Source of the DNA: a virus
Lineage: Duplodnaviria; Caudoviricetes
IMG/VR virus record: IMGVR_UViG_3300043414_000745
Coordinates: 1 to 50,708 of that record
Direction: 5' to 3' (one strand)
DNA length: 50,708 bases
The notes under the pieces are model-generated. The model saw only the letters and a program-made list of their open reading frames with translations, was not told where the DNA came from and searched no databases. Of this stretch, positions 1 through 50,708 are shown in pieces (positions within the stretch are counted from its first letter, which is position 1; each line of letters begins with the position of its first letter). The position numbers and the translations under genes were made by a program.

Positions 1-1078
1 ATCCCGATGATTCAGAATCAAGTGCAAGCTGCTCAACAGTATGAGCCTGCTATGCAGAAACTACGGGCTGAGATATCGCCCAAAGATCAACAGCTCAATG
101 CGGATCTCTATGCGCAGTATGGGCCGCAGTTCGCAAAGACTGGATCTGACATTGCGCGGCAGAATGCCGAAGCTCAAGCGCAGACTGACCTTGGTGTTGT
201 AAGCGGCACCGGTCGAGATCTTGTGCGCGAGGCAATGAAGACTCAGCGCGAGGCTGATCCTGAAGCTTATCGTGCGCGTGAGTTAGCATTGCAGAATCTT
301 GAACAGCTTCAGGGATCTTTGACTGACCCCAACGCGGGCTTGAGCGGTGGCGAACGGGCTGAGGTTGATAGGTCGTTGGCGCGTGAGAACTTTGCACGAG
401 GCACTGGCGCTACGCCGACGGCTACTTCTACCGTGGCTAACGCGATGGCGTTCGGTGGCGCAGGCGAGGCTCGAAAGCAACAGCGGCAAAGCGCGATTGC
501 GAATGCGGCTCAGCTTGCAACGGGCGCAGTGCAGCCTTTGTCGTCGCGGATTGATACGTTCCAGATGACCACAGGCCGCCCTTCGATCAATCAAGGTGAG
601 GCTCGCACTGGGGCTGCGTCGCAGGTTGGGCAGGAGTCTAACGCAATGGGCATGAACTTGTTCGGCAATGCGAGTCAGATGCGCCAACAAGAGAATCAAC
701 TCAACGCGTCGCGTAAGACTGGTCTCGATCAGTTCTCGCAGGTCATGGGTTCTCTACCGTCTTGCTGCTGGACCTTTGCTGAGGCTTACTACGGCTGGGA
801 GAATATCCCCGATGCGGTTAAGGTCTCGCGTGACTTGCACTATACTCCTCGTATAAGGGAAGGCTATCGCATGATGAGTCGTTGGGTTATTCCCAAAATG
901 CAACAGTCTAAAGTCTGGCGCGCTATCGTCAATGCCCTTCTAATCAATCCAATGGCTTCTCATGCTGAGTGGTATGTCAACGGCAAAGGATTTGGATGGA
1001 TGTTCAGTCCCCTCCAGAAAACTTATCTCGCTTTGTGGGAGCATTACGGAGAACGCGCTGGCGTTCCTGCCACGGTAT
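1..1078. repeat. Terminal duplication, copy 1 (matches 49631-50708)
   Basis: Colinear with 49631-50708 with no indels; about 96 mismatches counted by hand over 1-951, then identical over 952-1078 (127 bp). Confidence 0.97.
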
Positions 1079-1131
1079 ACAACTTAAAGTTGGCCAGTGG
1101 GCCTTGGAACTCTGGCATTTACCCGCGCTGA
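7..1131 (+). CDS. Putative internal virion/ejection protein, 5'-truncated copy (true start at 49454), with C-terminal Cys-led helical domain resembling CFI-box-CTERM
   Basis: Gln/Ala/Gly-rich helical body; lies after the tail nozzle and before two other large Ala/Gly/Gln-rich ORFs; C-terminal CCWTFAEAYYG...SRD...GY...VIP...WRAIV...LLINP. Confidence 0.6.
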   Translation: MIQNQVQAAQQYEPAMQKLRAEISPKDQQLNADLYAQYGPQFAKTGSDIARQNAEAQAQTDLGVVSGTGRDLVREAMKTQREADPEAYRARELALQNLEQLQGSLTDPNAGLSGGERAEVDRSLARENFARGTGATPTATSTVANAMAFGGAGEARKQQRQSAIANAAQLATGAVQPLSSRIDTFQMTTGRPSINQGEARTGAASQVGQESNAMGMNLFGNASQMRQQENQLNASRKTGLDQFSQVMGSLPSCCWTFAEAYYGWENIPDAVKVSRDLHYTPRIREGYRMMSRWVIPKMQQSKVWRAIVNALLINPMASHAEWYVNGKGFGWMFSPLQKTYLALWEHYGERAGVPATVYNLKLASGPWNSGIYPR

Positions 1132-1367
1132 CTTACGTTCCGCCGCATCATCACGATTTTGATGGTAAGTTCTTTAAGCTCTTCGGAAAAGGGACAATCA
1201 ATAAAGGTCACATCACCAAGATGTGGCCTTTCTTTGATTTCCGAGTTTACAATATTCGGAAGGGCGAAAGACACTGGCTACAAAACGATAACCTTCCTTT
1301 GATTTTCGTCAACATTCAAAAACATACTGGCGCTGTGACAAGTGCTGGTGAGAACTTTGTAGAATAA
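1035..1367 (+). CDS. Cupin-like small protein (start uncertain; GTG at 1035 chosen)
   Basis: LWHLPALTYVPPHHH...FGKG...YNIRKGERHWLQN matches the two cupin motifs; fills the gap before 1373. Confidence 0.5.
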   Translation: MGALRRTRWRSCHGIQLKVGQWALELWHLPALTYVPPHHHDFDGKFFKLFGKGTINKGHITKMWPFFDFRVYNIRKGERHWLQNDNLPLIFVNIQKHTGAVTSAGENFVE

Positions 1368-1372
1368 ATATT

Positions 1373-2665
1373 ATGGCAAAAGATCCAATGTATTATGCTA
1401 ATAGGCATACTGCAAGAGCTCAAAATCGTACCGCAGGTGGAACTTCGTCTGTACCAGTCGCTGGTCGACACGGAGCCACGATAGACCTTTCTCCGCTTAA
1501 GGGTAAGACTGCGCCTAAAGGTGGCGCTGGTGGTTTAGAGTCTCGTCAAATCCCTGCAGCTATTCAAGAGGCTGGCCCTGAAGCTATGTCTGTCGAAGGT
1601 GGCGAGGCTTCTACTCAGCCCCAGATGGTCACTGAGACCCAACAGCCTATCGAGAATCGTGGCGGCTCTGCTCGCTACATGATTCAAGGTGGCGGTCCTA
1701 AGATTGATCTTAGCTTTCTTGTGCCTGAGCGTGCGAATAAAGAGTTTGATCCTAGCAAGGCTATTGGCGGAGAGAATCTGCCGTTTCAGGAATCTAAAGG
1801 CGTGGGCGGTTTCTTTCGTCGGATGCTTGGCGATGAGTCTAATCAACAGAACATTGCTGCACAGCAAGCTCAGGGTGCTGAGTGGCGACAGGAAGCTAAG
1901 GAACAGAAGATAGAGGAGCGTGCGTTGAATCGGATGCGTGAAGGTGATAAGCCCGCTGCTGAGAGATTTACTAGGCAGCTTGAGGAGAACAAAGCTATTC
2001 GAGGCGAAGAGTCTGCAACCAGACTTCGTGAGCGCGGTGAAGATACAGCAACTCGAAAGGGTGAACGTGAGCAGGATCGGACTGATCGTCTTGCTCGGGA
2101 AACTGAAGCAGAAAAAGTTAGGATCCAAGAGCGTCAAGATAGACTAGCTCAACAACTCCAAGAGAATGCTCTTAGAGATGCAGCCTTTGGGCAAAGTCAA
2201 TTGAATGCTAATAGGCCTTCTATGACTAGTTTGTCCGGTGGTGGATTGGCTGTGATGGATCCTCGCGCTGGATCTATTAATCTTGTAAATCCCGGAACTG
2301 TTGGTTTTGGAACTATGCCGGGCACTGCTCCATCTACGCGCCAGGTTTATCCGCAGGTTAAAGCTCCCGTTAATCCCGATGGTAGTGGCGGTCAAGTTGA
2401 TCGTGGTACAGGTGCTACGTTAGGCGGGCCTTTGCCTGTTGATGCGGGTGCTACTCCTGCGCCTCGCGTTACTCCTCCTCGATCAGGCTTGATGGATATG
2501 ATTGGTGCTGGCGCTGAGAATGTTGCAGGCGCTTTGGGTCTTGAAGGAATCTCACAAATTCCTGCTGAGCTAGGAGACTTGCTTACGCGTGATCCTAAGG
2601 AACTTGAAAAAACTGCACGTTCGCGTGCGCGTTACATGAATCCTTCCATGCAGCGAACTTACTAA
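1373..2665 (+). CDS. Putative internal virion (ejection) protein
   Basis: 430 aa, Gly/Ala/Pro-rich with a central charged coiled coil; between the other two ejection candidates. Confidence 0.55.
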   Translation: MAKDPMYYANRHTARAQNRTAGGTSSVPVAGRHGATIDLSPLKGKTAPKGGAGGLESRQIPAAIQEAGPEAMSVEGGEASTQPQMVTETQQPIENRGGSARYMIQGGGPKIDLSFLVPERANKEFDPSKAIGGENLPFQESKGVGGFFRRMLGDESNQQNIAAQQAQGAEWRQEAKEQKIEERALNRMREGDKPAAERFTRQLEENKAIRGEESATRLRERGEDTATRKGEREQDRTDRLARETEAEKVRIQERQDRLAQQLQENALRDAAFGQSQLNANRPSMTSLSGGGLAVMDPRAGSINLVNPGTVGFGTMPGTAPSTRQVYPQVKAPVNPDGSGGQVDRGTGATLGGPLPVDAGATPAPRVTPPRSGLMDMIGAGAENVAGALGLEGISQIPAELGDLLTRDPKELEKTARSRARYMNPSMQRTY

Positions 2666-2666
2666 C

Positions 2667-5600
2667 ATGACACAAGAACAATATCAATGGCTCAAGAATA
2701 ACGGATACGATCCGGCTGTTCATGACGTAGATGATCAGGGTAATATCTTTGAGAACCCTATTAATCAGCCGCAGCAGAAAGAAGTAATGTCGCCGCTTCG
2801 AGCGGGGCTTACTTCGTTTGCGGGTAACCTGTTGCCTAGTGCGGCTGGTCTTTATGCAGGTGCACAAGCTGGCGGTCTCGGTGGCTCGATGTTTGGACCT
2901 GTCGGCACTATCGTAGGCGGCATCGGTGGCGGTCTCGCTGGCGGCTATGGCGCGGGTAAGCTTCAGGAGAAAGCTCTTGAAGAGTTTGCTCCCGGTGCGG
3001 CTGAAGAGATGGCGAGGGCGCAACGTGATCAGCCTGTTGCTTCTTATGCTGGCGGATTTCTGCCTAACGCTTTGGCACTTAAGCCGTCGTTTGGCGGTAT
3101 CAAAGGACTTGCTGCGCCGTTGATGAGCATGGAGAAAGAAGCTGCCCGTGCGGCTTTCACTCCGGCAGCTCTTAACGTGGGAGCAAACGTAGCTGGCTCG
3201 ACGGCTGGACAGCTTATCGACGTGGCTCAAGGCGGAGAGTTCTCTGTGCCTCGATTCGCAGCGGACGTTGCGTTGGGAAGTGTCTTCTCTGATCCCAATA
3301 AGCTCGGTCGGCGTTTTGGATTGCAGGCTTTGAAACCTGATGTTGCTGCGCCTGAGCAAGCAATGGATCTTGGGGCGCTTCGTGCCACTGAGGGAATGAC
3401 TCCTAGTGAGGTTGAGATGTTTAAGACTCGACCTGAGATGGAATGGTGGAAGCAGCCTGAGTCTACACGTATCGAAGATATTAAAAAAATTGCCAAGCAA
3501 TCTAAAGCTGAGATGCCTAAAGGTATGGCTGAAGAGCTTGCTGGCTTGCCTGAGGTTTATGCTGTCATTCAGGATCCTAAGAAGTTTCCGGAGTTCTTAG
3601 CGTCTTCACTGGAAGAAGCTTTGAATGCGTCGCATGAGCGTTCTGTGCAGCGTAAGTTCTTGAGTCCTGAAGAGCGTGCAGACATTGCTCGGATGGATGA
3701 AAGCAAAAGTGCGTTGGCTGCGCAGAAAGGTACGCCTGAATATCGAGGCGAACAGATGGGTGCCTTGCGTGAGCGCTCTCAAGCTTTCACGCCTGAAGGC
3801 GGTAGTCGCGTGGCTCCTGAAAGCTGGACTCCTGAAGTCGCTAGACCTACTCGTGCGGCCGTCACGACCGAAGAGATCCTTGGGCGTCAGTCTCAAGCGG
3901 CTAAGCCTGTTGACGAAGGCATCTCACTAGAGCAAGCTCTCAAGCCTACGCCTGAAGAAGTTGCTAAGGCTGAGAAGATTCAAGCTGATAATGCTCGCGT
4001 TGAGGCTGAGCAGAATGCTGCTGAGATTCGGAAGATGCAGGATCTTGATGCCGCACAGGCGTTGAGTGATGAAGCTGCTGCGCGTTTGCAGAATTTACAG
4101 GCGCGTCAGGATGAGTTGCTGAAGCTTGCTCAGCGTGCGCCGTCTGTCGTTCGTAAAGGTGTTGCTGAACAAGGCGCACCAGACATCGCTCAAGCTAAAC
4201 AAGAACTCGCTGACGCGCGTGCTATTGCTGCGGATTTATACGCACGCTTACAGAAAGCTGGTGGCGAAGGCTTGATGAGTCAGGCTGATCTTGACGCAGC
4301 TACAAAGCTTGCAGCTCAACGAGGTTTGCGTGTTCTTACTGCTACGCCCGAGCAACAAGCTAAAGGCATTCGTGGCGCTTATGTCGTCAATGAGAATGGC
4401 GAACGTGTTATCTACATCAATCCTTTTGCGGCCACAGCCGACACTGCGATCCATGAAATCGGTCATGATGTGTTTAAGAGATCACCTAATGAACGGATGC
4501 GGCGGTCGCTGATGGACACTGCGATGGATTCTGAAACGTACAAGCGTGAGCTTGAGTATCGTTTGAAAGAAGGCAAGACACAAGATCAAGCTCAAGACCT
4601 TGCACTCGAAGAAGGTCTCGTTCAGGCCTTTGGCGAACAACATCCTAACGTCAAGCCCGGCGAGATTCGTCAGTGGTTTAATGCGCTCAAGTCTTCAGTG
4701 AAGAGCATGGTCGGGATGAAGATATCTCCTGAGGATGCGCTGGCTTGGATGCACTATGCTACGACTGAGGCTGTGCCTTGGAAGGGTGTAGCTGCAGCTA
4801 AAGCTCAAGCTCCTACAGAAGACACACTCAGTCAAGAGACTCGCTATCAGCGTGGACTTCTGGAAAAGATTCAGACTCCTTCAGAGATGGACGCTTTGAT
4901 TCAGAAAGGCGGACCGTTTGAGCGTGTTGGTAGCACGATACGTGATGCATCTAACACTCGCGACTATAAACAGGGCGAGTGGTCGAGCAAGTATTCTCTC
5001 GCTACTAAGTTGCGACCGGATGATCAAGTGCGTTTGTTTAATCACTTAGCACAGGAGTTTGATTCGGGCGTTCGTTCGGCCCCAGCGACAGAGCTTCGTG
5101 CTGCCTATGATCAACTGCGTAACGAGTATCTTCCGGCGATCGTTAACGACTATAACACAGAAGGCTTTACTGTGCGCGACACAGCAGGTCAGCGTGCGCG
5201 TGGCACTAATCCTACATACATTCCGTTGCACGCTATCGCGGATGAAGTCAAGACTATCCTTACAACGCTGCAAGGATCGCCTGAGTATAAAAAGCTTGAG
5301 AATGATTTTAAGCAATGGAACACGCAGCTTCGTCAGGCCGACGGCGCTACTCTTCAAGAAGCTCAGAACTACGCGAATGAGAAGTTTGAAGAGAAGATAC
5401 AGATCACAGCTAAGACACCCGGAATCGAGAGCGGCATTCCTTTCTCTGGTGCGCGTAAGCCTGAAGGTTATCCGTTGCCTCCCAGTTGGCGCAGTACGGA
5501 TTTAATTAGCAATCTCGACAACTATACGAAGCGATCTGCTACGGACTTTGCTTATCAGAAACACGTTGAGAGTTCGCCCGAAGCGATGGCTGCTCTAGGT

Positions 5601-7223
5601 GCAAAGACGATGGTGAATAACCAACCGATCCCAGCGAATATTCTTGCAGCTACACCTAACGTAATCAACAACGATAGCGTGCAGTCTGTGCTGCGTGAGT
5701 ATCGAGGCACACCGGCGCAGAAAAACGAGGGCGTGTTGTCGGGCATTGGGCGTTCGGTTAGTGCCGCGACAATAGGTCCTGTCTCAAAGGTGGGCGACAT
5801 TGGAACCTCCTTGATTAAGGGATTGGTTTATATGCCCGCTGGTGAATACACTTCAGGCTTGATTGACTTTACTAATCGGCTTGGAGATTGGGCGGCGTTG
5901 AAAGAACGCTCTTACGCGTCGGGCCTGAACAAACGAGATGCTGCTCAAAACATGCGTCAAGTTCTAGGAATCGCTGAGGATTCTGTAAACTTTATGGATA
6001 AGGTTGCCCGTGTGATCTCGAAGGGCACGGGGCTTAATCAGTTGGAATCTGTAGCGCGCACAGTAGCACAGGCTTGGGGCGAGACTGTTGTTAAATACAA
6101 CAAGACTCTTGCACTTGGTGGCGATAAGAACGCATTGCAGATGCTAGACACGCTCAGTCCTGACTGGCGTACTCGTTCGGACGCTGATCTATCGGCGCAA
6201 GTTGGACGTTTGCTGCAGGGTTCTTATGACATGCGACAACTTCCTGCTTCTGTTCTTGAGGGCGCGGCCGCTCCTTATCTGACGTGGAGCAAGTGGAGCA
6301 TTGGACAGTATGATTCGTTTGTCAAGTATGCTATGAAGCCTGCAATGCAAGGCAACGTCAAGCCTTTGATTGGGCAGATGCTGATTGGTGTGTTGGGCGG
6401 CGGAGCTGTTAGTGCGGTGCAGGAATGGTTGAACAACCGTCAAGGCAAAGACATATCGTGGAAAGAACTTGAGAGCTGGATGCAGCAGAATCAAGGGCAG
6501 CTTGGCTCTGATGGCGGGCAGCTTCTTGCGCAGAAACTTCTTACGATGGCACAGAAGCTAGGCACGTTCGGATTCGCTGGCGATATTGCAAAGATGACGG
6601 TGGATGCAGCGTCTGGTGGATCTGCTCAGGGCATAGCGACGATGCCTGCGCTAGATGCGATCTATGATGTGAGCAAGCGGGCTGCGGCAGCGGCTAAAGC
6701 ATTAGATGATGGTGAAGACTTTGGCTTGGTCTTGAAGGCTTTGCTTAAGGATTCAGTGATCGGACATATGCAGGTTGCTCGTGTGGCGCGTAACTGGTTA
6801 GATGAGGATGAGAATCTGCGCTATGATGATCGGCGTAGTCGACGGTTGTATGATGAGTTGTCGGGCTTGCCTAGTAAGGGCGGTGCGTTTGCTGTGAATT
6901 ATAGTAATTTGAGCGAGCGAGAATTTGAACGGGGAGATATTACGGAGAAGACCGGCGAAGAGGCATTTGATTTGGTATCGAGAGCGCGTGAAAGCGCAAC
7001 GTCACCAGAAGATTATGCGAGCCGGATTAGAAAGTTGAAGACGAGTCAGAATGCTATCATGCCCTCGATGGAAAGGCAGCCACAAAAGGCGGCGAGATAC
7101 CTGAGCTTTGTCGAAGGCGCAGAGTCAGGAAAGGGTGGCGAGACACTGAAGCGATACTATACACGACAGGATGAAGACAAGTATCGGAAGAGTTTGATTG
7201 AAGGAATGTCTGGGATAAGATAA
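2667..7223 (+). CDS. Large internal virion/ejection protein with zincin-like HExxH motif
   Basis: 1518 aa; last gene of the structural arm; glycine-zipper hydrophobic segments; IRGAY...IYINP...TAIHEIGH. Confidence 0.7.
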   Translation: MTQEQYQWLKNNGYDPAVHDVDDQGNIFENPINQPQQKEVMSPLRAGLTSFAGNLLPSAAGLYAGAQAGGLGGSMFGPVGTIVGGIGGGLAGGYGAGKLQEKALEEFAPGAAEEMARAQRDQPVASYAGGFLPNALALKPSFGGIKGLAAPLMSMEKEAARAAFTPAALNVGANVAGSTAGQLIDVAQGGEFSVPRFAADVALGSVFSDPNKLGRRFGLQALKPDVAAPEQAMDLGALRATEGMTPSEVEMFKTRPEMEWWKQPESTRIEDIKKIAKQSKAEMPKGMAEELAGLPEVYAVIQDPKKFPEFLASSLEEALNASHERSVQRKFLSPEERADIARMDESKSALAAQKGTPEYRGEQMGALRERSQAFTPEGGSRVAPESWTPEVARPTRAAVTTEEILGRQSQAAKPVDEGISLEQALKPTPEEVAKAEKIQADNARVEAEQNAAEIRKMQDLDAAQALSDEAAARLQNLQARQDELLKLAQRAPSVVRKGVAEQGAPDIAQAKQELADARAIAADLYARLQKAGGEGLMSQADLDAATKLAAQRGLRVLTATPEQQAKGIRGAYVVNENGERVIYINPFAATADTAIHEIGHDVFKRSPNERMRRSLMDTAMDSETYKRELEYRLKEGKTQDQAQDLALEEGLVQAFGEQHPNVKPGEIRQWFNALKSSVKSMVGMKISPEDALAWMHYATTEAVPWKGVAAAKAQAPTEDTLSQETRYQRGLLEKIQTPSEMDALIQKGGPFERVGSTIRDASNTRDYKQGEWSSKYSLATKLRPDDQVRLFNHLAQEFDSGVRSAPATELRAAYDQLRNEYLPAIVNDYNTEGFTVRDTAGQRARGTNPTYIPLHAIADEVKTILTTLQGSPEYKKLENDFKQWNTQLRQADGATLQEAQNYANEKFEEKIQITAKTPGIESGIPFSGARKPEGYPLPPSWRSTDLISNLDNYTKRSATDFAYQKHVESSPEAMAALGAKTMVNNQPIPANILAATPNVINNDSVQSVLREYRGTPAQKNEGVLSGIGRSVSAATIGPVSKVGDIGTSLIKGLVYMPAGEYTSGLIDFTNRLGDWAALKERSYASGLNKRDAAQNMRQVLGIAEDSVNFMDKVARVISKGTGLNQLESVARTVAQAWGETVVKYNKTLALGGDKNALQMLDTLSPDWRTRSDADLSAQVGRLLQGSYDMRQLPASVLEGAAAPYLTWSKWSIGQYDSFVKYAMKPAMQGNVKPLIGQMLIGVLGGGAVSAVQEWLNNRQGKDISWKELESWMQQNQGQLGSDGGQLLAQKLLTMAQKLGTFGFAGDIAKMTVDAASGGSAQGIATMPALDAIYDVSKRAAAAAKALDDGEDFGLVLKALLKDSVIGHMQVARVARNWLDEDENLRYDDRRSRRLYDELSGLPSKGGAFAVNYSNLSEREFERGDITEKTGEEAFDLVSRARESATSPEDYASRIRKLKTSQNAIMPSMERQPQKAARYLSFVEGAESGKGGETLKRYYTRQDEDKYRKSLIEGMSGIR

Positions 7224-7234
7224 AATTAAACAAC

Positions 7235-7274
7235 AAAAAACCCGCTCTGCTTATCACAGGGCGGGTTTTCTTTT
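7235..7274. terminator. Bidirectional intrinsic terminator between the two convergent arms
   Basis: AAAAAA CCCGCTCTG cttatca CAGGGCGGG TTTTCTTTT. Confidence 0.9.
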
Positions 7275-7276
7275 GG

Positions 7277-7579
7277 TTATCTAGTATAAGGCTCGCCGGG
7301 ATGTGCTTGCGCGTGTTCGGCAAAGCGTGCATAGGCGGCAAGATCGACGTAGTTATCGGGATGATAGACTCGCGTGGATCGTTGAATTTTAAATGCAACC
7401 ATCATAAGCTCGACGACGTGCGGCGGAATTACTGTGGGCAATGTGATGCCGTAATGTTGTTGAAGAATGCCCGTCCAGCTTAGGCCGATGTTGCTGTGGC
7501 TGTGGTGCGCTTCTCCGTAGATTTGACCGCGCTGTTGGATGGTTGATGAAACAATGTCTTCTGGCTTACTTAGCTCCAT
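7277..7579 (-). CDS. DUF6378-like protein (putative nucleotide pyrophosphohydrolase fold)
   Basis: QRGQIYG...NIGLSW...VELMMVAFKIQR...DNYVDLAAYA pattern. Confidence 0.75.
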   Translation of the reverse strand: MELSKPEDIVSSTIQQRGQIYGEAHHSHSNIGLSWTGILQQHYGITLPTVIPPHVVELMMVAFKIQRSTRVYHPDNYVDLAAYARFAEHAQAHPGEPYTR

Positions 7580-8825
7580 AATATTCTATGTTGTTTTCTT
7601 TTATCCGACATATACGATCCATCGTTATCAGATCATCTAAGACGCGAGTGAGTTCGTCTGGGGTTTTGATTGACTGATAGAAACGGATAAAGATTGATTT
7701 CTTGGTTATCTTGTTACAAGATTTGATATAGCGACAGATATCCTCTGTCAGCTTTGCACTCTCATTGCGGCCCATTCCTACGAAGGGAATGTGCATATCC
7801 TTTTCGAGCCGCGCAAGATGGGCTGTGGCGTTCTCTGCATCTTGTAGCGTTATCACCATGTCCGTCGTGCGGGCAAAGTGTATGGCAAAGAGGATCTTCT
7901 GATGATGGAGATTCTTGCGGCCATAGTATTCATCCAGCATCGGATGCTTGTTCGTATGGATTAGATTCGGATGCAGCTCGAAGTGATGGTGAATGTACTC
8001 TTTAGCTTCGTCGTTTAGAGTGACAGCTCCATAGACTTTTGTGAGTTCCCGGATGTAAGACTGAAGCCGAGCCTTAGCGGCTTTCTGGTCGTCGCTAAGC
8101 GGAGGAATGGAATATAAATGGAAACGCTTCTCGATCCCATAGACGATAATCGTACGTGCCATAAAACCGTCCGAGAGAATATCTTGATTCTGCAGACTTT
8201 GAAACTTGCCGAGTGTCGTGTTGCCGAGCAGACTGATACACATATTTGTGCAGAAGTCTGTATCGCTATGCTTAAGTTTTCGGACGTATTTCTTTCCACC
8301 GTTATAAGCTTCGAGAAGAAAGTCGGAGAGTTGCTCTGCATTTTTCTTAAAGATAGAGGTTAGCTCGTCGAGGATGAAGACGAGAGAGCTGTGATGATAT
8401 GCTTTTCTGCGATTCTCTGCGTCGATGTATCTGTGAAGATAAGCCACGCGCGAGGTCTCTTGCGTAAACTGTTCGAACGTGGTGCTGTTTGGTGCGATAT
8501 AGATCAAAGGTTGCCGTGCGCCTTTGCGATTTGTTTCTGCGTCTTCGCCGAGAAGTTCGGCGGCGAGATCATTCTCTGGTTCTTTGATGTCGGCTGGGAT
8601 TTCGAGTAGCTCTTTCATCGGGCTTGTGATGAGCGACTTGCCCGCCGAGGCAGGGCCGATGAATGCGATATACTGATTAGGGAATACTGCGTGGAAGTCT
8701 AAGTCTCCAAACCAAACGCGCCTCTGAAGGGCTGCGCCGATCATGAAATAGAAAGCAGCATCCACAAATGGTTGTGGGCTTTGTACGTCCTTTGTGTACA
8801 AGCACCAGTCTTCATAAAGGCTCAT
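7566..8825 (-). CDS. DUF3987/YfjI-like AAA+ replicative helicase
   Basis: Walker A GPASAGKS, Walker B FILDEL, GFMAR arginine motif; in the replication module. Confidence 0.75.
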   Translation of the reverse strand: MSLYEDWCLYTKDVQSPQPFVDAAFYFMIGAALQRRVWFGDLDFHAVFPNQYIAFIGPASAGKSLITSPMKELLEIPADIKEPENDLAAELLGEDAETNRKGARQPLIYIAPNSTTFEQFTQETSRVAYLHRYIDAENRRKAYHHSSLVFILDELTSIFKKNAEQLSDFLLEAYNGGKKYVRKLKHSDTDFCTNMCISLLGNTTLGKFQSLQNQDILSDGFMARTIIVYGIEKRFHLYSIPPLSDDQKAAKARLQSYIRELTKVYGAVTLNDEAKEYIHHHFELHPNLIHTNKHPMLDEYYGRKNLHHQKILFAIHFARTTDMVITLQDAENATAHLARLEKDMHIPFVGMGRNESAKLTEDICRYIKSCNKITKKSIFIRFYQSIKTPDELTRVLDDLITMDRICRIKENNIEYYGAK

Positions 8826-9039
8826 GCAAGTAAGCGAGTCTTACAGAGTTTTTGCGGATTTGTAGTGTGGTTATAACGTCGAAACCTTCAAGCTTCTCTA
8901 AGTTCGGATCGAACTCGCTGGGCAAGTGGGTCTCATGTACGATAACGACCGAGGGCGGCGGCAGGTTAGGCGGCCACTCTTTTACCTTTTCACGAACGGC
9001 ATTCGTGATCTGAGTGATTCGGTCGTTTGTCTGTCTCAT
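8812..9039 (-). CDS. Hypothetical protein
   Basis: 75 aa ORF tiling the operon, directly after a -24/-12 promoter candidate. Confidence 0.6.
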   Translation of the reverse strand: MRQTNDRITQITNAVREKVKEWPPNLPPPSVVIVHETHLPSEFDPNLEKLEGFDVITTLQIRKNSVRLAYLHEPL

Positions 9040-9057
9040 ATCTAGGTAGTGGGCGGG

Positions 9058-9073
9058 AGCTTTTCTTGGGCCG
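9058..9073 (-). promoter_or_regulatory. Sigma54-type -24/-12 promoter candidate
   Basis: Minus strand CGGCCCAAGAAAAGCT (GG-N10-GC); intergenic; near-copy of the 13408 site. Confidence 0.75.
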
Positions 9074-9076
9074 CTT

Positions 9077-10069
9077 TTAGGCTAGATCTCTCATCCCGTT
9101 TGGGTTCTCTTTAGAATACTTGCCCCAGTTCTTTCCGGCTTGGGCCTCTGATTTCATGGTGAAGTTTATTCCATCTCGGCCGGTGAGAGATATTGCGAGG
9201 CAATCCTGCATGAGCTTCGCTGTTGTGCCGATATCATTATCGAGAACCAGCGCCAGAAAAGAGTCATGTTTATTGTTAATCGCCGGTAGCGTATTGCTTG
9301 GGCGTTCTCTGTTATACCTATTAATCGCGGCGTGAGTGATACACCCCACGGTGGACTGAGGAATCCATGAGATGCCTTCCCTGATATAAGAGTCAGTAAT
9401 AGTTCTCTCGAACCTACGCGGATAACCAAATAGATTCCGGAGCTCACGTTTAGCTCTAATGTTAAATTCAATTTCATCTTGCCATTCTATGATTTCGGGG
9501 AACAGTGTTGCGAAGAATCCAAGAAAGACTTTGCATTCTTGGAGACTGAGAGTCAAGGTGCCGTGACTCTGTTTGAGTGTCTGAAGCTGGAAGGTCCGCT
9601 CACGCATTCTATAAGAGGAAGCATGGCAGACCATCTTGCCGATCTTGTATTCTTTATCGGAGGATTTGATTGCTTTATCGAGCGGCTTCCAGTCTGGATC
9701 TTTTCGGAGTTCGCTTGGACTTAGGCTTTTCCAATAGCTTGGACTTTTCCCGGCGAGTGGCCATTCGTTTTGCATACTCTCACAGAAGATATGCAGAGCG
9801 ATGAAGGTATGAGGCTTGATGCCTACGTTGAATAGCTCACGATACTTACCGGGGCGCGTGAGGTTGGCCACGATCAGAGCCTCTGCGCCGCTCTGGTCGC
9901 ACTGTACGAAGCTCAGACCGGCTGGGGCGATGTAGATATCGAGGGCTTCTTTATCTGGATTCTGGAGATTCGCTCCGTAGTCGCCGAGGAACTGTCCGCT
10001 TGCAAGTCGGAAGCTTCCTGTGCCTGCTACTTTAAGCGAGGTGAGACAGTGGATGTGAGGTTGTGGCAT
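9077..10069 (-). CDS. polA: DNA polymerase family A, C-terminal (palm/fingers) half
   Basis: GTGSFRLAS...NLQNP; motif A CDQSGAEAL; motif B GKMVCHASSY; motif C KHDSFL; GKNWG terminus. Confidence 0.9.
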   Translation of the reverse strand: MPQPHIHCLTSLKVAGTGSFRLASGQFLGDYGANLQNPDKEALDIYIAPAGLSFVQCDQSGAEALIVANLTRPGKYRELFNVGIKPHTFIALHIFCESMQNEWPLAGKSPSYWKSLSPSELRKDPDWKPLDKAIKSSDKEYKIGKMVCHASSYRMRERTFQLQTLKQSHGTLTLSLQECKVFLGFFATLFPEIIEWQDEIEFNIRAKRELRNLFGYPRRFERTITDSYIREGISWIPQSTVGCITHAAINRYNRERPSNTLPAINNKHDSFLALVLDNDIGTTAKLMQDCLAISLTGRDGINFTMKSEAQAGKNWGKYSKENPNGMRDLA

Positions 10070-10072
10070 AAG

Positions 10073-10918
10073 TTAAACATCCTCACGCCATCCAATAAAC
10101 GACGCATTGAACGGGCGACCGTCGTCTGTGAGGTTGAGATACTTGATCGTCGCTTTCTTTTGGAAGTGATAATTGGGCGCGATAAACTCCTCGCGCTCTT
10201 CATCGGTGAAGCCCGTGCCGACTTCGAACGTCACGCCCCTTGAGGTGATGAACTTAAGTGCGCCTAGTTTACCCTTGCACTTGCCTTCGTCAGACATCAC
10301 TCGACCAATGCACTCGAACTCCGCATCGAGGAAAGCTTTGCGCTTCTGAAGGTTCATCGTCGAGCGTTCTTTCTCGCCCTGTGGCATATAGGATCCGAAG
10401 ACACTCTTGAGCATCTGGCCTTCATAGTTAAGGGCGAGATACTTTTCATAAGCCTTATCGAGTTCGATGCGTGACTTGCAGATTTCCCAGTCGATAAGAT
10501 ACATTCCGAAGGAAGTGTGATCATCACGGAGAATCTTGTCTAGCATAAGCATACGCGTCATGGCGTTGAACTTAGGCTCTACGATGTCGAATGCGTTGAA
10601 GGTTATCTTCTGGGCATTGGGGCCGGGATATATGCGAGTGACGGCCACTGCGCTATTGATAGACTGAAGGCTCATGCCGTGACAATACAACTCGCCGTCG
10701 ATGATATAGTCTGTCTTTGGCGAATTGATGTAGCGGAGAACTTGATTGTTCCAACGCTTGCCGTCTCGTGAATAAAAGCCTTGGCCGGGAAGATACATAC
10801 ATCTTAGGCCGTTAAGCTTTGGCATTGAGATCACGTGGCCGAACTTCGATGCGTCATATACGGCGGCGCGCATGAACGAGGCTGCGATTGATTCGTCTTT
10901 TATTTTAATATCTTGCAT
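10073..10918 (-). CDS. ATP-dependent DNA ligase (minimal NTase plus OB fold)
   Basis: Motif I PKLNGLRC, III IDGELY, IIIa FNAFDI, IV EGQMLK, V LQKRK; OB-fold VGTGFTDEER. Confidence 0.92.
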   Translation of the reverse strand: MQDIKIKDESIAASFMRAAVYDASKFGHVISMPKLNGLRCMYLPGQGFYSRDGKRWNNQVLRYINSPKTDYIIDGELYCHGMSLQSINSAVAVTRIYPGPNAQKITFNAFDIVEPKFNAMTRMLMLDKILRDDHTSFGMYLIDWEICKSRIELDKAYEKYLALNYEGQMLKSVFGSYMPQGEKERSTMNLQKRKAFLDAEFECIGRVMSDEGKCKGKLGALKFITSRGVTFEVGTGFTDEEREEFIAPNYHFQKKATIKYLNLTDDGRPFNASFIGWREDV

Positions 10919-10930
10919 AGTTTTGTTAAA

Positions 10931-12361
10931 TTAATATTCCCAAATCCACTGTTGAAATCCTAACATACCCTTTAGCTTAACCATACGACGCATCTCGAAG
11001 ATCACATCAATGGCTACGTTCTTAGGGTGCTTGATCTTGATCTTATAGAGAGCATCCCCAGCGACCGAGGGTGCGCCTTTGTCTGTTGTTTTCTCGGCCT
11101 TGTAGTGCATTTGACCATGAAGATATTTCACTACTTGATCCGGACTGCCGGGATTAAGGTCAAAGCCTACGAGAATTCTCAAGACGCGATTGAGCTGTTT
11201 GTATCTCTCTTCACAGCGTCTGACGATATAACCCCGCTTGACGGGATCGAAGTGCATTCCGTGGAGGGACATGAAGGCATAGTCTGCGAGGGATTGACTA
11301 GCTTGATCGACCGAGTCTTGAAGTCCACGGTCCCTTGAGATGAGATCAATCTGACCGTAGTAAATTTCTCGGAGGACAATAACGTCTTTAACATTGTAAG
11401 CGCGGAGCTGCTCAAATTGTGCTCTATTTCTAGGATCAAAGTTTCCTGCTTCATCTTTATGAAAGGGCCTGTTAGAAAAAAGCGTTGTTTGATGGGCCAG
11501 AGACTTCTCAGCCTCCGGAAAGATTCGATGGCCCGCGACCATGGTGTCATAGATATCATGGCCGAATGGGATTTTGTAGAAGGCTGCGAGAAAGCATAAG
11601 TCAAATAGAGCATTGTGAATTACTACGCGGCGCTTCTTCATCTCTCTTATGAAGCGAGCAAAGAAAACCACACCAACATTAAGATTGCCACCCCAATCAT
11701 ACACGGGAACAGAATAAACAGGGCTATCTCCGCATGCGATGGCGAGACAGGTGAGGGTGTTGGTCTTGGGGTGAGTCTCAATGTCGAAGAAGATTGGACC
11801 TTCGTGGTCGAAGACACGACAGGCGTCTTCTGCTCGATGGCAGTTGTAGACTTGGGGTTCAGGTTGAACTTTTTGGGGGTCATATGTTAGGAGTTTCTTT
11901 ACGTCTTGCGCGAACCAAAAGCTATAGTTAGATCGTTTCGTCGGGCTTGTGCTTTTGCCATCGTCTTTATCTAGGATGTCTTCGCCGTCGCCTTCGCCAT
12001 CAAGGGCATCTTCCATAGCCCACGCGTCTACGCAGTCTTGTGGCCAATAGGTTACGATGTATTGGGTTTTGTTTGTTGAGGTATAGACTACGCCGCGGAA
12101 AGCATCTAGGGTTTTATCTTTGGCGAGCGGCAGAAAGTCTAGGGCTTTAGCTCCGGCAAAGATGATCTTCTTGATTCCGCTTGGTTTGTTTGCGTTCTTG
12201 AAGAAATCGTCGGCAAAGGTTACAAAAATAGCAGATGGATTATCCAGGTCAAGATTATGATAAGCCAACACAGAACGAACAAAATCTCCGGCGGGTCCGA
12301 GAAGGATGCCGTTGTTTTCTTTATCAAATCGCGAAGGTCCATGTAGAACAAGAGCTATCAT
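10931..12361 (-). CDS. polA: DNA polymerase family A, N-terminal half: degenerate UDG-like domain, 3'-5' exonuclease and thumb
   Basis: UDG-like LHGPS...LLGPAG; ExoI FDIET, ExoII HNALFD, DTMVA, ExoIII YNVKD; thumb NPGSPDQV; ends at EMRRMVKLK. Confidence 0.88.
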   Translation of the reverse strand: MIALVLHGPSRFDKENNGILLGPAGDFVRSVLAYHNLDLDNPSAIFVTFADDFFKNANKPSGIKKIIFAGAKALDFLPLAKDKTLDAFRGVVYTSTNKTQYIVTYWPQDCVDAWAMEDALDGEGDGEDILDKDDGKSTSPTKRSNYSFWFAQDVKKLLTYDPQKVQPEPQVYNCHRAEDACRVFDHEGPIFFDIETHPKTNTLTCLAIACGDSPVYSVPVYDWGGNLNVGVVFFARFIREMKKRRVVIHNALFDLCFLAAFYKIPFGHDIYDTMVAGHRIFPEAEKSLAHQTTLFSNRPFHKDEAGNFDPRNRAQFEQLRAYNVKDVIVLREIYYGQIDLISRDRGLQDSVDQASQSLADYAFMSLHGMHFDPVKRGYIVRRCEERYKQLNRVLRILVGFDLNPGSPDQVVKYLHGQMHYKAEKTTDKGAPSVAGDALYKIKIKHPKNVAIDVIFEMRRMVKLKGMLGFQQWIWEY

Positions 12362-12672
12362 TGGAGCATGAATATATCAATACGTTTTCCGCTCTCGGTT
12401 TCTGTGTGATAGACTTTTTTATGATCGCTGTCAGAATACCTACTATGCGCATTTGTATGATCCTTTACAAATCTGAGACTTAGTATGTTGCATATTTCGT
12501 TAATGAAAGGTATTCGACAACTTGTCTTGTGAGGATAAATAATAATGTCAAGATCTTTCTCAGAAGATCCTTTGAACAGCACACTTCCTGTAAGTGCTGT
12601 GTGTACGTTATGGTCGAGGAGGAGTCTATTTGCTTGACAGCACCAAGCTAAACCTGCTTCAAATGTCCACAT
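12358..12672 (-). CDS. Minimal Pol-beta-superfamily nucleotidyltransferase-like protein
   Basis: LTGSVL...KDLDIII plus distal RIDIF; ATGA overlap with the polA start. Confidence 0.7.
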   Translation of the reverse strand: MWTFEAGLAWCCQANRLLLDHNVHTALTGSVLFKGSSEKDLDIIIYPHKTSCRIPFINEICNILSLRFVKDHTNAHSRYSDSDHKKVYHTETESGKRIDIFMLQ

Positions 12673-12694
12673 AAATAAAGAGTTAATTTTAGAT

Positions 12695-12725
12695 AAAAGA
12701 AAAGGCAGACTATTTCCGGTCTGCC
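12695..12725 (-). terminator. Intrinsic terminator downstream of the SSB gene
   Basis: GGCAGAC/GTCTGCC stem followed on the minus strand by TTTTCTTTT. Confidence 0.75.
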
Positions 12726-12833
12726 AGCGGTACGAGTAGGATGTATGTCTGAGGAAAGAAACCTCTTAGAAAGTCTCGCGGTCTCTCTAAGAGGCGCGTG
12801 TCTAGTTGATAGCAACCACTCTATCGCATAGAC

Positions 12834-13349
12834 TTAAAATTCGCACAAGAGAGCGGCGGTACCCTTGACTTGAGAGAAGTCAAACTGGGTGTTGTATCGC
12901 TTGATGATGGCCTCTCCGTTCTCGTCGCGCTTTGCGAACTTGATATCGCGAGAGTTGGAAGGATCGTCGCTCACGTATTCCGGCTGCGACTGAACGAGCA
13001 TATTGAAGGCATGACCTTGCAGAGTGGACAACGCGTCGGCTACGTCGATGTCGCTGTAGTCTTCGGGCAAACCATCATACAGACCGATAACCTGCAGCGG
13101 CGTGGCAAGAAGTTCGAGGGCAGAGTCAACGCCATTCTTGTTCTCTAGCATGATGTACATGTTGCCCTTTGCACCGAGGGTCTTATAGGTTGTACCGGCG
13201 GCGATAGCAGTCTCGGGCGCAACTATCTCGCACTCACAGACAACCATCTTGAAACCCTTTGCACTCTGGCGCGTCTCGGTGCGATGCACGAGAACCTTAT
13301 ACACGTTGGCGGGGATGAAACCGAGCTTGACTTCTGTACCTTTTTTCAT
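12834..13349 (-). CDS. Putative single-stranded DNA-binding protein (DUF669-like)
   Basis: IPANVYKVLV...SAKGFKMVVCECEIV OB-type start; next to Sak4-like ATPase and exonuclease. Confidence 0.65.
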   Translation of the reverse strand: MKKGTEVKLGFIPANVYKVLVHRTETRQSAKGFKMVVCECEIVAPETAIAAGTTYKTLGAKGNMYIMLENKNGVDSALELLATPLQVIGLYDGLPEDYSDIDVADALSTLQGHAFNMLVQSQPEYVSDDPSNSRDIKFAKRDENGEAIIKRYNTQFDFSQVKGTAALLCEF

Positions 13350-13407
13350 TTTAGTTTTGTTTGTTTTATTTGTTATTGATTATCACTATCACCGACAAAT
13401 GGGGAGG

Positions 13408-13423
13408 AGCTTTTCGTGGGCCA
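13408..13423 (-). promoter_or_regulatory. Sigma54-type -24/-12 promoter candidate
   Basis: Minus strand TGGCCCACGAAAAGCT; intergenic, upstream of the SSB gene. Confidence 0.8.
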
Positions 13424-13425
13424 GA

Positions 13426-13695
13426 TTATTGGATTCTGTTTTTAAGAATATGATCAATCGTTGTTCTTAGCATTTGATCCGTAGAATAATGAAAGTCATA
13501 CTCTCGGGCTAATTGAGTCGCATTATGTATAAGACCTTGGTAGTTGTTGATGTCGAAGCTATAGACATAACCCGTAACATTGCCATCAGAGTTCTGTTTG
13601 ACTTTAAGAATCAAGCGGATCTCGGCTTCTTGTTCTCGATATTGTTTTAAGGCTTCTTGTCCACAATATAGTTTGGGTTCAGTTTGTTCGCTCAT
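13426..13695 (-). CDS. Hypothetical protein
   Basis: 89 aa ORF tiling the operon. Confidence 0.65.
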   Translation of the reverse strand: MSEQTEPKLYCGQEALKQYREQEAEIRLILKVKQNSDGNVTGYVYSFDINNYQGLIHNATQLAREYDFHYSTDQMLRTTIDHILKNRIQ

Positions 13696-13707
13696 AATTC
13701 TTAAGGT

Positions 13708-14418
13708 TTAAGGCTTAGCCAATTCAACAGCAATCTTATTCAACGCTTTGACAACACAATTCTCCATCGGATTAGGAAGACCCCAGAAGATAGGAGTCTT
13801 TGCGGTGGTCACGCCGTCGGTCTGAGTGGCGAAGAAGTATTGTATGGTATCGCTACCTTTCTCTTTCTTTGCATACACGGACCAGACCGCGAGACACTCT
13901 GACTCGATGCCTTTGTTCGCCCACTCTTTACCTTGCACGTAGAGACGGCGACGAGTTGTCATACTGCCGTCGAGGCCTTGGATTGGGACAATTTCCTCTA
14001 ACCCCGTAATGATGACTGTCTTATCTAGCGACTTGAGATTCGTACACAAGGTCTGGATTCCATCATTGTAGTTCTTCCAGATATCAAACCCTTTGTACAT
14101 CATCTCGCACTTGACCTGAAGCTGGTCGATGGCGGCGGTGATAGAGTCGATCACGACCAGATCTTTCGTCGTGTCTTTCTTGATCTTGTTCAGCTCGACC
14201 GTGAGCTTATCATAGCTGTCGATCGGAATGACCAGTCCTTCAGTGCGCACTCGAAAGGGCATACCTTTACGCTCGGCATCGAGGATAACTGTTCGCGTGG
14301 GATCTACGTTACGGAAGGATGTAGACTTGCCGCAGCCGCTCGGACCGACGAGAGCGATCAGGGTCTTGGGCCATTGAGGTTTTGGAGTTGGGATTGTTGG
14401 GGATGTTGTAGTTTCCAT
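13708..14418 (-). CDS. AAA_24/Sak4-like ssDNA-annealing ATPase
   Basis: GPSGCGKS, ILDAE, VVIDSIT, TAKTP; synteny with PD-(D/E)XK exonuclease and SSB. Confidence 0.8.
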   Translation of the reverse strand: METTTSPTIPTPKPQWPKTLIALVGPSGCGKSTSFRNVDPTRTVILDAERKGMPFRVRTEGLVIPIDSYDKLTVELNKIKKDTTKDLVVIDSITAAIDQLQVKCEMMYKGFDIWKNYNDGIQTLCTNLKSLDKTVIITGLEEIVPIQGLDGSMTTRRRLYVQGKEWANKGIESECLAVWSVYAKKEKGSDTIQYFFATQTDGVTTAKTPIFWGLPNPMENCVVKALNKIAVELAKP

Positions 14419-14438
14419 TTTATTTAGGCTTGGCTATA

Positions 14439-15365
14439 TTACCAAGAAAGGGGTTCGTACTTTACGATGTCGCACTCAGACAGGAAGAGTTCGACTTGCG
14501 TAGCGTTGTCTGCAAAGCATAGACGCTTGAACGGGCACGAAGGACAGGCGTTGATGAGCTTGCCACTAGGCGGCGGGAGCTTATCTTTTGCCATCGCATT
14601 GTTGATGTCTTGAGAGAACAGAACGATGTTCTTCTCTAGCTCCTTGCCGAACTCTTCTAGTTGTTCGCCGGAGAAACTCCAGTCGGGACCGACGCGCCAA
14701 GCTGGAGCGGGCAAGGATATCTGAACGACCAGAGTACGGATCACCATGCGGCGATACCATGCAGCGTTGGCGTAATTGATATCGTCTTTGAAGATATCAT
14801 AGGCAAACTTTTGGAAGATGTAATAGTAATAAGAGAACTGCGTGTCGCCTTCGTAGCCCGCGACTGCGTCCTTGAATGCGTACTTGCGCGTGGTCTTATA
14901 GTCGGTGATCTGAAGGATTCCGGCCGGGGTTATAGAGAGAAGATCTACGGTGCCGACATAGGCAAAGCCCGGACGTTCTAGGTGAGGAAAGTTAAAGTGC
15001 AACTCTGCGCCTCGGAGGTCGCCGAACTTAAGCGGCGTGGGAAGTTGTTGCAGAGGCGCGGCGGTCAGAGCTTTCTTGATCTGATCTTGATCCTTCGCAG
15101 AGAGATTCTTCTCCTTAGCTTCTTTGAACGCGGCGAGACATGCATCTTGCCATGCTTCTCCGCTGCGGTCAAAGGCTATGTTCTCTGCGAACTTGTGAAT
15201 GATCTTACCGACAGTGAGAGCAGTGATGTCTTGCTTCGGCTTGAGGCCGAGGAAGACTGTGAGAAACCAACGGCGCGGACAAGCTGCGATCTTTAGACCA
15301 GATGCGTTGATGGGAATGACGGCGGGGATTCCTTTGTGAGGTAGGTCTTGATAGGTTAGTTGCAT
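14439..15365 (-). CDS. Cas4/RecB-like PD-(D/E)XK exonuclease
   Basis: CPRRW, GKIIH, GTVDLL...TDYKT, and CPSCPFKRLC (four-Cys Fe-S pattern). Confidence 0.88.
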   Translation of the reverse strand: MQLTYQDLPHKGIPAVIPINASGLKIAACPRRWFLTVFLGLKPKQDITALTVGKIIHKFAENIAFDRSGEAWQDACLAAFKEAKEKNLSAKDQDQIKKALTAAPLQQLPTPLKFGDLRGAELHFNFPHLERPGFAYVGTVDLLSITPAGILQITDYKTTRKYAFKDAVAGYEGDTQFSYYYYIFQKFAYDIFKDDINYANAAWYRRMVIRTLVVQISLPAPAWRVGPDWSFSGEQLEEFGKELEKNIVLFSQDINNAMAKDKLPPPSGKLINACPSCPFKRLCFADNATQVELFLSECDIVKYEPLSW

Positions 15366-15409
15366 TTTGAGGATGTTTTATTTTGAGGAGAAATAGATAG
15401 GGCTTTTTA

Positions 15410-15426
15410 GGCTAACCCCAAGCCAA
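15410..15426 (-). promoter_or_regulatory. Sigma54-type -24/-12 promoter candidate
   Basis: Minus strand TTGGCTTGGGGTTAGCC; intergenic, upstream of the recombination operon. Confidence 0.65.
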
Positions 15427-15429
15427 AGA

Positions 15430-15831
15430 TTACTTAGCCCTCTGGCCGAGCTTATACGTGCGCTGCTCGCTTTCGTCAGCTAGGCCTTGAAGGAAGTTTA
15501 TTGTTCCAGAAGATGCACCTTTGCAGCAGTTATCTACTTCCTTCTGGATGCGCGCTTCTACTTCAAGGAAAATCTTAGGCCATTTGTTGAGCGGCTCTAG
15601 GTCACAGAGCCACTTCGCAAGATCGGCGGCTTTGATGTTGCCGTCTGAGATGTTCGGAGATTCGCCCAGTCCGATCATTCGCTCGATGACTCCATCGTAA
15701 GCTGTCTCGTAGGTTCCATACAGATCCCCAAGGAACTCATGATCCTCGAAGAACGTAGGGCCTTGAACGGTGTTGTGTTTTTCATGCGCGGTAAGTTGGG
15801 CCGCGCGGAATAATGTAGCTAGATTGTGCAT
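15430..15831 (-). CDS. Ferritin/Dps-like protein
   Basis: AHEKHNTVQGPTFFEDHEFLGDLY...DGVIERMIGLG matches Dps ferroxidase-region motifs; start moved to the ATG at 15831. Confidence 0.8.
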   Translation of the reverse strand: MHNLATLFRAAQLTAHEKHNTVQGPTFFEDHEFLGDLYGTYETAYDGVIERMIGLGESPNISDGNIKAADLAKWLCDLEPLNKWPKIFLEVEARIQKEVDNCCKGASSGTINFLQGLADESEQRTYKLGQRAK

Positions 15832-15847
15832 TGTATGAGAAAGAAAA

Positions 15848-15929
15848 GAAGCTACCCGATGCGCGTCCCTAGGGGAAACCATTATGAAACCCTATTGCAA
15901 GAACAGCTTGCAACGCACCGAGTAGCTTC
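15848..15929 (-). ncRNA. Three-way-junction RNA structure followed by a U-tract
   Basis: 16-bp closing stem (two G-U on minus strand) enclosing TTGCAAG/CTTGCAA and TAGGG/CCCTA hairpins. Confidence 0.5.
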
Positions 15930-16446
15930 AAAGATTATTTTTATATTTGAAAGTAAAGCCAAAGCATTTTTGGCCTCGCTTAATTCTGTGAGAAACTGCC
16001 GAAGGATTGAGTCCTAATGCTAAGGACGCTTCTTTGGAGGAAGCATACTCTTCGCCAGTTTCTACACATATCACAGATTTCTGTAAATGTTTTCCAGCAT
16101 TAGGATAAGTAGTTTTAGATCGATTTTGATTGTTCTCTAAACATGTTACAAAACGGCAGTTACTAGGTTCGTAGTTACCATCATTATTTATGCGATCTAA
16201 TTGAAGACCTCGTTCAAATCCATTAGCTGTTGCCCACTTTGCAAAAGCCTGGAAGTTGTTTACCCATTCATGGCAGACTGTTATACCTCTACCACCATAA
16301 CGATTCCAGCTTTTGTAAGCTGGGTATTTACAACGCATAATCATACAACGATAAACATTATAGAGTGGTGTTTCTTTTCGAGCTTTCGTGCAAGGAAACC
16401 ACGATTGCTCAAATGTTATAGAAATTTTTGCGTTGATGTTAAACAT
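15928..16446 (-). CDS. Free-standing HNH homing endonuclease with NUMOD1-like C-terminus
   Basis: MIMRC...YGGRGITVCHEW...LDRINNDGNYEPSNCRF...NNQNR; VICVETGEEYASSKEA; more AT-rich than its neighbours. Confidence 0.9.
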   Translation of the reverse strand: MFNINAKISITFEQSWFPCTKARKETPLYNVYRCMIMRCKYPAYKSWNRYGGRGITVCHEWVNNFQAFAKWATANGFERGLQLDRINNDGNYEPSNCRFVTCLENNQNRSKTTYPNAGKHLQKSVICVETGEEYASSKEASLALGLNPSAVSHRIKRGQKCFGFTFKYKNNL

Positions 16447-16447
16447 A

Positions 16448-16672
16448 CTAAGACTTCTTAAACTTGAAGTTCATCGTCTGATTGATAATTGATTGCACAT
16501 CAATACCACGTAACAGAGGATCGTTAACAAGGTCTGCAACATTAGTGCCGGTTGGGCGGGTGTGAGGAAAGTGTCTGAGCAAGAACTTCTCTAGCTCTTT
16601 GTCTGTCATCTCTTCGACTGGTTTAGGTAGGCCGAGAAGGAGATCGAGTTCGTTGAGAGATTGATTACTCAT
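16448..16672 (-). CDS. Hypothetical protein
   Basis: 74 aa ORF tiling the operon. Confidence 0.65.
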   Translation of the reverse strand: MSNQSLNELDLLLGLPKPVEEMTDKELEKFLLRHFPHTRPTGTNVADLVNDPLLRGIDVQSIINQTMNFKFKKS

Positions 16673-16675
16673 AGG

Positions 16676-16891
16676 TCATAGAACAATACAACAGAGTTTC
16701 TTGTGCACGATTCCAGTGTCTGTCATATCTTCGAATGCATCTTCCGGAGTATTGTGTAACATGGTTGAGAACCATGCGCCGTTGAAACTGTATTGATAGC
16801 AGTAGAAGTAATGCTTCTTTGGCGGTGCGTGTTGTTCTTCTACGACGGTGGCGTGTGTGACATTATCACTGGTGGTTTCTATAGTCTTCAT
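16676..16891 (-). CDS. Hypothetical protein
   Basis: 3' part of the 16676..17260 ORF; ATG at 16891 avoids a long overlap. Confidence 0.55.
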   Translation of the reverse strand: MKTIETTSDNVTHATVVEEQHAPPKKHYFYCYQYSFNGAWFSTMLHNTPEDAFEDMTDTGIVHKKLCCIVL

Positions 16892-17312
16892 ATAGGTTTG
16901 TAAATCTGTCCGCTCTTTGTCTGATAGTGCTTGGGAGTTTAGCAAGAGTGTAACCTCTGCGAGAGTAAGCTGCAAGTCCAATATTCCACGCGGCGTAAAC
17001 ATCCTGTGGGTTTGGATGCTTTGTTTTTTTGAGGAGACATAGCTTGAGTTCAAGCCAGCATAGATGCGCTTTAGCGCAGCGCCTTGCTTCTGCTGGAACA
17101 TGGCGCATATCTTTCTCGTCAGGGAAATGCTGTCGCCAGACGGCGCGTTTGATTTGATAGCGTGAGAGTTCACCGTGTCGGCCTTTGGCTTTGTCATTGT
17201 CGTTGCTTTCGATCTGGCTAATGGCTCGGAGCTTTGCTTCAAAGTCTTGATGCAGCGCAATGAGTGTTGTTTCTGTGGCGAGGATTGTTATGGCTAGCAT
17301 GAGAGATTTCAT
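16866..17312 (-). CDS. Lysozyme-like/lytic transglycosylase protein with N-terminal hydrophobic segment
   Basis: AISQIES (catalytic Glu), GELSRYQI, YAAWNIG; hydrophobic N-terminus MKSLMLAITILAT. Confidence 0.75.
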   Translation of the reverse strand: MKSLMLAITILATETTLIALHQDFEAKLRAISQIESNDNDKAKGRHGELSRYQIKRAVWRQHFPDEKDMRHVPAEARRCAKAHLCWLELKLCLLKKTKHPNPQDVYAAWNIGLAAYSRRGYTLAKLPSTIRQRADRFTNLYEDYRNHQ

Positions 17313-17722
17313 AGCGGTGGCCAGAAGTAAGGTAGATTGTCGGGTATGTTTGGAAAGTGTGGTCTATAGTAGTCTGCTTTCTTGCGGATCAGATTACTCT
17401 GATGTGTCTTGTGTAGATAACAGCCGAGCCAGTGTGGCTGGATGACGTAAGGATATGTTAGGATCTCTCGTTCAAAGTGAGGCAGGAGATTGTCAACGTA
17501 GCCACGCCGACGGGCTTCTTGACAGATCTTGATGGAGTAAAGACATAGCCAAGCTTGATAGTTTTTGACCATGCGCACGGCGGGATGGCTAGCCCAACCG
17601 CTTGACTTACCTTGTAGGGTGTTGAGGATTTGATAGCTCTCGACACGCTGTTTCATGAGCCGCTGGGTATCGAGGACGCGGGCAGACTGTTCGATGTCTG
17701 CGTAGGGTAGGAAGATTTGCAT
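17309..17722 (-). CDS. Pyrimidine-dimer DNA glycosylase/endonuclease V family
   Basis: MQIFLPY...SARVLD..RL.KQRVE..QIL...W..HPAV.M...HQSNL.RK..YY. Confidence 0.88.
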   Translation of the reverse strand: MQIFLPYADIEQSARVLDTQRLMKQRVESYQILNTLQGKSSGWASHPAVRMVKNYQAWLCLYSIKICQEARRRGYVDNLLPHFEREILTYPYVIQPHWLGCYLHKTHQSNLIRKKADYYRPHFPNIPDNLPYFWPPL

Positions 17723-17731
17723 TCTGTTATT

Positions 17732-18391
17732 TTATTCCAGACCTTTCAACATCTCCTCACTCATCTTCATAATGATAAGCTCGGTGGGCGTGGTCTCGAT
17801 GATGATTGTGTTGTCTTGCATCGCAAGCTGCCGCGCATATTTCTCTGCGCTTGTGGTGTAATTTTGCCAGCTCGCCTGTGATCCGATCTCTCCGCTGTTG
17901 ATGAACTCTACGATCTGATCGCGGAAGACATCTTCGTTGAAGACGAAAGGATCTTCGTCGGTGCCGCCCATTAGCGGAACCATTGCATCGAGGATGTTGT
18001 CGATAGGTTCGACGAGTTCGATGATGAGGTTGACTTTGCGCACTGAGATCTGCACTTTCTCGGAGAGCTCAGACACGAGCGGCATATCGTCTTCGTGGAT
18101 CTGGCCGCGAAGAACCCCGATGCCTTTGTCTACGATGAATGCTTTGCCCTGTGACAGGCGAGCGCGCACGGTCTGAGGCTGCTGTCTTAGCGTGAGAGTG
18201 TTGATCGTTGCTTTCTTGCTGGGAATCTTCGAGAGCTTAACGACCATCTGTGCGAACTGAACCGCATGCTTGATGTCATAGTAAGGCCAGCCTTGCTTGC
18301 GTTCGGTCTTGTTGAGTAGGCGCTCGGCTTCTTGAAGAAGCTTAGCTGGGTCGTGTTGTGGTGGTGGATTTGTTGGGTTGAATATGTTCAT
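17732..18391 (-). CDS. Hypothetical protein
   Basis: 219 aa ORF tiling the operon. Confidence 0.75.
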   Translation of the reverse strand: MNIFNPTNPPPQHDPAKLLQEAERLLNKTERKQGWPYYDIKHAVQFAQMVVKLSKIPSKKATINTLTLRQQPQTVRARLSQGKAFIVDKGIGVLRGQIHEDDMPLVSELSEKVQISVRKVNLIIELVEPIDNILDAMVPLMGGTDEDPFVFNEDVFRDQIVEFINSGEIGSQASWQNYTTSAEKYARQLAMQDNTIIIETTPTELIIMKMSEEMLKGLE

Positions 18392-18392
18392 C

Positions 18393-18575
18393 TTATTGAG
18401 CTTCCTTAAAGCCTTGCCATATGTCTTTCCTGCGGGCCGCGCAGTCTTCGTAAGTGAGTTCTTCTGCGAGTTCCTCTAGTCGGTTGATGCGCTCTCTTAG
18501 GTCTCTGATCTCTGTCTCTTGATTGTCGTAAACAAAATCATTCCAAGCTGCGGCTGCTTTGTCGTTTGCGTTCAC
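18393..18575 (-). CDS. Hypothetical coiled-coil protein
   Basis: GTG start in a GTGA overlap, preceded by GGAGG; RINRLEE module. Confidence 0.6.
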   Translation of the reverse strand: MNANDKAAAAWNDFVYDNQETEIRDLRERINRLEELAEELTYEDCAARRKDIWQGFKEAQ

Positions 18576-19021
18576 AGCTTTGCCTCCTTGGCTTTGCGCC
18601 AGATGTTTGTGCATTCAGGAAGATACCCGCGAATAACGGTTATCCATATTCGCATCGCATCACCAGCCTCATCCAACCGCTTGATGCGCTCTAAAAGTAG
18701 AGGTACTTCCCGCTGAATAACTTTACGCTGAGACTCTCCGAGTTTCGCTCCAAGCATTGTTGCGACGGCGTTGGCATCCCATTCGCGTTCAACCTCCAAT
18801 GCCGACTCCTTCCATTCATCCAACCGCTTGATGCGTACATTCAAGTCATCCCGCTCTTGAGACACTTTGAGATTTATATCGCATATTTTATTATTTAATG
18901 ATTTCAATTGCTGCGAGGCCTCCTCCAGCCGCTTGATACGGTCCTCTAGCCGCTGGTTTTCTTTGACTAGATCATCGCGCTGTTTCCAAATCCGGTTCAT
19001 CATAATTTCATCTACACTCAC
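18572..19021 (-). CDS. Hypothetical coiled-coil protein with three RIKRL(E/D)E repeats
   Basis: Internal repeat visible at DNA and protein level. Confidence 0.7.
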   Translation of the reverse strand: MSVDEIMMNRIWKQRDDLVKENQRLEDRIKRLEEASQQLKSLNNKICDINLKVSQERDDLNVRIKRLDEWKESALEVEREWDANAVATMLGAKLGESQRKVIQREVPLLLERIKRLDEAGDAMRIWITVIRGYLPECTNIWRKAKEAKL

Positions 19022-19266
19022 AGCTTGGCCTCCTCAACGGATTCATAGGTCATCGCAAATATGTCAGGCTTGCACGGATAGTGTTCGCCCTTCACGCCAG
19101 TGATGATGTAGTCGCCGGGAGTAACAATGTGTCCGCCCTCTAGCGTGGAAATCCATCCAAGTGTGGTGTCCTCTGGTCCAGCAAAATAGACGTTTACCAT
19201 AGGATGATCGCCATGCTGGAACCATTGAGTGGCTTCAATTACGATGGGTTTCTTGCGGTATTTCAT
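19018..19266 (-). CDS. Conserved phage protein (PGDYG-like)
   Basis: KYRKKPIVIEA.QW...TLEG...PGDYII.GVKGE.YPCKPDIF..TYE. Confidence 0.85.
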   Translation of the reverse strand: MKYRKKPIVIEATQWFQHGDHPMVNVYFAGPEDTTLGWISTLEGGHIVTPGDYIITGVKGEHYPCKPDIFAMTYESVEEAKL

Positions 19267-19430
19267 AGCTCATCCTCCTTATTTATCAGCTCAAACAATT
19301 CATCTCTTACGCGAAATTTTACGACCGCCTCAATCAATCCTCCGTCAGACGATTCTCTCGCTTGTTCAGATTTTGCGTCGATTGCCGCGTCAATGTATTC
19401 CAATAGTTTGGTCAGTAGTTCTTTGTTCAT
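19263..19430 (-). CDS. Hypothetical 55-aa protein (not in ORF track)
   Basis: MNKELLTKLLEYIDAAID...KEDEL; ATGA overlaps at both ends. Confidence 0.7.
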   Translation of the reverse strand: MNKELLTKLLEYIDAAIDAKSEQARESSDGGLIEAVVKFRVRDELFELINKEDEL

Positions 19431-19612
19431 TTACATTCCTTCCATTTGAACTGAGGTTTACCGCTTGCGTCGTTTGTGTAGTAGGCAACCCCTGCGAGGA
19501 TGGCTTCTTCTCTCAGTGCCGTGTCACCTCTGGTGAATCCTAAGATAATTCCGAAGATAAACATACTCACAGCAACTGCGCCTGTGAGTTTTGCTAAAGT
19601 GTCGTCACTCAT
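19427..19612 (-). CDS. Small membrane protein
   Basis: One hydrophobic segment (GAVAVSMFIFGIILGF); ATGA overlaps. Confidence 0.65.
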   Translation of the reverse strand: MSDDTLAKLTGAVAVSMFIFGIILGFTRGDTALREEAILAGVAYYTNDASGKPQFKWKECK

Positions 19613-19929
19613 TTCGATTCCTCCCATTTGCCAATCGTGCGGAGGAAAGCCTCTGCGCGTTGGGATGCGGTGGCGGATATTCCTAAAGCGGTTCCTCCGG
19701 CACAAATATTTGTTAGATGCTCAACAAACTTCCACCAATCATTGTTGTTCATTGCCTTCTCCGCCTCATGCATGGCGTTGAGGTCGTTGAGGTAGTCTGG
19801 AAGGGTTCGATAGTTGAGATGGTATTTTTTCCAGTAGAAGTTGTTTGGATCTTTTGGCCATGAAGCGTCCCCGTGCCATGTCCACCCACACGCTTCCGCG
19901 ATAGCAATACGCTGTTGTTCTGGTGTCAT
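19609..19929 (-). CDS. Conserved phage protein (ABA-sandwich-like)
   Basis: IAIAEACGW...LPDYLNDLNAMHEAE...ATASQRAEAFL. Confidence 0.7.
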   Translation of the reverse strand: MTPEQQRIAIAEACGWTWHGDASWPKDPNNFYWKKYHLNYRTLPDYLNDLNAMHEAEKAMNNNDWWKFVEHLTNICAGGTALGISATASQRAEAFLRTIGKWEESK

Positions 19930-19933
19930 ATAT

Positions 19934-20137
19934 TTATTCTTTAACCTCCACAATAAAATCAAAGTTCATTTGCCAACTATCACTCAGTCTGTTATATGTT
20001 TCCTTACCTATCTTCCATGTTCTTGGATCTCTTTTAGATTTGGTATGTCTACATTGTATAGTTACAGTATCCATATCTTTGAACGCCTTGTTTCTTAGCG
20101 TGTGATCGGGCGGCAGTTCATGCAGTTTGTATAGCAT
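19934..20137 (-). CDS. Hypothetical protein
   Basis: 67 aa ORF tiling the operon. Confidence 0.55.
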   Translation of the reverse strand: MLYKLHELPPDHTLRNKAFKDMDTVTIQCRHTKSKRDPRTWKIGKETYNRLSDSWQMNFDFIVEVKE

Positions 20138-20960
20138 ATTCAGGTAGTTCTAGTTCTCCGAGTTCTCTCTTTAGGAGAAGGTTTCTTAGAGCTCGAACAT
20201 TCCCAAAGGAGAATGTCTCGTCGCCGAAGTGTTCGCGCTCGCCAATAGGTGTCCAGTTTTCTTCTTCGATGATAGCCGCTGCGACACATCTGATCTCTTG
20301 AACTCCGCGATCCTTCAAGCTGAATGTCTTCAGCCCGAGTTCGTTGATGCGGAAGTAAAGATCCTCTCTGAACGTGCCTTCCTTTACCATCTTCAACAAG
20401 TCACGATTTGTGGCGAACACGAACCTACATTGAATAGGCACAGGATCGACCGCGCCCACTGGAAGTACGGTCTTGTCTTGTAAGACACGCAAGAGTTTTG
20501 CTTGATGCGCGAGAGGCAACTCGCCTATCTCGTCGAGGAAAGCAGTGCCCTTGCCGACTGCTCTTAGGAAGCCTACGTCGCCCCGTGATTTAGCGCCGGT
20601 AAAAGCGCCGGGCATGTAGCCAAAGAGTTCGCTTTGAAATAGAGTGTCTGTCAGACCAGCCATGTTCATAGCCTTGAGAGGCTTGCGCTTGTGTGATAAG
20701 ATGCGGGCGAGAAGCTCCTTGCCTGTGCCGCTTGGCCCTTCGATGAGTACGTTATAGCGTTGAAGACTTTCTTCGGCGTAGGTTATTGCCGACGTGAGCA
20801 TTCTCTTTGTCGCCGGGTCTTGCGTCGCGTAGGACGATGCGACATTGTGGATACTGTTCTCTTTGAGAGAGTCGCCTGTGATCTTAAGGACGTCCTTCCG
20901 TATGTTATCGAGGAAGCTATCGGCGGCCGAGGTATTGAGTACGTTTGCGTGGATGTTCAT
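20118..20960 (-). CDS. Sigma54 activator (bacterial enhancer-binding protein AAA+ domain only)
   Basis: VLIEGPSGTGKELLAR, SELFGYMPGAFTGA, FLDEIGEL..AHQAKLLRVLQ, FATNRDL, FREDLYFRI, GNVRALRN; no receiver, GAF or HTH domain. Confidence 0.96.
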   Translation of the reverse strand: MNIHANVLNTSAADSFLDNIRKDVLKITGDSLKENSIHNVASSYATQDPATKRMLTSAITYAEESLQRYNVLIEGPSGTGKELLARILSHKRKPLKAMNMAGLTDTLFQSELFGYMPGAFTGAKSRGDVGFLRAVGKGTAFLDEIGELPLAHQAKLLRVLQDKTVLPVGAVDPVPIQCRFVFATNRDLLKMVKEGTFREDLYFRINELGLKTFSLKDRGVQEIRCVAAAIIEEENWTPIGEREHFGDETFSFGNVRALRNLLLKRELGELELPEYAIQTA

Positions 20961-21148
20961 TTCTTTTTCTTTGTTTTATTTTTCTTAGGTTTCTTCTTAT
21001 AGATACTAGGACCGGGATCTCTTAGCTTATACTTCATGATCGCCTTGCGCGCCGCGGCCATCTCTTCTTTGTCTAGGTAGGCCTCATCGAGAGATCCGAG
21101 TTTGATCTTTGCTTTATACTGTTCACCCTTTTGGTGGAAGGCACTCAT
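20957..21148 (-). CDS. Small basic hypothetical protein
   Basis: 63 aa with Lys-rich tail; ATGA-coupled on both sides. Confidence 0.65.
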   Translation of the reverse strand: MSAFHQKGEQYKAKIKLGSLDEAYLDKEEMAAARKAIMKYKLRDPGPSIYKKKPKKNKTKKKK

Positions 21149-21429
21149 TTTCTTTTTAGTTTTAGGATTTCGTTTTGTAGTTTGAAGATAGTGTCGCCTG
21201 CTTTGTTGAGTTGATTAAGTAACTCACTGATCTTTCTCTCATAGTGTTCACGCTTGATGGGCGCGCTATGGATGTTATAAACTATGGTGCGCGACACGCC
21301 GAAGTGCTCTGCGATTTTAACTTGTGGCATATCAGGATGCGCTATCACATAATCTCTGATCTCTTGCTTCTGCTCGGGCGTGAGATAGTAGTTCTTGCGC
21401 GCTAGGTTTGTTATCTTTTTTTCGTACAT
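21145..21429 (-). CDS. HTH DNA-binding protein with C-terminal coiled coil
   Basis: LTPEQKQEI...PQVKIAEHFGVSRTIVYNI followed by Leu heptads. Confidence 0.8.
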   Translation of the reverse strand: MYEKKITNLARKNYYLTPEQKQEIRDYVIAHPDMPQVKIAEHFGVSRTIVYNIHSAPIKREHYERKISELLNQLNKAGDTIFKLQNEILKLKRK

Positions 21430-21438
21430 AGTGGTTAG

Positions 21439-23607
21439 TTAATTGTTAGGAGTTTCTTCAGAGTCATCGTCATCATCATCATCGTCTGTCTCGATAACGC
21501 CTGTGGATTCTGTGGCCTTGAGATCGTCGGCGGTAAGCTTGACTATGGCGGCCCGCTTGCGGATAGCTATCTCTAATTCACCGGCGAGATCTACATTGGA
21601 TGAGCCGATCGCATCCACGCTTTTGAGTTTGCGTGCAAGCTTAGGAGCCATATGGTCGCTGAGGATTGTGCCTTCGGGCACATAGATCTCTTGCGTTGTG
21701 TCTGTCAGGGTGGTGATTCGCACGCAGCGACCGAGAGCTTGTGCAAATTCCTCTGCCCAATAGGTCATCGTGCTCATCACTTTGCGGGGCTTCGTGTGCT
21801 GATAGCGATGGTCGAGAGAGATGCCTGTGCCACCGGATGATAGAGTGTAGATACAGAACTCAGTCTCGCCATTGAGGAACGCTTGCACGTTCTCATGCCG
21901 CTCGTTCTGATTCTGATTGTGGAGTTTCATCTCGCGTAGTTTCTCATTGCGTTGAGCAAATGCATCCTTCGTCATCTCTCGGAAGATACGTTCGGATGTG
22001 TACTTAATTCCCTTGTGGAATGCGCGGAATTCTTCCTTCGTGATCCCGATATCATCAGCCTTTGGCTTGCGTGCCTCGTCGGGGTTATCGAGAATCCACA
22101 TGCCCATCTTGACTGCGATCTCTGCTGCCCTGTTTTCAGGGAGTAAGTCCTCTAACTTTATCTCTCGATTGCCACCCCAGATCAGAGAGATCTTCTTCTG
22201 TGTGAGATTCTTGCTCTTGAAATACTCACTATCACACAGCTTCATCACGAGTTCCTTGAGGGTCTCGACGAAACGAATAGCAATCACGGGCGCATAGCCT
22301 TGTCGATGGGCCTCGATTGTGTCGGCGACCCATGTGTCTACGGTCGCAAGCTCTGCCGCCCGAGCCATCACCATGAAGGCAACCATCACTTGACCTTGTG
22401 GATCAATGCTGCGGCCTGTGCGCTCAAGCGATTCAAGATAGTTCTTCATCGCATTCTTGAGCATGTTCTGATTGATGGGATCAGTGATCTCAAAGAGCTT
22501 GACTTTATTGAGGGCCTTGACTTTCTGCGGATCGCCCGGTGGCTTTACGAATCGATCCCCAATCGCTGCGCCCCATCGCTCAAGGGCGGCAGCGTTTGCA
22601 CTGCGCGGATCTGCGCCGAGAGTTAGGGTGCGTGCGAATTCTGGAAATGTCTCGCGCGTGAGGGGTCGAGCGCCATAGTTAAGACGCATTGCGAGAGTCA
22701 TGAACATCGTGTCCCATACTGTCACCGCTGGGGTCGCTGAGGTGAAGACCCACTTGATATCTGGGAACTGAAGGAATGCGTCGAGATACTTAGTGCGCTT
22801 GCTTTTTTCTTTCTTGATCTCTTGACACTCGTCTAGGATTATTAGGCGCGGAGCGGCCTGAGGTGGAAGGTTAAAGCGTATGACTTTATTGACCTGACCA
22901 AAGACTTCTACGGTTTCTTCTTTGAAGAAGTTACGGTTCTTGTTAGAGAAGACTTCGTTGTATGACCATACATCCACGGCAAGACCTACGCTTTCGAGAC
23001 CCAGTTTCTTGAGTGTGTCTCTGAAGTCAAGCACCACGGATTTCTTCGTGATGATTAAGATGGGCGGAAACAGGCCGAGGAAGTTACAGAACTTAGACGG
23101 GTCATGCTTCTGTAGCCACAGTGCAAGGCCCGCTGCGATCCAGCTCTTACCTTTGCCTGTGCCGAGAGGAACAAGTGCGCCGTTGAGATTCTGATTATAG
23201 AGCACCTCAAGCAATGCACCTATCGCTTTCTTCTGCTGTGGTTTGAAGTCGAGGCCGTTGGGCAGCTTGATATCTATTGCTGTATAGGTGCGCTTTTCGC
23301 GAAGGGCTAGCTCTTCCGCAAGGCGTATAGATTCTTTCTGCTGGCGCGCCGGTGCCGCATTGACCCAGCCTTGAAGGAAGCCGAGCAGCGTGGCATAGTC
23401 GAGCTTGATTGTGGGAATTACGGAGAGAGATAGCTCACGCTGCAAGAACTCCCAATCAAACGGCTCTTTGCGATACAGATCTGTCAGCTTTTTGGCCTGC
23501 GATCTTGCGGTTGTGAGGGCGCTTTGCTGTAGGCGATCCTCGTTGCTTGTGTATTGAGGTTCTGCTGGAGTCTTACGAACTCCCGCTGCTGTTGCAAAGA
23601 TATTCAT
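21439..23607 (-). CDS. Superfamily 2 helicase (SNF2/strawberry-notch-like)
   Basis: Q motif FKPQQ, GTGKGKS, ILDECQ, SATP, SGGTGISL, QALGRCVR; acidic tail. Confidence 0.88.
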   Translation of the reverse strand: MNIFATAAGVRKTPAEPQYTSNEDRLQQSALTTARSQAKKLTDLYRKEPFDWEFLQRELSLSVIPTIKLDYATLLGFLQGWVNAAPARQQKESIRLAEELALREKRTYTAIDIKLPNGLDFKPQQKKAIGALLEVLYNQNLNGALVPLGTGKGKSWIAAGLALWLQKHDPSKFCNFLGLFPPILIITKKSVVLDFRDTLKKLGLESVGLAVDVWSYNEVFSNKNRNFFKEETVEVFGQVNKVIRFNLPPQAAPRLIILDECQEIKKEKSKRTKYLDAFLQFPDIKWVFTSATPAVTVWDTMFMTLAMRLNYGARPLTRETFPEFARTLTLGADPRSANAAALERWGAAIGDRFVKPPGDPQKVKALNKVKLFEITDPINQNMLKNAMKNYLESLERTGRSIDPQGQVMVAFMVMARAAELATVDTWVADTIEAHRQGYAPVIAIRFVETLKELVMKLCDSEYFKSKNLTQKKISLIWGGNREIKLEDLLPENRAAEIAVKMGMWILDNPDEARKPKADDIGITKEEFRAFHKGIKYTSERIFREMTKDAFAQRNEKLREMKLHNQNQNERHENVQAFLNGETEFCIYTLSSGGTGISLDHRYQHTKPRKVMSTMTYWAEEFAQALGRCVRITTLTDTTQEIYVPEGTILSDHMAPKLARKLKSVDAIGSSNVDLAGELEIAIRKRAAIVKLTADDLKATESTGVIETDDDDDDDDSEETPNN

Positions 23608-23608
23608 C

Positions 23609-23908
23609 TTATAGTAGCTTAGAGATCACATCTTCGGCGTCTTTGAAGCCATATGCTTGTGGCGTTCTTGCGATCAGAGATACGTACTCGCTGAAGACAA
23701 TACTTGCGGCTGTGGGTTTGTCAAGCTGCGTGTATGCTCTGTTGATTGCGTCGCGTTGATTGAGCAAGGGCGTAAGTTTCTTCTGCACTGTGAGCATCTT
23801 ATCCTCCAGCTGTTGGCGGAGCAAGACGTTCTTCTTGGCCGCTTTCTCCATGTTCTTCTGTAACTTCATTGCTGCTTTGATTGTCTTGTTCTGTAATGGT
23901 TTGTTCAT
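23609..23908 (-). CDS. Hypothetical coiled-coil protein
   Basis: 99 aa ORF tiling the operon. Confidence 0.65.
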   Translation of the reverse strand: MNKPLQNKTIKAAMKLQKNMEKAAKKNVLLRQQLEDKMLTVQKKLTPLLNQRDAINRAYTQLDKPTAASIVFSEYVSLIARTPQAYGFKDAEDVISKLL

Positions 23909-24509
23909 TTTCTTGGTGGTTATTATTTAATGACTCTATGACACCGCGAGTGTCTACGATCTTGATTACTTCTTCGATGGGAAAGTAGCAGTTGATGTTG
24001 TTGAATGCGCCTTTGAGGGCTTCGTTAAGTTGTTTTGATTTATGCAAGTAGACTTCTTCACCTTGGCTTGTGATTGCAATGGCAACTTCTGTTGCCTTCT
24101 GCCGCGTGAAGAGCTTTGCGCGAGAGAGACTGTCGCCGATGAGTTCGATGCGGAGTTCTTCCGCTTTCTTCCTGATGTAGGAAACATCAGAGGCAATGTG
24201 GTTTGCACGTAGAAGTCTCCTTCTTTCATCTGACAAGGCCCATTCGGTTGCATCCCACACGACAGAGTAGTTGTGTCCATCTTCTTCGATTCTCTGAATA
24301 TGGATATGCTCACCTGCGCAGTGAGCTTTGACCCACTCGGCTGTTTCATTTGAAGCAACAATCGCATGGGCAAGATTATTCCCTGGAGTTCTGCGGATGA
24401 AATGCCCTCGCTCTGCATCGACATGACAAGAACACGCTGGGAAGAGCAATCCCCAGAGTTGATAGCTGTTGAGTTTTTCTGGTTCTTCATGAGAGTTTTC
24501 ATTTTGCAT
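23799..24509 (-). CDS. Hypothetical protein
   Basis: 236 aa ORF directly after rpoN; its low-complexity tail overlaps the next gene. Confidence 0.6.
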   Translation of the reverse strand: MQNENSHEEPEKLNSYQLWGLLFPACSCHVDAERGHFIRRTPGNNLAHAIVASNETAEWVKAHCAGEHIHIQRIEEDGHNYSVVWDATEWALSDERRRLLRANHIASDVSYIRKKAEELRIELIGDSLSRAKLFTRQKATEVAIAITSQGEEVYLHKSKQLNEALKGAFNNINCYFPIEEVIKIVDTRGVIESLNNNHQENEQTITEQDNQSSNEVTEEHGESGQEERLAPPTAGG

Positions 24510-25788
24510 AGACTTTACGGAGATGCGAGGGTTGAATGCCTAGCTCTGCTCTGTACTTTGCGATTGTCCGCCGGGCGATTGTGTTCTTAAGCAAGACGAC
24601 GATGTCTTCGTCGCTTAGTGGTCGTGACTTATCTTCGGTTGAGATGATCTCTGAGATTTGATTCTTTATGGATAGGTTACTTTGCATTGTGTTTTGTTCA
24701 TGGTTTACGATAGCTCCGGTGAAGAAGAAGCGAAGTTCATATGTGCCGCGCGGGGTTGAGATGTACTTATTACATACTGCCCGCGAGACGGTTGTCTCAT
24801 GGATCTCACAGACGACTGCGATCTGGGCCATCGTGAGCGGCTTGAGATCGTGGATGTTGCCGGTCTTGAAGAACTCTTGTTGAAAATCTACGATAGCCTT
24901 TGAGACATTAGCTAGTGTGCTTTGCCTCTGCATGATCGATCGGATCAGAAACTTACCGGCCTTTACTTTCTCCCGCACGAACTCTCGATCCTGTGGTTTG
25001 AGCTTGTGGAGATAGCTGAGAACGTGGCTGTTGATTCGATAGACAGGAAGACGCTCGTTGGGCAGGTTGATTGTGCCGTCGGCGAGAAGAAAGACTTCGG
25101 GATCTTTAGGGATGTTATGTGGCAGAGAGAACTCGGCAGCGGGATTATGATTGAGCTTGCGGAGTTGCCTATAGAGATTCTCTATCGTCGTGAATGTCTC
25201 GTTGTATTTCTTCGCGAGCGTGGGAATCTGGCGGCGAGTAAAGAGATCTTCGTCTTGTTGAAGAATGATATAGGCAAGTGAAGAAGTATCTAACTGAAGA
25301 CACAAGCAATCAGCTAGGCCAAGAGCACCTAGCCCTTTAGGATCGAGCGTGCGGATAAAGCGCAGAGATAATCTCTCTTGCGGCGTGAGCGTATCAGGAT
25401 CAAACGGAAAGAATCCTTTCTCGTCGAGCCGATGTATGATGTTTGTCTCCAAACCTGCGATCACTAGTTCACGCGTGAGATATTCTTCTAAGGTCTCCGC
25501 GCGACCGGGATTATTCTCTAGCGGAAACTCTTCTACATACGACGGGATCGTGTTCGATAGAGAAGTCCACTGCATGTCCGCGGGCAATTCTGCCTTGTCG
25601 TTTGCATATGATATCTCTTCTTCAGACTGATTCTGATCAAGAAATTCAACGCAAGGATTATCGTTGATGAAAGACTCCATCACGGTATGGAGTTCGCAAA
25701 GTGGAGCCTGTAATAAGGCAAGACTTTGCTGAAGTTGCGGACTCAATATCAAAGACTGAGTCTGCTTTGCAGAGATGGAAAGTTTCAT
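24499..25788 (-). CDS. rpoN: RNA polymerase sigma54 factor
   Basis: Region I QTQSLILSPQLQQSLALLQ...NPCVE; LDPKGLGA..L.DCL..Q; RQSTL; LKPLTM..IA...IHETTVSRA..NKY; PLSD; RpoN box ARRTIAKYR. Confidence 0.97.
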   Translation of the reverse strand: MKLSISAKQTQSLILSPQLQQSLALLQAPLCELHTVMESFINDNPCVEFLDQNQSEEEISYANDKAELPADMQWTSLSNTIPSYVEEFPLENNPGRAETLEEYLTRELVIAGLETNIIHRLDEKGFFPFDPDTLTPQERLSLRFIRTLDPKGLGALGLADCLCLQLDTSSLAYIILQQDEDLFTRRQIPTLAKKYNETFTTIENLYRQLRKLNHNPAAEFSLPHNIPKDPEVFLLADGTINLPNERLPVYRINSHVLSYLHKLKPQDREFVREKVKAGKFLIRSIMQRQSTLANVSKAIVDFQQEFFKTGNIHDLKPLTMAQIAVVCEIHETTVSRAVCNKYISTPRGTYELRFFFTGAIVNHEQNTMQSNLSIKNQISEIISTEDKSRPLSDEDIVVLLKNTIARRTIAKYRAELGIQPSHLRKVYAK

Positions 25789-25832
25789 TAGTGGATAAAG
25801 TGGGTTGTTTGTTTATCCTATAAAGCGAATAG

Positions 25833-25849
25833 AGCTTTAGCTGTGCCAA
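25833..25849 (-). promoter_or_regulatory. Sigma54-type promoter candidate upstream of rpoN
   Basis: Minus strand TTGGCACAGCTAAAGCT, just downstream of a terminator. Confidence 0.85.
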
Positions 25850-25892
25850 CTATTGGCATGTGTGAATAGTTAGCACAGATAAAACGCCAAAG

Positions 25893-25933
25893 AAAAAGCC
25901 TCTGTCGGATGTTACTCCAACAGAGGCTTTTTT
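25893..25933. terminator. Intrinsic terminator (A/T tracts on both sides)
   Basis: AAAAAGCCTCTGTCGGA tgttac TCCAACAGAGGCTTTTTT; the wobble pair favours the minus strand. Confidence 0.88.
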
Positions 25934-25986
25934 GTTTGTTTGTGCTTTAGAAGCTTCTCATAATTTTTTTAGTGTAATTTGTCATA

Positions 25987-26631
25987 TCACACAGACTTCT
26001 TCTTCGACTCGCGCTTGGCCTTCGCGGCGCTGAGTTCGTTAGCCTTCGCGAGGAGCTGGGCAAGAGAGCCGATGAGGTTAGCCTGTTTGGCGACGGCCGC
26101 TTCCTTGTCAGACACGCCCAAAGAGCGGGCAACGTCGTCGTTCCACTCGCCAGCCATTGCGAACACGATGCTGCCAATTTCAGAACGGATGGACTCGATC
26201 TTCTTGAGGACGCTCTTTTCGGTCTCGCGGTCGGCAGACACGCCATAGATGAATGCGGCGAAATAGTCCGGAGTATTTCCCTTCGACAGATAAGCTTCAG
26301 AAGCGTCTTCGGCGATATCAAGCAAGTGCTCGCTGACCAAGTCAGACAGGGCATTCGAGATGCGCTTCGTTTCAGTGACACTACCGTCTTCATTCTTCAC
26401 CTTCGTCACGTGCTCGGTCACGACTTCAGCCAACGCCTCGCCGCGCTTGATGTAATAGGACAGATCGCTCACGGCCAGAATAGGCGCTTGAAACGAGACA
26501 GTGCGCTCTGCGCTCTTTGCGGTCTTCCGAACGTGCCGCTCGTTCGTGGTGAACGAAGGGTTGCCGTCCTTATCGCTGGTGAATACGCTTCCGGCGAAGG
26601 AGGCAACGAGTTCGAGGTTCTTAGTGCTCAT
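25987..26631 (-). CDS. Hypothetical protein, monocistronic (own promoter and terminator)
   Basis: 214 aa, Ala/Lys/Ser-rich with basic C-terminus. Confidence 0.8.
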   Translation of the reverse strand: MSTKNLELVASFAGSVFTSDKDGNPSFTTNERHVRKTAKSAERTVSFQAPILAVSDLSYYIKRGEALAEVVTEHVTKVKNEDGSVTETKRISNALSDLVSEHLLDIAEDASEAYLSKGNTPDYFAAFIYGVSADRETEKSVLKKIESIRSEIGSIVFAMAGEWNDDVARSLGVSDKEAAVAKQANLIGSLAQLLAKANELSAAKAKRESKKKSV

Positions 26632-26727
26632 GTTTTATTTTATCTAATGTGTTGACTTGATTGGGATGTTTCCGGTCGCGCGACCTTAGAACATTTCACC
26701 GCTTGCCAACCTGCGGTAAAGCGATAG

Positions 26728-26744
26728 AGCTTTTGAAATGCCAA
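26728..26744 (-). promoter_or_regulatory. Sigma54-type promoter candidate
   Basis: Minus strand TTGGCATTTCAAAAGCT; shares the downstream AAAGCTCTAT(T)CGCTTTA with the rpoN promoter. Confidence 0.85.
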
Positions 26745-26759
26745 GTTATTTTTAGCATT

Positions 26760-26812
26760 AAAAAAACTCCACAAAGAGAAGCCCTCCGTGAAGGGCTTGT
26801 GCTTTGTGGAGT
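26760..26812 (-). terminator. Intrinsic terminator
   Basis: ACTCCACAAAG..AAGCCCT/AGGGCTT..CTTTGTGGAGT with a minus-strand T tract. Confidence 0.8.
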
Positions 26813-26984
26813 CTTATTTAGTTACCGCCGAGGATCTGTCCGATCTCCTCTGGCGATAAGTGAAAGTCAACGAAAGACAATGAGGTATGTCTTATGTGAT
26901 TGACATAGTCATGTATGTTGTTTGATTTACATACAGGAACAAGGCAATAGTGGAATGTGCCGTCTAGTGATTTAATAATTACTA

Positions 26985-27245
26985 TCATGCATCTTTGATT
27001 GTTATGTTGGTTGTACCCGTTTGAAAAGATCGGCCGTTCGTGCCCTTTGCAGAGCGAGCCGTGACACGCTTATGCACCTTGAATGCATCAGGATGCATTG
27101 GCTGCACCGAGCCGCCTGTCTTGTGGCCGAAGTTGAGAGCGCCTTTGTAAGACCATTGTGGAGCGCATTTAATGCAGCGATCAAAGCCTAATGCTTTCCG
27201 GTCGATGTCGATTAGTTGTAGACATCTCAAACATCTATTAGTCAT
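26985..27245 (-). CDS. C4 zinc-finger protein (DksA/TraR-like finger spacing)
   Basis: RCLRC..LIDIDRKALG..RCIKCA. Confidence 0.65.
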   Translation of the reverse strand: MTNRCLRCLQLIDIDRKALGFDRCIKCAPQWSYKGALNFGHKTGGSVQPMHPDAFKVHKRVTARSAKGTNGRSFQTGTTNITIKDA

Positions 27246-27248
27246 ATC

Positions 27249-27383
27249 TTAAAACTCCTCATAACGTCCCATATCCCATGCACTCGAATCATCACTAACG
27301 GCCTCATCACCGTAGAGGCGAAGTTCGGCCTGTATTTCTTCGAGTTCGTCTGGTTGTTTATCTTGTGGTTCTTTGTCAGGCAT
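27249..27383 (-). CDS. Small acidic protein, 44 aa (not in ORF track)
   Basis: MPDKEPQDKQPDELEEIQAELRLYGDEAVSDDSSAWDMGRYEEF; tiles between a terminator and the next gene. Confidence 0.55.
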   Translation of the reverse strand: MPDKEPQDKQPDELEEIQAELRLYGDEAVSDDSSAWDMGRYEEF

Positions 27384-27395
27384 AATTTTTAACGC

Positions 27396-27430
27396 AAAAA
27401 AACCTTGTGCTCTTTGAAGAACACAAGGTT
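27396..27430 (-). terminator. Intrinsic terminator
   Basis: AACCTTGTGTTCTT/AAGAGCACAAGGTT stem on the minus strand followed by a T tract. Confidence 0.8.
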
Positions 27431-27497
27431 ATTGTTATATTATACTATCAAACTACTATCAAACTACTCGATCAAGGCACAACGCTGGCGCGTTGTG

Positions 27498-27686
27498 TTA
27501 ATTAGCCGCAAGCTCCATAACGTTATTCATTACGGATGTTCCGTATCTCCTGCTAAACGCTTCTAATTCACTATCATCTAGTGAGTTGACGTAAAGTATA
27601 CACGCGTTAATTGCTAGTGCTTCTTCGGGAAGCATTGTATCATTTAACACTGCAGTTTTTAAGATTTCTGTAATTTTGTTTTTCAT
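27498..27686 (-). CDS. Hypothetical protein
   Basis: Short AT-rich ORF MKNKITEILK... Confidence 0.5.
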   Translation of the reverse strand: MKNKITEILKTAVLNDTMLPEEALAINACILYVNSLDDSELEAFSRRYGTSVMNNVMELAAN

Positions 27687-27802
27687 ATTAATTATCAAAG
27701 CAAACGATTGCTTTTACGAAATACCAAAGTGCAATGAACATTACAACGGAACCGATTGTGGCGATAATTATCTCGCCTAGTTTGTGTTGTTTGTTTGTCA
27801 TA

Positions 27803-28030
27803 TTAGATCCAATCTATACGTGAGAGTTTAACTAAGGAAGACGATACTGCGAAAGTGCCTTTCATGCGCCAAGCACGTGCCTTGTGGCATGAGTGATTGT
27901 CTTTCTTTGCAGCACGTTTGGACGTGTACTTTATAGCAAGCTTGTTGAGAAGCTTTGTGGCTTGTGATGCGCGGAGATGAGTTTGAGCCTGCAATGATTT
28001 ATCAAATGCGGCAGTCGGATTGGAACGCAT
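27803..28030 (-). CDS. Hypothetical basic protein (start uncertain)
   Basis: MRSNPTAAFDK... within ORF 27803..28132. Confidence 0.45.
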   Translation of the reverse strand: MRSNPTAAFDKSLQAQTHLRASQATKLLNKLAIKYTSKRAAKKDNHSCHKARAWRMKGTFAVSSSLVKLSRIDWI

Positions 28031-28556
28031 AGTTTCTAGGATTTGACGGTGGGAATTGAGAGGATAACTTAGAGGATAAGAGAAGAAAAGAAGACTACAG
28101 AGGATAATCAAATCCCAGAAACTATGCGTCATTGTGTGGTAAGTTCTTCGCGCCTATTTATAAATAGGTTAGCAAATAGTAACCCACACATAACGCTTTT
28201 GTGTCTAATGTTGTGTCTGCAACAATATCACATAAGAGCTTGCGTGTTGTGTTGGCTCGTGACGTAACGACTCACGTCGAATAGCTATTGTACAACAGAG
28301 GGAAGCAGGCCAGTTTTGCTAGACGTGAAAAGTGCATGGACTATGCGTGAACGTCTAGACGCTGGATCGGTTTTGCTTGTGGTTTGTGTCCGGTGTAACG
28401 CGAACAACTAACAAGCAAACCATGCAAAGCGTGACGCTTCCGCGAGATTGTGGCTTGTGATGCTTGTGTCTCGCGAGTATAAATCACGGACAGGCCGCAC
28501 AAGTGACACTTGGCTTTGCAAATATGTAAAAAGAAACGCTACACGACAGAATAAAT

Positions 28557-28611
28557 CCGGGCAGCAAAAAGGAAGGCTCTTTGACCAGAGCCTTCGTGTT
28601 TTGCTGTCTGG
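28557..28611. terminator. Long hairpin/terminator after the first early gene
   Basis: CCGGGCAGCAAAA..GAAGGCTCT ttgacc AGAGCCTTC..TTTTGCTGTCTGG. Confidence 0.75.
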
Positions 28612-28613
28612 CG

Positions 28614-28925
28614 TTATTCGATAGCGTTGACGGCCTTGACTGCTGCAACGGCTTTCAGGTGAGCAAGGAAAGCCTCTTCCATGGCCGCAAGGGCAACAAG
28701 CCGTTGGTAATCCTTGCGGATAGCCGTTGGAATGATCGCGGCCGTTTTCCAAACTGTTCCGGTGACACGGGCACGGGCAGCTGCACGGCCTTTGTCCGAA
28801 GCCGCATCGGAAATAAATTTTTCGGCATCGGTGACTGCATTACCGCTTTCAGCCATAAAGGCCGTCACTGCCCGGGCTTGGTCAACGAAAGGCAGAGTTT
28901 GGTAGTTTTTGGAGTCAATGGTCAT
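28614..28925 (-). CDS. First leftward (putative immediate-early) protein, Ala-rich
   Basis: MTIDSKNY..., 103 aa; flanked by a promoter candidate and a terminator. Confidence 0.7.
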   Translation of the reverse strand: MTIDSKNYQTLPFVDQARAVTAFMAESGNAVTDAEKFISDAASDKGRAAARARVTGTVWKTAAIIPTAIRKDYQRLVALAAMEEAFLAHLKAVAAVKAVNAIE

Positions 28926-29061
28926 ATTAGTGTGAGTTAGTGCCTGCCCGTCTAGCGGGCTTTTTGTTAAAATTGACTGGTCACTTTTCAACAGGTCGCA
29001 AAAAGCGAGTGAAAAAACGAGACTGTCAACCTGTTGCGCTATCGCACAACGAGACCAGTGC

Positions 29062-29078
29062 AGCACTCACGATGCCAA
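29062..29078 (-). promoter_or_regulatory. Sigma54-type promoter candidate for the first early gene
   Basis: Minus strand TTGGCATCGTGAGTGCT. Confidence 0.75.
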
Positions 29079-29131
29079 CCGGCCAAAACGCCAAAACCCC
29101 AATGAATAACGATAACGTAAAATTCACAGAA

Positions 29132-29219
29132 TGCGTGAGATTCACGCACCATGCGTCAAATTCACGCTTTAACGTTATTCATTGGCATTTAACGCCTATA
29201 AATGCGTCAAATTCACGCA
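29132..29219. promoter_or_regulatory. Three 17-bp palindromic sites, putative enhancer (UAS)
   Basis: TGCGTGAGATTCACGCA (29132), TGCGTCAAATTCACGCT (29152), TGCGTCAAATTCACGCA (29203). Confidence 0.7.
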
Positions 29220-29639
29220 TAACGCATAAACGCACAGAAAGGGCCCGCCAGCGCGTTTTCCCTTCAAATGGCTATCTACACTCCAAAACGCTATCAAAAC
29301 GCCTAGAAACAGGCTTTAAACGCCAGCAAACGCTATTCACGGCAACAGACGACAAGGCAAAACACAAGAAAACAAGTGTAAACGATCCCAGGTAAACATT
29401 ACACTTGTAATCTTGTCAACCAGCAGAGCAAAAAAGCGCAGAAAACAGGGAAAACAGGCTCTTAACTCAGTTAAAACGATAATTGTAATATAATATGGTT
29501 AATGCACTTGGCATGGGGGGTACCCATTTATTTTTTATATTATATACTATATATTAACCTTAACCAACAAGACGATACGTTATTCAAGCTAATAAAGACA
29601 CAAGCCCAATTTACCCAATAGGCAATAACCATATTAAAG

Positions 29640-29825
29640 TGTCAAATTTAGTGTTTTACACCCGCCAAACTCACTAAATTAGTGTTTAACATATCCTTTT
29701 ACTATAGTATTATTCAACTATACAATCAATCACTCATATTTAAATACAATAACCGCTATCCTAATAGCCCTATTGTATTTCAATAGCCGCTATTGTACAA
29801 CAAGCCCTATCCTAATACAACAACG
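29640..29825. repeat. Degenerate direct repeats in an AT-rich tract (origin or packaging-site candidate)
   Basis: AAATT(T)AGTGTTT twice; CTATCCTAATA twice; CTATTGTA twice. Confidence 0.55.
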
Positions 29826-29922
29826 AAGGCCCGTAATTTTCGCGCGATGTCCGAACATGACCGCTTCCACATTTTATACATTTTTTGGGGTTTAAAAGTG
29901 TATTGTTTTATTGTTTGTTTTA

Positions 29923-29938
29923 TGGCATTAGACAAGCT
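29923..29938 (+). promoter_or_regulatory. Sigma54-type promoter candidate for the packaging operon
   Basis: TGGCATTAGACAAGCT, 15 nt before the terS ATG. Confidence 0.8.
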
Positions 29939-29952
29939 TTAGCCCTTTTATA

Positions 29953-30519
29953 ATGAGTGACCTAATGATGCGTAATCAGATTTTGGGGTTAAGGCGGGCC
30001 GGAATGTCTGTTGAAGAGATTTCTGTGGCGCTTGAGATAGACGTTATGGTGGTTAAGCTTGCCTTGGAGGCGCCAGGTGGAAGCGTGGCTGTGAGGAAAG
30101 AAGCCCGTGCGGAAAAAGAAGAAGACATAACCGACGACGTATCCGAACAAGAAGCTAAGGAGATGATGGGCATCATCAAGAACATAGCGCGCGACGAAGA
30201 GAGCGGCGTATATGCCCGGCTGAACGCGGCTAAGTATGCGCACGGCGCCAAGCGAGGTTATCATAAGCGGCATCTGGATATGAACGTAGGCTCGGGCGAA
30301 TTGCTGCTTAAGATCAACGAAGCCTATATGTCCGCGTCTATGCGTGCACGGGCAGCCTTAACTGGCCAATCACTTACCGCCAAAGAACTCACCGTCATAG
30401 AGGCCCCAATAACCGTAGAGGCGAACGCTGTAGAACCTATTGTAGAACCCCAGCTAATCGATCAGACTACGCAATCACAGCCTGCGGCGCTGAATCCCGG
30501 CCCTTTAAAATATGATTAA
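29953..30519 (+). CDS. Putative terminase small subunit
   Basis: N-terminal HTH (LRRAGMSVEEISVALEI); overlaps the terL start. Confidence 0.65.
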   Translation: MSDLMMRNQILGLRRAGMSVEEISVALEIDVMVVKLALEAPGGSVAVRKEARAEKEEDITDDVSEQEAKEMMGIIKNIARDEESGVYARLNAAKYAHGAKRGYHKRHLDMNVGSGELLLKINEAYMSASMRARAALTGQSLTAKELTVIEAPITVEANAVEPIVEPQLIDQTTQSQPAALNPGPLKYD

Positions 30520-32296
30520 GACTCCCATCTCAGCCGACACACTTAAGTTAGTTCAAGCGCGCCGTTCCTTAGAAGCAGAGAAAGCAGCGGATAAAGCGCG
30601 TGCAAGAGAGGCCAAGAAGAAAGCCACAGACGTTCCTGAACTCGCGGCTAAGGTGGGTCTGGAAGTGATTGCAGATTCTACAGCAGAACCTGCTAAAAAC
30701 AAACGCTACATAGCCCATCAGATCGATACCCCGGCGGATCTTCTTCTCGCTCACCGGCCGGATCTGAAGCTATATAGATGGCAGGCTGAGACGCTCTTTC
30801 AACTCGCAGGATACACAGATATCAATGACCTCGATAAGCCCAAAGAAAGACCCACCGACAAGACTCCGCTATACTACAACCTTGTCGCAGCTAACGGCAG
30901 CGGAAAAGATCAGGTTGTTATTAGTGCCTTCGCTGTCTGGTTTTGCCTTTCCAAAGTCCGTTCTCGATGCGTCATTACGTCATCTTCGTACGAGCAGCTT
31001 AAAGATCAGACGTACAAGTACATAAAGAATATCTGTGAAGAGATCAATGCGTCCTATGGCCGGAAGGTATTTGAGATCGTAGAGTTCCTCATTACGTGCA
31101 ACGATACCGGCTCTGAGATCAAATGCTTCGTGACAGATGATCCAGGCAAAGCCGAAGGGCGACATCCGTTCGACGAGGCGGGCGCAGAGATGGCTGTGAT
31201 CGTAAACGAAGCTAAATCTATCACAGACGAAATGTTCCAAGCCTTCTCGCGTTTCACAGGCTATAATTATTGGCTCGAAATCTCCTCGCCCGGCAAGAAC
31301 TCTGGGCACTTTTTCAAGCGCTGTACGCGGGCTAAGAAAGCCTTTCCTGACCCGCTCGAAATAGGCGAGTTTTACTGGCGTCGTGTCACGGCATTCGACT
31401 GCCCGCATCTTCTCGGCAAACACATTGAGCATCTTAAGGACGAACACGGTGAACAATCCCTTATCTATCGAAGTCAAGTACTGGCTGAGTTTACCTCACT
31501 CGACGAAGCTGCATTCATCTCTTCAACGCTCTTCGAGAATTACCCAAACAATCCACCGCGTACATTTGGATTGCCCAATCGAGCGGGCATCGATCTATCG
31601 CTCGGCGGCGACGAGACTGTGGCGTACTTCTTTATCCATGGAAAATTCCACTTACGAACAACAAAGATTCGTAACGAGGCAATTCTCCACAATCAGATCA
31701 TCAGTTGGATTAAAGAATTCAACGTCACGCCCTCTAACGTATTCATTGACGATGGTGGTCTGGGGCGACCAATCGTGCAGCGTGTGCAAAATGCGGGTTA
31801 TGATGTCGTGCCGGTACGAAACGAAGCCCGATCAAGTAACCCGCATTTCTACAAGAACAGAGGCGTTGAAAACTGGAATCGTATTAAGCGTGCTCTTGAA
31901 GACCGTGCGTTTCCTGTCATCAGCGACGATCTTACTCGCCAACAGCTTTGCACGCGCGGCTTCTCTGTTAAGGGAATCGTTACGCTTTTAGAGCCCAAAG
32001 CTGAGATGCGCTCTCGCGGCTTAAGTTCACCTGACAGAGCAGACGCTCTCGCGCTCTGTTTTGACAGCATTCCTCTGTCGGTTTTCAAGGAAGACATTCT
32101 ACACACGACAGAGCCCGCGAGTAGGTTTGCTGAGCTGCTAGAAAAGAACAAGAAAGGACCTCTGACGTTTGATGAAAAGACAGAGCTCACAATTCTCTGG
32201 GGTGAGATGACACACAGACCGGCACAAGAAACGCTAAATTCGGCTGAGCCGCGTGAAGAATTACGTGGGCAGTATCATCAATTCATAACCACATAA
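30512..32296 (+). CDS. terL: Terminase large subunit
   Basis: YRWQ, AANGSGKD, VIVNEAK (Walker B variant), ISSPG, GIDLSLGGDET, IDDGGLG, SPDRADALAL. Confidence 0.92.
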   Translation: MIKTPISADTLKLVQARRSLEAEKAADKARAREAKKKATDVPELAAKVGLEVIADSTAEPAKNKRYIAHQIDTPADLLLAHRPDLKLYRWQAETLFQLAGYTDINDLDKPKERPTDKTPLYYNLVAANGSGKDQVVISAFAVWFCLSKVRSRCVITSSSYEQLKDQTYKYIKNICEEINASYGRKVFEIVEFLITCNDTGSEIKCFVTDDPGKAEGRHPFDEAGAEMAVIVNEAKSITDEMFQAFSRFTGYNYWLEISSPGKNSGHFFKRCTRAKKAFPDPLEIGEFYWRRVTAFDCPHLLGKHIEHLKDEHGEQSLIYRSQVLAEFTSLDEAAFISSTLFENYPNNPPRTFGLPNRAGIDLSLGGDETVAYFFIHGKFHLRTTKIRNEAILHNQIISWIKEFNVTPSNVFIDDGGLGRPIVQRVQNAGYDVVPVRNEARSSNPHFYKNRGVENWNRIKRALEDRAFPVISDDLTRQQLCTRGFSVKGIVTLLEPKAEMRSRGLSSPDRADALALCFDSIPLSVFKEDILHTTEPASRFAELLEKNKKGPLTFDEKTELTILWGEMTHRPAQETLNSAEPREELRGQYHQFITT

Positions 32297-32299
32297 CTA

Positions 32300-32572
32300 A
32301 TGGATAACATCGACGAGTTTCTAGCCAGTCTTTCTCCTGAAGAAACCAAATATCTGCATGAGAAAATCATGGCAGGTGAACAGGGCGAAGACATGACCGC
32401 TGAGATGGAAGAGCCTAACGCTTCCGAAAGCGACGAATACACCAATGGCAAGGGCCCGAACAACGAGGCCAAAGGTGAAAACTCTACCGTGCCCAAGGCG
32501 CTCGCTAAGAGTGTCGTTAAGGGTAAGAACATTCCTCTCAAGGAATCAGAAATGTTCGACGAGGAAGAATAA
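32300..32572 (+). CDS. Acidic hypothetical protein
   Basis: 90 aa between terL and the portal candidate. Confidence 0.7.
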   Translation: MDNIDEFLASLSPEETKYLHEKIMAGEQGEDMTAEMEEPNASESDEYTNGKGPNNEAKGENSTVPKALAKSVVKGKNIPLKESEMFDEEE

Positions 32573-32584
32573 CTTTCAATCATC

Positions 32585-34393
32585 ATGGACAACGAACCGC
32601 AAAACAAATCTGAGACATCCGCTATCTTAGAGCAAGCCGGTCAAAAAAACCTGCTTGATCTTCCGACGGCGAGCATGTTGTTCAGTCAGTACATTTCATC
32701 GCATGGTTCCGTAGAAGCGACTACGATCACCAATCGGCGCCTGCGCTCAAATAAGGCTGACGTTGAACGGATGCGTTCGGCGGGTCTTCTCCAAGAAAAT
32801 CAGACGTTCATTGGTGTACGCCTCATTCACCAAAATATCAATCAGACGTTGCCTCCGTTGCTTTCGTACTTGAAGCAATCCCCACGGATGGCGACGTTTG
32901 TTCCCGGCGACAACGCTTATCTCGATGCAGAGTTTACGCGTGTTCTGCAATATCCTAGTTGGGAAGTTCCCTTTATCGAAGTGCTAGATGGGGCTGAGCT
33001 TAACGGTCTCGGTTACATGATGGTCAAGGCCGACAACACTAAGCTCGGTGGTGTGTCGATGGAGACTATCGCGTTTAACGACATCGTTTATGATCGGCGT
33101 CTGCGTTCGATTCAAGATAGCCCGGCGATTCTTGTTAAGCACGTGCTGACGGCCGTGACGTTCTATCATTGGGACTCGTTCGAAAACTTCGATAAGAACA
33201 GTGATGCATACAGCGCAATCACTAAGCGGCTCCTCTCGACCGAAGTCAACAACGTAGGCGATGATCTTGTGATCTATGAGACCTTCGTAAAGGTCAACGG
33301 ATTTGTCTATCGTGGCTGGTATTATAAGGATTCAAGACAATGGCTCAAGCAGCCTTTGCCGTTTAGCAACGGGATCGAAGAGAAAGTGCCTGAAGTCAAC
33401 ATCGATCCGACCGCGATGATGACTGAGCCGACCTATGTCAACAAGCCCGTTCACCTGACCTATTACCCAATAGCGTGCAAGCACAATCAGATCGTAGAAA
33501 ATCGCAAGCACGATGAAGTAGAAGGGCGGGCGCTCAATGACTATCACAAGCAAGAAGCTGCCACGACCTTGATGACTGCGGCGGTCAACGGATGTACTCA
33601 AGCAGCCAACACAATGTGGTCGCCAGATGGTACGAATCTCGACGGAGCAGCGCCCGCGCAGCTTCAGTTCAAGATCAAGAACAATGCGATCTGGAAGACT
33701 CCTATGCGAGCCTTCACATCACCGTGGCCCGACCCCATGATTTTTAAGGGGATCGAGACCATTGTGCAACAGAACGCAATGGAGACCAATCAGGTCGCAT
33801 GGGCTGTCAATAATCGCAAAGACTCACGCAAGACCGCGACTGAGATCGATGCGGCTCAGCAGCAACAGAGCATGCTCACTGGCACGGATGCGTTAGTGTT
33901 CAGCATCTTCCTTCGTGACACACTCACTATGGCGTGGCCCGTGGTCCAAAGCGCCGCAAAGAAAGGCTCGATCAAGTTTCTCGTAGAGATCTCTGACCCG
34001 GCCGAAAAAGAAGCGCTGCTCAACGTCAACTTCGAAGTCAAGCCCGCCGGTGACATCGACTTCATCGAGAAGCAGCAGCGCATTAGCAATCTCCAACAAG
34101 ACATGCCTTTATTCCAAGGGCAGCCGATCGGTCAAGAGATGCTGAAGGAATACGTGCGTCTTCGTTATCCGGAGAAGTACGATCAGTGGTCGAAGGTTAT
34201 GATGCAGGGCAATGACGTGCAACTTATCCAAGGCCTAGCGCAAGCTCTCCAAGCAACCGTGACCGACGAAGCGACCGGCCAGCTCAAGCCTGAGTTCCAG
34301 CAAGAAGCCCAGTCGCTACAGCAACTACAGCAAGCGGTACAGCAACGCTTGTCTCAGCAACCGCCTCCGCAAAATGGAACCAAGCAAGGCTAG
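32585..34393 (+). CDS. Portal protein (P22/T7-like)
   Basis: 602 aa after terL; RKTATEI motif; Gln-rich C-terminal barrel-like tail. Confidence 0.8.
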   Translation: MDNEPQNKSETSAILEQAGQKNLLDLPTASMLFSQYISSHGSVEATTITNRRLRSNKADVERMRSAGLLQENQTFIGVRLIHQNINQTLPPLLSYLKQSPRMATFVPGDNAYLDAEFTRVLQYPSWEVPFIEVLDGAELNGLGYMMVKADNTKLGGVSMETIAFNDIVYDRRLRSIQDSPAILVKHVLTAVTFYHWDSFENFDKNSDAYSAITKRLLSTEVNNVGDDLVIYETFVKVNGFVYRGWYYKDSRQWLKQPLPFSNGIEEKVPEVNIDPTAMMTEPTYVNKPVHLTYYPIACKHNQIVENRKHDEVEGRALNDYHKQEAATTLMTAAVNGCTQAANTMWSPDGTNLDGAAPAQLQFKIKNNAIWKTPMRAFTSPWPDPMIFKGIETIVQQNAMETNQVAWAVNNRKDSRKTATEIDAAQQQQSMLTGTDALVFSIFLRDTLTMAWPVVQSAAKKGSIKFLVEISDPAEKEALLNVNFEVKPAGDIDFIEKQQRISNLQQDMPLFQGQPIGQEMLKEYVRLRYPEKYDQWSKVMMQGNDVQLIQGLAQALQATVTDEATGQLKPEFQQEAQSLQQLQQAVQQRLSQQPPPQNGTKQG

Positions 34394-34577
34394 TTGGATT
34401 CGTTGGGCTAATAGCGTGGAGACTCTACATCTCCTCGCTTGGCTTTCTGAAGAACAAAACAGAAAGCTTAAGAGCGCAATGATTAAAGCATGTGGAAATC
34501 TTTCCACACAAGAAGATCTCCTTCGAGCTAAAACTCTCGAAGACATTAAACAACACATCGCAGAACTCCAGCAATAA
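34374..34577 (+). CDS. Small hypothetical protein
   Basis: 67 aa between portal and scaffold candidates. Confidence 0.65.
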   Translation: MEPSKASWIRWANSVETLHLLAWLSEEQNRKLKSAMIKACGNLSTQEDLLRAKTLEDIKQHIAELQQ

Positions 34578-34582
34578 ATCCT

Positions 34583-35713
34583 ATGGATATCACATCCCCA
34601 GTCAGTACGCCGTCACCTAGCACACCGATCAACATCAACAGCGGACCCTCAAGCGCACCGCTGCCGCCGAAGCCGTCGACCTCGTTGCCCGATCAAGACA
34701 TCTCTCTTGATTTTGACAACAACGACTCAACGTCTTTTGATGTTAATAAACTAATACCCAAGCCCGAGCCTAAAGAGGCCGTAGAAGATAACACAGATGA
34801 CACCCAGCCCGCGGAAGAGCAAGATCCTTTCGATCTTCCTAAGGATGTTTCCGAGGCCATCAAATCTACCAAGCCTAAAGATACCACAACGCCCGAGACG
34901 AAGGTCGAAGCGAAACTCGAAACGACAACTCAACAAGGTCGCGACTATAACAACCTGCCAGACGAAGTTGTCTCGGTGCTGAAGAAGCTTCCGAATCAAA
35001 CTTACAACGCGGTCCGTGATCAGTTGCCTAAGTGGTACGAAGCCTTCAAGAAACAGGCTGAGATTCCCAAGCACTATACCCAGCATCCTGAAGCTTATAA
35101 GCTAGATAAGCAATACACGCAGGTTCAGACTGATCTAGAGACAGATCGGTTTGAAGTAGGCTCGTTGAAGAATGCTTTGATCGCGATCAAGCAGAATAAA
35201 CCCTTTGATCTTCTTACAGGTTATGATGCTCAAGGTGATCCCGTGTTTAAGACCGTGCAGCCTAACCGCGACGGACACGATCCCTCGATCGAGTTCGAGC
35301 TTTCTGAAGCGTATCGCAGAGCGCAGGCGAACTACGAGAAATCCTTCACAGGCTTTAAGACATTCCCCGATCGCTATAAGGCAAAGATTGCAGAAGAGCG
35401 TGAGTTTATCAATAGCACCTATAAGAAAATCTTCAAGGACATTGATCCTGACAAACTTACACCTGAAGAGAAGAACTATGCGCCGCTCCTAGAGAAGATC
35501 ATACCCGATAGCGTGACCGCAGAGGATGCACGCAAGATTGCTCACTATGCGATGATTGGCAACCTGCGCATGGCTAAGTCCTTCCAAAGCTATATTGCCC
35601 AGCAGAAACAAAAGCCCGGCAAGATTCCGCTTCCGAGCGCTGGCCCAATGGGAAGATCAATAGGCGGCGAAGACATTCCGCTCAAAGAAGGGGATATGTT
35701 CGGAGATGACTAA
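34583..35713 (+). CDS. Putative capsid scaffolding protein
   Basis: Disordered acidic Pro/Thr-rich N-terminus, helical remainder; directly before the capsid gene. Confidence 0.65.
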   Translation: MDITSPVSTPSPSTPININSGPSSAPLPPKPSTSLPDQDISLDFDNNDSTSFDVNKLIPKPEPKEAVEDNTDDTQPAEEQDPFDLPKDVSEAIKSTKPKDTTTPETKVEAKLETTTQQGRDYNNLPDEVVSVLKKLPNQTYNAVRDQLPKWYEAFKKQAEIPKHYTQHPEAYKLDKQYTQVQTDLETDRFEVGSLKNALIAIKQNKPFDLLTGYDAQGDPVFKTVQPNRDGHDPSIEFELSEAYRRAQANYEKSFTGFKTFPDRYKAKIAEEREFINSTYKKIFKDIDPDKLTPEEKNYAPLLEKIIPDSVTAEDARKIAHYAMIGNLRMAKSFQSYIAQQKQKPGKIPLPSAGPMGRSIGGEDIPLKEGDMFGDD

Positions 35714-35724
35714 AAATAACACGC

Positions 35725-35740
35725 TGGCATATCGTTAGCA
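35725..35740 (+). promoter_or_regulatory. Sigma54-type promoter candidate for the capsid operon
   Basis: TGGCATATCGTTAGCA in the scaffold-capsid gap. Confidence 0.85.
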
Positions 35741-35893
35741 ATGCAACGATTGTCAGACCGAATCTCCAAGAGAGATTCCGCTAGAAGCTCTGCTCTCTAT
35801 GCGGTTACGGCTAGGACAGACCTAACCAATAACCGTTTGAGATGTCAGGGCTTTTTTATTGCCCTGATAAATCAAACAAACCGAAAGAATACA

Positions 35894-37192
35894 ATGCCAG
35901 CAACATGGGATTTGCCACGCTCAAGTGGCCTTTGGAATCAGCAGGACATCGCCAACTACAACCGCCTTCCGATCTGGATGGCTATGCAGCAGACCAAGAA
36001 GATGCAGATGTGGTCGCGCTGGAAGGACATGTTTCCCAAGATCAAGTGGAAACAGAACATGGGTGACATCCTGCAAGGTGTGATCGCGGAGAACTCCCCG
36101 ATCGTCACGCAGGTGCATCGTCCTAAGAACATCACCGAGCTGCCGCTCAAGACCGTGGCGAGCACTTGGGAACGTACGAATCAGAGCCGCGTCAAGCGCC
36201 ACAACTTCGAGTCTCCTCAGTTCAACTTCCTCCCTTCGTTCCGCGACTTCCGCACGAAGCAGTTGAAGTTTGCCGCTGAAGATCTCTCGAAGCAGATCGC
36301 TGTCGGTTACGACTTCTTCACGCGTGACAACGTGTTCCAGAACTCGCCGTTCGTTTATGTCGTGGGTAATGCCACTGCTGGCGAGTTGCCTTTGATCAAC
36401 GCTCCGGCCGCTCTGCCGACCGATAGCAGCGCGATCAAAGACACCGCTTGGGTTGCTGCTCAGGCCGCGAAGATCGGATCTGACGAGAATGGTTTCTTGT
36501 CTTATCGACAGATTCAGGCCGTCGTTTCTTACGCCAAGAACTATCTGATGATTCCTCCTATGGAAGGCATTCAGACTTCGGCTCCGGCTGACGACGAAAT
36601 GATCAAGGGTAAGTACGTGTTGGTTGGCGGATCTGAGATCTATGAAGGTCTTGCGTTCGACGCTCACGTGCTGAACACTCGTCCGCTGGCGATGAACCTC
36701 CTGAATAGCTCCTTCCAGGGCGCTATCGGGCCGAACATCATCTTCCGCAGCGAGTTCTATCCTCTGCGTTTCACTGAGACCGGAACGATGCCGCCGCCTG
36801 AAATCGAGCTCGTGTTGCCCGACAGCGGTTACTCGACCACGAACGCTACTCGTCAGACTGTCGTCAATCCTGACTACGCTCGCGCCGCTATCGGTGTTGC
36901 GTTCTTGATTGGTTACAACCCCTACGAGCAGATCGACGTGGGACCGCCGCCCAGCGAGTTCACTGGCGCTGCCATCAACGGCAAGCGTTTCAACCAGCTC
37001 ACTTGGAATGGCGAAGTTCGCTTGACCGACAACGTGCTGGTGAACTACGGATCGAACAACCTCGATACCAACAAGTACGGTGAATTCTTGCAGCTGATCT
37101 CCGACACTGTGCTCGGTATCATCGGCAATACTCCTCGTAACGTCATTCCTATCATCTATCGCCGCCAGATCGCTCCTTCGCTTTTCGTGTAA
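35894..37192 (+). CDS. Major capsid protein
   Basis: 432 aa from MPATWDL; position after scaffold, own promoter, visibly C-ending codon bias; identified by synteny, not motif. Confidence 0.75.
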   Translation: MPATWDLPRSSGLWNQQDIANYNRLPIWMAMQQTKKMQMWSRWKDMFPKIKWKQNMGDILQGVIAENSPIVTQVHRPKNITELPLKTVASTWERTNQSRVKRHNFESPQFNFLPSFRDFRTKQLKFAAEDLSKQIAVGYDFFTRDNVFQNSPFVYVVGNATAGELPLINAPAALPTDSSAIKDTAWVAAQAAKIGSDENGFLSYRQIQAVVSYAKNYLMIPPMEGIQTSAPADDEMIKGKYVLVGGSEIYEGLAFDAHVLNTRPLAMNLLNSSFQGAIGPNIIFRSEFYPLRFTETGTMPPPEIELVLPDSGYSTTNATRQTVVNPDYARAAIGVAFLIGYNPYEQIDVGPPPSEFTGAAINGKRFNQLTWNGEVRLTDNVLVNYGSNNLDTNKYGEFLQLISDTVLGIIGNTPRNVIPIIYRRQIAPSLFV

Positions 37193-37224
37193 TCTAACGG
37201 CAACAACCCTAACTTATTAACAAA

Positions 37225-37722
37225 ATGAAGAACTTCGTTAAATATTTTGCTACGTTCCTCGCGATGGCTGGTTTGCTCGCGGCGGAAGTCGTCTCCGGTA
37301 CGTTCGCGTCCGGTATCACCTCGTTGTACACGAATGGCGTGTCGATCAGCAACATTCAGTTGACTGATACGAGCGCTGCTGCGAACACTGTTGTTGTCTA
37401 TGACAACGATTCTTCGACCAGCACCAATCGTGTCTATGCAGCCTACACCGGCGTTGTGCAGTACACCACGAACATCGTGATGTCCTTTACTAACTTCACC
37501 GGCGTGGCTCAGAGTTACACCAACACTGTGCTGAAGACTGACAACATTACTGTTGCTGCGGCTACCAATCAGGCTCGTCGTGTGTTTACGTTCCGGTTGC
37601 CCGCTAGCGGCACCGTTACCTTCACGCCGAACTATCCTGCCGGTACGACCTTTGGTCTGCAGCTAAGTGCGACTGGCGCTGGCGGTTATAACGCCAACGT
37701 CCAGCCGCTAGGCATTCAGTAA
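37225..37722 (+). CDS. Thr/Asn-rich beta protein with predicted signal peptide, co-transcribed with the capsid
   Basis: MKNFVKYFATFLAMAGLLAA|EVV; followed by the operon terminator. Confidence 0.75.
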   Translation: MKNFVKYFATFLAMAGLLAAEVVSGTFASGITSLYTNGVSISNIQLTDTSAAANTVVVYDNDSSTSTNRVYAAYTGVVQYTTNIVMSFTNFTGVAQSYTNTVLKTDNITVAAATNQARRVFTFRLPASGTVTFTPNYPAGTTFGLQLSATGAGGYNANVQPLGIQ

Positions 37723-37728
37723 AACAAC

Positions 37729-37758
37729 CAGCCCACTCGAAAGAGTGGGTTGCTTTTT
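37729..37758 (+). terminator. Intrinsic terminator after the capsid operon
   Basis: CAGCCCACTC GAAA GAGTGGGTTG CTTTTT. Confidence 0.88.
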
Positions 37759-37798
37759 GGAGTTATAACCTAACCCTAAAAAGCAGCCCAATCTATGA

Positions 37799-37815
37799 TT
37801 GGCAATTCGGCAGCT
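37799..37815 (+). promoter_or_regulatory. Sigma54-type promoter candidate for the tail fibre operon
   Basis: TTGGCAATTCGGCAGCT between the terminator and the ATG at 37828. Confidence 0.75.
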
Positions 37816-37827
37816 AAACTTTAACGT

Positions 37828-39114
37828 ATGTCTAATCTTTCAACTCTACCTAAAGGCGACTCAGCCTGGCTTCTTCGGAAAGCTATTGAGCGAATCATAG
37901 ATCAAGTCTCTGTTTTAGGGACTAACATCGGCGTCTCGACGTCGGGAAATAGTGCAAACACTCAGATCATTTTTAATGACGACGGTACTTTGCGGGGCGA
38001 TGCCGGTCTGACGTACAACAAGACGACCGATGCGCTGACCGTTGCCGGACTTGTTACCGCTGGCTCCGCCACCATCACCGGCGATCTGACGGTGGATACG
38101 AACGTGTTGAAGGTGGACAGCGCGAACAATCGGGTGGGTGTTCTGACCGCTTCACCTACTCATTCGTTGGATGTTCGCGGAATCATTAAGTCAAACGGTA
38201 CTTTCACCGCTTATATCAACCCGAGTTTTAGTGGTGCTGCTGCAATTCAGACAGAGAGTGCAGAGTCTTTGATTCTAGCTCCTTCTGGCCAAGAGTCTTT
38301 GCGGTGCGCTCCGTCCGGTGTTTATACATTCCTCGACGGCGCAGGCGGCACTCGAATGACCCTGAACTCCACGGGGTTGGGCGTGGGTATTGCTCCTCAA
38401 TCTGGAATGAGGCTCTCGGTCAGTGGAAACATTGGTTATATAGGTTCGAGTCGCGCAGATTTCCTGAACTCAGATAATACTCAAGCATACGGACTCCAAG
38501 CAACCGGAAGCGGTGGTAACGCATTACTTACATTTGTTCAGCTTGGTGTTGCAACGCGATTGACCCTCGATGCGTCAGGGAATTTGCTGTTGGGAACGAC
38601 GGGCGGACTTGTCTCCAGCATTTCTCGTTTGCGAGTTTCTGCTACAGGTGCTGCTGCGATTGACGCAAAAACCACAGTTGCAGGGGATGGTGTTATAGAC
38701 GCGTGGAACTCAGCGACTTCTGGTGATAATCAATTTATCCGTTTCTGGACGGAAGCCGCAGTTACCTCTAGAGGATCAATATCATACAATCGAGCAGGCG
38801 GTCTGGTTGCTTACAATGTTACCTCTGACTATCGTTCAAAGGACATCATCGGACCTGTTTCCAACAGCGGTTCGCTGATTGATTCGTTGAAGGTCTATTT
38901 CGGAAAAATGCACGGCGCGACGATTGAGCGTCCGATGCTCATTGCCCACGAAGCGCAAGAGGTTGCTCCTTACGCTGTCACCGGACTGAAGGACGAAGTC
39001 GATGCCGATGGCAAAGACAAGTACCAGCAAATGGATGTCTCTTCGTTTGTCCCTCTGTTGATTGCCGAAATCCAATCGCTCCGCACCCGCGTCCAAACCC
39101 TCGAAGCCCGCTAA
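37828..39114 (+). CDS. Tail fibre with C-terminal peptidase S74 intramolecular chaperone
   Basis: Fibre repeats (NNRVGV, RLTLDASGNLLLGTT); TSDYRSKDI...LIAHEAQEVAPYAV...VPLLIAEIQSL. Confidence 0.9.
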   Translation: MSNLSTLPKGDSAWLLRKAIERIIDQVSVLGTNIGVSTSGNSANTQIIFNDDGTLRGDAGLTYNKTTDALTVAGLVTAGSATITGDLTVDTNVLKVDSANNRVGVLTASPTHSLDVRGIIKSNGTFTAYINPSFSGAAAIQTESAESLILAPSGQESLRCAPSGVYTFLDGAGGTRMTLNSTGLGVGIAPQSGMRLSVSGNIGYIGSSRADFLNSDNTQAYGLQATGSGGNALLTFVQLGVATRLTLDASGNLLLGTTGGLVSSISRLRVSATGAAAIDAKTTVAGDGVIDAWNSATSGDNQFIRFWTEAAVTSRGSISYNRAGGLVAYNVTSDYRSKDIIGPVSNSGSLIDSLKVYFGKMHGATIERPMLIAHEAQEVAPYAVTGLKDEVDADGKDKYQQMDVSSFVPLLIAEIQSLRTRVQTLEAR

Positions 39115-39117
39115 TTT

Positions 39118-39558
39118 ATGACCATTTCTTGGCTCATCGAACGCCTTCTCGTTAAACCCGCAGAAGGCACTCTCACCGATGTCGTAATCACCGCCGACTG
39201 GCGTTGCAACGGCTCGCAGGATCAATACAGCGGCACTTGCTACGGCTCCTGCTCATTCGCTCCGCCGAGTGGCGACTTCACGCCATATCCTGACCTCACG
39301 CAGGAACAGGTGCTTGGTTGGTGCTACGCCAATGGAGTCGATAAGACCGCTATCGAAGCGAACGTCACCGCGCAGATCGAAGCGCAGATCAATCCTCCGG
39401 TGGTTGCTCCTCCGTTGCCGTGGATTGAAGCTGTTCCTCCTCTGGTTGAACAACGCATCCCACAACTCCGCGACGAACAAATCGTCGATCCCTTCATTCT
39501 TCCTACCAGCGACGTTCCGCCGAGCGTCGATGGCATGACCAATACAATCCTCGGCTAA
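39118..39558 (+). CDS. Tail-fibre-associated protein
   Basis: VVITADW...FTPYPDLTQEQVLGW...INPP...LPW pattern, typical downstream of fibres. Confidence 0.7.
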   Translation: MTISWLIERLLVKPAEGTLTDVVITADWRCNGSQDQYSGTCYGSCSFAPPSGDFTPYPDLTQEQVLGWCYANGVDKTAIEANVTAQIEAQINPPVVAPPLPWIEAVPPLVEQRIPQLRDEQIVDPFILPTSDVPPSVDGMTNTILG

Positions 39559-39578
39559 ACAACAAACACATCCCCACA

Positions 39579-39755
39579 ATGATCAAACTCGAACTGACTC
39601 CTGAAGAAACCAACGGCGTGCTGCAATTGATCGATATCGCCATTAAAGCTGGCGGTATCGCTAACGCTAAAGTTGGACTGCCTATCTTTGACAAGATCAT
39701 GGCGGCCGCTCAAGCGTCAGGTGCTCCTCAGCCCGTCGAAACTTCTCAGGAGTAA
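39579..39755 (+). CDS. Small hypothetical protein, 58 aa (not in ORF track)
   Basis: MIKLELTPEETNGVLQLIDIAIKAGG...; followed by a terminator. Confidence 0.7.
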   Translation: MIKLELTPEETNGVLQLIDIAIKAGGIANAKVGLPIFDKIMAAAQASGAPQPVETSQE

Positions 39756-39759
39756 AATA

Positions 39760-39793
39760 AAGGGCTAGGTATCTAAGGTATCTAGCCCTTTTT
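39760..39793 (+). terminator. Intrinsic terminator
   Basis: AAGGGCTAGGTA...TATCTAGCCCTT TTT. Confidence 0.8.
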
Positions 39794-39802
39794 ACTTTCT
39801 TG

Positions 39803-39973
39803 ATGAATAACACAAACACCACGGAAGCATCAGTAGGCGCTACAGTCGGAATAGTTGGCGCCACCATAAATCATCTTCAACTTCTCGGAGAGATTGCATC
39901 ACCGCTTGCGGCAATCTTTGCAGCCATAACTTCTGGAATCATTCTTTATCGTGTTATTCGTAGTAAGAAATGA
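39803..39973 (+). CDS. Small membrane protein, holin-like (not in ORF track)
   Basis: 56 aa, two hydrophobic stretches, basic RSKK end; ATGA overlap. Confidence 0.6.
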   Translation: MNNTNTTEASVGATVGIVGATINHLQLLGEIASPLAAIFAAITSGIILYRVIRSKK

Positions 39974-40218
39974 AAACACTTATAGAATTTCTAGGTAAAT
40001 TCTTTCAAAATAATGGGCATCTTCGGGGTGCCCTTTATTTCTCAATCGCAGCATTGACTCCAATGGCTGCGTCTTTTGTAGAATGGGCCGCTCAAGATGG
40101 CCCGAAGAATTGGTATGAAGTTATCGCGCTTGCGTTTGGTTCGCTAATCAGCGGCCTTACGGCAGTGCGTGCATATCTCGACACACACCTCACTAACGGA
40201 ACAAACACAAATGAATAA
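39970..40218 (+). CDS. Membrane protein, holin-like
   Basis: Two predicted transmembrane segments. Confidence 0.6.
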   Translation: MKTLIEFLGKFFQNNGHLRGALYFSIAALTPMAASFVEWAAQDGPKNWYEVIALAFGSLISGLTAVRAYLDTHLTNGTNTNE

Positions 40219-40390
40219 CCGCAAAACTACTCTCGCTGGAATCGGTGCTATCCTTGTGGCTGTCGGAGCCGCTTTGAAAGCCGTGTTCGATGGCGATCCC
40301 TCTACGACTTTCGACATCACCTCAACCGTGACCGCCATTAGCGCGGGCATTGGATTGATCCTCGCAAAGGATGCGTCTACTAAAGAATGA
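40211..40390 (+). CDS. Putative holin
   Basis: NRKTTLAG...two TM segments...GIGLILAKD. Confidence 0.65.
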   Translation: MNNRKTTLAGIGAILVAVGAALKAVFDGDPSTTFDITSTVTAISAGIGLILAKDASTKE

Positions 40391-40647
40391 GCTTTCTCTC
40401 AGATCTCGTCATGAAAATTCTGCGCTGGTTCTATGAACTGTCGCAGAAAGATCTCACCTCACAAGATGCAAAAAAGGATGACAAACTTAAGCAGAATCTG
40501 CTCGATCGCGTTGACGCTTATGAGCGCGAGTTGCTCGTCGAGAGTGATCTACGTGCCAAGTGGACAGCCAATGAGGTTAGCAGAGCCGACAAAAGCCCAC
40601 GTGTGGACTTTAGATTCAAGCGGCCAAGCGATCAAATCAAAAAATAA
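40387..40647 (+). CDS. Putative i-spanin (Rz-like)
   Basis: Weakly hydrophobic N-terminus then charged helix; overlaps a lipoprotein ORF. Confidence 0.45.
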   Translation: MSFLSDLVMKILRWFYELSQKDLTSQDAKKDDKLKQNLLDRVDAYERELLVESDLRAKWTANEVSRADKSPRVDFRFKRPSDQIKK

Positions 40648-40690
40648 AGTACTCATCCAAGAAGGATGGTATGTTCTACCTAAAGAATAA
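40478..40690 (+). CDS. Putative o-spanin lipoprotein (Rz1-like)
   Basis: ICSIALTLMSASC lipobox-like signal in a different frame, overlapping the previous ORF. Confidence 0.55.
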   Translation: MTNLSRICSIALTLMSASCSSRVIYVPSGQPMRLAEPTKAHVWTLDSSGQAIKSKNKVLIQEGWYVLPKE

Positions 40691-40692
40691 CT

Positions 40693-40935
40693 ATGGAATA
40701 TAGAGGCGAGAAATTCTCTGGTTATAATAAACCAAAGAGCACGCCGGGAGCTTCTAAGAAGTCTGCTGTGCTTGCAAAAGAAGGGAACGTCGTAAAGCTT
40801 GTGCGCTTTGGCGATCCTAACATGAGCATTAAGAAACATATTCCTGAACGCAAAGCTTCTTTCCGTGCGCGACATAACTGTGCAGAGCCTGGAACAAAGC
40901 TAAGTGCAAAGTATTGGAGCTGCAAAGCTTGGTAG
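40693..40935 (+). CDS. Conserved basic phage protein (DUF6321-like)
   Basis: GYNKPK.TP...KK.AVLAK...VRFGDPNM...RKASFRARH.C...SAKYWSCKAW. Confidence 0.75.
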   Translation: MEYRGEKFSGYNKPKSTPGASKKSAVLAKEGNVVKLVRFGDPNMSIKKHIPERKASFRARHNCAEPGTKLSAKYWSCKAW

Positions 40936-40937
40936 TT

Positions 40938-40954
40938 TTGGCCGCGTCTTTGCT
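40938..40954 (+). promoter_or_regulatory. Sigma54-type promoter candidate (canonical TTGC -12)
   Basis: TTGGCCGCGTCTTTGCT, starting 3 nt after the upstream stop codon. Confidence 0.75.
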
Positions 40955-40964
40955 TTCTCGCAGT

Positions 40965-41588
40965 GTGACTTTTAATATATTCACAAAATTACATAACATA
41001 GAGCTTCTTAACAAAGCCATAGAAAATATCCCTTTGGATATTCATGTGCGCATTTGGCCTAAGATATCTATAGACCCCACAAAACTTTGCAGACCTTGCG
41101 AAGTTTTTTTAATGCCCGAATTGTACCTCACTTGGCCGCAGAACATGCGCGCTGTGATGCACAAAGCTCGCGAAGAAGGTGAAGAATGGGTTGGACATTG
41201 TCATGACGACTGCGCCATCTCGACAGAAGATCTGTTGAAGATGATAGACGCGACAAAAACTGCGCCGCCTAACACTTACGTTATCTTATCACATCATCCT
41301 ACCATACCTGAATATTGCGCACAGGTTTATGTTTTGATAAACACTAAGAAATATTGGGAAGCGGGCGGTCATGACCCAGAAATTACGCTTTACTGGGGTG
41401 ACGTAGATTTTAACATTCGACAAGCAGCTATAGGCAATCATCAGTTTGCTGTCGTAACTCCTTCAGTATATCACGAAGGCTCTGCCACATTAAAACGCGG
41501 CACAGACCTACATAAAGCTAAGCACGAGCTTTATTTTTACGCAGATAAAGCTCATTGCCAGCTCAAACATCCTTCAGTTAAATTTTAA
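40965..41588 (+). CDS. Glycosyltransferase, GT2-like (GTG start inferred)
   Basis: HCHDDC and WEAGGHD...YWGDVDF..R...VYHEGS. Confidence 0.75.
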   Translation: MTFNIFTKLHNIELLNKAIENIPLDIHVRIWPKISIDPTKLCRPCEVFLMPELYLTWPQNMRAVMHKAREEGEEWVGHCHDDCAISTEDLLKMIDATKTAPPNTYVILSHHPTIPEYCAQVYVLINTKKYWEAGGHDPEITLYWGDVDFNIRQAAIGNHQFAVVTPSVYHEGSATLKRGTDLHKAKHELYFYADKAHCQLKHPSVKF

Positions 41589-41593
41589 TCCTT

Positions 41594-42517
41594 ATGCGAA
41601 TCTACTCCCCTTCGCTCGATCCCATGAACTCCTTCGGCAGAGTCGCCTACAGTTTTGCCGAATGCGTCAAACGCCTTGGTCATAAACCAGAACTTTCCTC
41701 AAATAGAGAAGGTAAATACTTTGTAGAGATCGGCGGCCCTGCGTCGTCGATTGATGCAGACTATTGTCTCTGTTTTTGGGAAACAACTAAACTAAGGCCG
41801 CGAGATATTGAAATCATCAAGACCTTTCCGCAACGTAAGATCGTAGTTACTTGCGACGATACAGCAAAGATTTTTCAGAATGAAAACTTTACTGTTGACA
41901 AGATTATCCTCGCGTCGGAATATAATCCATTACCGCTTCCGCCTCTTACTCCTTTTACTTTCTACACAATCTATCAAGACTGTACGTTTTTTGAACGCAA
42001 GCGTGCGCAAGATATCGTAGATGCGTTTCCTCGCGCATTTCCCCACGAAGATGACGTGAGGTTGATAATGAAACAAGGCATCACATGCACGTATCTTAAG
42101 GTGTATGATAGCCGTATTAAGGTAATTCGTGAAGCCCAGTCTGACGTTAGTTATCTGCATCGCGAGAATCACGTGTTTGTGTCGGCATGCGGCGCTGAAG
42201 GCTGGGGTTATCCGCATCATGATGCTATCTCGCACGGACGACCTGTGATCTGTCCGGCGTTAGGTGGGCCGCTTGAATTTCTCGATAACACCTGTGCGTG
42301 GCTTTTGCCCGTCGAAATGATGCGTGCGCCCGGACACATTTACGAACACATAGGAGAGATAGGCAAAATAAATGTTAATGATCTTGCGTACGCTATGCGT
42401 TACGCCTACTATAACAAGCATGACGTGATGGAAAAAGCCACTGGGGCGTTCATCAAGGCGCGAAATTTCACACTCGATCAAATGACTGTGTCAGTAAAGA
42501 AAGCTTTCAATCTTTAA
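41594..42517 (+). CDS. Glycosyltransferase, GT4/GT-B-like
   Basis: FWETT, RKRAQDIVDAF, FVSAC.AEGWGYPHHDAISHGRPVI..GGPLEF. Confidence 0.85.
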   Translation: MRIYSPSLDPMNSFGRVAYSFAECVKRLGHKPELSSNREGKYFVEIGGPASSIDADYCLCFWETTKLRPRDIEIIKTFPQRKIVVTCDDTAKIFQNENFTVDKIILASEYNPLPLPPLTPFTFYTIYQDCTFFERKRAQDIVDAFPRAFPHEDDVRLIMKQGITCTYLKVYDSRIKVIREAQSDVSYLHRENHVFVSACGAEGWGYPHHDAISHGRPVICPALGGPLEFLDNTCAWLLPVEMMRAPGHIYEHIGEIGKINVNDLAYAMRYAYYNKHDVMEKATGAFIKARNFTLDQMTVSVKKAFNL

Positions 42518-42520
42518 TTT

Positions 42521-44365
42521 ATGGCAAAAGCAAGTGATTATGGAGCCATTGCTGATGGCTCTACTAATTGTGCCCGAGCGATCAACCTATGTCTCCAAGA
42601 GACTGGGGTTGTAGAGTTCGACGAAGGCGCATACGTGATCGGCGGCATTGGGATAACTAATCCCCTTGACGCGTCGATCTATTGGGGCTATCCTGCAAAG
42701 TATCTGCGCGGGATCAAGCTTATCGGAAAAGGCAAAGGCAAGACGATCATTAAGTTCGCCGCGACAACTGGAACTCATAGCGTTCTTCCTTATGGCTCTA
42801 ACATCTTCATGGTCAACACCTATAGCTATATCGGCGACGATCAGTCGTTTGATGCAGGTGATTGTGTGATCACAGGAATCACGTTCGATGGTAACTATGA
42901 CGAGAATTGGGATCCTGTTAATCCTTATTTCAAAACCGTCTGTGGCGTTCGCTTGATCGGTTCGAATAACCTGATCGAAAATTGCGAGTTCAAAGGCTTT
43001 GGTGTGGGCGTTGCAAACGCTGAGGCCTTTGCGCTACAGAGCTATCTGCCCAATACGGCCGCCGACAACACACAGGGCGCGATTGTTCGGAATTGCTCCT
43101 TCAATACGCCCGGCGCAAACAGTCGCACTGTCGCAACCTACATCGAAGCAAACACCTCGATCGCCGTGGGCGGGAATGGTATCGGAGGTAAGTATGCGAC
43201 CGGAGTTGTGATCGAAGGCTGTGACTTCACCAACAACCCCTTCAACACCAATCAGCGATCTCCGCTTCACGGCATTTCTCCCGTGGCCACGCGCGGATGT
43301 GTTGTGCGCAACAATACCTTCACGAACTATCAAGGTCAACACATCTATGTTGATAGCTATAAGAACTTTAACCTCATAATCAAAGACAACAGCGCGACAC
43401 TCTGTCCGCAGTTTATCTCTTTCGTCGTGCAGAATTGGCCGCGTGCGACAGGCCTTCCGTCTTATGCTCCGTTGATTGCGTCTTTCGTAGACGTGACGAT
43501 TGAGAATAACACGGTCGGTCTCGCGGGCCCGAATAGTTGGTACTACAACTTCAATCTGCCGCCGCTTACTGCGCTGTTCTTCCTCTATCAGTATGACCGA
43601 GACGTGACGGATCTCTATAATCCAACCGTCATTCCCGGCTTTAAGAACGTCAATCTTCAAGGCAATACTGTAACGAACTCCAACGGGAGTGACATCGTCT
43701 ACAACAACGGTGGCTATTGGCCAGCGTCAGGCTCATATGCTAACGGCGCTCCGAGCGGCCCTGTGCCTCCTATCACAGACATTCGCGTCATTGCGCTACC
43801 TACACCTCCAGCCGCAGCTCGCAGCTGGGACTTTAAACCCGCAGTGCTACAACCCGCAAAGAGTGCGAAGCCTGTCATTTTGAACAGGTTGGTGTACAAA
43901 AGTCTTACAGTGGCTGGGTTTACGCAAAACCTAGAAGCTTGGGCAGGCGCATCACGCATCTTTGCAGTGCAGAATATCTCAATACCCAATCAGAACTTCT
44001 GCATTCGTCTCGGTCAGGACATAAAAGTTCCGACTTATGTCATGACGGTCAAGTGGGTATCACAGGGTTTCGTAAAACGCTATAAGCTTTGGACTAATGG
44101 CTACGAAGTCTTGAGCTATCCGCTCTATAGCGGCGAAATCATCCCCGGCGAAGGTGCCCAGTTTGAATACTGGACCACTTCTTTCGCGACGAGGGCTTTC
44201 TCTGAGGAGTTTGATCTAGAAACGGATATCTTAGAGAAGCCAGATGACTGCTGTGACGAGCTTGGTACCGCGCTTGCGAACGGTATTTGTCAAATCGGAG
44301 CGTTGCCGAATCCATATCCGACAGTTTATCCGGTTGACAACTTCTACGTGTGTCCAGTGGATTAA
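42521..44365 (+). CDS. Pectate-lyase-like right-handed beta-helix protein (tailspike/depolymerase candidate)
   Basis: DYGAIADG.TN..RAI, ITGITFDGN, repeated IENC.F / VRNC.F / VRNNTF rungs. Confidence 0.8.
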   Translation: MAKASDYGAIADGSTNCARAINLCLQETGVVEFDEGAYVIGGIGITNPLDASIYWGYPAKYLRGIKLIGKGKGKTIIKFAATTGTHSVLPYGSNIFMVNTYSYIGDDQSFDAGDCVITGITFDGNYDENWDPVNPYFKTVCGVRLIGSNNLIENCEFKGFGVGVANAEAFALQSYLPNTAADNTQGAIVRNCSFNTPGANSRTVATYIEANTSIAVGGNGIGGKYATGVVIEGCDFTNNPFNTNQRSPLHGISPVATRGCVVRNNTFTNYQGQHIYVDSYKNFNLIIKDNSATLCPQFISFVVQNWPRATGLPSYAPLIASFVDVTIENNTVGLAGPNSWYYNFNLPPLTALFFLYQYDRDVTDLYNPTVIPGFKNVNLQGNTVTNSNGSDIVYNNGGYWPASGSYANGAPSGPVPPITDIRVIALPTPPAAARSWDFKPAVLQPAKSAKPVILNRLVYKSLTVAGFTQNLEAWAGASRIFAVQNISIPNQNFCIRLGQDIKVPTYVMTVKWVSQGFVKRYKLWTNGYEVLSYPLYSGEIIPGEGAQFEYWTTSFATRAFSEEFDLETDILEKPDDCCDELGTALANGICQIGALPNPYPTVYPVDNFYVCPVD

Positions 44366-44382
44366 AAATCCCAATCAACCCT

Positions 44383-44418
44383 AAGGGTTATCTCTCTTCT
44401 GAGGGGTAACCCTTTTTT
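44383..44418 (+). terminator. Intrinsic terminator/attenuator
   Basis: AAGGGTTATCTCTC ttct GAGGGGTAACCCTT TTTT. Confidence 0.8.
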
Positions 44419-44423
44419 ACTTT

Positions 44424-45584
44424 ATGGCTTTAAATACTAATCCTTTTGTCGAAGGTATCGACCCAACGAGTACGTTTGGCGGATACGCTAGCGTGCTGCT
44501 GCAGCTAATTCGTCAAGCTCAACCGTCGTCGACGTACGGCATGGTTTTGTTTGACACCACTGCGCCCGACGTGACCGGGGCGAATGCGTGGCGTACGCGT
44601 TGTATTTGGCTTGATCTTACAAATCCAGCATTGCCGACTGTTAATGTGTATCGTACGAGTGCGCCCGGTTGGGTTAATGTGAATAACATTATCGGGAATA
44701 ATGTAATTGTCACGGCGATGATTGCAAATCTGGCTGTAACCATTGCTAAGCTCTCTCCCGCAGGAGGCACCGCTAATCAACTTATCCGCGTTAATGCTTC
44801 AGCTACCGCTTTCGAATTTGTCTCTCTCTCCAGCATCGTAACGCCTAGCTCTATCTTGCCCTCTGCGATCAGCGGCATCGCTGTTTTGCCCGGCACGTTT
44901 CGAGTTCTTGCTAATCTCAATGGCGGAACGACCACGTGGTATCATCCCGATCAGGTCGTGCAGGGAGTTTCTGATGCCGTTATTGATGTGGCGCAGATTG
45001 CGCCCAGTGGCATTACATCAGCACGCAGCCGCTTTATCACTACGCGCACGGCTGATATCACGGCTGACTGGCGTTACTTTGATCCGAACGTAGACATATT
45101 GTCGGGTGCGATGAACGGTAATCGCGTTACTGATAATACTCTTCCAGTCTCAAAGATTATTCCTGGAGCAACTGAGGGATCTTTACTTGCGGTTGTTGGA
45201 GGTACACCTGATTGGATACCTGCTCCGACTGCAAATTATGTCAACAAGTATACTTCGACTGCGACAGCGTTACCGGCTGCGGGTAATGCAATTACTCCGC
45301 TTACGCATGGTTTAGGTGGTCAACCTATCAATGTTTATGGTGTGTTGGTTTGCGTTACGGCAGAACATGGATATATTGCAGATGACGAGATTCCTTTAAA
45401 TCAGCTTTATAGGGTCTCAGGTACCAACGAAGCTCCTATGTGGTATTTTCATGCTACTATAACGCAAATTCATTGCGTACGACTCAATACTGGCGCTACG
45501 CTGGTTACATCTAATGCAACTACTGGTGCTCCAGTATCTCTTAATGATGGTCGCTGGAATATCAAGTTTTACGCTATCCTATAA
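44424..45584 (+). CDS. Tail fibre/appendage protein
   Basis: AVTIAKL-type fibre repeats; C-terminal LTHGLGGQP...CVTAEHGY domain. Confidence 0.65.
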   Translation: MALNTNPFVEGIDPTSTFGGYASVLLQLIRQAQPSSTYGMVLFDTTAPDVTGANAWRTRCIWLDLTNPALPTVNVYRTSAPGWVNVNNIIGNNVIVTAMIANLAVTIAKLSPAGGTANQLIRVNASATAFEFVSLSSIVTPSSILPSAISGIAVLPGTFRVLANLNGGTTTWYHPDQVVQGVSDAVIDVAQIAPSGITSARSRFITTRTADITADWRYFDPNVDILSGAMNGNRVTDNTLPVSKIIPGATEGSLLAVVGGTPDWIPAPTANYVNKYTSTATALPAAGNAITPLTHGLGGQPINVYGVLVCVTAEHGYIADDEIPLNQLYRVSGTNEAPMWYFHATITQIHCVRLNTGATLVTSNATTGAPVSLNDGRWNIKFYAIL

Positions 45585-46573
45585 TGAACTCCCTCATCCA
45601 ACAAGTTTCCGAAACAGTCGGAGTTCTTCCTGACTCACAGGATAAAGAAACACAAGTGCTCGCGTGGCTTAACCGCGCGGCCGTAATGATCTATGACCAA
45701 TATGATCTGCCCGGCTCTGTGTTTGAACAGTTCTTCTGCGTCGACAACAATCAACACGTCGTCACGTTTCCGTGGTATGTAGGTGCGATTCGCGGCGTGC
45801 GCTGGCATGATTCGTCGCGCCTCGTCACTCTCACAGATATGCGTCCGCGCTTTCATGCTGTGCCTTGGACGCAGCCTTATCTTAAATGGCGACAGATGCA
45901 GTCTACGCCGTTGCATACCCCGCTGACGAACGCGGGGCCTTTGACGTTTCAGATCTCTGCGATAGAGACGCAGCCGTTTGACGTGATCGTGAACGGCCAG
46001 ACTTCTCGGGCGGCCAACGTCACAGAGATCATCTCGTTTACGCCCGGCGATCTCATTAAGACCTCCATCAATCTATTCGAGCCCGAAAGCCCATTCGGTA
46101 TCACCTCGATCAAGAAGTCGATCTATACCAACAGTGACGTTGTTATTCTCAACAGCTCAACGCAGGGCGAGATCGGACGCATTCCCAATAACCAACTCTA
46201 TGCTTCCAATCTGCGCGTGCAGATCTTAGATTGGAATGCGGGCGTGCCGTTCATCATAGGCGAAGATTGCGTAGAGGTTCTCTTCAAGCAACGCTTCTCG
46301 CCCTTTGTCAACCTAGATTCGATCTGGACTGATGAGCGTCTTATTCAGGCGTTGGTCTACGCCGTCAAGTATATCTATGCTGTAGAGAAAGAAAAGATGG
46401 ACGTTGCGTCTGTCAGCAAAGATCTGTTTGAAGGTATCTGTAAGAAAGTTTGTGAGAATCTTGAGAGCGGCACTGAGCTAATGGTGCAGACTGAGCGCCA
46501 CGCTACGCAAAATGCCGCTATCATGTTCCCCACTTGGCCGCTTGTTCAGGGAGGAGTACGCAATCTATGGTAG
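45584..46573 (+). CDS. Putative tail adaptor (tubular protein A-like)
   Basis: N-terminal helices with WLNRA; position before the nozzle candidate. Confidence 0.55.
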   Translation: MNSLIQQVSETVGVLPDSQDKETQVLAWLNRAAVMIYDQYDLPGSVFEQFFCVDNNQHVVTFPWYVGAIRGVRWHDSSRLVTLTDMRPRFHAVPWTQPYLKWRQMQSTPLHTPLTNAGPLTFQISAIETQPFDVIVNGQTSRAANVTEIISFTPGDLIKTSINLFEPESPFGITSIKKSIYTNSDVVILNSSTQGEIGRIPNNQLYASNLRVQILDWNAGVPFIIGEDCVEVLFKQRFSPFVNLDSIWTDERLIQALVYAVKYIYAVEKEKMDVASVSKDLFEGICKKVCENLESGTELMVQTERHATQNAAIMFPTWPLVQGGVRNLW

Positions 46574-49095
46574 TCACAAAAACTAATTGGCTTGGCGGAA
46601 TCAATCAGCTATCTGATATCACGAAGCTGAAAGAGGATGAATACTGGATTCTGCTCAACGGTCGCGTTCGCAAGAATTCGGTCGAGGCGGTGAATCTTCC
46701 TCTCGACGTTACGAATAACCTTTCGACTGTCGGTAACATTCAAGACGTTACTGCGGCCGGAAGTCTTCTCGTTGCGTTTGCGGGCGGCAAAGCGTTCTAT
46801 AAAACTACAGATGGAACGTGGCAGTTGATTCCGTCTTTCACGATGGGTTCTACGCAGAGCCGAGTTTACACTGCGCTTGTTCCCGGCTCGACCGTAAACT
46901 TTACACGCGCAGTCACATCATCTACCGGCACACTCACACTTGGAGGCGCTGTCGGAGCGTCACCTTCGGCCTTGATTGTGATGGACGGCGTGATGCAGCC
47001 GTGGATTATTTTCTCTGACGGCACTGCTCGACAGACTGACACTTACGGAAACTGGACCATTGCGCATCCTGAATATGTTCCCGTCGCCAATTATCCGATG
47101 TTCTATAACGGCGTTCTTTACGCGGTTATGGGTGAATCGGGAGCGTCGAGTAGGAAGAATCAGATCGTTCGCTCAGTTACTGGAGCGCCTCTAAACTTTC
47201 TTATCGCAGTCACGCCCACCGGCGACAAGACTTCTCTTAACGAAACAGAGGGCGGCGCTTTGGCAATGGCCACGAATGTCGATTACAACGACGTGACGTG
47301 TCTTGCGCCTATGAATGCCAATGACGGAGGTTTCTTCGTCGGCACTCAGAACTCATCTTTCTTAGTCTATCCAGACTTTAACAATCTGATCTATGCGGAG
47401 CCGACTTTCCGCAATCAGAGCATTACTTCGATTGGGCCGCTAAATCCTGATTCTGTTGTGGACGTGCTAGGGGATGTGGCATTTGTTCATGACACCGGAA
47501 TTAGGAGTTTTAACGGGATCACGCAGTTCCGATTTGAGGGTCGGAATGCGCCTTTTAGCGGCCCAATCAATTCCCTTCTTGATGGTATCACTCAAACGAG
47601 TGCGGCGACAGGCACGCATGACAACTATGCGATCTTCGCCGTCACGACCATCTACGGCAACGGTATTCTGTGGTATGATATGCTACTGCAGAAATTCGTT
47701 GCTCTCGATATTTATCCCGGCGTCGGAAACATAATCAAGTTCGCGTCTACGTTAGACAATGGAACGCGATATACTTACTTCATGACGGCGACCGGGATTT
47801 ATCGCCTCTTCGGATCTTCTGAGCGTGCTACTGTTTCACTCTATGGCTCGGAGGTTGTTCCGTCGGACACCTATAAGAACGTCAAGATGCAGAGTTTGCG
47901 CCTGGCGTTTGATGGCGTGCAGTATGGAGGCACTGTAGAAGCGTTGCTGTATGGAGATGGGCAGCTTGTAAATCGAAAGACTGCAACGATCACACCTCTA
48001 CCACAGAATAACTCTACTCAATCAAGCATCCCCTATAACGGCGGTTTGGATGAGGGCGTTGTAGCAATGACGGAGTTTAACTTTATTGATTCGTCGCCGG
48101 AGGTAGAACGCTGTGGCGTTTTGATAAGATTTGATACAGATGGCCGCTTGATCACAGCCTCGGCTGACGTAGGACAAAGCGGAACTTGGCCGCGCCTAAA
48201 CACCTTCAGAGGCGTTATGCCTCACACCTATGAGACCTTTGCGTTTGTGGGTAATGATGGCATTCCTGATATCGTCGGTGGCACTACGTCGCCCACATTT
48301 ACCTTAGCCGAAGTAACGCAGCGTAAAGCTATCAACGCTCGCATAAGGAATATCACAGGCCTGACTAAGGTTATCGGCACGGGCAATCACAATTACGGTA
48401 TTCCCTTTGTCAGTTATGGCCCGGGCACTGTAGAAGCGCTCGCTCAAACCATCACTCCGTTCTGGGATGCGATCAAGGATAAGCTATTGTTTGTGCCCGG
48501 TCAGGTTGACAATGACTTCGACGCAGCCAGTCCGTTGTTTAACTATCAAACGCATTTAAGATATTTCCAGTACACGAGTCAATACGTTGATGTATTCGTT
48601 ATCAATACCGGCTATGACTCGACTATGTTTCAGACTGAGCTTGATAACATTGTCGCGCTGGGCTTGACGATTGCAGATAGCGTTCAGTTCCAGTGGCTCC
48701 GTAATGCACTGGCGAATAGCACAAAGAAACATAAATGGGTTGTCGTGCATCAGCCTCCTTTCACTAGCGGCAATGACTTCTATAGCGCTACGAATTCTAA
48801 TCCTAATTTGCAGTTTATTCAAGCTGTGCCCTTTAAAAACTGGGGCGCAACTGTTCTCTTGGCTGGATGTGCTGCTCTGGTTGAACGCCTTGACTGGAAT
48901 GGGCTTCCCGTTATTATCAGCGGTGCTGGCGGTAAGGCTCTTACTACCGTCCATAATCCGCCCATCACTCAATCAAGATTTGCCTCGGCCGCTCAAGCAG
49001 CCTATTGGGAAGCCGTAGTGAGTAAGCTCTCGGTTGAGTTTCTCTGTAAAACGGCAACTGGCGCAATTCTCGATAGGTATTTTCAACCAGTATGA
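46567..49095 (+). CDS. Tail nozzle/stabilisation protein fused to a degenerate calcineurin-like phosphoesterase
   Basis: NWLGGIN start and beta-propeller-like body; C-terminal QFQWLRNALANS..KWVVVHQPPFTSG...LLAG...IISGAGG. Confidence 0.7.
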   Translation: MVVTKTNWLGGINQLSDITKLKEDEYWILLNGRVRKNSVEAVNLPLDVTNNLSTVGNIQDVTAAGSLLVAFAGGKAFYKTTDGTWQLIPSFTMGSTQSRVYTALVPGSTVNFTRAVTSSTGTLTLGGAVGASPSALIVMDGVMQPWIIFSDGTARQTDTYGNWTIAHPEYVPVANYPMFYNGVLYAVMGESGASSRKNQIVRSVTGAPLNFLIAVTPTGDKTSLNETEGGALAMATNVDYNDVTCLAPMNANDGGFFVGTQNSSFLVYPDFNNLIYAEPTFRNQSITSIGPLNPDSVVDVLGDVAFVHDTGIRSFNGITQFRFEGRNAPFSGPINSLLDGITQTSAATGTHDNYAIFAVTTIYGNGILWYDMLLQKFVALDIYPGVGNIIKFASTLDNGTRYTYFMTATGIYRLFGSSERATVSLYGSEVVPSDTYKNVKMQSLRLAFDGVQYGGTVEALLYGDGQLVNRKTATITPLPQNNSTQSSIPYNGGLDEGVVAMTEFNFIDSSPEVERCGVLIRFDTDGRLITASADVGQSGTWPRLNTFRGVMPHTYETFAFVGNDGIPDIVGGTTSPTFTLAEVTQRKAINARIRNITGLTKVIGTGNHNYGIPFVSYGPGTVEALAQTITPFWDAIKDKLLFVPGQVDNDFDAASPLFNYQTHLRYFQYTSQYVDVFVINTGYDSTMFQTELDNIVALGLTIADSVQFQWLRNALANSTKKHKWVVVHQPPFTSGNDFYSATNSNPNLQFIQAVPFKNWGATVLLAGCAALVERLDWNGLPVIISGAGGKALTTVHNPPITQSRFASAAQAAYWEAVVSKLSVEFLCKTATGAILDRYFQPV

Positions 49096-49457
49096 GCGCA
49101 TATATCAATGCCGTAAAGCTATTCGACTGGGTGCTTAATCACCCTGGCCGCGAGGCTGCGTTTGGAAGTTCGCCTGACATTGATGTCGTGATGCACTGTG
49201 ACCGTATCTTGAATGGCAAAGATAGTGAGCTATTTGTCATAGAGAAAGAGAATGAAACCCCTTTGATTGCGCTGTGGTGCGAGCTAGATCATGATCGAAA
49301 GAACATTCACATCTTAACTATCCTTGGCGACCGAGGTTCTTTAAGGTCTGCGATTGCCGCGTGGACTGATCTTTATCCTGACTGGTCTGTGAGTGGCGCG
49401 CGGCGCAAGAGTAAGCAAAACGTACAGTATAAACTTTCTGAATTTATCAAACAATGA
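49092..49457 (+). CDS. Hypothetical protein (position of T7 gp13/P22 gp14-like genes)
   Basis: 121 aa, ATGA-coupled on both sides. Confidence 0.65.
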   Translation: MSAYINAVKLFDWVLNHPGREAAFGSSPDIDVVMHCDRILNGKDSELFVIEKENETPLIALWCELDHDRKNIHILTILGDRGSLRSAIAAWTDLYPDWSVSGARRKSKQNVQYKLSEFIKQ

Positions 49458-50708
49458 ACACATTCGAGATTAATCTCTCTATAGTTCTCGGCCACACGTT
49501 GGTCTGGGAATCTACGCGCTTGGAAGTTGACAATGGAATTCCTAGTGGATTCTATCGTAACGGTTCGCCCGTCATTCCGAACACCTCGGAGTCGATGGAA
49601 TCTGTGATGAAGGCTTATCGGGAGAATCTTATCCCGATGATTCAGAATCAAGTGCAGGCCGCTCAGTCTTATGAGCCTGCTATGCAGAAGCTTCGGGCTG
49701 AGATATCGCCCAAAGATCAACAGCTCAATGCGGATCTCTATGCGCAGTTTGGGCCGCAATTCGCAAAGACTGGCTCTGACATTGCGCGACAGAATGCCGA
49801 AGAGCAGGCAAAGACTGACCTTGGTGTCGTAAGCGGCACCGGCCGTGACCTCGTGCGCGAGGCGATGAAGACGCAGAAGGAGGCTGATCCTGAAGCTTAT
49901 CGTGCGCGTGAGCTGGCTTTGCAGAATCTCGAACAGCTTCAAGGATCTCTGACTGATCCCAATGCGGGCTTGAGCGGGGCTGAGCGGGCTGAGGTTGATC
50001 GCTCGATGGCGCGTGAGAACTTTGCACGTGGCACTGGCGCGACCCCGACGGCGACCTCGACTGTGGCTAACGCGATGGCGTTTGGTGGCGCAGGTGAGGC
50101 TCGAAAGCAACAACGTCAAAGCGCAATTGCGAATGCGGCGCAGCTTGCAACGGGCGCAGTGCAGCCTTTGTCGTCGCGCATTGATACGTTCCAGATGACC
50201 ACAGGTCGCCCTTCGATCAATCAAGGCGAATCTCGCACTGGGGCTGCGTCGCAGGTTGGACAAGAGTCGAATGCAATGGGCATGAACTTGTTCGGCAATG
50301 CGAGTCAGATGCGCCAGCAAGAGAATCAACTTAACGCATCACGAAAGACTGGTCTCGATCAGTTCTCGCAGGTTATGGGTTCGCTGCCGTCTTGCTGCTG
50401 GACTTTCGCAGAGGCTTATTACGGCTGGCAGAATATCCCCGATGCGGTTAAGGTGTCGCGTGACTTGCACTATACTCCGCGTATAAGGGAAGGTTATAGA
50501 ATGATGAGCCGCTTTCTAGTACCTAAGATGCAACAGTCTAAAGTCTGGCGCGCTGTCGTTAATGCCCTTCTAATCAAGCCGATGGCTTCTCATGCTGAGT
50601 GGTATGTCAACGGCAAAGGATTTGGATGGATGTTCAGTCCCCTCCAGAAAACTTATCTCGCTTTGTGGGAGCATTACGGAGAACGCGCTGGCGTTCCTGC
50701 CACGGTAT
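49454..50708 (+). CDS. Putative ejection protein, second allele with true N-terminus, runs off the window end
   Basis: ATG at 49454 is in frame (61 codons) with MIQNQ at 49637; homologous to 7..1131. Confidence 0.8.
   Translation, partial: MNTFEINLSIVLGHTLVWESTRLEVDNGIPSGFYRNGSPVIPNTSESMESVMKAYRENLIPMIQNQVQAAQSYEPAMQKLRAEISPKDQQLNADLYAQFGPQFAKTGSDIARQNAEEQAKTDLGVVSGTGRDLVREAMKTQKEADPEAYRARELALQNLEQLQGSLTDPNAGLSGAERAEVDRSMARENFARGTGATPTATSTVANAMAFGGAGEARKQQRQSAIANAAQLATGAVQPLSSRIDTFQMTTGRPSINQGESRTGAASQVGQESNAMGMNLFGNASQMRQQENQLNASRKTGLDQFSQVMGSLPSCCWTFAEAYYGWQNIPDAVKVSRDLHYTPRIREGYRMMSRFLVPKMQQSKVWRAVVNALLIKPMASHAEWYVNGKGFGWMFSPLQKTYLALWEHYGERAGVPATV
49631..50708. repeat. Terminal duplication, copy 2
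   Basis: See 1-1078. Confidence 0.97.

Follow-up and report, generated by a model that had tools for sequence, protein, structure and literature searches.

Probable sigma-54-type promoters with an A-rich -12 flank in a freshwater phage encoding RpoN and its activator

Results

Sigma-54 and activator genes of the phage

The window, i.e. the whole stretch of 50,708 nucleotides analysed here, stems from an uncultured freshwater phage with its own sigma-54 factor and its own activator. These are encoded as follows.

24499-25788, minus strand: phage rpoN, 429 aa, with activator-interacting, core-binding and DNA-binding domains
20118-20960, minus strand: phage activator (bEBP), 280 aa, PF00158 at 1.9e-49

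The phage-encoded RpoN proposed in an earlier note on this DNA was confirmed: the protein is full-length, its three domains are detected by Pfam with E-values of 2.3e-12, 2.8e-17 and 2.2e-48, respectively, and a GAFTGA activator accompanies it. It is distant from any cellular relative and at most 45% identical to proteins beyond its own cluster. Aligned to E. coli sigma-54, its RpoN box reads ARRTIAKYR and its HTH HETTVSRAVCNKY. The recognition helix corresponds to the consensus drawn from 149 representatives of other RpoN clusters and retains E, R, K and Y; none of the ten clade-specific substitutions at conserved positions falls inside it. It carries a rare Cys, shared by 1 of those 149, and the helix before it has an unusual Val/Cys.

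The activator consists of the AAA+ core only, including the GAFTGA loop; no DNA-binding domain was detected in its 280 aa. It is 92-96% identical across the phage family and 62% identical to that of G008, a syntenic sister phage with direct terminal repeats and 100% estimated completeness. rpoN, a helicase gene and the activator gene form one operon, headed by a promoter-like site at 25833.

Promoter-like sites in the window

All ten 16-mers listed in the earlier note are present, those given at 37799 and 40938 beginning in fact at 37800 and 40939. Scores refer to a weight matrix (PWM) built from relatives alone (23 distinct 22-mers).

9058-9073, minus strand: class B promoter-like site CGGCCCA-N4-AAGCT, 20.1 bits
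13408-13423, minus strand: class B promoter-like site TGGCCCA-N4-AAGCT, 28.9 bits, the top score
14578-14593, minus strand: extra site TGGCAAAAGATAAGCT, absent from the first list, 23.3 bits
15410-15425, minus strand: TGGCTTGGGGTTAGCC in a 27-nt element conserved letter for letter
25833-25848, minus strand: class A promoter-like site TGGCAC-N5-AAAGCT, 22.4 bits, heading the rpoN, helicase and activator operon
26728-26743, minus strand: class A promoter-like site, 25.6 bits, ahead of gene 25987-26631
29062-29077, minus strand: TGC-type site TGGCAT-N5-GTGCT; gene 28614-28925 follows after 138 nt
29923-29938, plus strand: class A promoter-like site, 19.8 bits, ahead of gene 29953-30519
35725-35740, plus strand: TGGCATATCGTTAGCA (TAGCA), ahead of a structured leader of about 143 nt and the capsid-position gene
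35751-35893, plus strand: conserved structured 5' leader downstream of the 35725 site
37800-37815, plus strand: TGGCAA-N5-CAGCT site after a terminator, ahead of tail-fibre-like gene 37828-39114
40939-40954, plus strand: canonical-type TGGCC-N6-TTGCT, preceding gene 40965-41588 and the tail-side block

By the curated gene calls, all ten listed sites lie wholly in gaps and are directed at the next gene; the earlier counts of eight sites with A at -14 and five with AAGCT are correct. Class A (TGGCAY-N5-AAGCT) comprises 25833, 26728 and 29923, class B (YGGCCCA-N4-AAGCT) 9058, 13408 and 14578. Together with 35725 (TAGCA) and 37800 (CAGCT) they make up the eight AGC-type sites of the window, and 29062 and 40939 are TGC-type. 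The description of all ten as AGC-shifted promoters thus holds for seven conserved AGC-type sites; it does not hold for the two TGC-type sites, and the role of 15410 is uncertain.

Non-coding gaps, judged by the same calls, account for 7.58% of the window. The bare GG-N10-GC motif occurs at chance, with 337 matches; 100 dinucleotide shuffles average 343.3, and 69 of them reach 337. Of the matches, 26 of the 337 lie wholly within gaps (binomial p 0.49), 20 of them in sense orientation. Enrichment, for which the earlier note asked for a test, is found for the extended forms: TGGC-N8-AGC is enriched in gaps, and TGGC-N7-AAGCT over shuffled sequence. TGGC-N8-NGC has 37 matches, nine of them in gaps and all nine in sense (p 0.0014); by the base at -14, the share in gaps is 7 of 10 for A (p 1.4e-6), 2 of 9 for T and 0 of 18 for C or G. 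TGGC-N7-AAGCT matches five times versus 0.47 expected, a number reached in none of 100 shuffles and none of 200 Markov simulations; canonical TGGC-N7-TTGCW matches once versus 1.17 expected. The 9058 site is missed by the TGGC patterns because it reads CGGC. The relatives-only PWM picks out six sites at 19.8-28.9 bits (13408, 26728, 14578, 25833, 9058 and 29923), the next best scoring 11.3, a gap of about 8 bits. The scores of 35725 (10.7 bits) and 37800 (9.6 bits) are within background, and the case for both is conservation.

Minus-strand sites

The 9058 site precedes a 75-aa gene (8812-9039) and a DUF3987 primase/helicase-like gene, with the start codon 20 nt past the -12 C (13 nt in several relatives). 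AAGCT is found in 15 of 15 motif-bearing relative contexts of this slot; in G008 and G009 the slot has no site. The 13408 site, followed by a conserved TCC..CCCATTTGTCGG block, precedes gene 12834-13349 and a split polA/ligase block. It was found in 22 of 22 relative contexts with a diverged upstream flank, and reads TGGCA..TAGCT in the activator-only clade records G008, G009 and L055. The 14578 site is located inside the 3' end of a PD-(D/E)XK nuclease gene, 160 nt upstream of AAA_24 gene 13708-14418, and is kept in all nine relatives listed, which read TGGCCCA. The 27-nt element at 15410 is identical in the window, G004, L009 and L012 with diverged flanks, precedes the nuclease gene in just 3 of 24 contexts, and folds no better than shuffles (z -0.16); a promoter role for it is uncertain.

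Three sites were said to follow terminators directly, which applies to 26728, 37800 and 25833 (hairpin z -5.5, -7.35 and -7.0). The 25833 site itself is the 3' arm of its strong hairpin (-25.9 kcal/mol). In 16 relative contexts this rpoN slot reads AAGCT or AGGCT; AGGCT is counted in 8 of 17 contexts within RpoN-encoding relatives. The 26728 site, conserved across relatives with a variable spacer, has an intrinsic terminator at 26767-26793 just before it. Three 8-3-8 palindromes lie 70-160 bp upstream of the 29062 site; they are retained in L009, whose orthologous site, TGGCATCGTGGTTGCT, is canonical.

Plus-strand sites and leader

Gene 29953-30519 is the first plus-strand gene and occupies the small-terminase position (terS slot); its ATG lies 15-16 nt past the -12 C of the 29923 site. 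Among eight motif-bearing contexts in RpoN-encoding relatives this slot reads AAGCT in four and TTGCT, GTGCT or ATGCT in four; in G008 it reads TTGCA. The 35725 site is identical in 6 of 6 RpoN-encoding genomes and has the G008 counterpart TGGCACAGCACTAGCA. The true start of the capsid-position gene is 35894, the frame from ATG 35741 being closed in G002. The intervening leader shows compensatory changes in 11 of 40 predicted pairs (5 of 7 in the first hairpin), has no match in Rfam, and starts at the predicted start point of the 35725 unit. In RNA run X4, depth is 4.1 for the contig at 34313-35151 versus 46.2 for the contig from 35759; as contig depth cannot rank genes, contigs do not reveal 5' ends and the RNA runs may contain DNA, this contrast is a weak hint in favour of the promoter reading.

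The 37800 site keeps GG and GC with a varying spacer in five relatives. It follows a terminator at 37729-37752 and is 14-15 nt (counted from the -12 C) ahead of the ATG of 37828-39114, a gene with PHROG tail-fibre matches. At 40939, G001 retains TGGCCCTCTCATTGCT with an altered spacer; GTG 40965 lies 12 nt past the -12 C, and in G001 a stop codon closes the frame from the alternative start TTG 40914. At four slots (terS, 37828, 40965 and 9039) the start codon lies 12-20 nt past the -12 C. With starts about 12 nt past the GC, as predicted, mRNAs from these four slots would have little or no leader, and the capsid-position gene would be preceded by the structured leader of about 143 nt.

The proposed control over replication, packaging, capsid and tail genes is upheld insofar as conserved sites of the -24/-12 type stand at the front of the blocks for replication and for rpoN, helicase and activator, and of the packaging-side, capsid-side and tail-side blocks; the packaging and capsid labels derive from gene order only. 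Pfam matched none of the eight structural-side proteins tested, and a PHROG search gave no named function for terS, terL, portal, scaffold and capsid.

Related phages with and without RpoN

Across relatives, GG and GC are kept with exact 10-bp spacing while spacers and upstream flanks vary, and conserved blocks run about 20 nt beyond the GC. G008 has collinear matches for 28 of 66 window ORFs, and the activator is present. A search of G008 for RpoN gave no Sigma54_DBD candidate and a best tblastn E of 3.5, and in G009 RpoN is absent across the syntenic slot. Yet the G008 helicase-activator operon is headed by TGGCACAAGCTAAGCT, syntenic with the 25833 site, and its 13408 and capsid slots read TAGCT or TAGCA. 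A at -14 is found in 5 of 8 TGGC-N8-NGC sites in gaps of G008 versus 4 of 39 genic ones. G008 provides a single clade contrast and may infect a different host.

AAGCT is the more frequent form in RpoN-encoding genomes, TAGC the main one in G008, and class B, with C at the base-contacted -24 position, was seen in RpoN-encoding records only. AAGCT is dominant at five slots across all RpoN-encoding relatives. Orthologous slots switch among AAGCT, TTGCT, GTGCT and AGGCT, and A, T and G interchange at -14 also within RpoN-encoding relatives.

Discussion

Bacterial enhancer-dependent sigma-54 promoters such as glnAp2, pspA and nifH follow the consensus TGGCAC-N5-TTGCW. Like these, the phage sites have GG and GC exactly 10 bp apart with T or A after the GC, carry TGGCA(C/T) at -24 in class A, and stand upstream of and co-oriented with genes, with genes for the matching sigma-54 and for a GAFTGA AAA+ activator nearby. 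Unlike these, eight of the ten have AA, TA or CA at -15/-14 instead of TT, predicted mRNA leaders are very short or absent at four slots, and upstream activator sites would not be needed if the phage activator works from solution. PMC3844500 describes conserved GG and TGC elements and a base-contacted A:T pair in the -24 element, at which class B sites have C.

The phage activator has the AAA+ core with its GAFTGA loop, lacks a C-terminal HTH, and should act from solution on every cognate promoter. In this it resembles activators without a DNA-binding domain, namely FlgR of Helicobacter pylori, CtcC of Chlamydia and FleT of Rhodobacter; it differs in being phage-encoded, only 280 aa long and part of an operon which itself starts at a sigma-54-type promoter. 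Phage sigma cascades employ sigma-70 family factors, as in SPO1 (gp28 and gp33/34) and T4 (gp55 with the sliding clamp). The likeness is a phage-encoded specificity factor redirecting host core polymerase to middle and late phage promoters. Here, unlike there, the factor is a full sigma-54 with its ATPase, and the promoter type is common to a sister phage without the sigma gene.

We consider it probable that the sites are genuine sigma-54-type promoters and that their A-rich -12 flank belongs to the promoters themselves or to the host instead of the phage sigma factor. The preference for A at -14 noticed earlier is real and family-wide. It had been attributed to a phage RpoN with changed -12 specificity (AGC for TGC), such that host sigma-54 would read AGC poorly and the phage sigma would read host promoters poorly. 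A at -14 in seven of nine gap TGGC sites, with no C/G site in gaps, speaks for this, as do the dominance of AAGCT at five slots, the low identity of RpoN beyond its cluster and its rare recognition-helix Cys. Moreover, two bacterial genomes, one of them the only host candidate, are enriched in TGGCAY-N5-TTGC (21 versus 9 control, 11 versus 3) and not in the AAGC form (13 versus 16, 5 versus 4). Nevertheless, we judge altered specificity improbable. The recognition helix is otherwise of bacterial consensus, the terS and rpoN slots of RpoN-encoding relatives depart from AAGCT in four of eight and eight of 17 contexts, and the window itself has a conserved TTGCT site at 40939. Since the sigma-54-less G008 shows this promoter type at the corresponding slots, the odd AGC consensus probably does not come from a re-tuned phage sigma. 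The orthogonal regulon also proposed finds no support, as G008 has AAGCT, TAGCT and TAGCA promoters in these slots; with rpoN behind an AAGCT promoter, an orthogonal code would moreover be unable to start itself. PMC12096077 reports engineered sigma-54 variants (R456H/Y/L) with rewired -24 elements, whose orthogonality was obtained by altering RpoN-box arginines together with bases of the -24 element. Both cases share the notion of a cell in which a second sigma-54 has a promoter code to itself; in contrast to these variants, the phage RpoN keeps ARRT, the phage sites keep GG, and no sign of orthogonality was found. The AAGCT excess and the restriction of class B to RpoN-encoding records leave room for some phage-RpoN-specific recognition.

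Alternatively, A at -14 could be a feature of the host's own sigma-54 promoters, a consensus that both phage clades copy and the phage RpoN shares. This would fit a bias common to RpoN-less and RpoN-encoding phages, and scarce Shine-Dalgarno motifs (6 of 62 genes of the phage genome) point to a host group with little-studied expression signals. We regard it as rather unlikely: the only host link consists of phage fragments binned as separate small contigs in a high-GC Phycisphaerales MAG, which is enriched in the canonical TTGC form but may not be the host's; the gaps yielded no sense-oriented primary promoters of the Bacteroidota type; and PMC9723704 presents the sigma-54 promoters of flavobacteria as typical -24/-12 elements. 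That the motifs are not promoters at all, serving instead as binding sites for another phage protein or as RNA processing or termination signals containing GG-N10-GC, seems very improbable. The chance frequency of the bare motif, the strong hairpins adjoining or overlapping three sites and the conservation about 20 nt beyond the GC are compatible with it. Against it stand the exact 10-bp spacing despite changing spacers, the canonical TGGCA(C/T) of the -24 half, the orientation towards the downstream gene (9 of 9), start codons at the distance expected of sigma-54 starts, and the presence in the phage of both proteins that such sites need.

If the sites are sigma-54-type promoters, most transcription units of the phage family would be run by sigma-54 RNA polymerase, with opening by the phage-encoded activator that has no DNA-binding domain. 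The sigma factor would recognise GG at -24 plus GC(T) at -12, with A, T or G tolerated at -14. The A-rich -15/-14 flank would belong to the promoters of the wider phage group, independent of the phage RpoN, and may be kept for closed-complex stability or promoter strength with an activator working from solution. As rpoN and the activator gene both lie behind sigma-54-type promoters, a first round of expression would need read-through or host factors. The phage RpoN may mainly boost the sigma-54 supply in a positive-feedback operon, with no private promoter code.

A sigma-54 factor and its activator are encoded by the phage

The virus record is complete, with 50,708 bp and a G+C content of 48.8%. 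Leftward genes (7277-28925) comprise replication and regulation, and rightward genes from 29953 across the record end to 7223 form the structural side. Two leftward genes encode the components of a sigma-54 system:

24499-25788, minus strand: sigma-54 (RpoN) with activator-interacting, core-binding and DNA-binding domains, all three Pfam domains above cut-offs
20118-20960, minus strand: AAA+ activator of 280 aa (PF00158, 1.9e-49)

The phage RpoN belongs to the sigma-54 family: it can be aligned over its full length to E. coli sigma-54 chains and carries the motifs ARRTIAKYR and HETTVSR. In the activator we read GPSGTGKE, GAFTGA, FLDEIGEL, FREDLYFRIN and GNVRALRN, which comprise Walker A and B, the GAFTGA loop, the arginine finger and sensor II. 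Bacterial activators of this type (bEBPs) typically, though not universally, possess a C-terminal helix-turn-helix (HTH) and an N-terminal sensor domain, and a subclass devoid of a DNA-binding domain is known, to which the phage protein belongs. Pfam detected AAA+ families only in the 280 aa of the phage protein, and neither a C-terminal DNA-binding HTH nor an N-terminal sensor domain. Across the family, identity is far higher for the activator (92-96%, 29 contigs) than for RpoN (74-81%, 12 viral contigs).

Further leftward genes encode a DEAD/ResIII helicase, a PD-(D/E)XK nuclease, an AAA_24 protein, a ferritin-like protein, a DUF3987 protein and a family-A polymerase, which is split with a ligase gene between its halves. 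The structural-side proteins tested gave no Pfam match, and a named PHROG match was obtained for a tail-fibre-like protein only; hence the names 'terminase' (terS), 'portal' and 'capsid' refer to gene position only. An AlphaFold2 model of the capsid-position protein on a 5-row alignment was unusable (mean pLDDT 28). No tRNA genes were found in the window.

Promoter-like sites are enriched in gene gaps when flanks are considered

An earlier note on this sequence had proposed ten intergenic -24/-12 promoters with the spacing GG-N10-GC. All ten quoted strings are present in the window, two of them (37799 and 40938) beginning one base later, at 37800 and 40939. The spacing as such carries no signal: GG-N10-GC occurs 337 times versus 343.3 in shuffles, and 26 of the 337 matches lie in gaps (7.58% non-coding DNA; p 0.49), 20 of these in sense orientation. 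Once flanks are added, the claimed preference for gaps and for the sense orientation holds. TGGC-N8-NGC gives 37 matches, nine of them in gaps and all nine directed toward the next gene. Split by the base at -14, the share in gaps is 7/10 for A (p 1.4e-6), 2/9 for T and 0/18 for C or G; all gap sites of the TGGC-N8-AGC form are in sense orientation. TGGC-N7-AAGCT was found five times versus 0.47 expected (0/100 shuffles, 0/200 simulations), the canonical TGGC-N7-TTGCW once versus 1.17 expected. Two looser patterns, GGC-N8-AGCT and a one-mismatch version of TGGC-N7-AAGCT, did not exceed shuffles. Nor did sigma-70-like sites in the window (16 versus 19.3), and Bacteroidota-type primary promoters (TTTG ... 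TAnnTTTG) had zero sense-oriented matches in gaps.

The promoter set is conserved in related phages

Four full-length relatives (G001, G002, G011 and G012) and several fragments were read. A weight matrix built solely from relatives and run over the window picks six sites at 19.8-28.9 bits, the next match scoring 11.3. Named by their start coordinates, these are 13408, 26728, 14578, 25833, 9058 and 29923. Site 14578, which the earlier note had overlooked, is located in the 3'-terminal part of the nuclease gene; all nine relatives listed have it. For the comparison of orthologous positions (slots), contexts were anchored at the N-terminal 50 residues of the protein encoded downstream; grouping without this anchor mixes paralogous promoters at slots 9058, 13408, 25833, 26728 and 29923. 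In the anchored comparison, GG and GC stay exactly ten bases apart at every slot, and spacers and upstream flanks vary.

Table. Occurrence of the motif at orthologous slots of relatives
13408 slot: 22/22 contexts
9058 slot: 15/17 contexts, missing from the sister phage G008 and its relative G009
rpoN slot: 16/16 contexts
37828 slot: 5/5 contexts
capsid slot: 5/5 contexts, letter for letter
terS slot: 8/9 contexts

Two families recur, class A (TGGCAY-N5-AAGCTYTA..TTT) and class B (YGGCCCA-N4-AAGCTCC..CC). Canonical sigma-54 promoters have the flanks TGGCAC ... TTGCW. Class A matches the -24 half of this consensus, class B a part of it (TGGCCC). At -12, TT or GT is present at 40939 and 29062 only, and the other eight sites have AA, TA or CA. 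The consensus of these predicted promoters is a new version of the sigma-54 type.

The weaker sites are of different kinds. Both 35725 (10.7 bits) and 37800 (9.6 bits) score within the background of the matrix scan, and their support comes from conservation and position; among relatives, 37800 shows three spacer versions with unchanged GG/GC spacing. At site 40939, both the window and G001 carry the canonical TTGCT, and their spacers differ. Site 29062 reads GTGCT, and its sole ortholog, in the fragment L009, reads canonical TTGCT. Intrinsic terminators precede 26728 (z -5.5) and 37800 (z -7.35). Further elements at or near the sites are:

15399-15425, minus strand: 27-nt element at site 15410, identical in the window, G004, L009 and L012, with diverged flanks
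29095-29220 (about 270-400 in L009): three 8-3-8 palindromes of the type ATGCGTGA-N3-TCACGCAT, 70-160 bp upstream of 29062 and kept in L009
25835-25890, minus strand: hairpin with a 14-bp stem (-25.9 kcal/mol, z -7.0); the -24 element of the rpoN promoter lies within its 3' arm
32220-32241, plus strand; 16036-16057, minus strand; 27850-27871, minus strand: in-gene matrix matches of 10-11 bits (CGGCACAAGAAACGCT and others)

The 15410 element has some function, possibly that of a TAGC-type promoter. It precedes the nuclease gene in 3/24 contexts only, a sporadic distribution that suggests a mobile or optional signal. A reading of the element as hairpin or terminator was rejected, since its predicted folding does not exceed that of shuffled sequences (z -0.16). 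The palindromes upstream of 29062 have an enhancer-like layout, even though the phage activator has no DNA-binding domain. The hairpin at the rpoN promoter could be a terminator or an operator gating rpoN; relatives have another inverted repeat (TTGGCAT..ATGCCAA) just upstream of this promoter. The in-gene matches may be weak internal promoters or chance; the one at 32220 lies 59 nt ahead of the gene 32300-32572.

Start codons are close to the -12 element, and the capsid slot has a structured leader

The distance from the C of the -12 element to the start codon is 15-16 nt for the ATG of terS, 14-15 nt for 37828, 12 nt for the GTG at 40965, and 13 or 20 nt for 9039. If transcription begins 12 nt past the C, leaders at these four slots would be 0-8 nt long. 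A gene start likewise lies 12-20 nt past the -12 C at G008 33451. A Shine-Dalgarno-like motif precedes only 6 of the 62 genes, and upstream regions are A-rich.

The capsid-position gene differs in having a leader:

35751-35893, plus strand: conserved, structured 5' leader of 143 nt between site 35725 and the capsid-position gene

Compensatory changes were found in 11 of its 40 predicted pairs, and in 5/7 of the first hairpin, where pairing is preserved through three sequence versions. Together with the start-codon distances at the four slots, this leader gives indirect support to predicted transcription starts about 12 nt past the GC. Rfam gave no match, the leader included. The capsid-position protein starts at ATG 35894 (MPATWDL...). 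Starts at ATG 35741 or TTG 35750 would imply a leaderless mRNA; they were rejected, since this reading frame is not open in G002 and covariation marks the stretch as a leader. Four metatranscriptome runs with phage relatives, available as contigs only, contained 6-9% of the sampled words, and the uncovered parts are uninformative. In one of them (X4), a contig of depth 46 starts at 35759 and the contig of the upstream gene has a depth of 4.1; contig depth cannot rank genes, and these values are a weak hint of a transcription start near 35751.

The A at -14 is probably not due to the phage RpoN

The earlier note attributed the A bias to an altered -12 specificity of the phage RpoN, with a partly orthogonal regulon as the result. 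The protein speaks against this. Its HTH aligns with that of E. coli sigma-54 (phage HETTVSRAVCNKY versus HESTISRVTTQKY), and its RpoN box is ARRTIAKYR versus ARRTVAKYR in E. coli. The recognition helix corresponds to the consensus HE[ST]T[VI]SRA..[NG]KY of 149 other cluster representatives, except for one Cys (1/149). Of the positions with a conservation of 75% or more among 141 bacterial sequences, only ten bear clade-specific residues, none of them in the recognition helix. The promoters speak against it as well, since bases flip within orthologous slots: at -12, four contexts of the terS slot have AAGCT and another four have TTGCT, GTGCT or ATGCT, and the rpoN slot has AAGCT in 9/17 and AGGCT in 8/17 contexts.

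A natural control is provided by the syntenic sister phage G008, a complete genome of 49,848 bp with terminal repeats. It has an activator of 62% identity and collinear homologues of 28 of the 66 window ORFs. RpoN is missing from G008: the search for Sigma54_DBD yielded no candidate, tblastn reached an E-value of 3.5 at best, and the syntenic place leaves no room for the gene. Nor was RpoN found across the syntenic stretch of its relative G009 (47% complete). Still, the helicase-activator operon of G008 begins at TGGCACAAGCTAAGCT, its 13408-type slot has TGGCACACCACTAGCT and then the TCCTCCCATTTG block that the window has there too, its capsid slot is TGGCACAGCACTAGCA and its terS slot has TTGCA. 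A is found at -14 in 5/8 gap sites versus 4/39 genic sites of G008. AGC-type promoters thus function, or are at any rate retained, where the phage has no sigma-54 of its own. An unusual consensus alone is no evidence for an orthogonal sigma factor, and the orthogonality claim is not supported by the sequences compared.

A private specificity of the phage RpoN might instead reside at -24. Host sigma-54 would start the class A rpoN operon, and phage sigma-54 would then open a class B middle regulon that is poorly read by host sigma-54. Class B sites (9058, 13408, 14578 and those of relatives) number two to three per record in all seven RpoN-encoding records and precede replication genes in every one examined. 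As an AGCT site, class B never occurs in the RpoN-less clade, where the orthologous slot is TGGCA(C/T). According to PMC3844500, sigma-54 contacts the bottom-strand T of the A:T pair after GGC in the -24 element, and it is at this contacted position that class B has C:G. Class B is the one feature that tracks the phage RpoN, through a single contrast between clades, and we consider this reading unlikely.

The host

Fragments of a related phage (L024/G006, contigs C152 and C68) were binned, as small separate contigs, with a high-GC Phycisphaerales MAG that carries its own sigma-54; one phage-like contig in this MAG is 4.4 kb long. This link is a weak hint at best and too weak to carry weight. 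TGGCAY-N5-TTGC is enriched in the MAG (21 versus 9) and in another bacterial genome (11 versus 3), the AAGC form in neither (13 versus 16 and 5 versus 4). If the MAG were the host, the -12 flank of the phage would differ from that of its host. A near-identity search of a phage collection gave no match. RpoN and activator proteins matched there at less than 60% identity, and by titles and annotation these matches appear to be bacterial DNA that was deposited as phage. An Atlas search yielded generic sigma-54 clusters only, and for P0121, the nearest RpoN outside the family (43% identical), no viral contig was found.

Discussion

What was observed is a conserved set of motifs, the genes for both proteins and a sister phage lacking RpoN as control; beyond this, we infer the following course of expression. 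The operon of rpoN and activator would first be expressed by host sigma-54 or by read-through of a leaky terminator (26767-26793). The activator, acting from solution, would then open all -24/-12 sites, and phage RpoN would increase the sigma-54 supply through positive feedback. The A-rich -12 flank would set the stability of the closed complex, not the choice of factor. In a structural study (PMC5505868), the HTH is located 'around -14' and the loops of the activator close to -12, which makes an effect of the flank on activation plausible.

A literature search, with most subscription journals outside its scope, retrieved no paper describing a phage-encoded sigma-54. The parts could be of use to synthetic biology, next to the engineered orthogonal sigma-54 variants presented in PMC12096077. 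With eight to ten natural promoter variants, and with the sister phage that has the activator and no sigma gene as natural control, the under-studied role of the -12 GC flanks in closed-complex locking and in the response to the activator could be tested directly. If the proposed course is true, an abundant environmental phage would possess a compact, enhancer-independent sigma-54 expression system.

Follow-up and report, generated by a model that had tools for sequence, protein, structure and literature searches.

Here we ask how a gene for a family A DNA polymerase (PolA) comes to lie in two parts with a DNA ligase gene between them, and whether the parts still make one enzyme. The window, that is, the whole stretch of 50,708 nucleotides that was analysed, is the 50.7-kb record of an uncultured freshwater phage and is rated 100% complete by CheckV. 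On its minus strand, three open reading frames (ORFs), in the order N-half, ligase and C-half, hold a family A DNA polymerase in two genes. The first-pass annotation had described these ORFs correctly: the coordinates, the spacers of 12 and 3 nt, the two TAA stops and the one common frame are all confirmed. The features are listed below.

10931..12361, minus strand: PolA N-half, 476 aa plus TAA; UDG-like domain, 3'-5' exonuclease and N-terminal part of the polymerase domain with the thumb
12008..12361, minus strand: UDG-like domain, N-terminal 118 aa of the N-half; shortened fold like that of family-4 uracil-DNA glycosylases, as modelled (AF2 and Foldseek)
11360..11851, minus strand: 3'-5' exonuclease domain, residues about 171–334 of the N-half; Pfam PF01612
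10934..11218, minus strand: start of the polymerase domain and thumb helices, residues about 382–476 of the N-half; PF00476 profile positions 10–90
10919..10930, minus strand: spacer between N-half stop and ligase start, 12 nt; A-rich leader, as at other genes here
10073..10918, minus strand: predicted minimal ATP-dependent DNA ligase, 281 aa plus TAA; nucleotidyltransferase and OB domains
10070..10072, minus strand: spacer between ligase stop and C-half start, 3 nt
9077..10069, minus strand: PolA C-half, 330 aa plus TAA; palm and fingers; TGR-type, NxQN, A, B and C motifs
7566..8825, minus strand: primase-like gene, downstream and in the same orientation; phrog_14296 'DNA primase', E = 1.2e-18

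The replication module continues into the primase-like gene. GC content shows no break over the N-half, ligase and C-half (0.46–0.52), and a foreign origin of the ligase was rejected on this compositional ground. No terminator-like site was predicted on the minus strand from 12361 to 9077, in scans whose promoter-like and terminator-like counts were at the level of shuffled sequence. How the three genes are ordered and spaced, with no terminator predicted among them, suggests that one transcript probably carries all three. At 85% likeness, the window was compared with the metatranscriptomes X19, X20 and X21 (from two studies) and the independent lake DNA run X6, all of which are contigs rather than reads and so do not show transcription. 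Contigs of relatives cover all three genes (28, 29, 22 and 29 of 30 bins with depth in X19, X20, X21 and X6, respectively). None of the listed pieces from these runs spans either junction with at least 31 letters on each side; one joint in one X20 contig, from 10715 to 10926, has a side of 25, which is under the reliability bound of the tool.

Domains and motifs of the two halves

The N-half, which ends in ...EMRRMVKLKGMLGFQQWIWEY, aligns to positions 565–945 of the PHROG profile phrog_17 ('DNA polymerase') and matches Pfam PF01612 (exonuclease) and PF00476 (profile positions 10–90). Its first ~118 aa were modelled with AF2 from alignment A7 (pLDDT 89.2), and the model resembles a shortened family-4 UDG-like fold: the top Foldseek matches are family-4 UDG and UdgX (E = 3e-6, TMq 0.70, with ~45% of the targets covered). 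No Pfam UDG match was found in 30 N-half members at E ≤ 0.1. The exonuclease domain of the window scores 24.4 bits against PF01612 (cut-off 23.6), and 26 of the 30 N-halves match this family. Residues D193 and E195 (Exo I, DxE), N250 and D254 (Exo II, NxxxD), and Y322 and D326 (Exo III, YxxxD) are invariant in all 30. The N-half stops 4 residues past the conserved W of a K-x-G-x-L-x-F-x-x-W motif, and all 30 aligned N-halves, which come from different clades, terminate just past this motif.

The C-half starts with MPQPHIHCLTSLKVAGTGSFRLAS and aligns to phrog_17 positions 963–1238 and to PF00476 profile positions 229–380. It carries every catalytic polymerase motif. R21, N34, N37, D58, K145, H149, Y153 and D269 are invariant in 42 C-halves. 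The columns of D58, K145/H149/Y153 and D269 align to motifs of solved PolI through the profile of fused relatives and correspond to motif A with its catalytic Asp, motif B (K...Y) and motif C (HD), respectively.

Position of the cut

The phrog_17 spans on the two halves are contiguous in the profile. Against PF00476, each half alone scores below the gathering cut-off (24.0 bits for the N-half and 24.7 bits for the C-half versus 34.3), so the assignment to family A leans on PHROG, on fused relatives (of which P0133, P0102 and P0008 score above the cut-off, at 75.7, 49.8 and 48.1 bits) and on profile and fold matches. A direct PDB sequence search returned nothing for the C-half and one weak match for the N-half; the alignments that span the junction came from a profile built on 26 fused relatives, which matches solved PolI structures at E = 4.5e-28 to 1e-24. 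In this profile alignment, the junction falls in the Bacillus PolI fragment between the ...LGKLQSTYIEGLL helix and the ...KKVHTIF strand.

An AF2 model of the fused relative P0046 (pLDDT 90.6, pTM 0.90) matches Klentaq, Bst, Klenow and Pol theta in Foldseek (E about 1e-24, TMt 0.70–0.81); the PolA fold, with exonuclease and thumb, palm and fingers, is thus matched on this fused relative and not on the two chains of the window. The junction residues of P0046 (473/478) fall in a non-regular stretch (469–486) between a helix (451–468) and a strand (487–489), and the block of lowest local pLDDT in the model (81) lies within this stretch. The model thereby shows that the cut falls in a loop at the surface, after the last helix of the thumb and before the first strand of the palm. 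The window does not encode the polymerase domain as one polypeptide: the thumb and palm parts are separated by a stop codon, the ligase gene and a fresh start codon. The window has 19 residues (4 + 15) between the conserved W and the GT of the TGR-type motif, and P0046, which is fused without a seam, has 18; this bears out the earlier statement that little or nothing was lost at the junction.

The split among relatives

The order N-half, ligase, C-half, with the split at the same site, was found in 52 of the 52 related loci that are long enough to show it. These loci are separately assembled contigs, in which the N-half ranges from 99% down to 35% identity to that of the window. A wider sample was drawn from the 150 best cluster representatives (50% identity) retrieved with the C-half. 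Of these, 143 aligned over 270 residues or more: 94 are C-halves on their own with the same start site, 40 have an N-half fused in front and 9 are unclear. The question put by the first-pass annotation, whether relatives carry an intact, fused or split polA, thus has its answer in both samples: the split is old and widespread, and is the majority form among the relatives sampled. On an unrooted FastTree tree, the split or fused label needs at least seven changes (the starred branches force at least five), so a single fission is not established; where 'split' representatives nest within fused ones, some may reflect errors of gene calling or assembly, or separate events. The insertions of P0005 and P0011 were tried for intein identity, which neither Pfam nor phmmer against the PDB confirmed.

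All three genes are under purifying selection, with dN/dS relative to the window of about 0.1 (0.097 for the N-half over 38 pairs, 0.111 for the ligase over 15 pairs and 0.084 for the C-half over 34 pairs). No other DNA polymerase was found in the 50.7-kb record: PF00476 matches only the two halves, and PF00136 (PolB) and PF07733 (PolIII alpha) match nothing. The split PolA is therefore the only DNA polymerase of the phage in a record rated complete. The split in the loci and representatives, the purifying selection, the conserved catalytic residues and the lack of another polymerase together support the earlier idea of a naturally two-subunit PolA. The GenBank phage collection gave only three weak matches (24–26% identity, E ≤ 1e-5) and no cultured relative; the match that was inspected (MW202489) is annotated as a single 780-aa polymerase gene. 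In a large protein collection, the stand-alone N-halves and C-halves of the lineage are mostly named 'hypothetical protein'.

The ligase and the contents of the gap

By its sequence, the middle ORF is a minimal ATP-dependent DNA ligase of the nucleotidyltransferase plus OB type. It matches phrog_114 (E = 1.3e-52) and the Pfam families DNA_ligase_OB_2 (51 bits, cut-off 28) and, just under the cut-off of 26.2, DNA_ligase_A_M (23.5 bits). K34 (motif I, KxxG), G37, R39, D74, E76, E166 and G167 are invariant in 14 ligases, and K192 and K194 are conserved in at least 90% of them, so that motifs III, IV and V are present along with motif I and the OB domain.

The loci with the ligase in the gap (the window, L058, L063, L064, L066 and L109) form one clade with 100/100 support, and L084 lies outside it. 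Among the relatives of the window, N-half and ligase may overlap or lie up to about 290 nt apart, and an ORF of 62 or 76 aa can occupy the space between them. The gap between ligase and C-half is at least 500 nt, with one or more ORFs, in 28 of the 52, and reaches 3.8 kb. In other split clades, 18 loci lack a ligase between the halves, which may lie directly next to each other or have HNH endonucleases, DUF7831 genes or other genes between them: L072 has an HNH_3 + AP2 endonuclease, and HNH PHROG matches were found in the gaps of L083 (E = 7e-53), L071 (9e-9) and L075 (1.6e-6). In L069, L070 and L076 the halves overlap or abut, the ligase of L069 lying 6 kb upstream. None of 49 fused loci has a ligase within the flanks examined. 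Since sister split clades lack a ligase in the gap, and some of their halves abut or overlap, the split does not depend on the ligase. As judged from these gene orders, the position of the ligase is secondary to the split and marks one well-supported clade.

A probable two-subunit polymerase and its alternatives

The reading that we favour, with a probability of roughly 85%, is an obligate two-subunit family A polymerase that arose when one ancestral polA gene underwent fission; the ligase would be a passenger expressed along with it. The N-half and C-half would be translated separately, each from its own ATG after an A-rich leader and probably from one transcript, and by analogy with known split polymerases the two products would reassemble non-covalently into the normal PolA fold. 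The fission most likely began with a mobile endonuclease gene inserting at the cut site, as the gap occupants in other clades suggest. The gap between two essential halves could then act as a permissive landing place for extra genes. In the clade of this phage, a minimal ATP-dependent ligase would have become fixed there and would therefore be co-expressed with the polymerase, and may seal nicks in replication or repair.

A three-part replication or repair machine, in which the ligase binds to the split polymerase, so that nicks are sealed in step with synthesis and gene order reflects co-assembly, appears unlikely to us. It would account for an order that is kept throughout the clade although identity falls to about 50% in the C-half and to about 34–36% in the ligase, and for a ligase that has its motifs intact and is held by selection. 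The UDG-like domain on the N-half also fits, as phages with UDG-fused PolA are reported in passages of PMC13697223 to encode ligases as well. However, the 18 split loci without a ligase in the gap, and the lack of one in the flanks of the fused loci, mean that the split enzyme as such does not need it, and in 28 of the 52 loci of the clade of the window other ORFs, spanning up to 3.8 kb, part the ligase from the C-half. Moreover, in the gel filtration described in a passage of PMC13697223, the polymerase associated with polymerase beta and not with ligase, and conserved adjacency without binding is common in phage replication operons. What speaks for a Pol-ligase complex, which the first-pass annotation had named as a possibility, is only the conserved gene order in one clade.

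Quite improbable, in our view, is a sequel in which the loop between thumb and palm is a long-lived landing pad and the ligase now serves as a genuine third subunit, bound to the reassembled polymerase. If true, the phage would encode a PolA–ligase machine in which filling and sealing take place in a single complex, perhaps with the UDG-like domain as its platform.

That the three ORFs yield one protein after all, by stop read-through or recoding, RNA splicing or protein splicing, would give meaning to the shared frame, in which only two TAA codons and 15 nt separate the pieces in the window. We consider this very improbable. All three ORFs share one frame in 5 of the 52 related loci, where 1 in 9 is expected, and all nine frame combinations occur. 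With 27 of the 42 likely genes of the window ending in TAA, this stop is the most frequent and hence a working one, for which reason its recoding was rejected, and the distant relatives L063–L066 have TGA at both junctions. A group I intron was rejected as well: no Rfam family matches the window at its gathering score, the 12- and 3-nt spacers are too small for an intron core outside the ligase ORF, and the variable gap content of relatives also argues against a novel intron inside that ORF. Nor is there room for the halves of an intein or split intein, as the N-half ends 4 residues past the W and the C-half starts ~5–8 residues before conserved sequence; there are no intein-sized extensions, and the residue count at the junction is like that of the seamless fused relative. 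The common frame and the two TAA stops are thus a coincidence without function. The first-pass annotation was right that the ORFs share a frame, but the significance that it gave to this is lost, and its relic of an in-frame Pol::ligase fusion is rejected, given that frames vary among relatives, that many relatives have extra ORFs between the pieces and that sister split clades carry no ligase at this place.

An assembly error can practically be dismissed, and so can a polymerase gene that is broken and being lost: the record is metagenome-derived, and in one of the 52 loci (L028) the C-half match is broken across two frames, but the same three-gene layout recurs in 52 separately assembled contigs, with identical 12-nt and 3-nt spacers in L009 and L051, and both halves of what is the only polymerase in the record are under selection (dN/dS about 0.1).

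Under the two-subunit reading, an essential gene, once cut, would become a protected slot that collects cargo, be it a ligase, endonucleases or other genes. The loop would also offer family A polymerases, whose fold includes Taq, Bst and Klenow, a natural split site already tested by evolution, which could be tried in split-enzyme designs. For annotation, it bears on halves that mostly pass as hypothetical proteins, each alone being under the Pfam cut-off.

Comparison with known systems

In T4-like phages, 'genes in pieces' were made by free-standing homing endonucleases. An essential replication gene in two parts, with a mobile endonuclease gene in the gap, is seen in the relatives L072, L083, L071 and L075, whereas the gap of the window holds the ligase only and no endonuclease. 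A further class, the 'fractured genes', comes with split inteins (PMC2677866); the window has no split-intein halves, so its pieces, unlike these, would not be re-ligated.

A literature search for a PolA split between thumb and palm, or for a ligase between polymerase halves, found none described, although cases may be listed among the PolA clusters tabulated in PMC10201439 or in the gene tables of PMC13697223. For a split replicative polymerase of family B, that of the jumbo phage PhiKZ, PMC13648687 describes a stable 1:1 complex of DNAP-N and DNAP-C, a precedent for the reassembly proposed here; the polymerase of the window is of family A. In its domain order, the polymerase of the window may resemble the UDG-PolA enzymes (N4-like cluster 17 and others), which, according to passages of PMC10201439 and PMC13697223, have an N-terminal family-4 UDG-like domain before exonuclease and polymerase, and the fused relatives of the window polymerase, at about 800 aa, are as long as the N4-like enzymes described there. 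The UDG-like domain of the window is shorter (~118 aa, ~45% of the UDG targets), the UDG-PolA enzymes are single polypeptides, and no sequence link to N4-like phage polymerases was found in the phage collection at E ≤ 1e-5. For phages with UDG-fused PolA and ligases, the 2026 paper PMC13697223, in the passages cited here, proposes replication-coupled base excision repair.

Closer in layout are the OM43 phages MEP401 and MEP402, in which, according to passages of PMC10580990, PolA is also split inside the polymerase domain, another ORF lies between the halves, and related metagenomic genomes keep the arrangement. That ORF encodes a small unknown protein and not a ligase. In MEP401 (record OP830906), both the TGR-type motif and NLQN still lie in gp13, and gp15 begins shortly ahead of motif A, whereas the C-half of the window starts before the TGR-type motif. 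The gp13 protein also lacks a UDG-like domain and begins directly with an exonuclease motif, and the MEP401/MEP402 polymerase is absent from the tblastn matches at E ≤ 1e-5.

The S-SBP1-like T7-like cyanophages share with the window a family A polymerase that has undergone fission into two adjacent genes and is expected to reassemble (Czernecki et al. 2023, PMC10201439; also PMC12695635; passages of both). Their predicted complex superposes on an intact relative, with the new termini exposed to solvent. The passages of PMC10201439 call this split the first seen in PolAs and include none between thumb and palm, and the word 'ligase' occurs 0 times in that text. The S-SBP1-like cut puts exonuclease and polymerase in separate genes, whereas that of the window falls inside the polymerase domain, between thumb and palm, so that neither product is a complete polymerase domain. 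The known split polymerases would thus be enlarged: the published PolA fissions that we found lie between exonuclease and polymerase or just before motif A, whereas the cut described here places DNA binding and proofreading on one chain and catalysis on the other.

A DNA polymerase carried by two genes

The polymerase is encoded by the first and third of three ORFs on the minus strand:

12361..10931, minus strand: N-half of the polymerase, 476 aa, TAA stop
10918..10073, minus strand: ligase ORF, 281 aa, TAA stop
10069..9077, minus strand: C-half of the polymerase, 330 aa

All three share one frame and are separated by spacers of 12 nt (N-half/ligase) and 3 nt (ligase/C-half). In a PHROG search, the DNA polymerase profile phrog_17 was matched by the N-half at positions 565-945 and by the C-half at positions 963-1238; since these are successive parts of the profile, the two halves together make one polymerase. 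The middle ORF matched phrog_114, an ATP-dependent ligase (E 1.3e-52). Pfam identified a 3'-5' exonuclease and the first 90 positions of DNA_pol_A in the N-half, DNA_pol_A positions 229-380 in the C-half, and ligase OB and adenylation domains in the middle ORF. ORF layout, PHROG and Pfam thus agree, and the first-pass annotation of a family A polymerase (PolA) split around an in-frame ligase gene was right in every detail, spacers and TAA stops included. N-half residues 1-118 (window 12008-12361, minus strand) are predicted to fold like a family-4 UDG, shortened to about 45% of one; phage PolAs with N-terminal UDG domains are described in PMC10201439.

The cut falls in a loop

A profile of 26 fused relatives, searched against solved structures, matched PolI structures (E 4.5e-28 to 1e-24) with an alignment continuous over the junction. 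On the Bacillus PolI large fragment, this profile places the junction between the ...LGKLQSTYIEGLL helix and the ...KKVHTIF strand, the two sides of which we take, from general knowledge of PolA structure, to be thumb and palm. An AF2 model of P0046, a seamless fused relative (P numbers denote protein cluster representatives related to the C-half), was obtained with a pLDDT of 90.6 and a pTM of 0.90, and reached a TMt of up to 0.81 against the Klentaq, Bst, Klenow and Pol theta structures. Its junction residues, 473/478, lie within a non-regular stretch (469-486) that runs from the last of a helix run (451-468) to the first strand toward the motif A strand (529-536) and contains the lowest local pLDDT block (81).

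The divided polymerase is retained and is the only one in the record

Compared with the window, dN/dS is 0.097 over 38 ungapped N-half pairs, 0.111 over 15 ligase pairs and 0.084 over 34 C-half pairs; both polymerase halves are under purifying selection. Motif residues of the exonuclease, the polymerase and the ligase (among them its motif I lysine) are invariant, except for ligase K192/K194, which are conserved in at least 90% of the ligases. With 50,708 bp, the window comprises an entire virus record (CheckV 100% complete), in which PF00476 (DNA_pol_A) matches the two halves only and PolB and PolIII-alpha profiles match nothing. The surrounding genes constitute a replication module:

7566-8825: primase-like gene
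13708-14418: Sak4-like annealing protein
14439-15365: Cas4-like exonuclease
15928-16446, minus strand: HNH endonuclease
21439-23607: helicase

The HNH gene matches phrog_3377 and phrog_374, the same PHROGs as an HNH gene lying between the polymerase halves of L083 (L numbers denote related IMG/VR loci from two scans). No PHROG match at E<=0.001 was obtained for a 1518-aa ORF (2667-7223, plus strand) or for several other large ORFs, 46534-49095 and 32585-34393 among them.

Gene order is conserved, whereas frame and gap contents vary

Scanning IMG/VR with the N-half yielded 67 loci, of which 52 were long enough to judge gene order. All 52 keep the order N-half, ligase, C-half, at N-half identities to the window from 99% down to 35%. 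All nine frame combinations occur, and all three genes are in frame in 5/52 loci, as expected by chance. The gap between ligase and C-half is at least 500 nt in 28 loci and intermediate in 2, and the genes abut or overlap in 22; seven loci carry an extra ORF of 62-76 aa or a longer spacer between N-half and ligase. TAA, moreover, closes 27 of the 42 likely window genes. With frames at chance, varying gaps and a common stop codon, neither read-through nor recoding is supported, and the proposals that the shared frame is meaningful and that it is the relic of a Pol::ligase fusion fall with them.

Protein or RNA splicing fares no better. An Rfam search of the whole window gave no family at gathering score, and spacers of 12 and 3 nt are too short for an intron core. 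Intein halves would have no room: all 30 aligned N-halves end a few residues past a conserved K-x-G-x-L-x-F-x-x-W motif, and between its W and the GT of the following motif there are 19 residues in the window versus 18 in seamless P0046.

In near relatives, the large ligase/C-half gap holds a 193-aa ORF matching phrog_3704, labelled ferredoxin (E 1.7e-24), for which a Pfam search gave no match. It is found in L004 (8255-8836) and 23 other close relatives and is missing from the window; its presence varies at about 90% genome identity, which suggests a cassette that moves or is often exchanged. In the distant loci L063-L066 this gap spans 2.6-3.8 kb and several genes, one with a weak DHH/DHHA1-like phosphoesterase match. 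The closest relative, L001, shares 98-99% identity with the window in the halves but only 90% in the ligase, and about 190 nt separate its N-half and ligase; given this divergence and longer spacer, the gap region looks mosaic or recombinant. In L028 (8287-9143), and in no other of the 52 loci, the C-half match breaks between frames, with query residues 1-79 in one and 115-330 in the other; the cause is a frameshift, a misassembly or decay of this copy.

The split site exists without the ligase

Eighty loci came from a second scan, for which aligned C-halves of other clades served as the query; they were screened with jackhmmer profiles from the window N-half, ligase and C-half. The gene is fused (754-843 aa) in 49 loci, with no ligase match within the fetched flanks, and 18 split loci of other clades have no ligase match in the gap. 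In L069 (ligase 6 kb upstream), L070 and L076 the two polymerase genes adjoin or overlap; gaps in other loci measure 135-1483 nt. Gap contents include an HNH_3 + AP2 endonuclease (L072), HNH endonucleases (L083, L071 and L075) and, in L084, an RNase_T-type exonuclease with a ligase. Sequences read by eye place DUF7831-like ORFs in the gaps of seven loci, two of them confirmed by Pfam (L077, E 8.5e-6; L087, E 0.002). This family recurs between polymerase halves in several clades.

DUF7831-like ORFs (about 130-180 aa) between polymerase halves
L068: 8583-8999
L077: 5918-6310
L081: 1975-2364
L083: 7916-8407
L087: 8576-8998
L089: 3945-4337
L114: 3233-3775

The 819-aa N-half ORF of L072 (6058-8517) matches the N-half profile in two pieces (positions 2-293 and 257-472), pointing to an insertion of about 300 aa within the exonuclease region.

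A careful IQ-TREE analysis of 34 C-half regions groups the window, L058, L063, L064, L066 and L109, all with ligase in the gap, in a 100/100 clade; L084 falls outside it, and the nine fused rows form one 100/99 group. Because the gap exists elsewhere without a ligase and the ligase-in-gap loci form one clade, the ligase is a clade-specific occupant of the gap.

Split and fused forms among cluster representatives

A full HMMER search of the C-half against 1.84 billion cluster representatives returned 1677 matches at E<=0.001 (204 at E<=1e-30). The best 150 of these were examined, and 143 remained after removal of 7 with fewer than 270 aligned residues. Stand-alone C-halves beginning at the same site account for 94/143 (about 300-390 aa, longer ones carrying internal insertions) and fused proteins with an N-half homologue in front for 40/143 (710-1152 aa); the other 9 took neither label. 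A FastTree tree puts the window into a group of 41 rows (39 split, 2 unlabelled) with a support of 99. On this unrooted tree the split/fused label changes at least seven times, and starred branches force at least five changes; several fissions or re-fusions, or some mis-called genes, could lie behind the pattern.

Six fused proteins form a group nested among split forms in this tree. Five of them (P0008, P0015, P0028, P0035 and P0039; 913-931 aa) have about 90-120 additional residues precisely where the split falls in other proteins, of low complexity in P0008, the only one read, and the sixth (P0016, 853 aa) only about 13; the group may represent secondary re-fusions of split halves. Separately, the C-half homologues P0005, P0011 and about 20 further representatives (for example, P0017, P0032, P0036, P0045, P0077, P0102 and P0116) are interrupted at two conserved sites, within the GxNxQN motif and within motif B, by insertions of about 290-330 aa. 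By eye these are intein-like (Cys first, ...HN or ...GN last before Ser, one with a LAGLIDADG-like stretch); no significant intein match came from searching their sequences against Pfam and PDB.

A two-subunit polymerase

Several observations support the first-pass suggestion of a naturally two-subunit PolA: the halves are separate ORFs, the cut keeps to one site in a loop, each chain holds part of the catalytic residues, selection on both is purifying, and the record has no other polymerase. The three genes would lie on one transcript, given that a terminator scan found no minus-strand terminator-like site within them. N-half and C-half would be translated separately, each from its own start, and reassemble non-covalently, with the ligase as co-expressed cargo; fission probably began with insertion of an endonuclease. 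The Pol-ligase complex also raised in the first pass is a less likely alternative. Leaders here, as for most genes of the record, are A-rich and without Shine-Dalgarno (for example, upstream of 12834-13349, 20118-20960 and 10073-10918), which hints at a host with SD-independent initiation, our guess being one such as Bacteroidota.

Comparison with known systems

A literature search, supplements aside, found no PolA split between thumb and palm and no ligase between polymerase halves. Czernecki et al. 2023 (PMC10201439) report that T7-like cyanophages have an exo|pol fission, which they call the first observed among PolAs. For the OM43 phages MEP401/402, a polymerase split within the pol domain around a small ORF is described (PMC10580990); in record OP830906, gp13 keeps the TGR-type and NLQN motifs and gp15 starts just before motif A. 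This split lies at a different site from that of the window, and the MEP polymerase is not detectably close to the window's. The split family B polymerase of PhiKZ is described as a stable 1:1 complex (PMC13648687). The known kind to which our case belongs is gene fission of a phage polymerase; what sets it apart is where the cut lies, how broadly it occurs in uncultured phages and that the gap serves as a cargo slot.

What the first reader, a model, noticed from the sequence alone, without database searches (positions are those of the whole stretch)
20118..25849. Phage-encoded, self-contained sigma54 transcription system (RpoN plus its own AAA+ activator)
Seen: an rpoN gene with Region I, core-binding domain, HTH and RpoN box (24499-25788). 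In the same tightly tiled operon is an activator with intact Walker A/B, GAFTGA loop and arginine finger (20118-20960). Established: sigma54 holoenzyme cannot open promoters without a GAFTGA AAA+ activator, and the phage sigma factors I know (T4 gp55, SPO1 gp28/34, sporulation-like sigmas) are sigma70-family. Inference: this phage supplies both parts and runs its programme on host core RNAP through sigma54. No phage RNA polymerase is visible. I do not know of a described phage that works this way, but I could not search.
Basis: partly seen in the sequence, partly recalled or inferred. Interest (0 to 1): 0.96.

Follow-up and report, generated by a model that had tools for sequence, protein, structure and literature searches.

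The report
Phage with its own sigma-54 system
An uncultured 50-kb tailed phage, like all its relatives that I examined, carries a complete bacterial-type sigma-54 factor and a stripped-down activator ATPase, with matching promoter-like sites in front of its own genes, and I found no published phage that does this.

Summary
ORF 24499-25788(-) is a full-length RpoN: it has all three Pfam domains and passes the TIGR02395 cut-off. ORF 20118-20960(-) is a 280-aa sigma-54 activator made of the AAA+ core alone, with GAFTGA, Walker A/B and arginine fingers intact and no DNA-binding or receiver domain.

The window is a CheckV-complete phage record with no RNA polymerase, sigma-70 or integrase domain. 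Both genes are conserved: the activator was found in 7 of 7 related records searched, and dN/dS is 0.05-0.13.

A variant -24/-12 motif (TGGCA-N7-AGCT) emerges from an unbiased count in intergenic DNA. It always points with the genes, and it is kept at orthologous sites in two complete relatives, before rpoN and before replication, packaging, capsid and tail genes.

A second, distant phage lineage has the same trio of RpoN, minimal activator and helicase. A third has the activator only.

The most likely reading is that host core RNA polymerase is reprogrammed by phage sigma-54 plus an enhancer-independent activator. No experiment supports this yet, and the host is unknown, with hints to Verrucomicrobiota.

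Eight literature searches found no phage-encoded sigma-54. This scan had noted the same kind of system before on other DNA (e1-6260071, e1-6310077, e1-6290985).

The parts
24499..25788 (-). rpoN: complete sigma-54 factor, 429 aa, with Region I, a shortened core-binding domain, HTH and RpoN box
   Evidence: Pfam AID, CBD and DBD. TIGR02395 above its cut-off. End-to-end alignment to E. coli sigma-54. dN/dS 0.09-0.13 against 4 relatives.
20118..20960 (-). Minimal sigma-54 activator, 280 aa: about 47 N-terminal residues plus the AAA+ core, with no DNA-binding and no receiver domain
   Evidence: Pfam Sigma54_activat 1.9e-49 and no HTH_8. Alignment to NtrC1 and PspF with GAFTGA. Walker A, G-x-FTG, Walker B, sensor and Arg residues are invariant in 13 minimal activators. 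dN/dS 0.045-0.063.
21439..23607 (-). ResIII/SNF2-like helicase, 722 aa, between rpoN and the activator. Its role is unknown and it is conserved beside the activator in a second phage lineage.
   Evidence: Pfam ResIII 8e-07 with weak DEAD and Helicase_C. 29% identical over 598 residues to the helicase next to the activator of G006. dN/dS 0.06-0.08.
23799..24509 (-). ORF of 236 aa whose start overlaps the end of rpoN by 11 nt. No known family.
   Evidence: No Pfam, PHROG or NCBIfam hit. Orthologues in 4 of 4 relatives, dN/dS about 0.35.
20957..21429 (-). Two small ORFs (94-aa HTH protein 21145-21429 and 63-aa ORF 20957-21148) joined to the activator by 4-nt overlaps
   Evidence: Weak YlxM/UPF0122-type HTH hits. 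Overlaps. Orthologues in 4 of 4 relatives. Absent between helicase and activator in G006.
25833..25848 (-). -24/-12-type site TGGCAC-N6-AAGCT, 44 nt before the rpoN start codon (predicted promoter of the rpoN-activator operon)
   Evidence: TTGGCAC ... [AG]GCTCT with GG-N10-GC spacing is kept in 11 of 11 family sequences, while the spacer and the leader vary.
25888..25938 (-). Strong intrinsic terminator just upstream of the rpoN promoter site
   Evidence: RNA fold -29.3 kcal/mol, z -7.2, followed by a U-run. Conserved in all 11 sequences.
26728..26743 (-). -24/-12-type site before the 214-aa gene 25987-26631, directly after a terminator
   Evidence: Exact motif. Conserved in G002 and G004. Terminator at 26793-26767.
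13408..13423 (-). -24/-12-type site TGGCCCA-N5-AAGCTCC before gene 12834-13349 (replication block)
   Evidence: Intergenic, conserved in G002 and G004. An orthologous site is present in the RpoN-less relative G011.
9058..9073 (-). -24/-12-type site CGGCCCA-N5-AAGCTCC before gene 8812-9039 and the primase
   Evidence: Intergenic. Conserved in G002 and G004.
14578..14593 (-). -24/-12-type site inside the 3' end of the exonuclease gene, 159 nt before the Sak4 gene
   Evidence: Exact motif. Conserved in G002. The GG is lost in G004.
29923..29938 (+). -24/-12-type site 14 nt before the start codon of the first gene of the packaging and structural arm (29953)
   Evidence: Exact motif. Kept 13 nt before the orthologous start codon in G002 and G004, with a different spacer sequence.
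   Evidence: Conserved in G002 and G004. The predicted start site falls on the in-frame TTG at 35750, which is ATG in G002 (read directly).
37800..37815 (+). -24/-12-type site 12 nt before the tail-fibre gene start (37828)
   Evidence: Exact motif. Kept 12-13 nt before the orthologous start in G002 and G004, with a different spacer. Tail fibre by PHROGs.
40939..40953 (+). Near-canonical -24/-12 site TGGCC-N6-TTTGC in the right arm, overlapping the mechanical TTG start at 40914 of the ORF 40914-41588, so its target gene is unclear
   Evidence: Conserved in G002. No aligned match in G004.

Best explanation
This is a complete genome of an uncultured tailed phage that encodes its own sigma-54-class initiation module. 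RpoN binds host core RNA polymerase and docks it as a closed complex on phage -24/-12 sites (TGGCA-N7-AGCT and variants). The 280-aa activator is an AAA+ ring with the GAFTGA loop and no DNA-binding or sensor domain, so it acts from solution, uses ATP to remodel RpoN Region I, and opens these promoters without an enhancer or a signal.

The sites stand before rpoN itself (just after a strong terminator, which suggests positive feedback), before replication genes, and before packaging, capsid and tail genes. Three late sites lie only 0-14 nt before the start codon, so these messages would be leaderless or nearly so. The earliest genes are probably read by a host holoenzyme.

A relative that has the activator but no RpoN carries similar sites. 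This suggests that hijacking host sigma-54 with a phage activator is the older strategy, and that carrying rpoN makes the phage independent of the host's supply.

Shown: gene content, motifs, conservation and selection. Inferred: binding to core, promoter use, start sites, timing and feedback.
For: Domains and motifs are intact.

Purifying selection: rpoN dN/dS 0.09-0.13 and activator 0.045-0.063 against 4 relatives.

Co-occurrence: the activator was found in 7 of 7 family records searched. A second complete phage, G006 (RpoN 33-34% identical), has RpoN with all three domains, a 282-aa activator 43% identical and a helicase 29% identical.

Rarity: an RpoN-box/HTH pattern scan of 2.9 million IMG/VR contigs gave 29 loci, 21 of them this family.

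Promoter sites:
- TGGC-N8-AGCT occurs 5 times in 4.68 kb of intergenic DNA. It was the only high-count (5 or more) dyad in an unbiased 4+4 count that is neither A/T-rich low-complexity sequence nor a palindrome.
- Exact TGGCA-N7-AGCT occurs 5 times against 0.54 expected, and 0 of 100 shuffles reached 5. All 5 point with the local genes.
- Of 11 candidate sites, 9 are kept in at least one of two complete relatives, with varying spacers.
- The rpoN site is kept in 11 of 11 sequences, and there is a terminator before it.

No other sigma factor or RNAP is in the genome, and the contig ends overlap, so the genome is closed.

rpoN behind a sigma-54 promoter is reported for Verrucomicrobiia and other classes (PMC12316311, passage seen).
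Against: There is no experimental datum. No transcription start is mapped. The one RNA run that holds relatives is kept as contigs, which show neither strand nor start and may include DNA.

The canonical consensus TGGCAC-N5-TTGC is not enriched: 30 matches with up to 2 mismatches against 45.8 expected.

The variant motif was written after I had seen three of its five exact sites. The dyad count alone is borderline once the roughly 590,000 patterns tried are allowed for (my estimate, about 0.2).

Two of the 11 candidate sites (15410, 29062) are not conserved.

I could not find a shared motif in the second lineage, G006.

rpoN and the activator both sit behind a sigma-54-type site and a strong terminator, so their first expression is unexplained.

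The host, and therefore the fit of this RpoN to its core RNAP, is unknown.
Confidence: 0.7

Rival explanations
1. The pair mainly reprogrammes the host. The enhancer-independent activator, with or without phage RpoN, switches on the host's sigma-54 regulon (nitrogen, envelope, motility or stress genes) for the phage's benefit, and the phage's own genes are read by ordinary host holoenzyme.
For: An activator without a DNA-binding domain would act on any sigma-54 closed complex, host ones included (established for DBD-less activators; recalled). A relative has the activator alone. sigma-70-like matches are somewhat enriched in 12-31 kb, 35 against 22.5 expected.
Against: The -24/-12-type sites are conserved in front of phage genes in three genomes and always point with the genes. 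This reading gives no reason to carry a second rpoN that is only 33-40% identical to cellular ones. The two readings do not exclude each other.
Confidence: 0.12
2. Phage RpoN acts as a competitor or decoy. It captures host core RNAP or host activators and shuts off host transcription, and the DNA sites serve as docking or roadblock sites, not as productive promoters.
For: Sigma-54 holoenzyme forms stable closed complexes that stay silent without an activator (established; PMC5095919 abstract seen in the listing). Other windows of this scan noted arrays of sigma-54 sites in phages without activators (AI notes, unchecked).
Against: The phage also keeps an intact activator under the strongest purifying selection of the operon, which a pure decoy would not need. 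The sites are single, lie in gene gaps after terminators and are co-oriented with the genes. They are not arrayed or reversed.
Confidence: 0.06
3. Artefact. The rpoN region is host DNA joined to a phage contig by misassembly, or the record is not a phage.
For: All 51 matching GenBank 'phage' records for the activator, and 14 of the 15 for RpoN, cover under 80% of the query, and those with annotation or whole-genome-contig titles look like host DNA in mislabelled records. This shows that such contamination is common.
Against: rpoN has the same phage neighbours in 11 of 11 family sequences. Orthologues of six operon genes are found in 4 of 4 relatives. There are 21 IMG/VR loci and over 100 protein clusters on contigs up to about 50-73 kb. 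An independent assembly bridges the junction of rpoN and the next gene (record 2). Phage replication genes lie on one side and structural genes on the other.
Confidence: 0.02

Closest known systems
Bacterial sigma-54 / enhancer-binding-protein transcription (E. coli sigma-54 with PspF or NtrC; Aquifex NtrC1)
   Same: It has the same two protein families with all defining motifs: the RpoN three-domain layout and RpoN box, and an AAA+ core with GAFTGA, Walker A/B and Arg fingers. The DNA sites have the same GG-N10-GC geometry.
   Different: It is encoded by a virus. RpoN is short (429 aa, with almost no Region II and a trimmed core-binding domain) and only 33-40% identical to the best cellular matches. 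The activator has neither an enhancer-binding HTH nor a sensor domain. The -12 element is mostly AGC(T), whereas the published consensus is TGGCAC-N5-7-TTGCT (PMC12316311, passage seen).
Activators without a DNA-binding domain: FleT of Cereibacter sphaeroides, FlgR of Helicobacter pylori, CtcC of Chlamydia
   Same: They are sigma-54 activators that work without an enhancer-binding HTH. FleT is, like this protein, little more than the AAA+ core.
   Different: Those are cellular and act on the cell's own sigma-54 within flagellar or developmental circuits. FlgR and CtcC keep a receiver domain. This one is phage-borne and belongs to a clade of 189-299-aa proteins without HTH_8, which make up the first 31 of 120 listed hits.
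Pseudomonas phage YuA, which depends on host sigma-70 and host sigma-54 for transcription (Ceyssens et al. 2008, as cited in PMC10914365; passage seen)
   Same: It is a phage whose genes are read from sigma-54-type promoters.
   Different: In the passage I read, YuA is said to rely on the host's factors, and that passage mentions no phage RpoN or activator. I did not examine the YuA genome.
Phage-encoded sigma factors of the sigma-70 family (T4 gp55, SPO1 gp28 and gp33/34; recalled)
   Same: A phage-made sigma factor redirects host core RNAP to middle or late phage promoters.
   Different: They belong to a different protein family and use a different mechanism. No Sigma70_r2 domain is found in this genome. 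Sigma-54 needs an ATPase to open DNA, and this phage supplies one.
Related ~50-kb phage G011 with the activator only
   Same: It has a 287-aa minimal activator 62% identical to this one (P0292), and intergenic TGGCAC-N5-[TA]AGC sites, one of them orthologous to the window's 13408 site.
   Different: There is no Sigma54_DBD match in its complete, terminally repeated 49,848-bp record, so it would have to use the host's sigma-54.

Membership tests
Sigma-54 factor (RpoN, TIGR02395 / Pfam PF00309+PF04963+PF04552) | N-terminal Region I (activator-interacting domain, Leu/Gln-rich) | tested here: met
   PF00309 2.3e-12, residues 5-48. LILSPQLQQSLALLQ aligns with E. coli LAMTPQLQQAIRLLQ.
Sigma-54 factor (RpoN, TIGR02395 / Pfam PF00309+PF04963+PF04552) | Core-RNAP-binding domain | tested here: met
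   PF04963 2.8e-17, residues 95-254, profile positions 7-183 of 185. It is shorter than in cellular RpoN (alignment A1).
Sigma-54 factor (RpoN, TIGR02395 / Pfam PF00309+PF04963+PF04552) | C-terminal DNA-binding domain with HTH and RpoN box (ARRTVAKYR) | tested here: met
   PF04552 2.2e-48. ARRTIAKYR and HETTVSR lie in invariant columns of A1.
Sigma-54 factor (RpoN, TIGR02395 / Pfam PF00309+PF04963+PF04552) | Whole-protein score above the curated equivalog cut-off | tested here: met
   TIGR02395 scores 286.4 bits against a cut-off of 277.35. The margin is narrow.
Sigma-54 factor (RpoN, TIGR02395 / Pfam PF00309+PF04963+PF04552) | Recognises -24 GG / -12 GC promoters | tested here: inconclusive
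   GG-N10-GC sites are conserved before phage genes, but the canonical consensus is not enriched and binding has not been measured.
Sigma-54 factor (RpoN, TIGR02395 / Pfam PF00309+PF04963+PF04552) | Binds core RNAP and forms a closed complex that needs an AAA+ activator and ATP | not testable with these tools
   This needs biochemistry with the (unknown) host's core enzyme.
Bacterial enhancer-binding protein (bEBP, Pfam PF00158 AAA+ class) | Sigma-54-interaction AAA+ domain with Walker A, Walker B, sensor and arginine-finger residues | tested here: met
   PF00158 1.9e-49. G75-x2-GTGK81, D143-E144, T184-N185, R198/R204 and N254/R256 are invariant in 13 minimal activators.
Bacterial enhancer-binding protein (bEBP, Pfam PF00158 AAA+ class) | GAFTGA loop that contacts sigma-54 Region I | tested here: met
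   GAFTGA at residues 118-123. G-x-FTG is invariant in A2, and the second lineage has GSFTGA.
Bacterial enhancer-binding protein (bEBP, Pfam PF00158 AAA+ class) | C-terminal HTH (Fis-type, PF02954) that binds an upstream enhancer | tested here: not met
   No PF02954 at E<=0.01. The protein ends about 20 residues after sensor II. None of the first 31 listed relatives carries PF02954. It therefore works like a bEBP core but is not an enhancer-binding protein in the strict sense.
Bacterial enhancer-binding protein (bEBP, Pfam PF00158 AAA+ class) | N-terminal regulatory (receiver, GAF, PAS, V4R) domain | tested here: not met
   Only about 47 residues precede the AAA+ domain, and they have no Pfam match.
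Phage-encoded sigma-70-family factors (T4 gp55, SPO1 gp28 type) | Sigma-70 region 2 / region 4 fold | tested here: not met
   No PF04542 match at E<=1 anywhere in the window (the control rang in 11 of 14 genomes). RpoN matches no PHROG family.

The most novel reading that the evidence does not exclude
A clade of abundant uncultured ~50-kb phages has turned the bacterial sigma-54 system into a portable two-protein expression switch. It consists of a virus-encoded sigma-54, the first of this sigma family in a virus, and an enhancer-independent, signal-independent AAA+ activator. Together they take over host core RNA polymerase and drive the phage's middle and late genes, some as leaderless messages, from their own -24/-12 promoters through a positive-feedback loop on rpoN. 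Relatives with only the activator would mark the earlier stage, in which the host's sigma-54 is hijacked.
Probability: 0.6. Interest if true: 0.9.

Novelty: new variant of a known kind. Interest (0 to 1): 0.82.

Why it matters
Sigma-54 is the one bacterial sigma factor unrelated to sigma-70. It is the only one that locks RNA polymerase until an ATPase opens the DNA, and as far as I could find it has been treated as a purely cellular system. A virus that carries both the factor and a minimal activator would have four consequences.

1. It would be a new way for phages to take over host transcription without their own polymerase.
2. It would offer a naturally minimised activator-sigma pair, with no enhancer and no sensor, for studying the opening mechanism and for building orthogonal, tightly off/on expression switches.
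3. It would provide an evolutionary series (activator-only phages, then phages with activator plus RpoN) that makes the capture of a host regulator by a virus directly testable.
4. It could explain how these phages, which are common in metagenomes, time their genes.

Tried and rejected
Canonical promoters. TGGCAC-N5-TTGC with up to 2 mismatches is not enriched, 30 against 45.8 expected. I therefore dropped the idea that the phage uses textbook sigma-54 promoters.

Orthogonal -12 specificity. I considered that the phage RpoN reads AGC where the host factor reads TGC. The RpoN-less relative G011 carries the same TAGC/AAGC sites, so nothing supports a specificity peculiar to the phage factor.

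The site lies in a stretch that does not align with G002 or G004, and I could not confirm it. The 15410 site also gave no aligned match.

Promoter motif of the second lineage, G006. Dyad counts and upstream regions gave nothing convincing.

Origin of RpoN.
- FastTree places family 1 next to a Verrucomicrobiota clade (95*) and family 2 inside it.
- The better model (IQ-TREE quick, LG+C20) leaves family 1 on a long branch between Verrucomicrobiota and the rest, and keeps family 2 inside Verrucomicrobiota.
- One clade of both phage families is not rejected (lnL difference 0.92, p-AU 0.47).
- Donor and number of captures therefore stay open.
- The cellular sample was biased: only the first 600 pattern matches were examined, and I left out loci shorter than 400 or longer than 560 aa, plus most of the 80 loci in the reduced tree.

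Host. There are no tRNA genes, and only 7 of 62 gene starts have an SD-like match. The best terminase hits are Akkermansia phages at 29%. These are hints only.

Expression. One metatranscriptome run (X1) holds contigs of relatives over 29 of 30 bins. Contigs show no strand, start or level, and DNA may be present, so this is no evidence of transcription or of habitat.

RNAP in the 1518-aa ORF. It has no Pfam or PHROG hit. The Atlas features point to internal-core or large polyvalent proteins at 0.94-0.95 (a lead only).

Other IMG/VR RpoN loci. L118, L119 and L121 have cellular-looking neighbours. In the tree L117 falls inside Planctomycetota, L118 inside Alphaproteobacteria, and L119 and L121 beside Planctomycetota. 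I did not look at L117's neighbours and did not examine L120. I treat L117-L119 and L121 as host DNA in viral calls.

Tools not used or not available. The supplementary promoter tables of PMC12316311 may show whether AGC at -12 is usual in Verrucomicrobiota.

Papers. PMC10914365 and PMC12316311: passages only. PMC11704786: passages only, nothing used. All other papers: search listings and abstract starts only. T4 gp55, SPO1 gp28/33/34, FleT, FlgR, CtcC and the Barrios 1999 consensus are recalled.

Full report
**What is there**

The window is one IMG/VR virus record of 50,708 bp that CheckV rates 100% complete. Its two ends encode the same protein at 96% identity (343 of 357 residues). The contig therefore closes on itself, with two strain variants at the overlap, and no part of the genome is missing.

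Genes run leftward from about 28.4 kb to 7.3 kb. This arm holds small early ORFs, then rpoN, a helicase, the activator, recombination genes, split PolA, ligase and primase. Genes run rightward from about 28.4 kb through the end and on to 7.2 kb. This arm holds the terminase, capsid-region genes, tail fibre, a beta-helix protein and a 1518-aa internal-core-like protein.

I found no tRNA gene. I also found no match to a tyrosine integrase, RNAP beta or beta-prime domains, a T7-type RNAP or sigma-70 region 2. The PF00940 control rang nowhere, so that one negative is weak.

**The observation**

ORF 24499-25788(-) is a complete RpoN. It has all three Pfam domains (AID 2.3e-12, CBD 2.8e-17, DBD 2.2e-48). 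It passes the NCBIfam rpoN equivalog narrowly (286.4 against 277.35 bits). It aligns end to end with E. coli sigma-54 of solved holoenzyme structures, with Region I, the HTH and the RpoN box in place. Against 16 relatives it keeps every invariant column, but it has almost no Region II and a trimmed core-binding domain.

ORF 20118-20960(-) is a sigma-54 activator reduced to the AAA+ core. Pfam gives Sigma54_activat at 1.9e-49 and no HTH_8 or receiver domain. It aligns with NtrC1, ZraR, FleQ and PspF, and has Walker A, GAFTGA, Walker B and the arginine fingers.

All ORFs between the two genes lie on the same strand, with overlaps or gaps of at most 9 nt.

**Is it really phage, and is it kept?**

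RpoN relatives at 73-100% identity fill the first 120 rows of a search of 5.8 billion proteins, on contigs up to about 50-73 kb.

A scan of 2.9 million IMG/VR contigs for the RpoN box and the HTH signature gave only 29 loci. Of these, 21 belong to this family.

In 11 of 11 family sequences rpoN has the same upstream neighbour, terminator and promoter-like site. Orthologues of rpoN, the 236-aa ORF, the helicase, the two small ORFs and the activator were found in 4 of 4 relatives examined. The activator domain was found in 7 of 7 family records searched, fragments included.

Selection is strongly purifying: rpoN dN/dS 0.09-0.13, activator 0.045-0.063, helicase 0.06-0.08. dS is near saturation, so the ratios are rough, but pN is far below pS. 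A chimera or a decaying passenger gene is excluded as far as assemblies can show.

**Promoter-like sites**

The textbook consensus is not enriched. Reading the gene gaps, I saw TGGCA-N7-AGCT three times. Exact matches number 5 against 0.54 expected, and 0 of 100 shuffles reached 5. All five point with the local genes.

Because I wrote that motif after seeing three of its sites, I ran two independent checks.

1. I counted all 4-mer/gap/4-mer dyads in the 4.68 kb of intergenic DNA without any prior. TGGC-N8-AGCT came out with 5 occurrences. It was the only dyad counted 5 or more times that is neither A/T-rich low-complexity sequence nor a palindrome. Alone this is borderline after correction for the number of patterns tried.

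2. I looked at conservation. In two complete relatives, G002 and G004 (RpoN 79-80% identical), the exact motif occurs three times each, at the orthologous places, with different spacer letters. With looser patterns and local alignments, 9 of 11 candidate sites are kept in at least one relative: 9058, 13408, 14578, 25833, 26728, 29923, 35725, 37800 and 40939. Two are not: 15410 and 29062.

The sites fall into two look-alike groups. TGGCCCA-N5-AAGCTCC stands before replication genes, and TGGCA-N7-AGC(T/A) before rpoN, the 214-aa gene and the late genes.

The rpoN site follows a strong terminator (-29.3 kcal/mol, z -7.2). The 26728 site also follows a terminator.

If the C of the GC is taken as -12, three late sites put the start 0-4 nt from the start codon in all three genomes. 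These messages would be leaderless or nearly so. This is an inference.

**Wider family**

Three further IMG/VR loci (L114-L116) carry an RpoN only 33-34% identical, set among phage replication genes (AAA_24, DUF669, PolA). The complete member G006 is 52,003 bp with a 123-bp terminal repeat. It has RpoN with all three domains, a 282-aa activator 43% identical with the same bare architecture, and directly before it a ResIII helicase 29% identical to the window's.

The first 31 of 120 listed relatives of the activator are all 189-299 aa and lack HTH_8. Cellular-type bEBPs with receiver and HTH begin only below them. One of these minimal activators, 62% identical, sits in a complete 49,848-bp phage (G011) that has no RpoN domain at all. 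That phage nevertheless carries intergenic TGGCAC-N5-[TA]AGC sites, one of them orthologous to the window's 13408 site.

So the minimal activator is the wider and probably older phage trait, and rpoN is an addition in some lineages. It also follows that the AGC-type -12 element is not peculiar to phages with their own RpoN.

**Origin and host**

The best cellular matches are 33-40% identical, and 16 of the first 20 rows are Verrucomicrobiota. The caveat is that only the first 600 pattern matches were examined.

FastTree joins family 1 to a Verrucomicrobiota clade. The better model leaves family 1 on a long branch, not resolved, while family 2 stays inside Verrucomicrobiota. A single clade of both phage families is not rejected (p-AU 0.47).

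Only 7 of 62 gene starts have an SD-like match, and the best terminase hits are Akkermansia phages at 29%. The host is unknown, and Verrucomicrobiota is a lead.

A 2025 survey reports rpoN genes behind sigma-54 promoters in Verrucomicrobiia and other classes (PMC12316311, passage seen). This fits the arrangement seen here.

**How it most likely works**

Host core RNAP, phage RpoN and the free-standing activator read the phage's -24/-12 sites. Without an HTH or a sensor domain, the activator should act from solution and be constitutively active once made. Timing would then be set by when the rpoN-activator operon is expressed.

That operon lies behind its own sigma-54-type site and a terminator. 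This suggests a feedback switch primed either by read-through or by the host's sigma-54. That step is open.

Rival readings are host reprogramming, a decoy and an artefact. I give them 0.12, 0.06 and 0.02.

**What is known**

Eight searches of the paper library found no phage-encoded sigma-54. Six exact phrases such as 'phage-encoded RpoN' gave 0 papers, and rpoN together with viral contigs and auxiliary metabolic genes gave 0.

The nearest published case I saw is phage YuA, said to depend on host sigma-70 and sigma-54 (PMC10914365, passage).

In 50,697 GenBank phage records, all 51 matches to the activator and 14 of the 15 matches to RpoN cover under 80% of the query, and the annotated ones and those on whole-genome contigs look like host DNA in mislabelled records. 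The one RpoN match above 80% is an unannotated 5.2-kb fragment at 32% identity. RpoN matches no PHROG family, and the activator matches phrog_7998, which has no assigned function.

Earlier notes of this scan describe the same kind of system on other DNA (e1-6260071 with a follow-up, e1-6310077, e1-6290985) and an activator-only phage (e1-6286161). These are AI notes, not publications.

**Verdict**

I rate it a new variant of a known kind: the bacterial sigma-54/activator system, here virus-encoded, minimised and enhancer-independent. Interest 0.82.

Noticed in passing
window 1-1131 and 49454-50707: The two contig ends encode the same protein at 96% identity (343 of 357 residues). The assembly therefore wraps round a circular or terminally redundant genome and joins two strain variants, and the true length is about 49.6 kb.
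   Followed up: partly
G006 (L125-L127), e.g. L115:2730-4196 and L127:8973-11975: A second, distant complete phage (52,003 bp, 123-bp terminal repeat) has RpoN (488 aa, all three domains), a 282-aa activator without a DNA-binding domain (GSFTGA loop) and the same ResIII helicase directly before the activator. I could not find its promoter motif.
   Followed up: partly
G011 (L133-L135), activator at L128:10001-10861: A complete 49,848-bp relative has a 62%-identical minimal activator but no RpoN domain. It still carries intergenic TGGCAC-N5-[TA]AGC sites, one of them orthologous to the window's 13408 site.
   Followed up: partly
window 29923-29955, 35725-35752, 37800-37830: Three late -24/-12-type sites end 0-14 nt before the start codon, in all three genomes compared. 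The packaging, capsid-region and tail-fibre messages would therefore be leaderless or nearly so. At 35750 the window has TTG where G002 has ATG.
   Followed up: partly
whole window: Only 7 of 62 gene starts have a Shine-Dalgarno-like match, and the upstream regions are A-rich instead. This is a hint about the host's mode of translation initiation.
   Followed up: no
L002, L003, L005, L007, L009, L011, L013, just upstream of the rpoN site (alignment): In 7 of 11 family members an inverted repeat TTGGCAT-N7-ATGCCAA, made of two -24-like half sites, lies directly upstream of the rpoN promoter site. Its left half is degenerate in the window. It may be an operator or an extra RpoN docking site.
   Followed up: no
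window 23799-24509: The 236-aa ORF after rpoN has a much lower synonymous divergence (pS 0.40-0.46) than its neighbours (0.60-0.72) and a dN/dS of about 0.35. A 178-aa ORF overlaps it in another frame (23966-24502), so a second constraint on this DNA is possible.
   Followed up: no
window 26632-29953: The early region between the two arms is almost unalignable between the window and relatives G002 and G004. The exceptions are an 86-aa Cys-rich ORF (26985-27245), a terminator and the two promoter-like sites. This is a fast-evolving early-gene cassette.
   Followed up: partly
The second lineage, G006, also has a separate 466-aa N-terminal PolA ORF.
   Followed up: no
window 2667-7223: A 1518-aa ORF has no Pfam or PHROG hit. 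The protein-language-model neighbours are large polyvalent or internal-core proteins (0.94-0.95), which suggests an ejected internal virion protein of a podovirus-like particle.
   Followed up: partly

Follow-up and report, generated by a model that had tools for sequence, protein, structure and literature searches.

The gene at 20118..20960 probably encodes, at a likelihood that we put near 70%, a free-standing and catalytically competent sigma-54 activator (bEBP) that consists of an AAA+ motor and one N-terminal helix and acts from solution. The window, i.e. the whole stretch of 50,708 nucleotides analysed here, is the entire genome (~50.7 kb) of a freshwater phage. In textbooks, the hallmark of sigma-54 transcription is that it requires an activator sitting on a remote enhancer; for this protein, anatomy and comparison make enhancer-free action from solution a well-supported prediction. 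On a wider scale, we give somewhat better than even odds to a picture in which widespread, uncultured phages of freshwater type with genomes of ~50 kb run their middle and late transcription via sigma-54, the enhancer-independent AAA+ activator being an ancestral core that normally hijacks host sigma-54, and at least two sublineages having added a sigma-54 of their own, in this phage as part of a self-contained and self-amplifying module of sigma-54 and activator. This would constitute a new class of phage transcription take-over.

Architecture and fold of the activator

The protein examined is the product of the following gene.

20118..20960, minus strand: activator gene, ATG start, 280 aa, putative minimal sigma-54 activator (bEBP)

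Pfam places Sigma54_activat (PF00158) on residues 48-210 (E 1.9e-49; score 168 bits, cut-off 20.2) and detects no HTH_8, Response_reg or other sensor domain (GAF, PAS, V4R) in the protein at E<=1. Matches in NCBIfam were confined to the central parts of PrdR, RtcR, PrpR, AtoC, NorR, NifA and NtrC, all far under the cut-offs. The core carries Walker A (GPSGTGKE, 75-82), the GAFTGA loop (L1, residues 118-123), Walker B (FLDEIGE, 141-147), an FREDLYFR segment (197-204) with arginine fingers R198 and R204, and sensor II (GNVRALRN, 253-260, with R256), after which 20 residues remain to the C-terminus; the roles of the catalytic residues we take to be those of their counterparts in PspF. A full-length comparator of 438 aa (P0041), with a receiver at 8-118, an AAA+ domain at 142-308, a lid at 314-396 and HTH_8 at 400-437, aligns to the phage activator over 162-366 only.

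An AlphaFold2 model (pLDDT 87.3, pTM 0.79) comprises a long helix at 10-34 (pLDDT about 58-69), a second, short one at 37-42, then the AAA+ fold and a coil at 267-280, so that the folded matter outside the AAA+ domain amounts to a single N-terminal helix. When aligned with VIA-align, model residues 39-276 superpose on FleQ 142-393 with Z 26.0 (rmsd 2.0 Å, 230 residues aligned) and on PspF 7-251 with Z about 23, and comparison with the AAA+ domains of FleQ, FlrC, NtrC1, ZraR and PspF gives Z 23-26 and rmsd 2.0-2.5 Å with the helical lid included. This lid is short and, while present in the model, is not detected by Pfam as AAA_lid_14 at E<=1. The FleQ and PspF superpositions set the length of the part ahead of the AAA+ domain at about 40-47 residues, which with the Pfam boundary agrees with the estimate of about 45 in a sequence-only reading of this DNA. 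The N-terminal helix overlays the linker between receiver and AAA+ domain in structures of NtrC4 and NtrC1, where that linker serves regulation. Both ends of the activator carry a net negative charge (-1 for residues 1-47 and -2 for the C-terminal tail), and therefore neither resembles a basic DNA-binding stretch.

These results support an AAA+-core-only sigma-54 activator with all catalytic and sigma-54-contact motifs intact; both flanking domains of the canonical three-domain bEBP plan (NtrC, DctD, NifA, XylR type) are absent. The sequence-only reading had proposed just such a stripped core, ending about 20 residues after GNVRALRN with no Fis-type HTH, and the residue count, the domain search and the coiled tail of the model all bear it out.

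Conservation and lineage of the short activators

Ten residues (K81, E82, N99, G118, D143, E144, T184, R198, R204 and R256) are invariant in 35/35 aligned members of the activator family, and F120, T121, G122 and A123 of the GAFTGA loop are kept in at least 90% of them. No DNA-binding domain was found in these 35 proteins or in eight more distant viral members that were scanned. Synonymous and non-synonymous codon differences between the activator and six relatives range from 84:14 to 127:19, which points to strong purifying selection. Among close relatives the activator core is 95% identical, as against 73-81% for full-length sigma-54 matches. Residues 1-47 are 90% conserved in the same group, and the N-terminal helix is therefore likely to have some function, which could be regulatory.

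In an unrooted tree of AAA+ cores (130 rows, quick IQ-TREE, with a bacterial sample that holds only the best matches of the phage activator), a branch whose SH-aLRT is 99 separates all 63 of 63 short HTH-less proteins from 67/67 full-length or long forms, seven of the latter being long forms from viral contigs. The short-form relatives reside on viral contigs of ~50 kb. The best 31 matches in the range of 154-490 aa are all 189-298 aa long and have neither HTH_8 nor a receiver, the activator ORFs in 30 related loci measure 269-287 aa, and the best listed matches of 491-2000 aa reach no more than 55% identity with the activator, over part of the core only. Short activators thus form a large and distinct lineage on viral contigs that has apparently gone undescribed. 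In the open-access literature searched, neither a sigma-54 encoded by a phage nor a phage activator bearing GAFTGA is described.

Searches for cultured relatives, in which entries nearly identical to the window may have been masked, gave no megablast match for the 6 kb around the activator gene and no tblastn match above 50% identity with either the activator or the phage sigma-54. The tblastn matches were mostly apparent bacterial DNA filed as phage (judged from zraR, prpR, glnG and rpoN annotations), unannotated fragments and metagenomic 'Bacteriophage sp.' entries. The 80 bacterial loci compared, which by title are ordinary bacterial assemblies, included no prophage copy of the activator family, and the top locus among them is 55% identical to the activator over the core only. 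No tRNA genes that might hint at a host were found in the phage genome.

A sigma-54 gene, which the sequence-only reading had presupposed, lies on the same strand as the activator gene.

24499..25788, minus strand: phage sigma-54 gene, 429 aa, with region I (activator-interacting), core-binding and DNA-binding domains

Pfam assigns Sigma54_AID to residues 5-48 (E 2.3e-12), Sigma54_CBD to 95-254 (2.8e-17) and Sigma54_DBD to 269-425 (2.2e-48). This gene recurs in 21/29 close loci; in the remaining eight, the sequence upstream of the activator gene is <3 kb long. G001, a relative whose genome is complete, syntenic and bears terminal repeats, and whose activator is 62% identical and adjoins a helicase gene, yielded no sigma-54 gene (0 candidates for PF04552; tblastn E>1). 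The gene is likewise missing from 15/16 distant short-form records at >=90% completeness, which together with G001 makes 16/17 near-complete genomes of more distant relatives. By sequence, at least two sublineages (the clade of this phage, and G012) appear to carry a sigma-54 of their own. As most members of the lineage have no such gene, the activator must be capable of acting on the sigma-54 of the host, and cross-activation of host promoters is therefore more likely than the sequence-only reading had assumed. That reading had overlooked that the activator is, on the comparisons above, what a large lineage of phages, mostly devoid of a sigma-54 gene, has conserved as its core.

Predicted promoters and proposed mode of activation

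At least six -24/-12 promoters of the type TGGCAY-N5-AAGCT are predicted in the phage genome, as the sequence-only reading had expected; two of them follow predicted terminators, and a weaker seventh site is a candidate.

29923..29938, plus strand: P1, TGGCATTAGACAAGCT, heading the rightward block of structural genes, 15 nt ahead of ORF 29953
35725..35740, plus strand: P2, TGGCATATCGTTAGCA, ahead of ORF 35741-37192
26760..26811, minus strand: intrinsic terminator before P3, ending 17 nt upstream of it (RNAfold -26.4 kcal/mol)
26728..26743, minus strand: P3, TGGCATTTCAAAAGCT, upstream of the 214-aa ORF 25987-26631, conserved in the relatives G003 and G004
25893..25927, minus strand: intrinsic terminator (hairpin and T-run) before P4, ending 45 nt upstream of it (RNAfold -27.7 kcal/mol)
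25833..25848, minus strand: P4, TGGCACAGCTAAAGCT, preceding the start codon of the sigma-54 gene by 45 nt, at the same position in G003 and G004
14578..14593, minus strand: P6, TGGCAAAAGATAAGCT, within the coding sequence of the exonuclease, some 160 nt ahead of the Sak4-like gene 13708-14418, with equivalent sites in G003 and G004
13408..13423, minus strand: P5, TGGCCCACGAAAAGCT, in the 76-nt gap ahead of ORF 12834-13349, also conserved in G003 and G004, top-scoring by PWM (22.8 bits)
9058..9073, minus strand: P7 candidate, CGGCCCAAGAAAAGCT, ahead of small ORF 8812-9039 and of the primase gene, a weaker site with CGG in place of TGG (PWM 17.2 bits)

The pattern TGGCMY-N5-WAGCW occurs five times in the window against 0.28 expected and 0/100 shuffles reach five, a post hoc comparison in which the pattern was derived from the sequences counted. 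All five sites are intergenic, face the next gene and hold their positions in G003 and G004. At the position equivalent to P1, G001 has a canonical site (TGGCATTAGGCTTGCA). The P2 sequence is identical in G003 and G004, and the ORF that follows it (35741-37192) shares 73% identity with a 433-aa ORF in G001; ORF 35891-37192 had no match in the search for cultured relatives. The phage consensus departs from the canonical one at -12, where it reads AAGCT. The canonical TGGCAC-N5-TTGC was considered as a phage promoter and set aside: it has no exact match in the genome and, at two mismatches, 20 occurrences against 26.5 expected.

More distant relatives carry the same signal in canonical form. Across 21 of their non-redundant loci a sigma-54 pattern appears 72 times on the gene strand (14.6 expected; maximum of 26 in 30 shuffles) and 13 times on the opposite strand (16.9 expected), and 41/72 of the gene-strand matches fall in intergenic DNA, which makes up 10.7% of the sequence. 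Since most related phages have no sigma-54 gene and yet their loci are full of canonical sigma-54 promoters, it is the activator, and not the phage sigma factor, that is likely to be the core device.

P4 heads a gap-free string of genes that extends through the activator gene, and there are no PWM sites of >=12 bits between the two. The activator gene thus appears to belong to a P4-headed operon with the sigma-54 gene, a point missed by the sequence-only reading. No convincing sigma-70 promoter was found ahead of the activator gene. One candidate for its operon (TTGACA-N16-TATTGT at 23724-23697) was rejected, as it lies inside a small ORF and its variation in 12 relatives tracks codon third positions; sigma-70-like sites overall number 21 against 16.7 +/- 3.7 in shuffles.

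The mechanism that we propose is as follows. The activator would assemble into the usual hexameric ring and meet closed complexes of RNA polymerase and sigma-54 by collision from solution rather than via an enhancer, its GAFTGA loops would engage region I of sigma-54, and ATP hydrolysis would then open the promoter. The targets would be the phage -24/-12 promoters before the structural, capsid, recombination/replication and sigma-54 operons, with timing set mainly by the amount of activator accumulated and not by a signal-sensing domain. Expression from the sigma-54-type P4 would place the activator gene in a feedback loop, as distinct from simple unregulated expression, and the sigma-54 and activator pair would form a positive-feedback module. 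If the activator gene itself depends on P4, something else must prime the loop, and this may be read-through of the upstream terminators or the action of host sigma-54. In most relatives the activator would have to use host sigma-54.

The sequence-only reading had added that most of the promoters have no room for enhancers. This was overstated, as about 530 bp of non-coding DNA precede P1, and genes themselves may contain enhancers. A search for k-mers common to the DNA upstream of six promoters found none beyond shuffles, at the low power afforded by six sequences and mononucleotide shuffles; the placing of P3 and P4 just 17 and 45 nt past terminators likewise speaks for enhancer-free action.

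Known systems and alternative readings

Bare AAA+ cores are known to activate. The engineered DctD250 (residues 141-390 of Sinorhizobium meliloti DctD) is described as a constitutive and promiscuous activator of sigma-54 promoters without an enhancer (PMC3844500), and a second paper reports the same enhancer-free activation for the ATPase domain of CtcC alone (PMC7482065). Both share architecture and proposed mechanism with the phage activator. They are, however, laboratory truncations, whereas the phage activator is a natural gene under purifying selection with a predicted dedicated set of promoters, and, unlike them, it retains an N-terminal helix, together with a short lid that AAA_lid_14 does not detect. 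DctD250 gave about ten-fold less activation than activated NtrC (PMC3844500). As solution activation is weaker than enhancer-directed activation, the phage might need very high expression or a tethering partner.

Natural activators come close to this design from several sides. FlgR of Helicobacter and CtcC of Chlamydia also have no HTH (PMC7175178, PMC7482065) but retain a phosphorylatable receiver domain that the phage activator does not have. PspF and HrpR/HrpS resemble it in having no N-terminal sensor domain, so that control of the phage protein, if any, would need to come from a protein acting in trans; PspF has a C-terminal HTH and is enhancer-bound (PMC7175178), whereas the phage activator stops 20 residues past sensor II. 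Htm/Gp204 is a phage-encoded bEBP-like AAA+ protein that is similar in structure to the RtcR, PspF and NtrC cores and likewise has no C-terminal DNA-binding domain; according to its authors it has no GAFTGA loop, its Walker B is altered and its N-terminal domain is NusG-like and 80 aa long (bioRxiv 10.64898/2026.10.06.757011). In contrast to that description, GAFTGA and Walker B are canonical in the activator studied here, and its phage has a sigma-54 gene and predicted sigma-54 promoters.

The possible need for a partner leads to the alternative that survives best, which concerns two small genes upstream of the activator gene.

20957..21148, minus strand: orf63, 63 aa, Lys-rich tail, net charge +13, stop overlapping the activator start by 4 nt
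21145..21429, minus strand: orf94, 94 aa, weak generic HTH signals and a C-terminal heptad-like stretch (read by eye)

These genes might supply the missing parts of a split enhancer-binding protein, whose AAA+ core would be tethered or regulated by orf63, orf94 or a host PspA-like protein. We consider this unlikely. The orf94, orf63 and activator genes overlap by 4 nt at each junction, and orf63 is not only strongly basic but a conserved family (19 sequences, 16 invariant columns) with homologues in 26/29 close loci, making it a possible partner of the activator. The sub-threshold Pfam matches of orf94 (UPF0122, HTH_11, HTH_7, Sigma70_r4 and HTH_23; E 0.003-0.02, residues about 31-55) make it a possible DNA-binding partner in trans. 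The conserved N-terminal helix, with its overlay on the NtrC4 and NtrC1 linkers, also suits such control, and PspF and HrpR/S are indeed controlled by proteins that bind in trans (PMC7175178). However, both small genes are missing from three relatives (G001, L031 and L032), in which the activator gene lies directly 3' of the helicase gene, and another small ORF parts the orf63 homologue from the activator gene in L021-L024. Moreover, orf94 is only 36-59% identical among phages with activators that are 92-96% identical, and the promoters have no upstream motif in common. A free-standing activator fits this pattern better; the sequence-only reading had taken it to be probably constitutive, yet its conserved N-terminal helix or a trans-acting partner could still regulate it. 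A complex prediction for the activator with orf63 scored 0.00 and gave no answer, so that it weighs neither for nor against binding.

We regard it as much less probable that the protein is directed mainly at the host, whose sigma-54 regulon (nitrogen, envelope stress, RNA repair, motility) it would fire or jam instead of driving phage genes. In most relatives, which have no sigma-54 of their own, the activator would meet that of the host; promiscuity on host promoters has been seen with an AAA+-only activator (PMC3844500), and the bEBP-like Htm/Gp204 is reported to reprogram the host transcriptome (bioRxiv 10.64898/2026.10.06.757011). Against this, sigma-54-type promoters front phage operons at conserved positions and are strongly biased to the coding strand and intergenic DNA; effects on the host may be a side activity of the activator that is compatible with this evidence.

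Least probable, by a little, is a co-activator that forms mixed rings with a DNA-binding activator of the host and redirects or boosts it, in the manner of FleT of Cereibacter (Rhodobacter) sphaeroides, which a 2020 review names as the only natural bEBP without regulatory and DNA-binding domains (PMC7175178) and which acts in a complex with FleQ (PMC7277832): FleQ is encoded in the same genome as FleT, but the complete phage record has a single PF00158 gene so that any partner must be a host protein, the activator lineage spans many divergent phages, the promoters do not share an upstream site at which one DNA-binding partner could serve them all, and bare cores suffice in DctD250 and CtcC (PMC3844500 and PMC7482065). 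The likeness to FleT was judged by description, and the phage activators form a separate lineage on viral contigs.

If a free-standing activator is the correct reading, a whole phage lineage has settled on a bare AAA+ motor, where before there was the single bacterial case of FleT with its DNA-binding partner (PMC7175178), and a minimal activator working from solution suffices for a complete gene-expression programme. Nature would then offer its own version of the engineered 'promiscuous constitutive' activators, and a phage take-over strategy through sigma-54 would be revealed for which we found no paper in the open-access literature. The lineage would also provide compact orthogonal sigma-54, activator and promoter parts, with and without a dedicated sigma factor. 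Such phages are predicted to depend on host rpoN, and in the many relatives without a sigma-54 of their own this could determine which hosts they infect and give those hosts a way to become resistant.

In one metatranscriptomic library, contigs of relatives cover the activator, helicase and sigma-54 genes; such contigs are blind to starts, strand and transcription itself, and may stem from DNA carry-over. The sequencing runs that hold the sequence are freshwater, river, lake, drinking-water and wastewater metagenomes.

The AAA+ core and its proposed mechanism

The gene at window 20118-20960 (minus strand) encodes a 280-aa sigma-54 activator (bEBP), which the sequence-only reading had described as an AAA+ core without a Fis-type HTH. 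This description is accurate. Pfam places PF00158 (sigma-54 interaction domain) at residues 48-210 (E 1.9e-49) and otherwise returns overlapping generic AAA models, with no match at E<=1 to HTH_8 (the Fis-type HTH of ordinary enhancer-binding activators), receiver, GAF, PAS or other sensor domains. Only 20 residues separate the last of the following motifs from the C-terminus.

Motifs of the activator
residues 75-82, GPSGTGKE
residues 118-123, GAFTGA
residues 141-147, FLDEIGE
residues 197-204, FREDLYFR
residues 253-260, GNVRALRN

NCBIfam models align with the protein through the central parts of PrdR, RtcR, PrpR, AtoC, NorR, NifA and NtrC, all far under their equivalog cut-offs, and the PHROGs match is phrog_7998, of unknown function. 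A full-length 438-aa NtrC-type comparator (P0041: receiver 8-118, AAA+ 142-308, lid 314-396, HTH_8 400-437) aligns with the activator over its residues 162-366 only. The slight acidity of both the N-terminal 47 residues and the tail speaks against a hidden basic stretch for DNA binding.

In an AlphaFold2 model built on a 35-sequence family alignment (pLDDT 87.3, pTM 0.79), residues 10-34 form a long helix of modest confidence and 37-42 a short one; the AAA+ fold follows, and 267-280 are coil. The top PDB matches in Foldseek were all bEBP central domains (E about 1e-20), and in VIA-align residues 39-276 superposed on FleQ 142-393 (Z 26.0, rmsd 2.0 A) and the model also on FlrC, NtrC1, ZraR, LuxO and PspF 7-251 (Z 23-25). 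These superpositions indicate that the modelled AAA+ domain is complete and that the protein has no other folded domain. When overlaid on inactive NtrC4 and NtrC1 (model 5-273/274), the N-terminal helix coincides with the receiver-to-AAA+ linker, a likeness of helix position and not of orientation given the rmsd of 8-10 A. Domain search and structure prediction both agree with the sequence-only reading, with PF00158 and generic AAA models, a complete AAA+ fold and no DNA-binding domain detected. On all the sequence and fold criteria applied, the activator is a genuine bEBP family member.

Among characterized bEBPs, PspF and HrpR/S are described as lacking the regulatory (R) domain and FlgR and CtcC the DNA-binding (D) domain, and a 2020 review names FleT as the only known bEBP without both (PMC7175178); FleT acts in complex with FleQ (PMC7277832). 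The R-less, D-less architecture was known earlier in nature from FleT only. The AAA+-only DctD250 is reported to activate sigma-54 promoters without enhancers in Salmonella and E. coli, at a level about ten-fold under activated NtrC (PMC3844500), and the CtcC ATPase domain alone likewise activates such promoters without an enhancer (PMC7482065). Phage Htm/Gp204, described in a 2026 preprint, has a bEBP-like fold and an altered Walker B but lacks both GAFTGA and a DNA-binding domain. We found no phage-encoded sigma-54 or GAFTGA-bearing phage activator in the literature searched, which left most subscription journals uncovered. For the activator, the mechanism with the best support is that it acts from solution on closed complexes of sigma-54, and we put the probability of this at about 70%; it may also be constitutive, as the sequence-only reading proposed.

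The lineage and its sigma-54

In a search of 5.8 billion proteins, the 31 best matches of the activator were 42-97% identical, 189-298 aa long and free of HTH_8 and receiver domains. Full-length NtrC-type proteins first turn up at 43% identity, and among the matches listed of 491-2000 aa none exceeded 55% identity, with only part of the core aligned. Bacterial species genomes held no close copy (best 55%, over the core). An alignment of 35 short members shows full or almost full conservation of the catalytic and sigma-54-contact residues. IMG/VR contained 29 close loci at 92-96% activator identity and four at 56-62%, the ORF being 269-287 aa in 30 of them. A profile-guided scan found 359 viral stretches, of which 79 loci were kept; 46 were new and comprised 35 complete short ORFs (235-355 aa), seven complete long forms (435-611 aa) and four cut by the locus end; the lengths assume the first start codon and so are upper bounds. 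All eight distant short forms scanned had AAA-type Pfam matches alone.

The AAA+ core was also placed on a quick IQ-TREE tree with 130 rows and 230 columns, where a single branch (SH-aLRT 99) parts all 63 short forms from all 67 full-length or long forms, and the seven long forms from viral contigs group on the full-length side. Because the tree is unrooted and its bacterial rows were picked as best hits of the query, it shows a coherent lineage and not yet its origin. By these comparisons, the activator is a member of a large lineage on viral contigs. Synonymous to non-synonymous codon differences from six relatives ranged from 84:14 to 127:19, a signature of purifying selection; identity among close relatives is 95% in the core, 90% in the N-terminal 47 residues and 67% in the tail.

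The phage sigma-54 gene (window 24499-25788, minus strand) encodes a complete protein of 429 aa that has region I as well as the core-binding and DNA-binding domains. More than 100 versions, from near-identical to 73%, occur in metagenome protein sets, many on contigs of about 50 kb. Among the 29 close loci, 21 have the gene some 4-5 kb ahead of the activator, and the other eight extend <3 kb upstream; full-length sigma-54 matches are 73-81% identical where the activator is 92-96%.

The relative G001, whose 49.8 kb genome is complete and has terminal repeats, shares 28 syntenic ORFs with the window (26-73% identity) and carries a 287-aa activator, 62% identical, immediately after its helicase; it has no sigma-54 (no PF04552 candidates; tblastn E>1). 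Of 25 further records searched, four had a sigma-54 above the Pfam cut-off: three in the window's own clade (G006, G007, G030) and the distantly related G012, whose 488-aa protein (locus L173, 2730-4196) is 34% identical to that of the window, its activator being 43% identical. Such divergence points to either an independent second acquisition or a split of great age. Among distant short-form records at least 90% complete, 15 of 16 lacked sigma-54, or 16 of 17 counting G001. What is conserved is therefore the activator, which in most of these phages must work with host sigma-54. Phage transcription based on sigma-54, and mostly on that of the host, would be the more surprising result, and one open to direct test.

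Promoters, enhancers and expression

The strict E. coli-type sigma-54 consensus is absent from the window. The pattern TGGCMY-N5-WAGCW occurs five times against 0.28 expected, a count reached in 0 of 100 shuffles, although the test is post hoc in that the pattern was derived from the same five sites. All five are intergenic and directed at the next gene.

Predicted sigma-54-type (-24/-12) promoters in the window
P1, 29923, before the rightward structural block
P2, 35725, before the ORF at 35741-37192
P3, 26743
P4, 25848, 45 nt before the sigma-54 start
P5, 13423
P6, 14593, next-ranked in the position matrix, along with a CGG variant at 9073

Equivalent sites were found for 6/6 in the related record G004 and 5/6 in G003 (P1 unmatched), and G001 carries TGGCATTAGGCTTGCA at the P1 position. 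We scanned 24 of the distant short-form loci, or 21 after removal of three near-duplicates, for a degenerate sigma-54 pattern: the activator-gene (majority-gene) strand held 72 matches against 14.6 expected (maximum 26 in 30 shuffles) and the opposite strand 13 against 16.9. Of the 72, 41 fall within intergenic DNA, which makes up 10.7% of the sequence, and many matches read TGGCAYG-N4-TTGCT.

Two further features of these sites were observed. P3, P4 and, less clearly, P1 are alike beyond the -12 element, AAGCTCTAT(T)CGCTTTA, to about the expected start site (window 26717-26743, 25822-25848 and 29923-29950, respectively). In several sigma-54-less relatives a near-canonical promoter, e.g. TGGCATGGAAAATGCT, begins within about 30 nt past the activator stop.

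Post-activator promoters (locus, position)
L141, 10742
L147, 10717
L150, 10646
L152, 10742
L154, 10634
L158, 10641

The earlier proposal that most of the promoters have no room for enhancers holds for some: P3 and P4 lie 17 and 45 nt behind strong terminator hairpins (-26.4 and -27.7 kcal/mol), and the gaps that hold P2 and P5 measure 27 and 76 nt, but P1 has about 530 nt of upstream non-coding DNA. Lack of room is weak evidence in any case. K-mers of 7-10 nt (<=1 mismatch, either strand) in the 240 nt upstream of P1-P6 were not shared above shuffles, a comparison of low power.

Downstream of P4 there follow, with no gaps, the genes for sigma-54 and a 236-aa protein, a small ORF, helicase, orf94, orf63, activator and beyond; between P4 and the activator gene we found no convincing terminator and no position-matrix match >=12 bits. 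We infer that activator and phage sigma-54 are probably co-transcribed from a sigma-54-type promoter. Such co-transcription would constitute positive feedback, which would need priming, whether through early-region transcripts that read through the terminators or in some other way. A comparable site, TGGCACAAGCTAAGCT, lies upstream of the orf210-helicase-activator string in G001. The best sigma-70-like candidate promoter for the activator was rejected, as it lies within a small ORF and varies like codons.

Two small genes are possible partners of the activator. The stop of orf63, whose product has a Lys-rich tail and a net charge of +13, overlaps the activator start by 4 nt, and in most close relatives the activator directly follows orf63. 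Just upstream, orf94 gives sub-threshold HTH matches and is fast-evolving (36-59% identity). Both are missing in the sigma-54-less relatives G001, L031 and L032. As a separate observation, orf63 (window 20957-21148, minus strand) represents a conserved protein of 57-63 aa in which the motifs GS..E.YL and YKL.D are invariant and the tail is poly-Lys.

Genome and environment

The window covers the whole of a 50,708-b IMG/VR virus record, whose completeness is rated at 100%, and has one PF00158 gene. Leftward genes include helicase, primase, family A DNA polymerase, DNA ligase, a Sak4-like protein, PD-(D/E)XK exonuclease, HNH endonuclease and pyrimidine-dimer glycosylase; tail fibre-like and beta-helix proteins are among those encoded rightward. 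Among the GenBank cultured phages searched none was related by DNA or by the ORF at 35891-37192, and none convincingly by activator or sigma-54. Sequencing runs with near-identical or related DNA came from freshwater, river, lake, drinking-water and wastewater metagenomes.

The polymerase is split in two ORFs with the ATP-dependent DNA ligase gene between them, an order also present in G001, and the replication/recombination block holds three further genes of note.

Features of the replication/recombination block
10931-12361 (-), polymerase, exonuclease and N-terminal polymerase part
10073-10918, ATP-dependent DNA ligase
9077-10069 (-), polymerase, C-terminal part
15430-15882 (-), ferritin-like (Dps-type) protein
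15928-16446 (-), HNH endonuclease
17309-17722 (-), T4 endonuclease V-like pyrimidine-dimer glycosylase

The stretch that separates the two gene blocks, window 27174-29675, is AT-richer (GC 0.43 at 28001-30000) and poorly conserved, and may be a variable early region; within it, 28008-28841 has little or no cover in runs with related DNA and 27188-27803 is replaced by other sequence in contigs.

Follow-up and report, generated by a model that had tools for sequence, protein, structure and literature searches.

Which protein recognizes the palindromes that precede an early promoter in a phage encoding its own sigma-54, and what would their occupation mean for the onset of infection? The palindromes are found in a freshwater phage represented by an IMG/VR virus record, which was analysed over its whole length of 50,708 bp and is referred to here as the window (WIN). 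Its genes point rightward between 1 and 7223, leftward between 28925 and 7277 and once more rightward from 29953 on, and the palindromes share with the early promoter a 1-kb gap that separates two divergent gene blocks. The rightward block opens with a 188-aa protein without a PHROG or Pfam family match (putative small terminase), followed by the large terminase, whose top matches among cultured phages are Akkermansia phages (~29% identity). The leftward block includes a helicase, pieces of a DNA polymerase A and a PD-(D/E)XK nuclease in addition to the sigma-54 and activator genes discussed below. No tRNA gene was detected in the record, and no Shine-Dalgarno sequence was found ahead of the 37 listed gene starts. 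The two ends of the record (1-1078 and 49631-50708) are 91% identical in ungapped register (982 of 1078 positions), which reflects either an imperfect terminal repeat or the joining of two variants during assembly. The following features of the gap and its leftward edge are considered:

28572-28595, no strand assigned: terminator-like hairpin with T-runs on both strands, just 3' of the first early gene
28617-28925, minus strand: first early gene, 103 aa, best coding score among overlapping frames
29062-29077, minus strand: sigma-54-type promoter, TGGCAT-N5-GTGCT, with GG at -25/-24, GC at -13/-12 and a predicted start at ~29051
29094-29190, no strand assigned: larger inverted repeat, 22-nt arms (29094-29115 and 29169-29190), 86% complementary
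29114-29130, no strand assigned: weak fourth site, 9 of 14 specified positions by hand count, centre at -71
29132-29148, no strand assigned: site 1, perfect 7-3-7 palindrome TGCGTGA-GAT-TCACGCA, centre at -89
29152-29168, no strand assigned: site 2, TGCGTCA-AAT-TCACGCT, centre at -109, 20 bp from site 1
29203-29219, no strand assigned: site 3, TGCGTCA-AAT-TCACGCA, centre at -160

An initial annotation had described three copies of a 17-mer, one of them a perfect palindrome, and this was borne out by a search with the motif TGCGTSA-N3-TCACGCW, which returned three copies without mismatch, at 29132, 29152 and 29203, and no other in the 50.7 kb. Recomputing their centres, counted from a start at 29051 that is set 12 nt past the GC of the promoter, gave the same distances as before (89, 109 and 160 bp, the first two sites 20 bp apart). 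The degenerate fourth copy reported at 29114 exists and its sequence is kept in two related phage copies (L010 and L174), but it is weak and is missed by a motif search at up to three mismatches. Allowing two mismatches on both strands, eight matches occur in the window against 1.47 expected, a number reached by none of 100 shuffles, and only two of them, at 4282 and 10514 with two mismatches each, lie outside the gap. The sites are beyond chance and confined to one spot in the phage. The larger inverted repeat encloses the weak site together with sites 1 and 2; its arms hold TAACG repeats, and similar arms are visible in L010.

The promoter sequence on the minus strand at 29077-29062, TGGCATCGTGAGTGCT, presents a -24 GG and a -12 GC element 10 nt apart and facing a gene. 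The frame at 28925-28617 has the best coding score, and the promoter thus faces a real gene, for which no Pfam or PHROG match and no homologue in 12 relatives were found; L174 has a similar start. The hairpin at 28572-28595 could limit the reach of transcripts from the early promoter, and the fold of the 5' leader is unremarkable (z = -1.98). The dyad sites at -89, -109 and -160 fall within the range of about 70-200 bp upstream, and on one helical face, that is usual for sigma-54 enhancers, and they remain at least 55 bp upstream of the -24 element rather than over the promoter core. The spacer between enhancer and promoter is rich in A/T-tracts and holds a conserved CCAATGAATAACGATAACG stretch; by eye, no match to the IHF consensus was apparent in it. 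Sigma-70-type promoters were considered as well and discarded, as the six matches (3.9 expected) all lie in the AT-rich segment 29487-29799 and no good promoter of this type was found facing the early genes. Genome-wide, the canonical sigma-54 consensus shows no enrichment, with 30 matches against 45.8 expected.

Do such sites exist in bacteria? One genome per prokaryotic species was scanned for two 15-mers of the form GCGTSA-N3-TSACGC placed 1-31 bp apart. The scan returned at least 120 loci, against about one or two (a few) expected by chance according to a rough hand estimate that assumes equal base use. Among the 126 matches listed, 51 have a gap of 5 bp, i.e., 20 bp from centre to centre, 14 a gap of 6 bp and 9 a gap of 7 bp, so that the commonest gap among the matches listed corresponds to the arrangement of sites 1 and 2 in the phage. 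Promoters were then examined at the 76 listed loci whose gaps measure 5-8 bp. A sigma-54 promoter matching at least 9 of 11 positions at 40-95 bp from the pair is present in 45 of these 76 listed loci, as compared with 35 of 3367 random positions (1.0%); with a threshold of 8, the figures are 55 of the 76 listed loci and 5.6% of random positions, and with a threshold of 10, 17 of 76 and 0.2%. Scanning bacterial genomes near -24/-12 promoters had been put forward as a check on the initial reading, which it passed: the motif recurs upstream of cellular sigma-54 promoters, as is expected of a bacterial enhancer, and the architecture of the phage sites is identical to that of these bacterial enhancers.

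The distances between pair and promoter in the 45 loci are 42 (4 loci), 46 (1), 51-54 (22), 61-66 (14), 71 (1) and 76-78 bp (3); the groups at 42, 51-54, 61-66 and 76-78 follow each other in steps of about one helical turn. In the phage, 55 bp separate the edge of site 1 from the promoter, and the host loci cluster at 51-54 bp. The -12 pentamers of the 45 host promoters are ATGCT (22), TTGCT (9), GTGCT (5), CTGCT (2) and others, and those of the phage copies, GTGCT in WIN, TTGCT, and CTGCT in L174, are all among the host variants. The host-like TGC at -12 that had been remarked upon earlier is consequently a real distinction, as the other conserved promoters of the phage carry AAGCT or AGGCT at this position, which leaves the early promoter as the sole host-like one facing a gene from a non-coding gap. 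A third site was found in 2 of the 45 host loci. Forty of the 76 listed loci are labelled Verrucomicrobiota (Limisphaerales, subdivision 3, Verrucomicrobiia and one Akkermansia muciniphila assembly); several genomes contribute many of the 76 loci, and the remaining labels are unclassified or scattered. Some motif loci are labelled Bifidobacteriaceae, Binatia or Acidoferrum, and such labels of metagenome-assembled genomes (MAGs) can be wrong.

The genes controlled by the bacterial enhancers point to the nature of the regulator. Of the 45 promoter-bearing loci, 22 code for a prepilin-type N-terminus (GFTLIELLVV...) no more than 600 nt downstream. One locus (L104) has the order histidine kinase, activator with REC, AAA+, lid and HTH_8 domains, site pair, promoter and N_methyl plus DUF1559 gene. 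Its kinase has HisKA/HATPase domains and matches the PilS membrane domain (PF25323, 6TM_PilS) at 19.6 bits, below the cut-off of 27. A second locus (L099) appears to mirror this arrangement, with a neighbouring activator gene and a downstream prepilin-type ORF, and a third (L058) has an activator gene beside the sites too; in these three loci, a gene for an NtrC-family regulator lies directly upstream of the sites. The kinase-activator-pilin layout occurs in two of the 76 listed loci (L104 and L099), and no activator gene was found in the 8 kb examined at the others. Because activator genes lie beside the sites and prepilin-type genes downstream of them, the binder is most likely a PilR-like regulator, that is, an NtrC-family response regulator in a PilS/PilR-like setting. 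When five host genomes were searched with the L104 activator, dozens of paralogues were obtained and the binder was not singled out.

PilS-PilR controls type IV pilin genes from sigma-54 promoters in Pseudomonas, Myxococcus, Geobacter and Xanthomonas (PilRX). The bacterial loci resemble this system in that the sites lie upstream of the promoter and, in L104 and L099, the regulator gene immediately precedes the sigma-54 promoter of a prepilin-type gene, in L104 together with a kinase gene. They differ from it in the GCGTGA-N3-TCACGC pairs 20 bp apart, which are not known as the PilR site of Pseudomonas, in their targets, which are mostly DUF1559-type proteins of the PVC group (Planctomycetes-Verrucomicrobia-Chlamydiae), in the sub-threshold match of the kinase to the PilS-like membrane domain, and in the presence of the sites in a phage. 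The initial annotation had instead likened the palindromes to NtrC sites. At E. coli glnAp2, the NtrC enhancer consists of 17-bp 7-3-7 sites on one helix face, 80-160 bp upstream of a -24/-12 promoter, and the 7-3-7 symmetry, the placement of several sites on one face and the distance upstream are indeed shared. However, the NtrC (GlnG) consensus, TGCACCA-N3-TGGTGCA, is not matched, since the half-site is TGCGTGA or TGCGTCA, and the context is that of a regulator of prepilin-type, i.e., pilin-like, genes rather than of nitrogen assimilation; a PilR-like regulator of Verrucomicrobiota is the better analogy. Three sites, all needed for activation, also constitute the NorR enhancer at norV. Both systems place three dyad sites, suited to an activator hexamer, ahead of a sigma-54 promoter; NorR differs in having no receiver domain and other targets, and the host loci found here usually have two sites.

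Downstream of nine host promoters (L030, L043, L068, L070, L071, L077, L085, L100 and L119), the leader holds TTGACAG, followed after ~30 nt by CTGTC, likely forming a stem in one subfamily of host prepilin-type genes; T(T/G)GACA occurs within 70 nt in 9 of the 45 host loci. GGTTGACAGT occurs at 29019-29010 in the leader of the phage, perhaps by chance.

The same motif bears on the identity of the host. Perfect GCGTGA-N3-TCACGC 15-mers number 8, 11 and 11 in three Verrucomicrobiota genomes, often paired 20-21 bp apart, with none found for a reversed-pattern control; one occurs in a Bacteroidota genome and three in a gammaproteobacterial genome. The Akkermansia muciniphila genome is among those with 11, and it encodes few regulators of the REC-AAA+-HTH_8 type. 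Likewise, the phage RpoN is most similar to three Verrucomicrobiota RpoN proteins (189-208 bits, 40-42% identity), followed by those of Auribacterota (184 bits), Lentisphaeria (183), the L104 genome (177), Acidobacteriota (158), Bacteroidota (122) and Gammaproteobacteria (112); no match to it was found in a Planctomycetota genome. Taken together, motif counts and RpoN similarity make a member of the Verrucomicrobiota, assigned at the phylum level, the likely host. A Bacteroidota host, prompted by the absent Shine-Dalgarno sequences, was rejected, as no TAnnTTTG promoter faces the early genes and both RpoN similarity and motif counts favour Verrucomicrobiota.

These observations make it probable that the palindromes are an upstream activating sequence (UAS, enhancer) of the kind found at sigma-54 promoters of prepilin-type genes in Verrucomicrobiota and related bacteria, and that a host regulator acting there switches on infection. 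The earlier proposal of host sigma-54 activator sites feeding a host-type promoter is thereby upheld by bacterial loci that have the same 15-mer core in the same 20-bp tandem, at helically phased distances upstream of sigma-54 promoters; its comparison with NtrC holds for geometry only.

Related phages add to this picture. Sigma-54 proteins with 74-90% identity to that of the phage are encoded at twelve IMG/VR loci, and the best 120 hits of a broad protein search were all phage-type sigma-54 sequences. Sequencing runs that contain relatives of the phage, matched by small shares of the sampled words, are labelled freshwater, river, lake and wastewater metagenomes; no RNA run containing the stretch was found among the runs listed. 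The early promoter is kept in L010, L007 and L004 (-12 TTGCT) and in the metagenome contig L174 (CTGCT). The sites, whose conservation the initial annotation had named as a further check, are present in L010 and L174, but L004 keeps the promoter without such sites, so they are not indispensable to every member of the family. The L007 sequence ends at the promoter and the site region lies outside it; the early region is different in L006, L008, L009 and L012. A viral scan for further phage copies gave the L010 contig alone, and a pattern search of metagenomes gave L174 alone. In a three-way alignment of WIN, L010 and L174, the cores of sites 1 and 3 (GCGTGA and T(C/G)ACGC) are invariant and the 3-bp spacers vary; a 1-bp insertion disrupts site 2 of L010. 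Overall identity across the region amounts to 86-87% among the three copies, and site conservation by itself therefore carries modest weight. Between enhancer and promoter, L010 has 10 bp fewer, giving an offset of 45 bp as opposed to 55 bp in WIN and L174. This indel amounts to one helical turn and the helical phase is thus kept across the phage copies.

Two further palindromes were encountered in the relatives. The palindrome TGACCA-N3-TGGTCA of L004 was tried as a host motif and rejected, with 2, 0, 0, 0 and 3 occurrences in five genomes and up to 1 for the control. In L008 (40-56) and L009 (739-755, both numbered within the cut-out regions), a palindrome resembling AGGCAAAGTATTTGCCT can be read on either strand as a -24/-12 site and is accompanied at ~20 bp by a perfect GCACAAG-N3-CTTGTGC palindrome; neither phage has an early promoter of the WIN type.

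Phase-preserving change is difficult to reconcile with a role of the sites as a decoy that soaks up the host regulator and shuts down the prepilin-type regulon, for example to block superinfection or to save resources. Such a function would be in line with three strong phage sites, compared with the usual two in host loci, and with the occurrence of the pair in other viral contigs without a recognisable sigma-54 promoter. Yet a decoy would not account for the host-like, phased distance to a conserved -24/-12 promoter facing the early genes or for a 10-bp indel that preserves phase, and with a handful of sites on each genome copy, little of the regulator would be titrated before replication. 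We regard the decoy as unlikely. The viral contigs in question are nine IMG/VR contigs with ATGCGTGA-N3-TCACGCAT pairs at gaps of 5-8 bp (L138, L140, L141, L142, L144, L145, L147, L153 and L158), with as many as four sites in L147; TTAACGTTAACG is also present next to the sites in L141 and L147. Homologues of the phage genes for RpoN, activator, helicase and terminase were absent from the DNA examined of these nine contigs, as were sigma-54 promoters with a score of at least 8 at a distance of 35-100 bp. The pair can thus occur in phages in other contexts.

The enhancer and promoter might also be passive cargo, picked up together from a host chromosome and playing no part in the timing of infection. 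The first gene past the promoter differs between WIN/L174 on the one hand and L010/L007/L004 on the other, which indicates recombination at this spot and would suit such an origin. It also means that the promoter has been kept ahead of two different first genes, and the sites have been kept in three phage copies with changes that preserve phase, neither of which is expected of cargo; moreover, no prepilin-type gene lies downstream in the phage, and its spacer shows no evident similarity to the host spacers compared. Passive carriage is accordingly considered quite unlikely, and an enhancer read by a host regulator stays the preferred explanation.

The phage also encodes a transcription machinery of its own, with the following components:

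20118-20960, minus strand: sigma-54 activator ATPase, 280 aa, with GAFTGA motif (Pfam Sigma54_activat, E 1.9e-49)
21145-21429: HTH and coiled-coil protein, 94 aa, adjoining the activator gene
24499-25788, minus strand: RpoN (sigma-54), full-length, 429 aa, with Pfam activator-interacting, core-binding and DNA-binding domains (E 2e-12 to 2e-48)
25833-25848, minus strand: phage-type promoter upstream of rpoN, TGGCAC-N5-AAGCT
26728-26743, minus strand: phage-type promoter upstream of 26631, TGGCAY-N5-AAGCT
29923-29938, plus strand: phage-type promoter upstream of the packaging and structural genes, TGGCAT-N5-AAGCT, with ATG 16 nt past GC

A counterpart of the promoter upstream of 26631 exists in every relative reaching this place, and one of the rpoN promoter in 10 of 10, L004 and L007 having AAGCT and the remaining eight AGGCT. 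The packaging-gene promoter is found in three of the five relatives reaching it (L006, L008 and L012); the same regular expression does not find it in L004 or L009. All three phage-type promoters are followed by a similar CTATCGCTTTA-like stretch. The use of AAGCT or AGGCT where hosts have TGCT suggests that the phage sigma-54 has a -12 preference of its own. At the packaging-gene promoter (29923-29955) and at the early promoter of L010, L007 and L004, the start codon lies 16 nt past GC, corresponding to a leader of ~3-4 nt.

The phage activator aligns to the AAA+ core alone of solved activators and stops ~18 residues past the GNVRAL (sensor II) motif, without a DNA-binding domain, and a tblastn search of the phage found no HTH_8-like stretch. 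Sigma-54 activators without a DNA-binding domain are known from Helicobacter (FlgR) and Chlamydia (CtcC). The phage protein resembles them in possessing an AAA+ core with GAFTGA and nothing past the lid; it differs in having no receiver domain either and in being encoded beside a phage sigma-54. The HTH protein may supply DNA targeting for this activator. Its gene is the most variable of the conserved early genes, with 47-59% identity (tblastn) as compared with 93-96% for the activator.

Since this HTH gene adjoins that of an activator without a DNA-binding domain, the palindromes might be operators at which a dimeric DNA-binding protein of the phage, such as the HTH protein itself, acts as repressor or activator of the early promoter; a set of three 17-bp palindromes between divergent genes is moreover reminiscent of lambdoid operators. 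Sites and protein do not vary together: the HTH proteins of WIN and L010 are 47% identical with different putative recognition helices, yet the sites are common to both, those of L004 and L006 are identical, yet their early regions differ, and the six HTH sequence groups do not track the presence of the palindromes, for which reason the HTH protein was rejected as the binder. A lambdoid operator array was rejected as well, with sites off the promoter core (-71 to -160) and no repressor-like gene flanking the gap. In addition, motif and spacing recur in bacterial genomes without any link to the phage. Phage-encoded operators are consequently a very unlikely interpretation.

The gap holds several other repeats and hairpins. 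Strand-biased direct repeats fill 29080-29350, where AACG occurs 11 times against 1.2 expected and AAACGC 6 times out of 18 genome-wide, partly paired 8-11 bp apart; they might be iterons or bind some other protein. L010 shows repeats resembling these, and repeats of the TAACGTTA type can be seen in L004 and L009. At 29745-29820, about 110-200 bp upstream of the late promoter, WIN carries TACAATAACCGCTATCCTAATA-like 22-mers; upstream of their packaging genes, L004, L006, L008 and L012 have ATGCAT-N9-ATGCAT and L009 has TAACGTTATAACGTTA. These packaging-side repeats do not simply track the HTH groups, as L008 shares the repeat of L004 at 40% HTH identity. Two hairpins lie in the non-coding gap, one with 18-nt arms that are 89% complementary (29364-29416) and the other terminator-like (GGGTACCC), its T-run lying on the plus strand (29513-29536), each possibly a small RNA or an origin element.

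That the palindromes serve a replication origin or a packaging protein is highly improbable: the gap does combine AAACGC direct repeats, an AT-rich stretch and other repeats at 0.8 kb upstream of the putative small terminase gene, but this reading fits those other repeats, which are separate elements, better than palindromes that match a promoter-linked bacterial motif, and the repeats near the terminase gene of the relatives differ in sequence and position.

If the palindromes act as an enhancer for a host regulator, infection could start as follows. After DNA entry, host polymerase carrying host sigma-54 would form a closed complex on the promoter at 29077-29062. A host regulator of the NtrC family (receiver, AAA+ and Fis-type HTH domains), which gene context marks as PilR-like, would occupy -89, -109 and -160 as dimers on one helix face, assemble into an oligomer, contact the polymerase through DNA looping and open the promoter by ATP hydrolysis. 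Transcription would then proceed leftward into the early genes, and by read-through the phage sigma-54 would be made, as would the activator that has no DNA-binding domain; the two would then take charge of the AAGCT promoters. Such a hand-over from host to phage is plausible; read-through past the hairpin at 28572-28595 to rpoN (3 kb) and the activator gene (8 kb) is assumed. The phage's own activator might also open the early promoter from solution. A more specific model, in which an abundant freshwater phage of Verrucomicrobiota would use sigma-54 promoters alone, enter expression through a copied host pilin enhancer and promoter that fire only in cells with an active PilR-like system, and then hand over to a phage sigma-54 and activator reading AAGCT, is put forward tentatively, and we consider it more apt to fail than to hold in all its parts.

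Textbook phages begin infection at housekeeping sigma-70 promoters and require no signal to do so. The early promoters A1-A3 of T7 and PL/PR of lambda are read by the unmodified host polymerase with its housekeeping sigma-70 and without an activator. The scheme proposed here is similar in that first transcripts would depend wholly on host machinery and later classes on phage-encoded factors; it differs in that the point of entry would need sigma-54 and a signal-dependent host activator. A sigma-54 enhancer as such is of a known kind. What would be new is that a phage employs it to begin infection and at the same time encodes a sigma-54 and an activator. In those parts of the literature opened to full-text searches, no description of a phage-encoded sigma-54 or of a phage enhancer for a host activator was found; the pair of phage sigma-54 and activator was encountered neither there nor among cultured phages, and no link between DUF1559 genes, sigma-54 and Verrucomicrobia was found in the sources searched in this way.

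The entry promoter appears to need sigma-54 and a host activator controlled by phosphorylation. If this is true, the onset of infection would be conditional on the signalling state of the host, and, on the more specific model above, the promoter would fire only in cells with an active PilR-like two-component system, possibly the very cells that display the phage receptor. Beyond the phage itself, the comparison suggests which sequence and which regulon may belong to an NtrC-family regulator that would control prepilin-type (DUF1559) genes of Verrucomicrobiota, neither of which was encountered in the literature searched, and it gives a likely host phylum for a widespread group of uncultured phages.
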